From positions 90,001 to 122,000 of the forward strand of contig CP065004.1 of assembly GCA_016700135.1 (NCBI GenBank): a stretch of 32,000 nucleotides of DNA. The letters are read 5' to 3'. Origin of the DNA: Candidatus Saccharimonadota bacterium (GTDB taxonomy: Bacteria > Patescibacteriota > Microgenomatia > UBA1406 > GWC2-37-13). The stretch's first letter is position 1; each line of letters starts with the position of its first letter. The notes below the pieces were generated by a model. The model was not told the origin of the DNA. It was given only the letters and a program-made list of their open reading frames with translations, and ran no database searches. Position numbers and translations under genes: made by a program. Of the stretch, positions 1-32,000 are shown piece by piece.

Positions 1-978
1 CTGGTATTTGAAGAACGGAAAAAACTGCCTGAAACGGTACGTACGCTGATGCCCTTTTTTCTTGCTTTTACATTCATCACTATGCGGTGGTACTTCAACT
101 TTGCGCGTTTCGGATTTGAAGCCAGTACCGTACTTTTTTTTGAACTCGCCGGAATTTACTCTCTGTTTCTGTTCAGAAAAACAAAATCGTTATGGTATGT
201 CTTCTGGACGGGCATTGCTGCCGGACTGGCATACAATTCGTACACCCCCGGCAGAATATTTTTTATCCTTCCCTTGATCTTTCTCATCTGGGAATACGGA
301 AGTCTGAAGCAAATCCGCAGAAACTTCGACAAACCCGTACTTCTTTTTATAATACCCTTTCTCTTACTGATCATACCGCTCAATCTGTATTTCACTCAGC
401 ATGACGATAACCGAATCTATGAGCTCTTTTATTTGCAAAACGAGCAGCTTTCTCTTCAGGAAAAGGCAACCTACACCTGGCAAAATGTGACAAGTCTCAC
501 CGGTATGTTCTTTGTGAAGGGTGATATGAACGGTCGCCATAACTATCCGGGGAAACCCATGCTCAATCCGATTCAGGGAATCCTCCTTGTCGGCGGTATT
601 ATTGTCAGTTTGTACAACTGGAAAAAATACCATAACTCATTCTTTCTCCTGTATTTTGTGCTCGGTATGCTTCCGCCGATGATGACGTATCCGTGGGAAA
701 ACCCGAATGCTCTTCGATCGGTGACGGTACTCCCTTCTGTTGTGTATTTTATCGGACAGGCACTGGTTTATATAACCCGCTTTCCTCTACCGAAAAAGTG
801 GATTTTATTGGGGATATTTGTTCTTTTGAGTTTTTCAGCAATTTATGAACTGCGAACGTATTTTGTATTTCAGAAACTCGTGTTTCCAGAAGCTTTTGAA
901 CTGAACACCAATCTTATTAAGCCGTATCTTGAAGGAAATTATTTTCTTGATCCGAATAAACCGAGACAGACGTTATGA
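1..978 (+). CDS. C-terminal part of a GT-C-type (ArnT/PMT_2-like) integral membrane glycosyltransferase; the 5' end lies upstream of the window
   Basis: Frame 1 is open from nt 1 (LVFEERKKLPETVRTL precedes the first ATG at 49). There are several hydrophobic helices. The loop FVKGDMNGRHNYPGKP resembles the KGDxNxR loop of the paralogs at 20774 and 30507. The TGA stop overlaps the next start (ATGA at 975-978). Confidence 0.6.
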   Translation: MVFEERKKLPETVRTLMPFFLAFTFITMRWYFNFARFGFEASTVLFFELAGIYSLFLFRKTKSLWYVFWTGIAAGLAYNSYTPGRIFFILPLIFLIWEYGSLKQIRRNFDKPVLLFIIPFLLLIIPLNLYFTQHDDNRIYELFYLQNEQLSLQEKATYTWQNVTSLTGMFFVKGDMNGRHNYPGKPMLNPIQGILLVGGIIVSLYNWKKYHNSFFLLYFVLGMLPPMMTYPWENPNALRSVTVLPSVVYFIGQALVYITRFPLPKKWILLGIFVLLSFSAIYELRTYFVFQKLVFPEAFELNTNLIKPYLEGNYFLDPNKPRQTL

Positions 979-2444
979 AAAACCTAAGTAAAATCCTTTC
1001 AAAGCATTATCCGGTAATAATCTACCTGTTCATTTTCACCGTTTTGTTTTCAGTAAAACTGATTCAGAACCCGTTTCCGTTTTTTGATTGGGATGAATCA
1101 ATATATGCCGAAGTCGGCTATGAAATGGTTCATCAGATCTCACCTGCCGTGCCGCTGTGGCAGGGGCAATACTGGCTGGACAAACCGCCGCTTGTTCCGC
1201 TTTTTTACGGCGTCGTGATGCTGATTACGCCTTTTTTACAGCCTGAAATATCCACAAGACTTGCGACATTATTTTTGTCTGTGTTCGCACTAGGTCTTTT
1301 GTACGCTCTGTACTATCGTGTCCTGAAAGAAACGTGGATTACGACACTGGTCGTGATGATGACCTCACTTACCTCGATTTTTCTGCAGCGCGCACAGGTA
1401 CTGAATGTCGATGTTTTCCTTCTGATCGGATGGCTGGGATATGTTTTGTTTTACAGAAGATTCTGGACTTCCCTGATTTTTCTGTCATTCTCAGTTTACA
1501 GCAAATCTCTCATCGGATTTTACCCCATCGGGATCATGGGGCTTTACTTTTTCTTTGAAGCCGTGACGGGAAAAATTTCCTGGAAGGAGTTTGCAAAAGA
1601 ACTCGGAAGAATGATATTGCAGGCTGGAATACTTCTTATTTGGCATCTTGCGATGTTTCTCCGTTTCGGACCTACATTCTTGTATCAGCATTTTTATGAG
1701 AGTCATGTCAAAAGGGTTACGGCATCAATAGAATCCCATTTCGGTCAGAGGACCTTTTACATCGATCTCCTGACGATCGAGTACGGGAAATATATTTTCT
1801 TCTCTGCACTCGGTTTTATCATTCTGTTCTATCAATGGATCAGAAACCAACTTAACGATAAAAAAGTTTTGTATAGTTATCTTTTCTTGCCGTGGTTTGT
1901 ATTTCTGAATCTCACCAAAACTAAAATATTCTGGTACGGTCATCCTTATCTCGGACAGTTTGCATTTCTGATGGTATACCCGATTACCTTATTGAAAAAG
2001 ATTAAACTTTTTTACTTCGGAATAATTATCATACTAATGAGTCTGATCATACAGCATTACTTTTTCCGAACGAATGTACTGGATGATTTTTATTCATCAA
2101 ATGATCCGCATCACGAATTGTCAGTGTATGCCAATGATTATTGTCAGGACCTCTATGTTGTGGTGGAACCCGAAGGAAGAGAGGCATCAAAAACACTCGA
2201 AGAACTCGGACTTTTGATATCGACAAGCAGATGGTGGGGCAATCATCCGTCGATGGTGTATTACTTCGACGGGAATATCCGTTTTGTCTATACTCTCGAA
2301 GAGTTTGAACAGGAGATCAGAACCCCGCAAAAAGATACCTGCTTTGTCCTGAATAAAAATGACACGGAAGGTCTGGATTTAGTCGGATCGCTGGATCAGC
2401 TGCAGTCATTTGATCCGCTCTTGCTCTACCTGTATTCGTACTAA
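975..2444 (+). CDS. ArnT/PMT_2-like GT-C membrane glycosyltransferase (489 aa)
   Basis: TM1 is followed by the loop FFDWDESIYAEVGYEM ... YWLDKPPLVPLFYG. This matches the DE-containing first outer loop and PPL motif of GT39/GT83-type enzymes. The protein is polytopic with a C-terminal soluble region of about 110 aa. It is closest in style to the gene at 24721-26187. Confidence 0.7.
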   Translation: MKNLSKILSKHYPVIIYLFIFTVLFSVKLIQNPFPFFDWDESIYAEVGYEMVHQISPAVPLWQGQYWLDKPPLVPLFYGVVMLITPFLQPEISTRLATLFLSVFALGLLYALYYRVLKETWITTLVVMMTSLTSIFLQRAQVLNVDVFLLIGWLGYVLFYRRFWTSLIFLSFSVYSKSLIGFYPIGIMGLYFFFEAVTGKISWKEFAKELGRMILQAGILLIWHLAMFLRFGPTFLYQHFYESHVKRVTASIESHFGQRTFYIDLLTIEYGKYIFFSALGFIILFYQWIRNQLNDKKVLYSYLFLPWFVFLNLTKTKIFWYGHPYLGQFAFLMVYPITLLKKIKLFYFGIIIILMSLIIQHYFFRTNVLDDFYSSNDPHHELSVYANDYCQDLYVVVEPEGREASKTLEELGLLISTSRWWGNHPSMVYYFDGNIRFVYTLEEFEQEIRTPQKDTCFVLNKNDTEGLDLVGSLDQLQSFDPLLLYLYSY

Positions 2445-2469
2445 GTTCTGTTGTATACTTTAGATCAGT

Positions 2470-4005
2470 ATGTTCTCACTTGAAGAAATATGGACATTTC
2501 TGAAAAAAAATGTCACAAAAAAAGATATTGTTGCAGTTGTTGTGTTAGTCGTGCTCTTTCTCGCGGTTCGACTTATCAATCTGGATAAATGGCCTCAGTT
2601 TTCTGATGAAGGAATTTACATCAACTGGGCAAAAGTCGCCTGGAAAGATGCCTCATGGCGATTCATTTCCGTGACTGACGGCCGTCAGCCGCTCCAAACC
2701 TGGGCTACCATTCCTTTTCTGAAACTTTTTTCTCCGAATGATCTGTTTGCGGGACGAATGTTTGCAGTCGCTTCCGGATTTGCCGGATTTATCGGCATGT
2801 TTGCATTACTTTTTTATCTGTGGGGAAAAAAAGCAGCTTATATCGGAGCTTTGCTGTATATTTTTCTTCCGTATCTTGTCTTTTACGAAAGAATTGCGCT
2901 GGTTGATGCCGCCGTCAATGCCGGTTTTATTTGGATTCTTCTTTTTTCCTTTATTCTTGTCAGGACGAGGAGACTTGATATCGCACTGATCATGGGGTTC
3001 ATCGGAGGTATGGCACTTCTTGCAAAGTCATCTTCACGTATGTTTTTGGGGCTGACAGCTGCCGCACCTGTTTTATATCTCAGCACCAAAACGAAAAAAA
3101 TTATTTCCCAAAGCATTAATTATTTTTTCCTTCTCGGTATCGTAGCCGCGATCAGTTTGCTTTTTTACAATGTGCAACGGCTTTCTCCTTATTTTCATTA
3201 TGTCGAGCAGAAAAACACGACCTTTATCCTGACTGCGGAAGAATTTTTCGCTGATCCTTTTGCATATTTTCAACATAATGTTTTCAATATTCCGTTGTAC
3301 ATCGCCTGGGAATCAGGTTGGTTTATCATCCCTCTTAGCATTGCCGGACTATTCCTTCTTTTCCGAAAAGAAAAGCTTACTGCTTTATATCTTTCCGTTT
3401 TTATCTTTGTGCCGTATATTGCAATTGCTCTGTTTGCCCGGGTACTTTTTCCGAGATACGTACTGTTTTACAGTACTCTGATCATTATTACGGCAGTGTA
3501 CTTTTTTTTGAATATCAAATCAGTCAAACTGAGAAACGTCACACTGGGAGTACTTCTGTTTAGTATGATGCTTTTCAGTTACCCGTTTCTTTTTGATCCT
3601 GCAAAAGCCAGTTTCCCTCCTGTTGATCGCGGACAGTATGTTGAGGGTCTGACATCGGTATGGGGTGCCGAAAACCTGATGGGAACCGTTCAGGAAAACG
3701 CTCAAAACAGACAGACACTCGTCCTTGCCGAAGGAGATTTCGGACTGGTAGCGGATGTACTCAGAGTATATGATCAGCCTGATGATAATGTTGAGATTAA
3801 AGGTCTTTGGCCGCTGACTGAAGAAAGTCTCTACGAGTATCAGCCTGAACTTTCTAAAAGAGATGTGTATGTGGTGTTTTCTCATCAACAGGAATTCCCA
3901 GATCAATGGCCGATCGAGCTTGTGGCAAAATATGACAAGCCGGGAAACAAAAAATCACTGTATCTTTTTAAGCTGTTGAAGGTATCTGATGAACCGTCAC
4001 CATAA
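2470..4005 (+). CDS. GT-C-type membrane glycosyltransferase (511 aa), PMT_2-like
   Basis: ATG at 2470. TM1 (VAVVVLVVLFLAV) is followed by WPQFSDEGIYINWAKVAW. There are many hydrophobic helices and a C-terminal soluble domain of about 130 aa. Confidence 0.6.
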   Translation: MFSLEEIWTFLKKNVTKKDIVAVVVLVVLFLAVRLINLDKWPQFSDEGIYINWAKVAWKDASWRFISVTDGRQPLQTWATIPFLKLFSPNDLFAGRMFAVASGFAGFIGMFALLFYLWGKKAAYIGALLYIFLPYLVFYERIALVDAAVNAGFIWILLFSFILVRTRRLDIALIMGFIGGMALLAKSSSRMFLGLTAAAPVLYLSTKTKKIISQSINYFFLLGIVAAISLLFYNVQRLSPYFHYVEQKNTTFILTAEEFFADPFAYFQHNVFNIPLYIAWESGWFIIPLSIAGLFLLFRKEKLTALYLSVFIFVPYIAIALFARVLFPRYVLFYSTLIIITAVYFFLNIKSVKLRNVTLGVLLFSMMLFSYPFLFDPAKASFPPVDRGQYVEGLTSVWGAENLMGTVQENAQNRQTLVLAEGDFGLVADVLRVYDQPDDNVEIKGLWPLTEESLYEYQPELSKRDVYVVFSHQQEFPDQWPIELVAKYDKPGNKKSLYLFKLLKVSDEPSP

Positions 4006-5680
4006 TCCCATGCTGTCTTCTATTTTGAAAAAATACGGATTGATTGTCATTTGTGCCGTACTTGTCTTTCTTTTCGGCCGGAGCCTTAATCCCTTCGACA
4101 ACAATACATTTCTCGGTCATGACGAAACTCAACCTGCCCGGATTATCGAATTTGCATTTGATATCCGAAACGGTCATATCCCTCCTCGAATCTCTCCTCA
4201 TATGTCTTTCGGAATGGGATATCCCATTTTTAATTATTATGCACCGACAGCGTATTGGATTACTTCTTCGCTTTTGCTTGCCGGCCTGGATGTGACGGCG
4301 TCGCTTGAAGTTTCGTATCTTGCAGCATTTCTTCTGGCCTTTATCGGAATGTATTTATTTCTTAAGAAATATTTCAATGAAGTTCCGGCGCTTATCGGAG
4401 GCTTGGCTTATGTTTCTTCTCCTTTCATTGCGGTAGATATTTTTATCAGGGGAAATCTTGCTGAAATGTGGTTTTTTGCGCTGTTCCCGTTTGGATTATG
4501 GATACTGACTGTTGTTTCAAAACGCAGTATCGGTATTGCAGCCGTTATTCTGGCATTCGTCTTTACATCACATAATATTTTTTCCCTTGTTTCCGTACCG
4601 CTTCTGATTCTTTTTGCGCTTATTCAAAAGAATAGAATATGGGGTGCTCTCTCCATCGCTTTGGGACTTCTTTTGAGCAGTTACTTTTTGATCCCGGCAT
4701 TGTCTGAGCTGAAACTGGTGCAGGCCTCGGATATTGCCACCATCACACAGTATCAGAATCATTTCCTATGCCCCTATCAGGTCTGGTATTCACAGTGGGG
4801 ATTCGGAGGATCATCCGTCGGATGCATCAATGACGGGATGTCTTTTATGCTCGGGAAAATCCAGATTCTCGCCGGACTTGCGGGACTGGGATACTTTTTC
4901 TATCAGCTGAAAAAAACAAAGAAATCTTTTTCATGGCTGACTGTCGGTATGGCGGGACTGTTACTCGGAAGTTTTTTTATGACGACAGCATACTCGCTGT
5001 TTCTGTGGAAAGCCTTTGAGCCGATACTTTCCGTATTTCAGTTTCCCTGGAGATTTCTCCTGTTTGTCATTTTCGGACTTGCCTTTTTCACTGCGTATCT
5101 TCTCGATACCATCCCGAAAAAATGGAAATTGCTTGCAGCCGTTATGATTTCCATCGGTATTTTTTATCTCAATCCGAAGTTTTTTACGGGGAATATGAGG
5201 AGTGTTCAGACCGTGATAAATACTTTTGCTTCAGACTCATATATTTTCAACACCTCCGCTTTTAAAGTAGCAGAATACCTGCCGATAACGGCAGATTATG
5301 AATATTGGCGAACTCTGGAAGGGAAAAAGGCCGAAACGACCGGACCGATTGCTCTGCAGCCCGAACAGGAAGTGCAAGTACTGAGAAATGAACCGTTTGA
5401 AAAAATTGCAGTCGTCCGAAGTCAGCACGATGTGGCTTTAAATATCCATTATGCCCCTTACTGGATTATTTCCCGAGAAGGAAAGCAAATCATCCCGACG
5501 ACATTTGACAAACTCGGTCGCCCGATCATCGATGTTTCAAGTGCAGAATTCGAAACGATCACGATCAGATATCAGGAAACGATGATCGAGCATGTCGCAA
5601 ACGGAATTACGGCCGTAGGAGGTATAATAATACTTATCTATTCATACATCCAAATTCGATGGCACAGGAAGAAAATATAA
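3989..5680 (+). CDS. PTPS-related/YfhO-like polytopic membrane protein (563 aa), putative GT-C glycosyltransferase
   Basis: Motifs LGHDETQPARIIEF, FGMGYPIFNYYAP, IRGNLAEMW and QFPWRFLLF. The C-terminal soluble domain ends in a final TM anchor (ITAVGGIIILIYSYI). It aligns by eye with the paralog at 15923-17575. GAAGG lies 6 nt upstream of the ATG. The gene overlaps the upstream gene by 17 nt. Confidence 0.55.
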   Translation: MNRHHNPMLSSILKKYGLIVICAVLVFLFGRSLNPFDNNTFLGHDETQPARIIEFAFDIRNGHIPPRISPHMSFGMGYPIFNYYAPTAYWITSSLLLAGLDVTASLEVSYLAAFLLAFIGMYLFLKKYFNEVPALIGGLAYVSSPFIAVDIFIRGNLAEMWFFALFPFGLWILTVVSKRSIGIAAVILAFVFTSHNIFSLVSVPLLILFALIQKNRIWGALSIALGLLLSSYFLIPALSELKLVQASDIATITQYQNHFLCPYQVWYSQWGFGGSSVGCINDGMSFMLGKIQILAGLAGLGYFFYQLKKTKKSFSWLTVGMAGLLLGSFFMTTAYSLFLWKAFEPILSVFQFPWRFLLFVIFGLAFFTAYLLDTIPKKWKLLAAVMISIGIFYLNPKFFTGNMRSVQTVINTFASDSYIFNTSAFKVAEYLPITADYEYWRTLEGKKAETTGPIALQPEQEVQVLRNEPFEKIAVVRSQHDVALNIHYAPYWIISREGKQIIPTTFDKLGRPIIDVSSAEFETITIRYQETMIEHVANGITAVGGIIILIYSYIQIRWHRKKI

Positions 5681-7095
5681 AAAAAAATTCGATCATCAGT
5701 CTTTTGAGTCTTTTTTTTCACAGCGGATATGCCGCGGTTCTCGGTTTGATTGCGAATCTGATCCTGACAATTGTACTGTCGCCGAAGATTTATGGGATCT
5801 ATGTATTAACCCTTGCCGTTATTCCCTTTCTGAACTTCTTTTCTGATATCGGTCTTGCCGCCGCACTTGTCCAGAAAAAGGAAGTCACTGACGACGATAT
5901 CAAAACGACATTTACTATACAACAAACGCTTGTCATTACAATCCTGTCGATAGCTTTCTTCCTTACGCCGTTCATCCGCAGTTTCTACAACCTTCCTGTT
6001 GAAGCGACACATTTATACTGGGCTGTACTGTTTGCTTTTTTCCTCTCATCATTGAAAACAATTCCCTCTATCAAACTCGAAAGAAGTATTCAGTTTCAGA
6101 AAATCGTCCTCGTACAGATTGTCGAAAGTACGATTTTTTACGTTACGGTGTCGGTACTGGCACTGATGAACTTCGGATTGCAGACATTTACCATAGCCGT
6201 ACTTGTCCGATCACTCACCGGAACACTTCTCATGTATTACCTTTCATTCTGGTTTCCCCGCATCGGCGTATCAAAAGAAAGTCTCAAACGACTTCTCTCT
6301 TTCGGTGTACCGTTTCAGACCAATGTATTTTTGGCTCTCATCAAAGATGATCTCATTTTGTTTTATCTCGGAAAAGTAGTCGGACTTGAAGGACTGGCAT
6401 ATATCGGATGGGCAAAACGCTGGGCAGAATCTCCGATCCGAATTATCATGGACAATGTGTCACGCATTCTCTTCCCGATTTTCGCAAAAATCCAAACGGA
6501 AAAGGAACGGATCGGCGGACTTATCGAAAAAGTGCTTCGATATCAAACACTTATTCTCGCTCCAGTTTTTGTCGGAATGGCACTCCTTCTTGATGAGGCA
6601 GTACAGCTTATCCCGAAATACAATAAATGGGAACCGGCTATTCCTCTTTTTTATATCATTATTCTTTCGGCGTTTTTCTCGTCTTACTCGACTCCGTTTA
6701 CGAATCTCTTTAATGCCGTCGGAAAAGTAAAGACTACATTCAAATTTATGCTCTACTGGACAGTCATGTCATGGATAAGTATCCCTCTTTTTACTCACTT
6801 TTTCGGACTGTACGGGTATCCTATTAGTCTGGTGATTCTGTCTCTTACTTTTATTGTGATTGTTCCCATTGCAAGGAAGATTGTTAAGTTTAAGTTTATT
6901 CCTCAGATCGTACCGCCGATTGTTTCCAGTTTGATTATGGGTATTGCTGTTTACTTCACTACCTTTTTGGGTGTAAGCTGGATTAGTGTCTGCATCTCAG
7001 TTGCAGTCGGATTCCTAACCTATGTCGCATCGTTGTATCTTCTGTTCAGAATTAATGTGTTACAGGAGGTAAAAACTTTTTTGAAATATGAGTAA
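5659..7095 (+). CDS. MOP-superfamily polysaccharide/oligosaccharide flippase (Wzx-like, Polysacc_synt family), 478 aa
   Basis: About 12-14 hydrophobic helices. The N-terminal pattern (KNSIISLL..GYAAVLGLIANLILTIVLSPKIYGIY ... DIGLAAALVQKKE) is typical of Wzx/RfbX-like polysaccharide biosynthesis proteins. No large soluble domain. Confidence 0.75.
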   Translation: MAQEENIKKNSIISLLSLFFHSGYAAVLGLIANLILTIVLSPKIYGIYVLTLAVIPFLNFFSDIGLAAALVQKKEVTDDDIKTTFTIQQTLVITILSIAFFLTPFIRSFYNLPVEATHLYWAVLFAFFLSSLKTIPSIKLERSIQFQKIVLVQIVESTIFYVTVSVLALMNFGLQTFTIAVLVRSLTGTLLMYYLSFWFPRIGVSKESLKRLLSFGVPFQTNVFLALIKDDLILFYLGKVVGLEGLAYIGWAKRWAESPIRIIMDNVSRILFPIFAKIQTEKERIGGLIEKVLRYQTLILAPVFVGMALLLDEAVQLIPKYNKWEPAIPLFYIIILSAFFSSYSTPFTNLFNAVGKVKTTFKFMLYWTVMSWISIPLFTHFFGLYGYPISLVILSLTFIVIVPIARKIVKFKFIPQIVPPIVSSLIMGIAVYFTTFLGVSWISVCISVAVGFLTYVASLYLLFRINVLQEVKTFLKYE

Positions 7096-7978
7096 TATCA
7101 CAACTATTATCGTCGCTCTCGGAGAACCGAAATATCTTTTTGAATCAATCAAATCGGTGCAAACCCTTACTGCTGAAATCGTAATTGTGGATATCGGCTT
7201 GAGTACTTCTGTCAGAGAGAAATTGAAAAAGATTGAGAAAGTCAGAGTAGTCGAACAAGAACCTGTATCATATGTCGAACTTATCCGTGAAAAAACAAAA
7301 CAGTTTACAAAGACAGATTACATTCTATTCCTCGATCCCGATGAAATCGTTCCGGAAACATTAGCCTCACAAATTCTTGAGAACTATGAAAAATATGATT
7401 ACATATCGATGCCACGGATGAATATGATACTCGGAAAGTGGATGGAGAACTCTAGATGGTGGCCTGATTATCAAATAAGAGTTTTCAAAAAAGATGCCGT
7501 CACATGGCCTACGATCATTCATGAACAACCAGAAACTTCAGGAAACGGATACAAACTTCCTGATGAAAAAGAGAACGCGATTCTTCATCATAACTATGAA
7601 TCACTCGATGAGTACCTTGAAAAAATGATCCGTTATGCCAAATCAGATGCGAAAAGCCGGAAAACATATTCACTTCAATCAGCACTCTCTGACGGAACCC
7701 GTGAATTTATAAGCCGGTATTTTGCTGCCGACGGATACAAAGACGGGATGCATGGCTTTACTCTCTCATTTTTACAGCTGATGTATTACGGACTGGTATA
7801 TTTTTACTTCTGGGAACAACACAAATATATTTCGGAAGAAAAAGACATTCCGCGCACAACCCAATCCTTTTTTACGGATATTTTTTACCAAACAAATCAT
7901 TGGGGTATAAAGAAGAATCTGTTTTCTTCACAGGAATCATTGTGGTACCGGATTATTAACAAACTCCTCAAGCATTAA
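7088..7978 (+). CDS. Family 2 glycosyltransferase (GT-A fold), 296 aa
   Basis: N-terminal beta-strand TTIIVALGE, IVIVDIG, and a DxD-like ILFLDPDEIV. Shares the motif SRWWPDYQIRVFKK with the GT2 at 27788 (GGWWPDHQMRLLNKK). Overlaps the upstream gene by 8 nt. Confidence 0.75.
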   Translation: MSNITTIIVALGEPKYLFESIKSVQTLTAEIVIVDIGLSTSVREKLKKIEKVRVVEQEPVSYVELIREKTKQFTKTDYILFLDPDEIVPETLASQILENYEKYDYISMPRMNMILGKWMENSRWWPDYQIRVFKKDAVTWPTIIHEQPETSGNGYKLPDEKENAILHHNYESLDEYLEKMIRYAKSDAKSRKTYSLQSALSDGTREFISRYFAADGYKDGMHGFTLSFLQLMYYGLVYFYFWEQHKYISEEKDIPRTTQSFFTDIFYQTNHWGIKKNLFSSQESLWYRIINKLLKH

Positions 7979-7981
7979 GGT

Positions 7982-10030
7982 ATGCTCTGGTCCAAACTCA
8001 CGGCATTTGCTGCTTTCTTGACTCTCCTCGTGCCGTTCTATTCTGTTCAAGCCACCTCTGAGGATGTAGCGCAGGTACTTTTTATTAGTCAGGTCCGGGG
8101 AGAAGAATGCTGCGGAACCGGATCAATCGATGCATTGTCGGCGCAAGTCAAGGCTTTTGAACAAAATAATGTCCCCGGCTATTTTGTCCTTCGATATGAT
8201 GCACTTCAAAACAAAGAATATATTGACTTTCTGAAAAAAACTACTGCAAAAGACCCTGATCTCATCAGACTCGGATTGCTTCTTGAAGTGACTCCCGGGC
8301 TTGCAGAGGATGCAGGAGTTGACTATTCAGCGCCGAAAGACAATTGGTATGAAGCTCCGTTCGTTTACAGCATCGGATACACAGACGAAGAGAATAAAAA
8401 AATGATGGACCATCTTTTCAAAAAATTTCATCAGTCATTCGGGTATTATCCTGAAGTCACGTCATCATGGATGATCAAAACTGAGACTCTTCAATACATT
8501 CATGAAACCTATGACGTACTTGTCCATCAAATCACAAAAGAACAATTCGGCACGGATAGTTATACACTCTATGGCGGACCTGCACATTATCCGTATCCCT
8601 CATCCCGCAATTGGGCTTTTATCCCGGATTTTACTGACCAATCCGCCCCTGTCATTGTCAGGCAGACCGTGACTGACCCTCTTTTCAACTACGGGAACTT
8701 ATCTGCCTACACTTCACAACCTAATGATTATGCAGCCGACGGAAAATCTTTACAGTACTTCAAAGCACTGATCAATCAGGCATTGTTCGAGCAGAAACAG
8801 CCGGGCTTTGTACTTCTCGGCTTGGAAACTTCCATGGAGGAAAAGCATCAACAGGAGTTTATTAACCAGATCAAATACGTCGGTGAACTGCGGAACAATA
8901 AACAGATTGTGTTCCCCAATGCACAGGAACTTGCTTCGTATTGGAAACAACAGCACTATACGGTATATCAGGGAAAGGATCTGATCGAAAAAGATACTGA
9001 TTCAGCCTACTGGATAACTGCACCGGGATATCGAATGAGAATATTGCGCTCAAATAACGATCTGTATATTACGGATGTAAGGTACTATGATCTTGAATAC
9101 AATGATCCGTATACTTCAGCTACGGCAAAAAAAGATGGTTTTTGGGTAGTTCCATATCTGATTGACGGATCAGAAACTGATTCGAAAAGTACAAAAGTGG
9201 CATATGCCCGCCGGAATGATACCGAAAAGCCAGCGTCATATCTCCGATTGCCCTCTATTGATCGACAGACTGAACCGACTTTTTCCCGTGATACGAACGG
9301 GATCACCCTTGCTTACACGGATGTTGCCGGCAGACAACGGACTATACTCTTTCTTGAAAGAACAATTCAACTTCCGTCATTTTCATCAAATGAAATCACG
9401 GCCGTAAATACCCGTTCATCTGAGTATCCCGTTTTGCTTTCCACCGGAAATGAAGGGTTTACCCTTTCCTGGAGTACAGCAGACAAACCCTTTCTGTCAT
9501 TGAGAAATCATTGTACTGACGGCGGATGCACTATCTCATTTTCTTCCGATGCATCACTCCTTGATACAGCCCGTCAGGAGAATTTTATTCACTTGTTCCC
9601 TGAACCTGAGTACCGGACACTCAGTACCGCCAAAACTGATATTTATTTCAGCAATCAGTTTGCCGTTGCAAAACGAAACCCTGTCCGTCTGGTAATTGAT
9701 CCCAAAGATAAAAACGGTTTTCCGACACAATTACCGATCAAACAAATTCATATTAAACATGAAAATGATGTCTCATACTCTCTATTGACTCACAACAACC
9801 TATACTTCATTGATTTTAAAAGCGAAATACCTCAGCAGGATAGAATTAGTCTTAGTATTTCGGACAACATCACATTTGAAAATAGTATATATTTCGCACC
9901 AAACTGCAAAGACACACTGGGTGCCTGTATCCGAAATCCAGTGCACGGCATGTGGTATTTACGGTCATACATAGGAGACAAAATGCGTATAATGAGTGAT
10001 AAGATACAGGAAGTATTTAAACCGAACTAA
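7982..10030 (+). CDS. Secreted protein of unknown function (682 aa) with N-terminal signal peptide
   Basis: MLWSKLTAFAAFLTLLVPFYSVQA/TSED resembles a Sec signal peptide with an AxA-like cleavage site. There are no further TM segments. No catalytic family is recognisable by eye. The N-terminal half (VLFISQVRGEE, YFVLRYDAL, LGLLLEVTPG, GYYPEVTSSWMI) is vaguely carbohydrate-esterase/(beta/alpha)-barrel-like. A Cys pair lies near the C-terminus (CKDTLGAC). Confidence 0.7.
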   Translation: MLWSKLTAFAAFLTLLVPFYSVQATSEDVAQVLFISQVRGEECCGTGSIDALSAQVKAFEQNNVPGYFVLRYDALQNKEYIDFLKKTTAKDPDLIRLGLLLEVTPGLAEDAGVDYSAPKDNWYEAPFVYSIGYTDEENKKMMDHLFKKFHQSFGYYPEVTSSWMIKTETLQYIHETYDVLVHQITKEQFGTDSYTLYGGPAHYPYPSSRNWAFIPDFTDQSAPVIVRQTVTDPLFNYGNLSAYTSQPNDYAADGKSLQYFKALINQALFEQKQPGFVLLGLETSMEEKHQQEFINQIKYVGELRNNKQIVFPNAQELASYWKQQHYTVYQGKDLIEKDTDSAYWITAPGYRMRILRSNNDLYITDVRYYDLEYNDPYTSATAKKDGFWVVPYLIDGSETDSKSTKVAYARRNDTEKPASYLRLPSIDRQTEPTFSRDTNGITLAYTDVAGRQRTILFLERTIQLPSFSSNEITAVNTRSSEYPVLLSTGNEGFTLSWSTADKPFLSLRNHCTDGGCTISFSSDASLLDTARQENFIHLFPEPEYRTLSTAKTDIYFSNQFAVAKRNPVRLVIDPKDKNGFPTQLPIKQIHIKHENDVSYSLLTHNNLYFIDFKSEIPQQDRISLSISDNITFENSIYFAPNCKDTLGACIRNPVHGMWYLRSYIGDKMRIMSDKIQEVFKPN

Positions 10031-10033
10031 TAT

Positions 10034-11671
10034 ATGAAAAAATACGGACCTTTCGTTGCTCTGGTAGTGATTATCCTCGGAGCTTTTGTTCTTCACACGT
10101 ATAAATTAAGCAGTGTTCCTCCTCTTGATATTGATGAATACGGTATTGCTTACGACGCATACAGTATCGCAACAACCGGACACGATAGCTGGGGAGTGCA
10201 AATGCCGGTTTTTTTCCGGGCATTCGGAGATTACAAACTTCCTCTTGATATATATCTTTCCGCTTTCTTTTTTAAAGTCTTTGAGCCGTCAGTATTTTGG
10301 CTGCGGTTTCCGGCAGTGCTTTTTGCGCTTTTGTACATACCGACCATGTACGTACTGCTGAAAACGCTAACAAAATGCAACGAATGGGCTTTCATCGGAG
10401 CTTCACTAATTGCAATTCTTCCCTATAACTTATTTTATTCTCATATCATCTCGGCAAGCATCAGCGCGTCATATCTTATTTTTGCATCACTGACATTTTT
10501 TATTCTTGCACTTCAATCAAAACATACCTTGAGAAATATTGTTATTTCAACAGTACTACTTTCGCTTTCTCTGTATGCGTATCCTCTGAGCTGGATTATT
10601 GGTCCTTTGTTGATTGTTACGTATACGATTGCACTACTGTTTGTAAAAAAACTGAAGTACGGTTTTGTATTTCTGATATTTGCCATCAGCTTTCTCCCGA
10701 TCATTTTGCAGTTTTTTGTCGGAGGAAGTTCGGTCAGACTAAGTAATACATCAGCATTTTCATTTGACCGTGGAGGTTTTATCGAAATCGGAGAGTTCAG
10801 ACAGGCAGGGGGAAATGATATCTTTGCTAAAGCTTTTTATAATAAAGGAACAACCATCGGGTATATTCTTCTCGATAATTATGTAAGACACTTTAACATC
10901 CAATATTTAGCTTTCAATCGATCTGACCCCGGAGTCCAAACGGCTCCTTCTTCACCGCTTTATATTATTCTTGTCCCCTTTTATTTTTTCGGCTTATTTT
11001 ATATTGCACGAAAATTCAAAGACCCGATATTTTTTACTCTTCTGGCTTTCATACTTCTTGCGCCATTGCCTTCGGTCATAACGGAAGGGGCAGTGAATGC
11101 CAAACGGTATCTGGCATCGATGGGTATGGAGACTGTGCTCATCATACTGGCTATGCAAAAAATTCAGATTCAGAAGTACCGATTGTTAACAATGAGTGTT
11201 ATGATGATTTTCCTGATTGAGGTTGTTCTTTTTTATAGATTTTTCTTCAGAACATATACTGACAAAGCGTTTATGACGTTCAGTTTAAAAACTCGCATTG
11301 TTGAAGAGACGGCAAGACGATACTGGCCTGAACAAAATCTTATGTACACAACCGATGTCCTCGGCGAACCGCAAATCTATCCTCTGGTCGGAACCTGGTA
11401 TCCGACAGACGATTACTTGAAGCAGAGGACCGTTGAAGAACGTGATAACTGGTTTTTTGTCCGGCCTTTTAACGGACTTTTTTACGGTCAGGATATGAAA
11501 GAAATCACTGAGTATCTTGCGGATAACCCGGAGTATCAAGGAATCGGCGTATTCAGCCGAAAGGAATTGTCAGAGCTTCCGGAAACTGTATGTTTTGATC
11601 CCGTCGACAGCACCTATCCGTATAAAGGACATAGCTTTTTAATTGTTCAAATCAAACCATGCTCATTGTAA
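10034..11671 (+). CDS. PMT_2/ArnT-like GT-C membrane glycosyltransferase (545 aa), paralog family A
   Basis: TM1 is followed by PPLDIDEYGIAYDAYSIATTGHDSWGVQMPVFFRAFGDYKLP. The same signature occurs in the genes at 14173, 20774 and 30507. Polytopic, with a C-terminal soluble domain. Confidence 0.7.
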   Translation: MKKYGPFVALVVIILGAFVLHTYKLSSVPPLDIDEYGIAYDAYSIATTGHDSWGVQMPVFFRAFGDYKLPLDIYLSAFFFKVFEPSVFWLRFPAVLFALLYIPTMYVLLKTLTKCNEWAFIGASLIAILPYNLFYSHIISASISASYLIFASLTFFILALQSKHTLRNIVISTVLLSLSLYAYPLSWIIGPLLIVTYTIALLFVKKLKYGFVFLIFAISFLPIILQFFVGGSSVRLSNTSAFSFDRGGFIEIGEFRQAGGNDIFAKAFYNKGTTIGYILLDNYVRHFNIQYLAFNRSDPGVQTAPSSPLYIILVPFYFFGLFYIARKFKDPIFFTLLAFILLAPLPSVITEGAVNAKRYLASMGMETVLIILAMQKIQIQKYRLLTMSVMMIFLIEVVLFYRFFFRTYTDKAFMTFSLKTRIVEETARRYWPEQNLMYTTDVLGEPQIYPLVGTWYPTDDYLKQRTVEERDNWFFVRPFNGLFYGQDMKEITEYLADNPEYQGIGVFSRKELSELPETVCFDPVDSTYPYKGHSFLIVQIKPCSL

Positions 11672-12783
11672 TACTCTGGATGATTGTTTCAATCATCTTC
11701 ATAAGGCAACCGATGTTTTCATTGCAGGAGATGAATGCAACTCCTCTTTTTTTGTTGCAAACCATTCCTCCTTCATTCTGGGGAATTATTCGTATTGTCG
11801 GAGTTGTTGTCATGGGATTTGTAATGGTTATGTTGACAAGACAGTACTTTCCGAAAACTCAAATAAAATCTCTCGTCTTTTTTGTACTTATGCCGTGGAT
11901 ATTCGTCATAGCTCACGAATTTAATCCGTTAGTACTGTCATTTACCGTACTACTCAGTTTATATCTCTCATTTCCGAAGCTGAAAAAATACCTTCTGATC
12001 ATCATGATTTTGTTCCTTTTATTTTTGACATATAAATATAATCCGTTTTCGGTAAAGCACATTGTTGATAAGCTGCGTATCCTTCCTCAGTTTTTCAATC
12101 TCACAAATCTTTTCATCCAAATGGAACCGATTTCTTCCTACCTCCACATTCCGAGAAACGGATACTTTTCCTATATCTATCTTGTTCCGTTCATTTCCTC
12201 TTTTTACCTGATTACCAAAAACGATCTTAAAAAAATAAAGAACTTTACTCTTCCGATTCTATTTTCATTACTATTCTTTATTCTCTATCCGTCAAATCAT
12301 CTGATTTTTGCGGGAGTGGGTTTCTTATTGCTCATCAGTCTGTTTATTATTCATGCTTTCAACAAAATTACCGGAAATAAAATTATGGCAATGGGAGCTA
12401 TTCTCATCGCTGTCGGTCTTCTAGGATATTTTATCGAGGCGTATGTCAGACAGTATCCGATGAAATACTCAGTCGAACGATCAGAGGCAAAAATTAATCT
12501 TATGAACTATATTATTTCACATCCTGACAAAAAAATTATTCTCCCCAATGATGATGACTTAAGAAAATTGATGACTTACTACGGGAAACATGCTGACTTT
12601 TCTCATGTAACTTTCGTGGAGAACGAGCGGGCATTTATGAAAAACATCGCAATATGTAAAGAAAAAGCTACAGCATGCGTCCTGGATGACGTCGGAATTG
12701 AGCGCTATAAAGTAGATAAGAATATGCCGGAAATTGAACATATCAAGTTGAAGAATGCTCTTTCCGTTTATTATATTTACTGA
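11659..12783 (+). CDS. Polytopic membrane protein of unknown function (374 aa)
   Basis: ATG at 11659, overlapping the upstream gene by 13 nt. About 9-10 hydrophobic helices are followed by a soluble tail of about 110 aa. I could find no acidic first-loop motif. The 3' end overlaps the convergent gene by 41 nt. Confidence 0.55.
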   Translation: MLIVILWMIVSIIFIRQPMFSLQEMNATPLFLLQTIPPSFWGIIRIVGVVVMGFVMVMLTRQYFPKTQIKSLVFFVLMPWIFVIAHEFNPLVLSFTVLLSLYLSFPKLKKYLLIIMILFLLFLTYKYNPFSVKHIVDKLRILPQFFNLTNLFIQMEPISSYLHIPRNGYFSYIYLVPFISSFYLITKNDLKKIKNFTLPILFSLLFFILYPSNHLIFAGVGFLLLISLFIIHAFNKITGNKIMAMGAILIAVGLLGYFIEAYVRQYPMKYSVERSEAKINLMNYIISHPDKKIILPNDDDLRKLMTYYGKHADFSHVTFVENERAFMKNIAICKEKATACVLDDVGIERYKVDKNMPEIEHIKLKNALSVYYIY

Positions 12784-14083
12784 GGCTCTCTTTAATAAAT
12801 CTCGAGTAAAAGTACAATCCTGACATTGTCACAATCACACTGAGCACCCACGAGAAGATCTGATTAGTGAGAATCGGATTAGACCGAATTTCGGCTTCGG
12901 GTACCCGATACTGCCAGACCGAAACAATGTTTGTGGTGTAGACAACCGAAAGTAACAAAAACAATTTCAGATATTCTTTTTTAAAACCGACATATGCTGC
13001 CATCAATGGGAACAATGTAATTAAATATCGTTCATGCATTGACGGTAGAAAGAGGAAATATATGATTGCAACGACTGAAAATATTCCGGTCAAAAATTCT
13101 GCAGATAATTCTTTCGAGTGTCTTTTCATCCAGATGAGCCATGCGAGAGGAATCATGAATATTGTATAAAGAAGATATCCCCACTGGCTCAAAGTTAAAA
13201 ACAAAAATTTCTCCCCAACGGTTACCGCGGGAACCAAAAGTTTCGGAGCGATGACAAGCCACCAAAAGTTGTAGGCATTTGCCGTAATATTATCCAGTAC
13301 ATTCGTACTGTTTTTAGATAAAAACTCAAGAAGCCAGATGTGTGACTGTGACGATATCGGAAGAATAGCAACAAGAACAACACCGAGTATGATCAATGAG
13401 TACAATACAATTTTTTGAAAGGGAACTCTGATAAGAAGAAGTAATCCGTACATTGGAATGAGCGGTAGTAATGAGAGTTTTATAAACAATGAGGCAACTA
13501 CAAAAAGCATCGAAAGGAAGTATTTCTTTTGCGTAAGAACAAGAAGAGCGGCCATAAAAAACATAAGAGGTACTGTATCGATCTGTCCCCAGACAGCACT
13601 GTTGTAAATGGAAGCCGGATTAAACACATACAATGAAGCAGCCAGCAAGGAATTCTCTTTTTTCTCTTTAGCAACCATCAGATAAATGACAACTCCGATA
13701 ACCAGATCCGCAAACACTGCAGGCAGCCGAAGAAACATATTTGCAAACGTGCCGTCATTCATCCAGAGGACTTGCCCCGGCTCTCTTTGAAGAATAATAT
13801 TCACGACTTTGCTGGCCTGGACATGGAAATAATACATTCCGCCGAAGAGATACGTGGCACCCGGAGGAAGATTGTTAACGATTCCGACATTGGAGATATG
13901 TTCCTTCTGATATGTCTCAGAAGGACCGAACAGGAATGCGACACGTCCCCAGTCACGATGAAGGTATGAATCATTGTGTTCATACAGTGACTGACTGGTC
14001 AGAGTGACAAGAACAATCCGAATGATAAAAGCCGCGAGGAGAACAATGCTGAGTTTGCTCTTTATCACTTCCTGAATTGTCAT
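12743..14083 (-). CDS. GT-C-type membrane glycosyltransferase, ALG6/ALG8 (GT57)- or Gpi18/COG5542-like (446 aa from ATG 14083)
   Basis: TM1 (LSIVLLAAFIIRIVLV) is followed by HNDSYLHRDWGRVAF ... NNLPPGATYLF. This resembles the D..E/H-R-W ... (D/N)YPP(L/G).Y loop of ALG6/ALG8 and Gpi18-like mannosyltransferases. The tracked ORF extends to a TTG at 14131. I prefer the ATG at 14083, which has a TATAAT 6 nt upstream. Confidence 0.55.
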   Translation of the reverse strand: MTIQEVIKSKLSIVLLAAFIIRIVLVTLTSQSLYEHNDSYLHRDWGRVAFLFGPSETYQKEHISNVGIVNNLPPGATYLFGGMYYFHVQASKVVNIILQREPGQVLWMNDGTFANMFLRLPAVFADLVIGVVIYLMVAKEKKENSLLAASLYVFNPASIYNSAVWGQIDTVPLMFFMAALLVLTQKKYFLSMLFVVASLFIKLSLLPLIPMYGLLLLIRVPFQKIVLYSLIILGVVLVAILPISSQSHIWLLEFLSKNSTNVLDNITANAYNFWWLVIAPKLLVPAVTVGEKFLFLTLSQWGYLLYTIFMIPLAWLIWMKRHSKELSAEFLTGIFSVVAIIYFLFLPSMHERYLITLFPLMAAYVGFKKEYLKLFLLLSVVYTTNIVSVWQYRVPEAEIRSNPILTNQIFSWVLSVIVTMSGLYFYSRFIKESLSKYNKRKEHSST

Positions 14084-14089
14084 GGATTT

Positions 14090-14095
14090 ATTATA
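14090..14095 (-). promoter_or_regulatory. Putative -10 box (TATAAT) for the minus-strand gene starting at 14083; implies a leaderless or near-leaderless mRNA
   Basis: The minus strand reads TATAAT-aaatcc-ATG, a 6-nt spacer. There is no convincing -35 and no Shine-Dalgarno sequence. Confidence 0.35.
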
Positions 14096-14107
14096 AATGA
14101 AAAATAC

Positions 14108-14137
14108 TTGATACAAATTGCAAAAAAACAATATAAT
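14108..14137 (+). promoter_or_regulatory. Putative sigma70-type promoter for the gene at 14173
   Basis: TTGATA (14108-14113), an 18-nt spacer, then TATAAT (14132-14137). AGGA at 14165-14168 lies 4 nt before the ATG at 14173. Confidence 0.4.
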
Positions 14138-14172
14138 ACGTTAAATTTTGATATACTGAAAAACAGGAAATT

Positions 14173-15912
14173 ATGAATACATACCTTAAAAAACTGCAGG
14201 AAAAACCGTTTTATATTCTGATTGCTATCTTCATCATCGCACTTATTTTCAGGATGTACCAGCTTGGAACGGTACCTCACGAACTTCACAATGATGAAGT
14301 CGCAAATGCCTATGCAGCCCGTTATATCATCGAAAACGGACACGATATCTACGGTAATACCTGGCCGCTTCTGTATTTCGATAAATTTAATGATTATCCT
14401 CCGGTAGTCCCGATGTATTTTTCGGGATTCGGGACTTATATTTTCGGGAACAATGATTTCGGCGCCCGTTCTCTTCTTGCGATAGTCGGTGCAATGGTGG
14501 TATTTCCCGCTTACTACATGGCACTTTATCTGTTTAAACGGGAAAAAATAGCTCTCATCACAGCTGCTCTTTTTGCCTTGGGACCATGGCATATTGTTCT
14601 TTCACGGCTGAGTGCGGAAGGAATTTTGGCATTGACCGTCTATCTTGCAGGTCTGGCCGTACTTTTCAAAGCAATCCAAAAAGAACGGATGAGCTGGTTG
14701 ATAGCTGCAGGAATTCTTCTGCTGTCGACCTACCTCATGTATCCTTCATTCCGTATCATCGTGCCTCTCACCCTTTTTCCTTCGATCATCGTCGCGTATT
14801 TTCATCAGATCAGAAATAAAAAATTTTTAGCCGTCTGCGCTCTGTTTACAATCGTTGCATTTGCGCTCACAATTTCCATCAGTTCAACGGTTTGGGGAAA
14901 GGGAAGATTTGAACAAACATCACTCGTCAGTCCGGTATCGGGAGTAGAACTGAAAATCCAACAGCTCATTTTCAATGAAGACAATATCTGGACAGCAAGA
15001 GTATATAACAATAAACTGATCGGCTTCGGAAGAGAGTTTTTATTCCAGTACTCACGATATTTTTCTTTTAATTATCTCTTTGGTGAAGACGGCATCCCTC
15101 ATATTTACTCAGTACCCTATATGGGGCTTCTTCATCTGAGCATCATTCCTTTTATCCTCCTTGCTGCTTTCGGTTTTATTCAAAAAAGAAATAAAAAAAC
15201 CGATCACATTCTCTTTTTATACGTCATTTATATCCTCCTGATCTCACCGATTCCGGCAGCTCTTACCGTGCTTGACGTCCCGAGTATTCATCGGGCACTG
15301 CTCACCCCCGCTCTTGTCATTTTTATTGCGGCCTACGGAATAAACGGCATTATCGACCTGAAATGGAAAAAGATCCCGATTATTATGCCGTTTGTTCTCA
15401 TTTTTTTCGGAGAAACGGTATTTTTTTCTCATCAGTATTTCCAGAACTTCAGTTATTACAACACCATATACCGGACAAACGGGAATACGGAAGCCGTGAA
15501 GTATGCATTTGACCATAAGAACGAATATGAACAGATTTATATTACGAATCAGGAAGGTTGGCTTCCTATCTTTTATCTTTTCTATGCAAATGATTACAAC
15601 TCTGAATATACCGGCAAATTTAAATATAATCTGCGTCTTGCCAACTCCGAAAATGTCAACTTCCCTGAAGAAGAATGTCCGTCAGTTAATATCATGAACA
15701 ATAGTTTGAAAGCCGGAAAACTGACAGTGCCGCAAAAAACTCTGATCATTGAACCGATAAGCTGCAAATCCGTCTCGACACCGATCGGATCAGAGATGTT
15801 CAGTCACATAAAAACCATCAAACGGCTGGATGAAACTGAAGTATTTGATATTATTGAAGTCAATCCGCGGTTTGACGAACAGCTTCTCAAAGAGACGACA
15901 TTAGCAAATTAA
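14173..15912 (+). CDS. PMT_2/ArnT-like GT-C membrane glycosyltransferase (579 aa), paralog family A
   Basis: TM1 is followed by VPHELHNDEVANAYAARYIIENGHDIYGNTWPLLYF. Polytopic. The C-terminal soluble domain has IYITNQEGWLPIFYLFY, as in the other family A members. Confidence 0.7.
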   Translation: MNTYLKKLQEKPFYILIAIFIIALIFRMYQLGTVPHELHNDEVANAYAARYIIENGHDIYGNTWPLLYFDKFNDYPPVVPMYFSGFGTYIFGNNDFGARSLLAIVGAMVVFPAYYMALYLFKREKIALITAALFALGPWHIVLSRLSAEGILALTVYLAGLAVLFKAIQKERMSWLIAAGILLLSTYLMYPSFRIIVPLTLFPSIIVAYFHQIRNKKFLAVCALFTIVAFALTISISSTVWGKGRFEQTSLVSPVSGVELKIQQLIFNEDNIWTARVYNNKLIGFGREFLFQYSRYFSFNYLFGEDGIPHIYSVPYMGLLHLSIIPFILLAAFGFIQKRNKKTDHILFLYVIYILLISPIPAALTVLDVPSIHRALLTPALVIFIAAYGINGIIDLKWKKIPIIMPFVLIFFGETVFFSHQYFQNFSYYNTIYRTNGNTEAVKYAFDHKNEYEQIYITNQEGWLPIFYLFYANDYNSEYTGKFKYNLRLANSENVNFPEEECPSVNIMNNSLKAGKLTVPQKTLIIEPISCKSVSTPIGSEMFSHIKTIKRLDETEVFDIIEVNPRFDEQLLKETTLAN

Positions 15913-15922
15913 GAATATCTCA

Positions 15923-17575
15923 ATGAAAACATGGCAGATGTATCTTCTCATCGTTGTGCTTTCCTTCCTTCCACTCATCAGCATTTTCGTAAATCCCCAA
16001 CTTCCCCACACCAGTGACGGGGCAATGCATGCTATACGGTTCGTATCGTACTACAAAGAAATTGTGGAAGGACAGTTCCCCGTCAGATGGACCGGTCAGT
16101 TTCATTACGGATACGGTACCACGTTATTTAATTTTGTCTATCCCCTTCCGTACTTTGTCGCGTTTCCGTTTATCGCCGTTGGGATGTCTCCCGTTCTGAC
16201 ACTCAAACTGAGTTTTGCCCTGACATATATTCTGGCAGGCGTCGGAATGTATCTTTTTGCTTCACGGTTTTTCAAAGATATGCGGGTCGCTTTTTTTGTA
16301 ACAATTCTCTATCAGTTTGCGCCATTTCGATTGGTTGAAATGCTCGTGAGAGGAAATCTCGGAGCATTGTATGCATATGCGATTATCCCTTTTCTGTTTT
16401 TCAGTATCATTTATTTTCTGGAAAAGAGAACATATCTTTCTTGGCTATTGATTACTATTTCAGTTTCACTCATTACATTGAGTCATACCATTATGGGGTT
16501 TGCGTTTTTAGCGCTGAGCGGTGTTTTTGTGCTTATCAATACAAGAAAAATTAAAGAGATATTATTAACCTACTCTGCGTTTCTGAAAGGTATTGCAGCT
16601 TCGGCATTTTTTATCATTCCCGCAATTCTGGAACAGAAATACACCAACGGATTTCTGTTCACGAAAGATCTGTTTTACCATCATTTCCCGTCTCTTAAAG
16701 CGTTATTTTCCCCCAACTTTACCAATGCTGAATCCCTCAGAGTAGCGGAAGTTTCTGTACAAATCGGATTATTCCACGTGTTAACACTGGTCCTTGCTGT
16801 ATTTCTGTTACTTCGGAAAAAGTACAAACTTGAAACAAAACTTATGATCGGATTTCTTTTTATTGCCACATTCGGGACGATTGTATTTATGCAGCCCATC
16901 TCAGAACCATTGTGGGAAAAAATAACATTTATCAGACAGTTTCAGTATCCGTGGCGGTTTGTCGGAATACTCACATTTACAACGGCACTGCTTGGCGCAT
17001 ATGTCCTTCGGGATATTCTATTTTTGAAAAATCGAAGTGTTTTTATTGCTCTCAGCATCTTAATCATCGGCAGCACCGTGTATTACTGGCGACCGCTTCA
17101 GGGGTTTCAGTCATTTGACCGGGCATTCTACTGGGAATATCCTTTGACGACAAATTATTTCTCAGAAGTAAATACGATCTGGATGGCTGAGGAACCGACT
17201 GACTATCCTGCTAAGCGGACCGAAGTCATCGGAGGTGAAGCGAGAATACTTTCCGCTGACAGAAAAAGTACCATGCATACGTATGAAATTGAAGCAGAAA
17301 CACCGGCAATCGTTCTCGATCGCACTTACTTTTTCCCCGGATGGAAGGTTTTTGTAGACGGAAAAGAAACTCCTATACAGTTCCAGGATCCCGCCTATGC
17401 CGGAATGATCACCTTTCAGGTTCCTGAAGGGAAACATACCGTTGTCGTACAGTTTGAACAAAGCAAAATACAGCAGGCAGGCAACATGATATCTTTGGGT
17501 ACACTGACCGTTTTGGCAGCAGTCGCTGTGGCTCTCTACAGAAGACAACGCAAACCTATCTTTCAAAAATCCTAA
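15923..17575 (+). CDS. PTPS-related/YfhO-like polytopic membrane protein (550 aa), paralog of 3989-5680
   Basis: Motifs PHTSDGAMHAIRFVSYY, YGYGTTLFNFVYPLPY, VRGNLGALYAY and QYPWRFVGIL. A C-terminal soluble domain is followed by a terminal TM anchor (LGTLTVLAAVAVALY). Confidence 0.55.
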   Translation: MKTWQMYLLIVVLSFLPLISIFVNPQLPHTSDGAMHAIRFVSYYKEIVEGQFPVRWTGQFHYGYGTTLFNFVYPLPYFVAFPFIAVGMSPVLTLKLSFALTYILAGVGMYLFASRFFKDMRVAFFVTILYQFAPFRLVEMLVRGNLGALYAYAIIPFLFFSIIYFLEKRTYLSWLLITISVSLITLSHTIMGFAFLALSGVFVLINTRKIKEILLTYSAFLKGIAASAFFIIPAILEQKYTNGFLFTKDLFYHHFPSLKALFSPNFTNAESLRVAEVSVQIGLFHVLTLVLAVFLLLRKKYKLETKLMIGFLFIATFGTIVFMQPISEPLWEKITFIRQFQYPWRFVGILTFTTALLGAYVLRDILFLKNRSVFIALSILIIGSTVYYWRPLQGFQSFDRAFYWEYPLTTNYFSEVNTIWMAEEPTDYPAKRTEVIGGEARILSADRKSTMHTYEIEAETPAIVLDRTYFFPGWKVFVDGKETPIQFQDPAYAGMITFQVPEGKHTVVVQFEQSKIQQAGNMISLGTLTVLAAVAVALYRRQRKPIFQKS

Positions 17576-19244
17576 TCATATCGTTGGAGAATGTCTGTCC
17601 AAACGGTGTGAGTTCTTCCCTACATTTTCCAAACATCTTATTGGAATAGATCGTATCGTAATAGATGTAATCTACATGCTCTAAAAAGGAACAATCAAGA
17701 AACTTTACTTCATTGTATCTTTCCTTGAAATCAATATCAGTCAGTTCAAGCTGAACCCAGTTATTGATATATTCCTGTTTACCCGTAAACGCACTGACAT
17801 ATGAAGTGTCAGCAAATCGGGATTTCTGTTCCTGATCAATAATATGAAACGCACTGAATAAAATGCCGTCCGGTCTTTCCTTAAGGTACTGCAATGCGGA
17901 AATTTCATCATCAGGAATATACACACCGTTCAATTCGGTAAAACCCTTCATAACCTCCAGGTTGCTCGGGAAGACAGCGGCCATAAGAATTAATCCAATA
18001 ATTATTCCGACAATCTTTTTAGACTTTATCAGGTCGTACACAACATAAGCACTGAAGAAATTGCCAATAAATATCGCATAGTAAAAGAACTGTACCGTAT
18101 TCCACCATATTCCCTTTTGGATAAATAAAACGGAAATCAAAGTTGCAAAGAAAATAATCAAAGTCAGGTATACATCAAACCGTTGTATGTTTTTTGCAAT
18201 CAGTGCCTTCGTCCCCGTATAAAACATTCCGATAAACCTTACTCCGAAGTTCATAAATACAAAAAGAAATACTGAGAATAATTCTATGAGCAGTAATCGC
18301 ATACTCATAGGATTTACCGAATATAAAAAATACCGTTGTTGCACAAGATCCGGCATAAAAAAAAGATTCGGCGATTCAATCATCGAATGGACGAGAGAAA
18401 ACGGAGCGAATATCAGGATTGACCCAGACTGCAATGAAACAAACGGATTGTAAAATACGATAACGGCAATAATCTGGAGCACTGAAAAAACCAATCCGTA
18501 TATGAATACCTTTTTCAGATTTCTGCTTCTGGCCAAATACTCCAACAAATACAATCCGGCCACAAAAATACTTATCACTCCTCCATAGAATTTGAGACCT
18601 ACCTGCAAAGCGACAATAAGTGATAATATCAGCATCCTTTTCATACTCCATTTTTTCTGATACACCAAAACAAGCTCAGCAAGAAGCAGAGCAAATGAAA
18701 GCGCAAGCTGCAGATTTGTCATCATCAGACTCGACTGCATAGCCAGAAGACCCGTCGAACCTTCGATCGTCTTACTGTGAAAGAGTGTCAGAAAATATCC
18801 GAATGACCCGCTGAAAAAAAAGAAAAATAAAAGCAATGACACAAAAAGTACAGAATTTTTTATCATACGTCCCAATTTGACCAGAAGATAGGTAAACAAA
18901 ATGAACCACAGAACAGGAAGTAATTTAAAAAACACATACAACGGCGGCAATCCGAGTTTGGAAAAGATGAAAATAACAAGGTCCAAAAGGATATTGTATC
19001 CGGAAAGCAATGCCCCGGCATAGACCGGTGATATAAACGGAATCTCATTGAAGGACACTGCAGCAAGCGCGAGATGCCAGATCGAATCATTGGCATGAAC
19101 ACCGTAAAAGTAAATGCCGCAGGCTTCACCCACACAACGATACGTACCGCTTGGCATAATCATCAACATATGAAAGAAAAAGGCAGGAACAATTACCAGT
19201 AAAAGAACGGGGTTCTTCCTGATATAATCGTAAGTATGGCGCAT
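17556..19244 (-). CDS. Large polytopic membrane protein of unknown function (562 aa from ATG 19244) with a C-terminal soluble domain
   Basis: MRHTYDYIRKNPVLLLVIVPAFFF (TM1) is followed by the loop GVHANDSIWHLALAAVSF. There are at least 12 hydrophobic helices and a soluble C-terminus of about 130 aa. The tracked ORF runs on to 19460, but that extension is antisense to the GT2 gene. ATG 19244 has a TATAAT 6 nt upstream. Confidence 0.55.
   Translation of the reverse strand: MRHTYDYIRKNPVLLLVIVPAFFFHMLMIMPSGTYRCVGEACGIYFYGVHANDSIWHLALAAVSFNEIPFISPVYAGALLSGYNILLDLVIFIFSKLGLPPLYVFFKLLPVLWFILFTYLLVKLGRMIKNSVLFVSLLLFFFFFSGSFGYFLTLFHSKTIEGSTGLLAMQSSLMMTNLQLALSFALLLAELVLVYQKKWSMKRMLILSLIVALQVGLKFYGGVISIFVAGLYLLEYLARSRNLKKVFIYGLVFSVLQIIAVIVFYNPFVSLQSGSILIFAPFSLVHSMIESPNLFFMPDLVQQRYFLYSVNPMSMRLLLIELFSVFLFVFMNFGVRFIGMFYTGTKALIAKNIQRFDVYLTLIIFFATLISVLFIQKGIWWNTVQFFYYAIFIGNFFSAYVVYDLIKSKKIVGIIIGLILMAAVFPSNLEVMKGFTELNGVYIPDDEISALQYLKERPDGILFSAFHIIDQEQKSRFADTSYVSAFTGKQEYINNWVQLELTDIDFKERYNEVKFLDCSFLEHVDYIYYDTIYSNKMFGKCREELTPFGQTFSNDMIRIFER
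19220..19228 (+). promoter_or_regulatory. Putative extended -10 promoter (TGATATAAT) for the GT2 gene at 19236; leaderless configuration
   Basis: TG-A-TATAAT at 19220-19228, a 7-nt spacer (cgtaagt), then ATG at 19236. No Shine-Dalgarno sequence is possible in 7 nt. Confidence 0.45.
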
Positions 19245-20060
19245 ATAGCAATTATAACCGTAGTCTATAAAAATTATAGTATACTGAACGACTTTCTTCT
19301 CAGCCTTACGAAACAATCGAACAAAAACTTTCATCTTTTTATCGCTGATGCGTCGCCTGAAAGAAAGGAAATAAAAGCGGAAGGAATTGAAATGACTGTT
19401 ATCCCTATTGATAACAAAGGGTATGCACACGGAGTAAACACGGGCATAAAGAAAGCACAATCAATGGGCTTTGAACGGTACTGTGTGATCAATGACGATG
19501 TGTATTTCAACGAAGACTTTGTTCATAAACTCGAAAACACATTTGATGAACATCCGAAGACCGTCTTTGGCGGTAAGATTTACTATGCCCCCGGTTACGA
19601 ATTCCATAAAGATCGGTATTCAAAAGATGATGCCGGTACCGTTTTGTGGTACGCAGGCGGAACCGTTGACTGGGCACATGCCACCACCGGACACCGCGGA
19701 GTAGATGAGGTGGATCAAGGACAGTTTGATATCCCTGAACAAACGGAGTTCATAACGGGATGTCTGACATGTTTCGATCAACAGGTTGTAGATCAAATCG
19801 GATACTGGGATGAAAACTATTTTCTTTATTATGAAGATGCCGACTACAGTGAACGGGCGAAGAGAAACAATATCCCTTTGTATTATGTTCCAGGATTGAT
19901 GATCTGGCACAAAAACGCGCAATCAACTGACGGTTCAGGTTCTGAACTACATCAAAAACTGCAAAAAAAGGCACAGCTCAGATTTTCGAATAAATTTGCA
20001 CCTTTCAGGACAAAACTTCATGTGCTGAAGAATTATTATGGCTCTAGACTAGCACATTAA
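19236..20060 (+). CDS. Family 2 glycosyltransferase, WbbL/rhamnosyltransferase-like subgroup (274 aa); the last 6 codons and the stop are supplied by the IS end
   Basis: IAIITVVYKNY ... FIADASP ... NKGYAHGVNTGIKKA ... VINDDVYF ... YFLYYEDADYSERAKRNN. Paralogous in pattern to the gene at 29639-30535. The reading frame crosses into the IS left inverted repeat at 20040. Confidence 0.75.
   Translation: MAHIAIITVVYKNYSILNDFLLSLTKQSNKNFHLFIADASPERKEIKAEGIEMTVIPIDNKGYAHGVNTGIKKAQSMGFERYCVINDDVYFNEDFVHKLENTFDEHPKTVFGGKIYYAPGYEFHKDRYSKDDAGTVLWYAGGTVDWAHATTGHRGVDEVDQGQFDIPEQTEFITGCLTCFDQQVVDQIGYWDENYFLYYEDADYSERAKRNNIPLYYVPGLMIWHKNAQSTDGSGSELHQKLQKKAQLRFSNKFAPFRTKLHVLKNYYGSRLAH
19251..19256 (-). promoter_or_regulatory. 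Putative -10 box (TATAAT) for the minus-strand gene starting at 19244; leaderless configuration
   Basis: The minus strand reads cggt-TATAAT-tgctat-ATG, a 6-nt spacer. The box lies inside codons 6-7 of the plus-strand GT2 gene. Confidence 0.4.
20033..20039. repeat. Target-site duplication, left copy (TTATTAT)
   Basis: An identical 7-mer lies directly outside the other IS end at 20755-20761. Confidence 0.75.
20040..20054. repeat. IS terminal inverted repeat at the transposase 3' end
   Basis: GGCTCTAGACTAGCA. It contains the transposase stop codon (TAG, 20044-20046 on the minus strand). Confidence 0.8.
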
Positions 20061-20718
20061 CAATTTGTAATAGTTCATTGTAAAGGATCGATGGGGATTT
20101 GCTCCATCTCCATTCACACTCTTTCAAGTGTAATGGAAAGTTTTTCTTTACACCATTGAACTTAACGAGACGTCTTTTACAAAAGGACCAGAATGACTCT
20201 ATGCCATTGATATGGACCCCTTTTGTATTTGAGAACTCATTTTTCTTGTGATTGATTCTCAAATGTTTGTCATACCCGACATCAACAAGTCCGTTGTATC
20301 CGCTCCACGAATCTGAATATACAGTACTGTTCAAGTCAATCTTTCCCTTCATAACAGCATGTAGCGTTCTTCTTTTACAGTTTGGAATGATACGAGTAAA
20401 TACACGTCCTTGACGCTCATATATCCCAAATACTACCTGCTTAAATGACGTCCCACGACCTCTTTTACTTGACTTGCCTCTCATCCTTCGAGGTCCAAAG
20501 TATGATTCATCAATTTCTATCTCACCACCAACATATCGTTGCATCTGGTGCACTTGGTGATGATATATGAGTTGACGAATATTATTGTAATATTTGTTGA
20601 CTGTATTGCGGTTGAGACCCAAAATACCAGAGGTCTGTGTAGCACTCAGATCGTGTGCAAAACACCATAGTATCTTTTTTCTCTTGTATTTTGATATCGG
20701 CCTATTGTTACAAACCAT
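20044..20718 (-). CDS. IS1595-family DDE transposase (ISXO2-like domain), 224 aa
   Basis: An N-terminal HTH-like region (LSATQTSGILGLNRNTVNKYY) is followed by IEIDESYFGPRR..KRGRGT..KQVVFGIYERQGRVFT ... VYSDSWSGYNGL ... HLRINHKKNEF ... HINGIESFWSFCKRRL. This is the pattern of ISXO2-like/IS1595 transposases. Confidence 0.85.
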   Translation of the reverse strand: MVCNNRPISKYKRKKILWCFAHDLSATQTSGILGLNRNTVNKYYNNIRQLIYHHQVHQMQRYVGGEIEIDESYFGPRRMRGKSSKRGRGTSFKQVVFGIYERQGRVFTRIIPNCKRRTLHAVMKGKIDLNSTVYSDSWSGYNGLVDVGYDKHLRINHKKNEFSNTKGVHINGIESFWSFCKRRLVKFNGVKKNFPLHLKECEWRWSKSPSILYNELLQIVNVLV

Positions 20719-20739
20719 ACCTCTAGTTTAGCACTACTC

Positions 20740-20754
20740 TGCTAGTCTAGAGCC
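20740..20754. repeat. IS terminal inverted repeat at the transposase 5' end
   Basis: TGCTAGTCTAGAGCC, the exact reverse complement of 20040-20054. Confidence 0.8.
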
Positions 20755-20761
20755 TTATTAT
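20755..20761. repeat. Target-site duplication, right copy (TTATTAT)
   Basis: Identical to 20033-20039. Confidence 0.75.
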
Positions 20762-20773
20762 TTATAGTAACTG

Positions 20774-22420
20774 ATGAATATCTTTTCTTCAATGAAACAG
20801 TATGTGTATACTCATAAACTTCTTGTAATACTGGCACTTCTGTTTCTGTTTATAAGACTTCCCGCACTTGACCAAATCTATCTTCTGCATGATGAGCGGG
20901 ATATCATTTTGAGCGGATACAGTATCGCAAAAACCGGTAATGATCTGACCGGAGAATATCTTCCTCTGGCATTTGAAGGAATACATCCGAAAACGCCGTT
21001 TATATCCATATATTTCAGTGCTCTCTGGTGGCAGCTTATGCCGGAACGGTCTGTATTCTTTGCCAGACTTCCATTTTTGATTAGTACTACCCTGTTGATT
21101 TTCCTCGTTTACCAACTGATACTTGTCATTACCAGGAAAAAAGACCTCGCTCTTCTGACGTGTGTTATCTACTGTTTCAGTCCGTGGATTTTTCATATGA
21201 CAAGACTTGCTCTTGAAGTCAATCTTGCCATTCTCTTTACTCTGGCAGGCTGTATTCTATATCTATCAAAGAGAAAATGGGTATCATTTTTGTTATTCTT
21301 TTGTGCTTTTTATTCCTATCAGGCGTACCGTGTTCTTATTCCCCTATTACTGATATATCTTGAACTGTATTTTATTTTACAGTCTGACCTGAAATTATAC
21401 GGCAAATTTGTTAAGCAGCTGGCGATCAATATCGGCGTTTTTATATTCTTTTTTATCTCAAGTATTTTTATTGACAGCAAAATCACATCCGGGCGTCTGA
21501 GTGAAATCATTTTTTTCGACACTGATACTCTAACAAAAGAAGTTTACTTTAAGCGGATGACTTCGACTGCACCGTCATGGCTTCAACGTATTTTTCACAA
21601 TAAACTAACTTCCTCAATCGATTACATTATCGATACGGCACTGAAAGGAATTAGTCTGGATCATCTTTTTAAAAAAGGAGATGCCAGCCCGACAAACGGC
21701 ACGACATCAGGAGGGCAGTTCTTCATTTTCTTTTTACCAATCTATCTCCTGGGATTAATCCGTCTTGCGATTACTAAAAATGTATCTTTACTATATGCAG
21801 CAGGCTTTGTCGTTATCGGAATTGTCCCGTCTCTTATCAATTCACACAGCGCAACATTTGCATTCCGGTCATCCTTTATGGCTCTCGGATTTGCTTATAT
21901 TATCGCATTCGGCACATTGTTTGCATGGAAAAATTTGATTCAACTTCCGCTCCTTCTGAGAAGATCTGTAATGATTGTCACTCTCGGAATTGTTATTCTC
22001 ACAGTTCAATATTTTGCGTATAACTACTTCTTCCGTCGATCGATTACCGTTTCGGAGTTTTATTTTGAACATGAAAGAAAACTGGCTGAATATTTGATCG
22101 CCAATCCGGATATCCGGTATGTCTATCACACCTCTCCAAGTGAGGCTTATCTGTCGTACGTTTTCCTTAACAACGATATAACCTTCAACACCGTTCGAGC
22201 CGATTACTCCAACAAAAAAGATTTAGAAGCAGGTTCAGTCAAATTTCTGAACTGTACAAAACATAAAGATCTTTATGCGGATAAAGAGAAAGCCAGAGTT
22301 ATATTTGAAGGATGCGCCGATGATAAGCAGAAAAAAGTTTTGATACCAAACCCATCCGTAGGTAAAATTCCGTTTAGCGATATCTCCAATCAGTCAGCTT
22401 ATTTCATTGTAAAACCTTAA
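20774..22420 (+). CDS. PMT_2/ArnT-like GT-C membrane glycosyltransferase (548 aa), paralog family A
   Basis: TM1 is followed by QIYLLHDERDIILSGYSIAKTGNDLTGEYLPLAFEG. Contains the loop KKGDASPTNGT. Polytopic with a C-terminal soluble domain. The stop shares TTAA with the convergent gene. Confidence 0.7.
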   Translation: MNIFSSMKQYVYTHKLLVILALLFLFIRLPALDQIYLLHDERDIILSGYSIAKTGNDLTGEYLPLAFEGIHPKTPFISIYFSALWWQLMPERSVFFARLPFLISTTLLIFLVYQLILVITRKKDLALLTCVIYCFSPWIFHMTRLALEVNLAILFTLAGCILYLSKRKWVSFLLFFCAFYSYQAYRVLIPLLLIYLELYFILQSDLKLYGKFVKQLAINIGVFIFFFISSIFIDSKITSGRLSEIIFFDTDTLTKEVYFKRMTSTAPSWLQRIFHNKLTSSIDYIIDTALKGISLDHLFKKGDASPTNGTTSGGQFFIFFLPIYLLGLIRLAITKNVSLLYAAGFVVIGIVPSLINSHSATFAFRSSFMALGFAYIIAFGTLFAWKNLIQLPLLLRRSVMIVTLGIVILTVQYFAYNYFFRRSITVSEFYFEHERKLAEYLIANPDIRYVYHTSPSEAYLSYVFLNNDITFNTVRADYSNKKDLEAGSVKFLNCTKHKDLYADKEKARVIFEGCADDKQKKVLIPNPSVGKIPFSDISNQSAYFIVKP

Positions 22421-23526
22421 TTTCCCTTACTTCGGGATATTAATTTCGGCAGATAGGTGATGAGTAAATAGAGCGCAGTCAATCCGGCCGAAATATAAAT
22501 AATAGTATCTTTCATTTGTACTTTTTCCACGGTATCCCAACCGCCATACCTGATATAGGGATAGTATGAAACCAAAAGTCCGAATAAAAAGATCTGTAGT
22601 CTGTCAATAATCTTGGAAAAAAACGGTATGAAGATAAACAGCGGGAGGAAATACCATGGCTGTATCTGACTGAAAAAATTCAGGTACAGAAGAAGAATAA
22701 TTTGAAGACATAAAGCCGCGATATTGACGGCTTTATTCTGTTTACTCAAAAACACTACAGGCAGTGTCAGATACTTAATCCCTGCGGACATGAGCAGCCA
22801 GAATCTTGAAGATAACTGTCGGTTTTCCCACAAGTAAAAGATCCCGATAACCGCAAGAGTCACGGAAATTAGATCGTTGTGTGCGTTCACGACGCCTTCG
22901 ATAAGAACTAATGGATGGGTTGCAAAGATCACTGCCCAACGATTATTAAGTTTTTCCAGATAAAAAACGGTAAGGATATATCCTATGACAAACAGCGCTT
23001 TGAAGAAAATAAAATTCAGAATAAATTTTCCCATTGCAAGAAATGACGGAACAAGACTAATCACAAGGAAACTCGGACCGTATGGATATGTTCTGTGTGT
23101 CCAGTGCATGAAACGAAGCCACTCATCCTGATAAAAATCTCCCGGCATATACTGATATGGGTTTTTACCGTAAAAAGTCAGGATTTTCGCATCAAAAATA
23201 TAATTGAAAAGGTCATGAGAAAAAAGCGGATATGACAAAAGTAAAATGAGACCGATACCTACGGATAATCGGAACGGATGCAGTTTTTTGTAATGCTTTA
23301 CAAAATATAAATGGGAAAGAAATAAAATAATAAGAAGCAGAATATATATATTTGCAGATGTTGATCTCATGTTGTAGCCGAGATGCACAAGGGGGTCTCT
23401 GAAAGAAACCCAGAGCGGGTGACTAATCAGAGTCAGATTCGGATCAATAAGAGCAAAAGAATATACTGCCAATCCGGCAATTGTGAGAAAAAATACCACT
23501 ACGATGATTTTCAGCAGATTAGACAT
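22417..23526 (-). CDS. GT-C membrane glycosyltransferase, DUF2029/GT87 (MptA/MptB/PimE-like), 369 aa from ATG 23526
   Basis: The loop SHDLFNYIFDAKILTFYGKNPYQYMPGDF ... RTYPYGPSFL matches the D..Y...G.NPY ... (P)YGP signature of polyprenol-phosphate-mannose-dependent mannosyltransferases. ATG 23526 overlaps the upstream stop (ATGTCTAA). The longer 23559 start would add 11 non-hydrophobic residues. Confidence 0.55.
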   Translation of the reverse strand: MSNLLKIIVVVFFLTIAGLAVYSFALIDPNLTLISHPLWVSFRDPLVHLGYNMRSTSANIYILLLIILFLSHLYFVKHYKKLHPFRLSVGIGLILLLSYPLFSHDLFNYIFDAKILTFYGKNPYQYMPGDFYQDEWLRFMHWTHRTYPYGPSFLVISLVPSFLAMGKFILNFIFFKALFVIGYILTVFYLEKLNNRWAVIFATHPLVLIEGVVNAHNDLISVTLAVIGIFYLWENRQLSSRFWLLMSAGIKYLTLPVVFLSKQNKAVNIAALCLQIILLLYLNFFSQIQPWYFLPLFIFIPFFSKIIDRLQIFLFGLLVSYYPYIRYGGWDTVEKVQMKDTIIYISAGLTALYLLITYLPKLISRSKGN

Positions 23527-24721
23527 AGTTCGGAAAACGTTTGTGCAACGTAAAAACAATCAGTATGTAGATCGGAAAGTACAGAATCATAAGGTATCGT
23601 GGTGAAATCGGAATAAAAAGAAGATACATAAGGGCAATAACCACCCACATCGAAAGAAATATCCCAAATGAATCAGGCAGTTTTGAAGAAATTGCATGTT
23701 TTTTCTCAAACACGATTTTTTTTGCCGTAACGACAAGCATGGTGACAGCAATTCCCATCCCTGCGAGAAAATACACCGGCCAGAATATCGACCAGTGCTC
23801 GTATGAAATATAAGGTTCAGTACCCCACCATACTTTCCATTTGTTGAAAAGGACAAACGGGACAATGTTCCCCCATACGGAAGCCGTATCAATGGAGTTA
23901 TTTTTCCAGAAAAGAAAAATCCATTTTTGGACACCAAGGAATGTCCTGACGGTTCCTCCCTGAATAAAAAGCATAAGATACGACATCATGTATGTCAGAC
24001 CGGCAAGCACTGAAACTCCTGAAATAGAAATAGCGTCTGCGGTTAGTTTTTTCCTTTTGCCGAACAGATTAAGTATCCCGAGATAGATTGCAGAAACGGT
24101 AAGCAGAACAATCACCGGAAAGAATAATTTTATACCGGCCATCGCACCGGCCGATAATCCCATCAATAATAGATAGAGCTTCTTTGATGTTTGTAAATAT
24201 AAAAGAAAAAACAGTATATACGCAAGAAGAAATGACACCTGAATAATATCAAGTATCGGTGCATAATACAGCTGATCACGAAAAACTGTGTCGGTTGAGA
24301 GAAAAAAAATTCCCAACAGTACCCCGTTCCGGGATGCCGTTAAACGGTAGATAATCACGGAAACAATAAGATAGACAAGAAAACCGAAAACAAGCGATGA
24401 AACCCGGTTATTTCCGCTTAACACCGTAATCCATCCGATAATATATTTACCTAGGGGTGGGTGGTCAGAATTAATGAGAATCGGATTAAGACCGTGGACA
24501 TAGGCATACCCGGCATGACTCAAGAGCATTTCATCTGATATATAATGCTTAGACTGAGGGATTACATACTGCGACTTGTTGTAGCTGTCTTCATATTGTT
24601 TCGCATCATACTTCTCGGTATATCGTTCGAATTCAGAAATGACCGGTATGATATGCCATATGAACGTCACTAATGCCGCCGCAACGAGAATTATGGTAAT
24701 ATGTTTTTTTTGTATTTTCAT
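23519..24721 (-). CDS. PMT/PMT_2-like GT-C membrane glycosyltransferase (400 aa)
   Basis: TM1 is followed by the loop YISDEMLLSHAGYAYVHGLNPILINSDHPPLGKYIIGW, a DE motif plus HPPLGKY as in protein O-mannosyltransferase-like enzymes. Polytopic. The start overlaps the upstream stop by 1 nt (TAATG). Confidence 0.65.
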   Translation of the reverse strand: MKIQKKHITIILVAAALVTFIWHIIPVISEFERYTEKYDAKQYEDSYNKSQYVIPQSKHYISDEMLLSHAGYAYVHGLNPILINSDHPPLGKYIIGWITVLSGNNRVSSLVFGFLVYLIVSVIIYRLTASRNGVLLGIFFLSTDTVFRDQLYYAPILDIIQVSFLLAYILFFLLYLQTSKKLYLLLMGLSAGAMAGIKLFFPVIVLLTVSAIYLGILNLFGKRKKLTADAISISGVSVLAGLTYMMSYLMLFIQGGTVRTFLGVQKWIFLFWKNNSIDTASVWGNIVPFVLFNKWKVWWGTEPYISYEHWSIFWPVYFLAGMGIAVTMLVVTAKKIVFEKKHAISSKLPDSFGIFLSMWVVIALMYLLFIPISPRYLMILYFPIYILIVFTLHKRFPNYV

Positions 24722-26187
24722 TATGGCGGGCTGACAATTACAAACGAATTATTTTTATCAAGGATGCGATATTCGATCCCCTCCGCCTCAAGATTCTGGA
24801 TAGCCCATATACGTGTTATTGCAACAAAGTCGGATCTCTCCGATCGGAACACCTTAACAAGTGTTGATCTCTCCTCAGGTTCATAAGAGACCTGTTTCAT
24901 GAATTTACCCGAATAAAAGACTGCCATCGGAAGAAAATCATCATCAAGATATATCTTCTGATCATATTTAGCTGCTTCCTTTGCGATCGCAACATCATCC
25001 GTCACGTATCTTGAATTTGGAATGACTTCATTATAAAAAACTTTCACCTGGATTCCTGCAATAAACACAATTGCAAGTATAAAAACTCCGGCAATTACCC
25101 TTTCGGATACATAGGTATTTATAAACTTTTGAACGGGTAAAACCGGAAATTTTTTTATAATTGTTACGGCAAAATTCCCAAGTTCCCACAAACCGTAAGC
25201 TACAATCAGCGATAACGGCAGATACACGGGAATGAGATGCCATATGTGGGTTTTATCCGTCGTCAGAAAGGGATACAATACTACCCCATTCCAAAAGAGA
25301 ATAATAAAAGCATTTCGTTTGATAAAGCGGAGCGTGATAATCAACGCGCCCAGCCCGAGATTCCACAAATAATACCACTTCCTTATTCCCATATGAAGAT
25401 AAAAGAGCGGAAGCTCATAGTTGAGACTGAAGTACGAAGCGGCAGTTTTGCTCCTTGTCCCGATTTCAAGAAAATGATGGGCAATAAAATCAGGGTATGT
25501 CAAAATATGCATGATATACCAGGGCCCGACAACGAAAAGAAATGCTGCAATTCCTCCCAAAAGCCATAGAATATTTTTTTTAATTTCCATGATGCGGGGA
25601 AACATAATCACACCGATCACCGGCAATGCAGAAATCCCGACCAGTGTTTTGGTCATCATAAGGGCTCCGAAAGCCAGCCCAACAAGAGGAAACAATTTGA
25701 TGTTTTTAACTGATTTGAGAGCAAGATATATTGTCAGGATATAGAAAAAAACGAAAGGAGAATCCAAATTCCCCGAACGCACCCTTATGACATACCATAC
25801 AGATGTACCGAGAATAAGTGCTGCGGCAAAACCTACTGCTTTTTTTTTGAATAATTCAGATCCGGTAAGATACACCAGAACAATCGAAAAAATTCCGAGA
25901 AGAACGGAAGGTAATCTCGTTGTAAACTCCGAAACGCCGAAAAACATATATGTCACCGCCATAATCCAGAACCCCATCGGCGGATGATCATAGAACGGAT
26001 ACCCGTTCCAGTTGGAGTACATGAAATCACCGCTTTTTGCCATTTCACGTGCTATCGAGCCGTACCAGGCTTCATCCCAGCTTCCGAGATTGGGCCAGTG
26101 CATTCTGAAGAAAAAAAGCGGTACAAATATCACGAGCAACACAATCAGATACCAGTCAAAACGAAATCGATTCGGGTTTGACTTCAT
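24721..26187 (-). CDS. ArnT/PMT_2-like GT-C membrane glycosyltransferase (488 aa)
   Basis: LGSWDEAWYGSIAREMAKSGDFMYSNWNGYPFYDHPPMGFWIMA is a textbook-looking ArnT/PMT_2 N-terminal loop. Polytopic with a C-terminal soluble domain of about 110 aa. Confidence 0.8.
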   Translation of the reverse strand: MKSNPNRFRFDWYLIVLLVIFVPLFFFRMHWPNLGSWDEAWYGSIAREMAKSGDFMYSNWNGYPFYDHPPMGFWIMAVTYMFFGVSEFTTRLPSVLLGIFSIVLVYLTGSELFKKKAVGFAAALILGTSVWYVIRVRSGNLDSPFVFFYILTIYLALKSVKNIKLFPLVGLAFGALMMTKTLVGISALPVIGVIMFPRIMEIKKNILWLLGGIAAFLFVVGPWYIMHILTYPDFIAHHFLEIGTRSKTAASYFSLNYELPLFYLHMGIRKWYYLWNLGLGALIITLRFIKRNAFIILFWNGVVLYPFLTTDKTHIWHLIPVYLPLSLIVAYGLWELGNFAVTIIKKFPVLPVQKFINTYVSERVIAGVFILAIVFIAGIQVKVFYNEVIPNSRYVTDDVAIAKEAAKYDQKIYLDDDFLPMAVFYSGKFMKQVSYEPEERSTLVKVFRSERSDFVAITRIWAIQNLEAEGIEYRILDKNNSFVIVSPP

Positions 26188-26190
26188 ACG

Positions 26191-27699
26191 TCAGCGGAAA
26201 ATGATCGAATTTAACATAAAGGGATTCGATTCTACAGCCAATTGCTCATCAGTTAAATTGTACCTTTCGATTTTGTAAGTTTTTGAGACCGTCTCAATTC
26301 GTGCCGGCTCTGTGGCAATCCTGACATCATAGGTTTTCCACGTCATGTGATTTGTGAATTCATGATCTCCCGGATCGTCAATCATGAGATAAGTCACCGG
26401 TTTCTTTTGATAGGGATAGGCAGATTTATCAGGATTCAGTCTGTCAAGATAATTCATGGCATACCTGGATGAGTATCCGTACTGATCTGTCGTATAGATG
26501 TAATACCCGAATTCAGAAGGTGCATCATTAAAGACGCGCAGCGCTGCATCTTTGAAAAAGAGCCAGTTCCCTTGGGTAAAATCCTGATCTACTGTTTTCC
26601 AATACAGGACCTGCATGTTATTCAACAAAAGGACGGCAAGCAATACCGCAAATACTTTTTTATTGAAGTATTTGTATGTGGAAGCAAAAAAGATCGCAAC
26701 GATACCGACAAAAGGAATGTAATAATAGCCCCAAATGACGCCTTTATACGCAAGCGTCAGTGCCCAGAAACCTCCCAGAAGGTATACAAACAAAAGATAT
26801 TTATCGGATAAATTAATTTTTTTGACTTCCTTAATGAGGGTAAAAACCAAGGAAAAGCCGACAAAGAACGTAATCCAGAGAATATCATAGGTGATCATGC
26901 CGAGCGAATCATTCATTAGGAAATTGATTCTCTGATACAGAAGCTCACGGAAAGGCATATAGACCTTACCTGCGTTCTCAGCTCCGTTCAGATACCCGAA
27001 AACAGAGCGAATCTGAAGAAAGTCATGCCTGAGTTCAAATAAAATATAACTTGAAGTTGGTACAACTATGACAAGCATCATCAGAAGGTTTATCCACTTT
27101 TTTTTGATGATTGTTCTAAAAAGAATATACGGAGTTATCAGTATCAGCATCGGTACACCGAATGCCATTTGAAACTGAATAATACACCCCAGGATAAACA
27201 TTGCAGCCGCCAATACCAAAGGGTTATCCTTCTTAATAAACAACCATAATAAATAGAAAAAAACCGGAAACAGGAGAACTGCTCCTGACGGATTGAAAAA
27301 CGCATACACCGAACTCCCGTATGCCGAAGAATAAACCAAACTGGCAATCATGGCTGCTTTTTCATCAAACATGCGTCGTGCTACTTCATAAACTACTCCG
27401 ACACTTACGACAAACAACAGTATCCAGAACCATCCGACCGCCACCGGGTTTCCGCCCCCCAGGACATATGCCGGCAGGTTGACATACAGCCACAAAGGCC
27501 CGTGAAACACTCCGGGAATACCGCCTGATCTCGGACCGATAAGAGTGATGTTCTTGTTGTAATAGACGTCATCAAGAAGTAGAAAATCCCTTGCTATATC
27601 AGTATGAAAGTCTATGTTGCCGTGAAGTATCGGCCATGCAGAAAAAATAATAATAACGGTTAAAAGAATAAAAAAAAGCGCACGATACAGTTTCTGCAT
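26191..27699 (-). CDS. Polytopic membrane protein (502 aa from ATG 27699), possibly a divergent GT-C glycosyltransferase
   Basis: MQKLYRALFFILLTVIIIF (TM1) is followed by the acidic loop HGNIDFHTDIARDFLLLDDV ... GPRSGGIPGVFHGPLW. There are many helices and a C-terminal soluble domain of about 130 aa. The tracked ORF start at 27765 adds 22 implausible residues. Confidence 0.5.
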   Translation of the reverse strand: MQKLYRALFFILLTVIIIFSAWPILHGNIDFHTDIARDFLLLDDVYYNKNITLIGPRSGGIPGVFHGPLWLYVNLPAYVLGGGNPVAVGWFWILLFVVSVGVVYEVARRMFDEKAAMIASLVYSSAYGSSVYAFFNPSGAVLLFPVFFYLLWLFIKKDNPLVLAAAMFILGCIIQFQMAFGVPMLILITPYILFRTIIKKKWINLLMMLVIVVPTSSYILFELRHDFLQIRSVFGYLNGAENAGKVYMPFRELLYQRINFLMNDSLGMITYDILWITFFVGFSLVFTLIKEVKKINLSDKYLLFVYLLGGFWALTLAYKGVIWGYYYIPFVGIVAIFFASTYKYFNKKVFAVLLAVLLLNNMQVLYWKTVDQDFTQGNWLFFKDAALRVFNDAPSEFGYYIYTTDQYGYSSRYAMNYLDRLNPDKSAYPYQKKPVTYLMIDDPGDHEFTNHMTWKTYDVRIATEPARIETVSKTYKIERYNLTDEQLAVESNPFMLNSIIFR

Positions 27700-27736
27700 G
27701 AATGTAATGAATTTTGGTAATTTATAGCTAAAAACT

Positions 27737-27742
27737 ATTATA
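27737..27742 (-). promoter_or_regulatory. Putative -10 box (TATAAT within TTGTATAAT) for the minus-strand four-gene block starting at 27699
   Basis: A perfect hexamer lies 37 nt upstream of ATG 27699 in the 88-bp AT-rich divergent intergenic region. No clear -35. Confidence 0.3.
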
Positions 27743-27760
27743 CAATTATGGTAATAGCCA

Positions 27761-27766
27761 TACAAT
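27761..27766 (+). promoter_or_regulatory. Possible -10 box (TACAAT) for the plus-strand block starting at 27788
   Basis: The hexamer lies 21 nt upstream of the ATG at 27788. No clear -35 or Shine-Dalgarno sequence. Weak call. Confidence 0.2.
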
Positions 27767-27787
27767 ACAAGATCTTACACATTTCTT

Positions 27788-28597
27788 ATGAAAAACGACA
27801 AAATAACAGTTCTCATTCATACTCACAATGAAGAAAAGAATATTAAGGAATGTATCACATCAGCCCGGATACTAAGTAACGAAATCATTGTGATTGACAT
27901 GGAAAGCACTGACAGGACGACTGAGATTGCAACAAGTGAAAACGTAACGATAAAAACTTTTCCTTTCTCACACTATGTAGAGCCCGCGCGTGAGTTCGGC
28001 ATCAGACAGGCATCAACCGACTGGGTTTTCATTCTTGATGCTGATGAACGCATGACACAGGAATTGACTGATGAGATAAATGGACTAACCGGACCATCCC
28101 CCCTATCATCTACAACCTACAGCCTACTATCTACTCACTACAAAGTCCCCCGGAAAAATATTTTCGGAAAACAAAAATGGCTCAAATATGGTGGCTGGTG
28201 GCCGGATCATCAGATGAGATTGTTGAATAAAAAATCATTTAAGGAGTGGCCTGAACGTATACATTCAACTCCCGTTTTTGAAGGGGATTTGGGCTATTTG
28301 GAAAACCCGATTTTACATTATTTTCACGGTGACATTGAGCAGATGGTCAACAAAACAATGATATTTGAAGATATCGAATCAGATCTTCTTTTTCAAGCGA
28401 AAAGACCGGTCGGGACACTGACTTTTTTCCGGAAGTTTTTCGGAGAATTATTCCGCCGTCTCATACTTAAAAAAGGTTTTATGGACGGGACAATTGGTAT
28501 AATTGAGAGTTTCTATCAGGCATATTCGAAAACAATCACCTATTTGTTTTTGTATGAAAAATACTACAACGAAAGAAAAAAAAGCGGCTCTGTATGA
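27788..28597 (+). CDS. Family 2 glycosyltransferase (269 aa), paralog of 7088-7978
   Basis: ITVLIHTHNEEKNI, IIVIDMESTDRT, VFILDADERM (DxD) and GGWWPDHQMRLLNKK. Confidence 0.8.
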   Translation: MKNDKITVLIHTHNEEKNIKECITSARILSNEIIVIDMESTDRTTEIATSENVTIKTFPFSHYVEPAREFGIRQASTDWVFILDADERMTQELTDEINGLTGPSPLSSTTYSLLSTHYKVPRKNIFGKQKWLKYGGWWPDHQMRLLNKKSFKEWPERIHSTPVFEGDLGYLENPILHYFHGDIEQMVNKTMIFEDIESDLLFQAKRPVGTLTFFRKFFGELFRRLILKKGFMDGTIGIIESFYQAYSKTITYLFLYEKYYNERKKSGSV

Positions 28598-29642
28598 TCC
28601 GTATTTTGATACGATGGGAGGAGGAGAAAAACATATCCTTTCAATTCTCAAGGTATTGGACGATCATGATTATGAGATCACGATATACTGGGATACTGAT
28701 TTAACGGATGAGATTGTACAAAAACTGGGTTTGAAATTTAAGCGTATCCGCTTTAAAAAAAATATTTTCAAATACGGAGATCTTCTTACAAAAACAAAGG
28801 AACTATCGCAATACGATAGGTTTTTCTATGTCACTGACGGCAGCTATTTTTTCTCTACTGCCAAACAAAATTTCGTGTTCTGCATGGTCCCTCAGAAATC
28901 GTTATACAACATGGGCGTTGCTAATAAACTTAAAACAAGAAATTTTCGTTTTATTGCAAACTCTGAATTTACACGTAACTGGCTGAGCAAATGGGGTATG
29001 CAAGCAGAGGTAGTGTATCCCTATTTACCGGATGAATACATCAACCGGGATACTCAAAAGAAGGAAAAAATAATTCTGAGTGTTGGGAGGTTTTTCCGCC
29101 AGCTTCACTCTAAAAGACAGGATATTGCAATACAATGGTTCATTGATCTGCAAAAAGCCGGTGACAGATACAAAGATTACGAGCTCCACTTGGCTGGAAG
29201 CGTCCTCCCTTCTGACACGGAATATCTGCAAGAGTTGCAGGAGTCAGCAAAAGGCAATCAGAATATTCATTTTCACACTAATATTTCTTATGCGGATGTT
29301 TTAACATTGTACAAAAGAGCAGAATATTATTGGCACTTCGCCGGATATGATATCGATCAGGAAGAACATCCTGAGCGGACTGAACATCTCGGCATCACGC
29401 CTCTTGAAGCTATGGCATCGGGATGTCTCACATTTGCCTATCGGGCAGGAGGTCCTTCAGAAATTATTCAGGACAATGAAACAGGGTTTCTCTTCAGAAC
29501 GCAGGAAGAACTTTTTGAAAAAATGAAAAGTGCTGAAGATATCAGGACAGAAGTACTGTCATCTGCAAAAGCATACGTAAGCAGGAATTTTTCTTACCAG
29601 ACATTCCGTAAACAAGTTGAACACATTATTCTCAATCAATGA
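28554..29642 (+). CDS. Family 4 glycosyltransferase (GT-B fold, Glycos_transf_1), 362 aa from ATG 28554
   Basis: AALYDPYFDTMGGGEKH at the N-terminus, and the C-terminal EX7E region EHLGITPLEAMASGCLTFAYRAGGPSEIIQDNETGFLF. The tracked ORF start at 28503 is a TTG. ATG 28554 gives a typical GT4 N-terminus but overlaps the upstream GT2 by 44 nt. Confidence 0.8.
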   Translation: MKNTTTKEKKAALYDPYFDTMGGGEKHILSILKVLDDHDYEITIYWDTDLTDEIVQKLGLKFKRIRFKKNIFKYGDLLTKTKELSQYDRFFYVTDGSYFFSTAKQNFVFCMVPQKSLYNMGVANKLKTRNFRFIANSEFTRNWLSKWGMQAEVVYPYLPDEYINRDTQKKEKIILSVGRFFRQLHSKRQDIAIQWFIDLQKAGDRYKDYELHLAGSVLPSDTEYLQELQESAKGNQNIHFHTNISYADVLTLYKRAEYYWHFAGYDIDQEEHPERTEHLGITPLEAMASGCLTFAYRAGGPSEIIQDNETGFLFRTQEELFEKMKSAEDIRTEVLSSAKAYVSRNFSYQTFRKQVEHIILNQ

Positions 29643-30535
29643 ATATCTCAGTAATCATACCCACATATCGCAACACTGAAGTGCTTCTCAAAAATCTGAA
29701 GCATAACCTGCCCTACCTTGACGGATGCGAAATTATTGTAGTAAATGATTATCCGAAGCAAACAATAAAAAAAGACCTTAATCAATTCGCGCAGATCAGA
29801 GTGATTGAGAACATGACAAACAAAGGATTTGCCGGAACGGTAAATACGGGAGTCAGAGAAGCAACAAGAGATTATATTCTTCTTCTTAATGATGACGTAA
29901 AACTGCTGAATAGCTCATATAAAAAAGCATTTGATCAGCTTCAGGAAGATAAAACGCTGTTTGCAGTATCATTCGCCCAGAAAGAAACAAACGGATCAAT
30001 CGTCGGGAAGAACATGATCTATTGGAAAAACGGTTTTCTACAGCATCAGGCGGTCAAACCGGATACTGCCGGTCCGAATGCCTGGGCGGAAGGGGGCTCC
30101 TGTCTTGTTGATAAGAAAAAATTTGATGAACTGCACGGCTTTGATGAGATGTTTAACCCTTTTTATTGGGAAGATATTGATCTTTCATATCGGGCGTGGA
30201 AAAAAGGATATCGGATCGAGTTCAATCCGCAGATTTTAGTGGAACACCATCATGAAACAACCATAAGCAGTCATTTCCAAAAGGACCGTATCGAGGCAAT
30301 TGCATACAGAAATCAGTTGTTATTCACTTGGAAAAATATCTCTTCATGGGATCTCCTGATCGCTCACAAACTGCATCTTATCAAGAGACTTGTAAGCGCT
30401 ATAATGAAAAATGATGTCAATTTTCTTGAGGGTTTTATCCAGGCTCTGAAGCGATTTCCTCAAGCCTTTATTAAACATTTCAGGAATCCGAAATTACGTT
30501 CTGATCATGAACTACTTAAAACATTTACTCAATAA
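29639..30535 (+). CDS. Family 2 glycosyltransferase, WbbL/rhamnosyltransferase-like subgroup (298 aa)
   Basis: ISVIIPTYRN, IIVVNDYP, NKGFAGTVNTGVREA, LLLNDDV and FYWEDIDLSYRAWKKGYRI. ATGA overlap with the upstream gene. Confidence 0.8.
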   Translation: MNISVIIPTYRNTEVLLKNLKHNLPYLDGCEIIVVNDYPKQTIKKDLNQFAQIRVIENMTNKGFAGTVNTGVREATRDYILLLNDDVKLLNSSYKKAFDQLQEDKTLFAVSFAQKETNGSIVGKNMIYWKNGFLQHQAVKPDTAGPNAWAEGGSCLVDKKKFDELHGFDEMFNPFYWEDIDLSYRAWKKGYRIEFNPQILVEHHHETTISSHFQKDRIEAIAYRNQLLFTWKNISSWDLLIAHKLHLIKRLVSAIMKNDVNFLEGFIQALKRFPQAFIKHFRNPKLRSDHELLKTFTQ

Positions 30536-32000
30536 AAAAGCTTATCTGCTGCTGGCACTGTTTACTTTTGTAACGGTGATGCTTCATATGAGACAGATTG
30601 AATTCCCCTGCTTCAACTCCGATGAAGCATCTTTTGCATACAACGCTTATTCAATCGCAAAAACGGCACGTGATGAATACGGGACGCTACTCCCGACGCG
30701 TTTTAAAGCATTCGGAGAAAATAAACTTCCCGTCACAATCTATACGATTGCCGCGTTCGTCGGTCCATTGGGACTGAGCGAGACAACGGCACGACTGCCG
30801 TTTATTCTCATCGGAATTATTTCTCCGATTCTCTTTTTTGTTTTAACAAAGAAACTAACCGGAAAAGAATCAATCGGACTTATAACGGCATTTCTAGCAA
30901 GCATCTCCCCGTGGATTCAGATCATGTCGCGACACATTCATGAGAATATCATCATGCTTGTATTAGTGATAGGTATGCTGTGGATTTTGTACGAACTGCA
31001 AAAAAAGGTGACAATGAGGAGACTTCTTTTCCTTTCTCTCCTGGTCGGAATCGGCCTTTTCACCTATCACATCGGGAAAGTAATAGCAGTGTTTGTACTG
31101 ATGTGGGTAGCGTATTTGATACTGTTGAAAAAACAAAACCGTTCCCATATGAAAGAAGCTGCGGTTATTTTTGCAATCCCATTTGTCATCTTCGGGGCAA
31201 CGGAGTTGATGAACCCGACAAGCCGCATAAGCAATTTACTTTTTACAAGCAACAAAGGATTTACCCTCTCTATTGAAGAACTTCGCAAAGAGCATGATTC
31301 GCGCATAGTTCACAACAAAATCTCAAAATCCGTTTCCGTCCTTTCGAATCAGTACCTTTCTTATTTCTCCCCTGAGTTTTTAGTAAGAAAAGGTGATAAC
31401 AACGCAAGATTCGGATTTGAAGGAATATCTCCTATAACTCCGGTAACCTACATATTTATTCTTATCGGACTGTATTTTATGTTCAAAAACAGAGAAGAGT
31501 CGCGATTTTTGCTAGTGTCACTGATGCTTACGGCACCGCTTTCTGCAGCACTGTCATGGCAGGAATATTCTCTGACCAGATCATTTTTGCTTATTATTCC
31601 TTTCCTGATTTTTGCATCTTACGGGATATATCACGGTACTCTCACGTTTAAGAAAACTTCTTTTAGAATCCTTTTTCTGACAGTTGTTCTTGGAAGTATT
31701 CTCTATTTCAATTTCTTCAGCTGGGATTTTTACTTCAATCACTATCCGAAGCGTGTTGAGGCAATTTACGGATGGCAGTGCGGATATAAAAATATGGGCC
31801 AATACATCAAGGAAAATTACAATAATTTTGAGAGGTTTTATATCACCAAAAAACTGGGACAGCCGTATATCTTTACTCTGTTTTATCTGCAGTATCTGCC
31901 TTCTGATTACCACAAGCAGGCTGAACTGACTGAGCTTGACGAATACGGTTTCGGGCAGGTAGAGAAATATGACAAATTCATTTTTGATATGCCCGAGCCG
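30507..32000 (+). CDS. PMT_2/ArnT-like GT-C membrane glycosyltransferase, paralog family A; the 3' end lies beyond the window (498 codons seen)
   Basis: Absent from the ORF track because no stop is reached. My translation from ATG 30507 gives MNYLKHLLNKKAYLLLALFTFVTVMLHMRQIEFPCFNSDEASFAYNAYSIAKTARDEYGTLLPTRFKAFGENKLP ... VRKGDNNARFGFEG ... RFYITKKLGQPYIFTLFYLQY. The frame is open to nt 32000. Overlaps the upstream gene by 29 nt. Confidence 0.7.
   Translation, partial: MNYLKHLLNKKAYLLLALFTFVTVMLHMRQIEFPCFNSDEASFAYNAYSIAKTARDEYGTLLPTRFKAFGENKLPVTIYTIAAFVGPLGLSETTARLPFILIGIISPILFFVLTKKLTGKESIGLITAFLASISPWIQIMSRHIHENIIMLVLVIGMLWILYELQKKVTMRRLLFLSLLVGIGLFTYHIGKVIAVFVLMWVAYLILLKKQNRSHMKEAAVIFAIPFVIFGATELMNPTSRISNLLFTSNKGFTLSIEELRKEHDSRIVHNKISKSVSVLSNQYLSYFSPEFLVRKGDNNARFGFEGISPITPVTYIFILIGLYFMFKNREESRFLLVSLMLTAPLSAALSWQEYSLTRSFLLIIPFLIFASYGIYHGTLTFKKTSFRILFLTVVLGSILYFNFFSWDFYFNHYPKRVEAIYGWQCGYKNMGQYIKENYNNFERFYITKKLGQPYIFTLFYLQYLPSDYHKQAELTELDEYGFGQVEKYDKFIFDMPEP

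Follow-up and report, generated by a model that had tools for sequence, protein, structure and literature searches.

What is served by a region of a small bacterial genome, that of an uncultured host, in which most of the coding capacity is devoted to membrane glycosyltransferases? The window (the whole 32,000-nt stretch of DNA analyzed here) covers most of a ∼36-kb conserved chromosomal island of Candidatus Roizmanbacteria (Microgenomates, CPR/Patescibacteria) and carries 24 genes, 23 plus one for an IS1595 transposase (Table 1). Sixteen of the 24 (not counting the MOP flippase) encode polytopic membrane proteins and occupy 23,298 bp, in agreement with the earlier note, which gave 16 of 23 non-IS genes and ∼23.3 kb. 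Spacing between the island genes is tight, and stop and start codons frequently overlap; genes for GT-C proteins outnumber those for cytoplasmic transferases about three to one. Each part belongs to a known enzyme type; together they point to an elaborate surface glycan, undescribed so far. No published description or characterized equivalent of the island was found, in line with the earlier view of its novelty. The ORF list does not include the full g1 and g24 because both run off the window; in that list, the segment from 30.5 to 32 kb appears empty, although it is coding.

Table 1. Genes and other features of the window, with positions and the principal evidence for each assignment
Feature	Assignment	First-loop motif	Position	Strand	Evidence or remark
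g1	GT-C (PMT_2-type), C-terminal 309 aa		1..978	+	N-terminus outside window
g2	GT-C, ArnT/PMT_2-like, 489 aa	WDE	975..2444	+	BLASTP to g19 1e-6
g3	GT-C, PMT_2, 511 aa	SDE	2470..4005	+	Pfam PMT_2 1.6e-7, over cut-off
g4	GT-C, PTPS_related, 563 aa	HDE	3989..5680	+	Pfam PTPS_related 1.3e-8; g12 paralog
g5	MOP (Wzx-type) flippase, 478 aa		5659..7095	+	Pfam Polysacc_synt_3 2.7e-47
g6	Soluble GT2		7088..7978	+	Pfam Glycos_transf_2 8.9e-8; g21 paralog, BLASTP 1.7e-21
g7	Secreted or anchored, 682 aa, unnamed family		7982..10030	+	N-terminal hydrophobic segment, then soluble body
g8	GT-C, g11 (GT39-like) family, 545 aa	IDE	10034..11671	+	g11-family HMM 2e-53; BLASTP to g11 1.4e-19
g9	Truncated GT-C derivative, 356-374 aa		11659..12783	+	hhalign to g11 family
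g10	GT-C, GT87	HND	12743..14131	-	Pfam GT87 1.3e-6, over cut-off; PIG-U below cut-off; true start probably 14083
g11	GT-C, PMT/PMT_2 (GT39-like), 579 aa	NDE	14173..15912	+	Pfam PMT 4e-9, PMT_2 7e-9
g12	GT-C, PTPS_related, 550 aa	SD	15923..17575	+	Pfam PTPS_related 1e-13
g13	GT-C fold, no Pfam model, 562 aa		17556..19244	-	AF2 model and Foldseek
g14	Soluble GT2		19236..20060	+	Pfam Glycos_transf_2 1.1e-10; weak to rhamnosyltransferase, GlfT2
IS1595	IS1595-family insertion sequence		20031..20763	-	Transposase g15, 20044-20718, Pfam DDE_Tnp_IS1595 1.7e-27
g16	GT-C, g11 family, 548 aa	HDE	20774..22420	+	g11-family HMM 7e-41
g17	GT-C, MptA/MptB-like, ∼370 aa	SHD	22417..23559	-	NCBIfam MptA 4.7e-8, MptB 6e-7, both below cut-off
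g18	GT-C, PMT_2, 400 aa	SDE	23519..24721	-	Pfam PMT_2 1.2e-10
g19	GT-C, ArnT-like (PMT_2/PMT), 488 aa	WDE	24721..26187	-	Pfam PMT_2 4e-23
g20	GT-C, PMT_2, ∼502 aa		26191..27765	-	Pfam PMT_2 5e-9
g21	Soluble GT2, SunS/GmaR-like N-terminal half		27788..28597	+	Pfam Glycos_transf_2 6e-17
g22	GT4 (GT-B)		28503..29642	+	Pfam Glycos_transf_1 3.7e-24; orthologs 360-362 aa; true start probably 28554
g23	Soluble GT2		29639..30535	+	Pfam Glycos_transf_2 9e-18
g24	GT-C, g8/g11 family	SDE	30507..32000	+	Runs off window end

All 16 polytopic proteins are of the GT-C type or derived from it, according to Pfam, profile, or fold evidence; the initial assignment stands, with the reservation that g9 lacks the catalytic loop. 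Half of them (g3, g4, g10, g11, g12, g18, g19, and g20) pass the Pfam thresholds for PMT/PMT_2, PTPS_related, or GT87, and g11 is 100% identical to the NCBI entry [quoted passage not shown] Five more (g1, g2, g8, g16, and g24) are joined to these by family-HMM or BLAST searches. Thus, the g1 fragment matches the g11-family HMM at 3e-14 (model positions 124 to 420), and its full-length ortholog in the related contig L013 (432 aa, 91% identity) matches PMT_2 at 8.6e-11. The g24 frame is open for 488 codons and gives blastx matches to g8 (1e-22) and P0119 (4e-42); a full-length, 97%-identical copy of 554 aa is present in L007. The remaining three are the MptA/MptB-like g17, whose 53%-identical ortholog has a precomputed match to PF26314 (MptA_B_family), the truncated g9, and g13, recognized by its fold. 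The GT-C set comprises at least five deeply diverged groups, namely, the ArnT/PMT_2-like proteins, the GT39-like g11 family, the PTPS_related proteins, the GT87 and MptA/B-like proteins, and one group without a Pfam model. The PTPS_related (g4/g12) and ArnT-like groups were connected by hhalign with 96% probability.

Given that 7 of the 16 proteins have no Pfam match of their own, it could be argued that most of them serve in transport or as structural components of the membrane and only resemble GT-C enzymes. The fold of g13 argues otherwise. Neither g13 nor its 120 homologs matched any Pfam or NCBIfam model. In Foldseek searches of the PDB with its AF2 model (pLDDT 93.3, pTM 0.91), the best 13 matches were all GT-C enzymes, 9 of them at E values of 5e-7 to 6e-4, and these best matches included the OST translocon (9n9j), DPY19, PglB, AglB, AftA, ArnT, AftD, EmbA-EmbB, and AftB. 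The top GT-C matches had a probability of 1.00 and TM-scores of 0.38 to 0.50, whereas all matches to transporters were far weaker (E > 0.1, probability ≤0.13, TM-score of ∼0.1). The g9 protein is the only one of the 16 without an acidic first-loop motif, a point in favor of the nonenzymatic reading. Its hhalign match to the g11 family (96% probability, E = 3e-9) spans only residues 145 to 308 against model positions 294 to 468, only 11 homologs were found, and its AF2 model (pLDDT 76) has weak best matches that are again GT-C folds (ALG12, 6e-3). Lacking the catalytic loop, g9 is perhaps not an enzyme at all. The other 15 proteins are covered by profile links and the conserved Asp, so that the nonenzymatic interpretation of most of the set is largely refuted and highly improbable.

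The acidic motif follows TM1 in 14 of the 16 proteins as encoded in the window and in a 15th, g1, as read from its full-length ortholog (ALDE); the previous figure of at least 12 was conservative. In the window it takes the forms WDE, SDE, HDE, IDE, NDE, SD, ND, HD, and TD. The WDE of g19 aligns with the D-E pair after TM1 of ArnT (phmmer match to 5ezm at 1.9e-11), and W-D-E is invariant in the alignment of g2 with the g19 orthologs. The Asp residue is invariant among the orthologs of g2 (25/25, full-length), g3 (21/21, as is the Glu), g4 (12/12), g11 (8/8), g17 (8/8), g24 (7/7), and g19 (6/6), the comparison resting on one or two orthologs each for g8, g10, and g12 and on none for g16. In g13, the invariant Asp lies within GVHxHDxIWH (D53, 42 sequences). 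The N-terminal tails are short, rich in Lys and Arg, and almost devoid of Asp and Glu, and the first loops, except in g9 and g17, are 45 to 98 aa long and in most cases net acidic. The conserved Asp-containing loop of the 15 proteins is predicted to face outward, as had been supposed.

The other genes of the window include, as listed in the earlier note, those for one MOP flippase, four GT2 enzymes, and one GT4 enzyme, to which the product of g7 has to be added. The flippase also matches the NCBIfam MOP flippase model (3.9e-37, under the equivalog cut-off), and the PDB matches of g21 are GmaR (6e-10) and SunS (1e-8). As a single sequence, g7 had no match in Pfam, NCBIfam, or the PDB. Its family has 654 representatives, in two of its members the protein is joined to a polytopic membrane domain (YfhO-like in one case), and the family profile matches PDB 3lm3 at 1e-5; g7 is a possible glycan-modifying partner. 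The IS1595 element, bounded by 29-nt terminal inverted repeats, is outside the glycosylation system. No gene of the window matched the phosphoglycosyltransferase, Wzy/Wzz/ligase, ABC transporter, or nucleotide-sugar families, again as previously noted.

The impression of very few cytoplasmic partners is correct within the window but is partly an effect of its edge, because a polyprenyl-phosphate GT2 of the DPMS/ArnC/GtrB type is encoded directly upstream of the g1 ortholog in L013 (L013:7985-8734), a relative with 84 to 91% identical proteins from which, rather than from the source genome, the left flank was read. Its best match is DPMS (5mlz, 3e-17), followed by ArnC (8e-14) and GtrB, and the implied lack of a donor-making enzyme is likewise partly due to where the window ends. 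This was the only DPMS-type donor synthase seen; no dedicated polyprenyl-P-monosaccharide flippase of the GtrA or ArnE/F type was seen. Two further membrane proteins (one PMT_2) are encoded just upstream in a close relative. The island is bordered on the right by housekeeping genes after g24 and on the left, beyond the extra upstream genes, by MacB-type ABC, HlyD, and fpg genes.

Conservation of the island as a unit, proposed as a check in the earlier note, is evident in dozens of related contigs, which are syntenic at 40 to 97% protein identity. The blocks g1-g6, g5-g14, and g17-g24 are kept in L001-L003, L005, L007-L009, L012, and ∼20 metagenome loci, and one-to-one orthologs and gene order persist down to ∼40% identity, which argues for linked, nonredundant roles. 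Such persistence speaks against a set of independent GT-C transferases, each adding one or a few sugars to different acceptors, such as S-layer or pilus proteins (compare bacterial Pmt), membrane lipids (compare ArnT), or wall polymers (compare YfhO), and clustered through old tandem duplication and common lipid-linked donors. This explanation is compatible with the data as well and deserves to be taken seriously but is rather doubtful. It agrees with the closest annotated relatives being protein O-mannosyltransferases and ArnT, with solitary homologs in unrelated contexts elsewhere (L004), with the differing gene content of relatives (L002 lacks g10 and g16 and has other paralogs), and with the single donor synthase, which would suit many enzymes using one donor. 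However, the Wzx flippase and five cytoplasmic glycosyltransferases imply a lipid-linked oligosaccharide, not single-sugar transfers alone, and the GT87 and MptA/B types (mycobacterial PimE, MptA, and MptB) are known chain builders.

Differences among relatives could also indicate a rapidly changing surface-variation locus, where paralog gain and loss, aided by insertion sequences, would alter the glycan for phage escape or host matching; the size of the island would then mirror turnover, not a need for 16 steps. The IS1595 element indeed lies inside the island and adjoins g16, for which no ortholog was found in the syntenic loci of the relatives compared, and some relatives lack g10 and g18 or have other genes in their place. 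However, identity among the paralogs is only 21 to 29% (BLASTP), which makes the duplications old; most of the genes have same-order orthologs over a wide identity range; and GC content varies little along the window (38 to 43%). This scenario appears improbable.

We lean, with some reserve, toward the view that the island serves to make or decorate a glycoconjugate of the cell envelope, with most of this work taking place on the outer side of the cytoplasmic membrane. The best reading, plausible by analogy with mycobacterial LAM but unproven, is an assembly line outside the membrane. The upstream GT2 would charge polyprenyl phosphate with single sugars, and the cytoplasmic GT2 and GT4 enzymes would assemble a short lipid-linked primer, a step that is a guess because neither the window nor ∼10 kb of flanking DNA in relatives yielded an initiating phosphoglycosyltransferase. 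The Wzx-type flippase would carry the primer outward, where the GT-C enzymes, each specific for a particular linkage or acceptor, would extend, branch, or transfer the glycan; the secreted g7 may modify the product. We infer the sequential action of the GT-C enzymes from their clustering only.

Several known systems share parts of this inventory. Wzx/Wzy polysaccharide or O-glycosylation loci likewise combine a MOP flippase with soluble GT2 and GT4 enzymes, but the island is devoid of Wzy, Wzz, ligase, and initiating phosphoglycosyltransferase genes. The matches of g19 to ArnT (GT83) and of the upstream GT2 to ArnC recall the modification of lipid A; however, the island has many paralogs instead of one and lacks the other arn genes, ArnE/F, and the lipid A pathway. 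CPR bacteria are not known to possess an outer membrane. The resemblance to protein O-mannosyltransferases (GT39, bacterial Pmt) consists of the Pfam PMT matches of g11 and g19 and the D-E motif in loop 1, but the scores are low (37 to 42 bits), and there is no MIR domain. The YfhO/PTPS_related system of teichoic acid glycosylation, with CsbB/GtrB-type donors, is echoed by g4, g12, and the YfhO fusion in the g7 family, but no teichoic acid genes were seen with the island, and the YfhO model matched none of the window proteins.

The machinery for LM/LAM and arabinogalactan in mycobacteria and corynebacteria (PimE, MptA/B/C, EmbA/B/C, AftA-D, and the Ppm1 donor synthase) likewise has many GT-C enzymes, and the island also has GT87 and MptA/B types and an adjacent DPMS/Ppm1-type GT2. 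In that machinery, outer-face GT-C enzymes (PimE, MptA, MptB, MptC, Emb, and Aft) use polyprenyl-phosphate sugars to extend a primer made by cytoplasmic GT4 and GT2 enzymes, building LM, LAM, and arabinogalactan in the way outlined above. In contrast, most members of the island resemble ArnT/PMT or PTPS_related proteins rather than Emb/Aft, no genes for arabinose or decaprenyl-phosphoribose were seen with it, and its host is a CPR bacterium. In mycobacteria, the GT-C genes are scattered across 4.4 Mb of genome and no more than a few are neighbors, whereas the island packs 16 to 18 of them into ∼36 kb of a 1.45-Mb contig.

By open reading frame listing, translation, and hydropathy scanning, the window holds 24 genes, 16 of which, not counting the flippase, encode polytopic membrane proteins. 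Together these span 23,298 bp, the same figure as the ∼23.3 kb counted in the earlier note. The single MOP flippase, four GT2 enzymes, and one GT4 enzyme listed there were likewise found (see the table below), and no match to a phosphoglycosyltransferase, Wzy/Wzz/ligase, ABC transporter, or nucleotide-sugar enzyme was seen among the 24 genes, in line with the reported lack of these families. GC content is even along the window (38 to 43%), and the Rfam and tRNA scans of it found nothing. The stretch from 30.5 to 32 kb, which seems empty at first sight, corresponds to g24 rather than to an RNA or a pseudogene; code 11 already gives an open frame +1 there, so that reading UGA as a sense codon is not needed. 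The likely starts of the divergent genes g13 and g14 overlap by 9 nt; as a promoter would then have no intergenic space, one of these starts may be misplaced. The left repeat of the IS1595 element overlaps the last 30 nt of g14.

Positions of the features in the window and in loci of relatives (L numbers); percentages are protein identities
Feature	Position	Description
g1	1-978	C-terminal 309 aa of a longer membrane protein, cut at the window edge
g5		MOP/Wzx flippase
g6, g14, g21, g23		Four soluble GT2 enzymes
g7	7982-10030	Secreted 682-aa protein
g9	11659-12783	Short membrane paralogue
g13, likely start	19244 (- strand)	Membrane protein
g14, start	19236 (+ strand)	GT2
IS1595-family element	20031-20763	Complete, 733 bp, 29-nt terminal inverted repeats
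g22		GT4, generic type
g24	30507, open to window end	488 codons; blastx 1e-22 to g8, 4e-42 to a g11-family protein
376-aa membrane protein	L013, 5381-6511 (- strand)	About eight TM helices
Second g13 paralogue	L002, 2626-4284	33% identity
g11 homologue	L004, 10001-11752	40% identity

The assignment of the 16 membrane proteins to the GT-C type, made in the earlier note from sequence inspection, is borne out: 8 of the 16 exceed the Pfam gathering cut-off of a GT-C family, and the rest are linked to them by profile, BLAST, or fold comparisons, with g9 as a truncated derivative. By hydropathy analysis, whose thresholds are crude, the 14 complete proteins each have 6 to 11 TM segments, the cut g1 has 4, and g24, which runs off the window, has 10. 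The PMT_2 and/or PMT models are matched above the Pfam cut-off by g3, g11, g18, g19, and g20, and PMT_2 also by the full-length g1 orthologue from the relative L013; g2, g8, g16, and g24 are not above the PMT/PMT_2 cut-off alone. Both g4 (34.2 bits) and g12 (51.1 bits) exceed the cut-off of 26.4 for PTPS_related (PF10131), and g10 passes GT87 (28.8 against 25). With g17, neither of the NCBIfam cut-offs is reached (MptA, 32 against 439; MptB, 28 against 40), and only an orthologue with 53% identity has a precomputed match to the MptA_B_family (PF26314).

The family HMM of g11, a GT39-like protein, was built from 120 homologues and matches g8 (2e-53), g16 (7e-41), g1 (3e-14), and g19 (4e-14). 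The same HMM matches neither the flippase nor the remaining membrane proteins, so that these matches are not an artifact of composition. The ArnT-like proteins g2 and g19 are linked by BLASTP and have an invariant W-D-E in common, and g24 is linked to g8 and the g11 family. In hhalign-type profile-profile comparisons, the PTPS_related pair (g4 and g12) is joined to the ArnT-like group with 96% probability and the g13 family to the g11 family with 75% probability. Searches of the PDB with phmmer, using g11, g10, g12, and g7 as queries, returned nothing useful, as these proteins are too distant for a single-sequence search.

Comparison of predicted folds was carried out for two of the 16 proteins, with a confident GT-C assignment for g13 and a weak one for g9. 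Neither g13 nor any of its 120 homologues has a match in Pfam or NCBIfam; all of these homologues come from Patescibacteria, and those with a source name are all called “hypothetical protein.” AlphaFold modeling of g13 on an alignment of 42 sequences gave a high-confidence structure (pLDDT 93.3, pTM 0.91), and every one of its 13 top-ranking PDB matches in Foldseek is a GT-C enzyme, including 9n9j (an oligosaccharyltransferase-containing translocon), DPY19, PglB, AglB, AftA, ArnT, AftD, EmbA-EmbB, and AftB. Nine of these 13 have E values of 5e-7 to 6e-4, and the first 12 have a probability of 1.00; transporters appear only with E values above 0.1 and TM-scores of about 0.1. A second g13 paralogue was detected in the relative L002.

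Homology of g9 to g11-type proteins is confined to their C-terminal half (g9 residues 145 to 308 against model positions 294 to 468; hhalign probability, 96%). The g9 protein lacks the long first loop with its acidic residue and yields a model with weak GT-C structure matches. Only 11 homologues were found in a search of 5.8 billion clusters, and g9 is kept beside g8 in relatives. We interpret g9 as a GT-C derivative that has been truncated and is possibly noncatalytic. Assignment of g13, g9, and g17 to the Wzy or O-antigen ligase type was rejected on fold and profile evidence. That most of the membrane proteins are not glycosyltransferases appears highly improbable.

An Asp-containing motif in the first loop after TM1, seen by the earlier note in at least 12 of the proteins, is present in 14 of the 16, and the ALDE motif of the g1 orthologue raises this number to 15; the exception is g9. 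In g17, the motif is placed after the third hydrophobic segment. The WDE of g19 aligns with the D-E pair after TM1 of ArnT (5ezm; E value, 1.9e-11), and a “DHPP” downstream of it aligns with the “EKPP” of ArnT. The first-loop Asp of ArnT was reportedly found by Petrou and colleagues in 2016 to be required for activity. The first-loop Asp of the window proteins is invariant in the orthologues of g2 (25/25 full-length sequences), g3 (21/21), g4 (12/12), g11 (8/8), g17 (8/8), g24 (7/7), and g19 (6/6), and D53 of g13 is invariant across the 42-sequence alignment; the sets comprised one or two orthologues each for g8, g10, and g12 and none for g16. The first loops are 45 to 98 aa long, except in g9 and g17, and net acidic in most of the proteins, and the short N-terminal tails contain K/R and almost no D/E. 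Together with homology to ArnT, the positive-inside rule supports the prediction that the first loop faces outside.

The borders of the island were read in close relatives, on the left in L013, whose proteins are 84 to 91% identical. On the right, the island ends with g24, since the genes that come next code for a CAAX protease, RpoD, DnaG, a LytR_C protein, a release factor, FtsE, FtsX, and an M23 peptidase. To the left of g1, L013 encodes a 249-aa GT2, a 495-aa PMT_2 protein, and a 376-aa membrane protein with no Pfam match, which may be a further GT-C-like member; still further left are genes for HlyD, an ABC ATPase, a MacB-type permease, Fpg, and a GT4. The best match of the 249-aa GT2 is dolichol-phosphate mannose synthase (DPMS; 5mlz, 3e-17), followed by ArnC and GtrB. 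Enzymes of this group put sugars onto polyprenyl phosphate and thereby supply GT-C enzymes. With this gene next to g1, the donor-making step is predicted to be encoded in the island, just outside the window. The observation that the membrane enzymes have very few cytoplasmic partners thus partly reflects where the window ends. The whole island would therefore comprise 17 GT-C genes and one further membrane protein gene in about 36 kb. The likenesses of the window's own GT2 enzymes are all weak: g21 and its paralogue g6 resemble SunS/GmaR, g23 resembles PglI/EpsD, and g14 resembles GlfT2/rhamnosyltransferase. These enzymes were rejected as donor synthases, since matches of these types are better than those to DPMS. 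An initiating phosphoglycosyltransferase, a Wzy polymerase, a chain-length regulator, or a ligase was found neither among the window genes nor in the flanks read in relatives.

The g7 protein has a signal-like N terminus and, as a single sequence, no match in Pfam, NCBIfam, or the PDB. Its family, for which Pfam has no model, comprises 654 cluster representatives, two of which (P0323 and P0396) are fusions: in one, a polytopic YfhO-like N-terminal half is followed by the g7-like domain, and in the other, the g7-like domain is followed by 12 TM helices. Such fusions suggest that g7 works together with GT-C-type membrane proteins. The family profile weakly matches the uncharacterized PDB entry 3lm3 (1e-5), which was presumably deposited as a putative glycoside hydrolase/deacetylase, and one member weakly matches DUF3863.

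Both g11 and g13 have 100% identical counterparts among the NCBI proteins of a Candidatus Roizmanbacteria bacterium. Synteny analysis recovers the same island in relatives, in overlapping blocks. Genes g1 to g6 are kept in about 20 metagenome loci (g2 identity, 42 to 84%); g5 to g9, g11 to g14, and g17 are kept in order in L001 to L003 (g11 identity, 63%); and g17 to g24 are kept in L007, L008, L009, and L012 (g24 identity, 97, 87, 73, and 52%, respectively). The island is rearranged in L005 (50%), with at least 8 GT-C genes, and the distant locus L006 (33%) carries five tandem PMT-type genes along with DUF2079, GT2, GT4, flippase, and epimerase genes. Homologues of the window GT-C proteins cover about 25 to 70% of the longer loci. 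Gene content varies to some extent: L002 lacks both g10 and g16 and has other paralogues, and none of the fetched loci carries an orthologue of g16, which adjoins the IS1595 element, so that this stretch looks strain specific. Such turnover is what a rapidly varying surface locus would display. However, within-window paralogues are only 21 to 29% identical, which indicates that the expansion dates far back and that every copy has since been retained, and a rapidly varying locus is accordingly considered unlikely. Four of the loci (L007, L008, L012, and L010; 52 to 97% identity to the island) come from MAGs titled “uncultured Gammaproteobacteria” or “Limisphaerales,” probably through binning errors. 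In a Patescibacteria MAG (L004), a g11 homologue stands alone in a complete-looking ilv/leu operon; amino acid biosynthesis of this kind is an unusual metabolic capacity for the group.

Full-text literature searches yielded no description of a GT-C-rich island in CPR/Patescibacteria/Roizmanbacteria, in line with its place in the earlier note as a candidate for an undescribed system; possible PIM synthesis genes have been discussed for a Saccharibacterium (PMC6031116). In public annotation, several members already carry the label “glycosyltransferase family 39 protein,” and the genes taken singly are therefore no novelty. What is new is the scale of the island and its conservation in a reduced genome, the unannotated g13 family of GT-C proteins, the truncated paralogue g9, and the g7 family with its fusions. 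The enzymes are of known types, and the advance would lie in scale, organization, and biology rather than in a new mechanism. The CPR/Patescibacteria account for much of bacterial diversity and spend their lives attached to other cells; to our knowledge, their envelope chemistry is almost unknown. The allocation of ∼2.5% of a 1.45-Mb contig to glycosyltransferases predicted to face outward suggests that surface glycans are central to this lifestyle, with possible roles in attachment, host recognition, and phage defense. The island is also compact enough that its genes could be introduced into a model host in order to identify the product, and it supplies at least one unannotated GT-C family (g13) and an unnamed secreted family (g7) that is fused elsewhere to GT-C-like proteins.

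The genes form a conserved and tightly packed island, in which GT-C-type proteins with a conserved loop Asp stand beside a Wzx flippase, cytoplasmic GT2 and GT4 enzymes, and a neighboring DPMS-type synthase. The earlier note envisaged an assembly line operating mostly outside the cytoplasm. In such a scheme, sugars would be loaded onto polyprenyl phosphate by the neighboring DPMS-type synthase, a primer would be made inside the cytoplasm and then flipped out, and the GT-C enzymes outside would extend, branch, or transfer the glycan. The present analysis leans slightly toward this scheme. Its main rival, in which the GT-C proteins are independent, acceptor-specific transferases with common donors, retains a substantial, if smaller, share of the probability. 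A more far-reaching form of the assembly line is somewhat doubtful: in Roizmanbacteria and allied CPR, the main polymer of the envelope, be it a lipoglycan or an S-layer or wall glycan, might be made almost wholly extracytoplasmically, on a dedicated line of 16 to 18 GT-C proteins that includes at least one family unknown to databases (g13), a catalytically dead partner (g9), and a new secreted modifier (g7). If this is true, LAM-like glycan assembly outside the cytoplasm would have arisen a second time, independently, and, at about 2.5% of the DNA, would be a major investment for a reduced genome.

Among known systems, the Wzx/Wzy-dependent pathway is represented here by its flippase only, whereas its initiator, Wzy, and regulator or ligase were not found in the window genes or in the relatives' flanks. 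In mycobacterial LM/LAM synthesis, a phosphatidylinositol (PI)-anchored primer is made by PimA/PimB-type GT4 enzymes, and PimE, MptB, MptA, and Emb-type steps then lead to a mannan/arabinan product. The GT4 enzyme of the island (g22) is of a generic type, and no PI synthase or Emb/Aft-type sequence match was seen. The likeness of the island to mycobacterial LM/LAM and arabinogalactan synthesis is one of working logic and not of membership.
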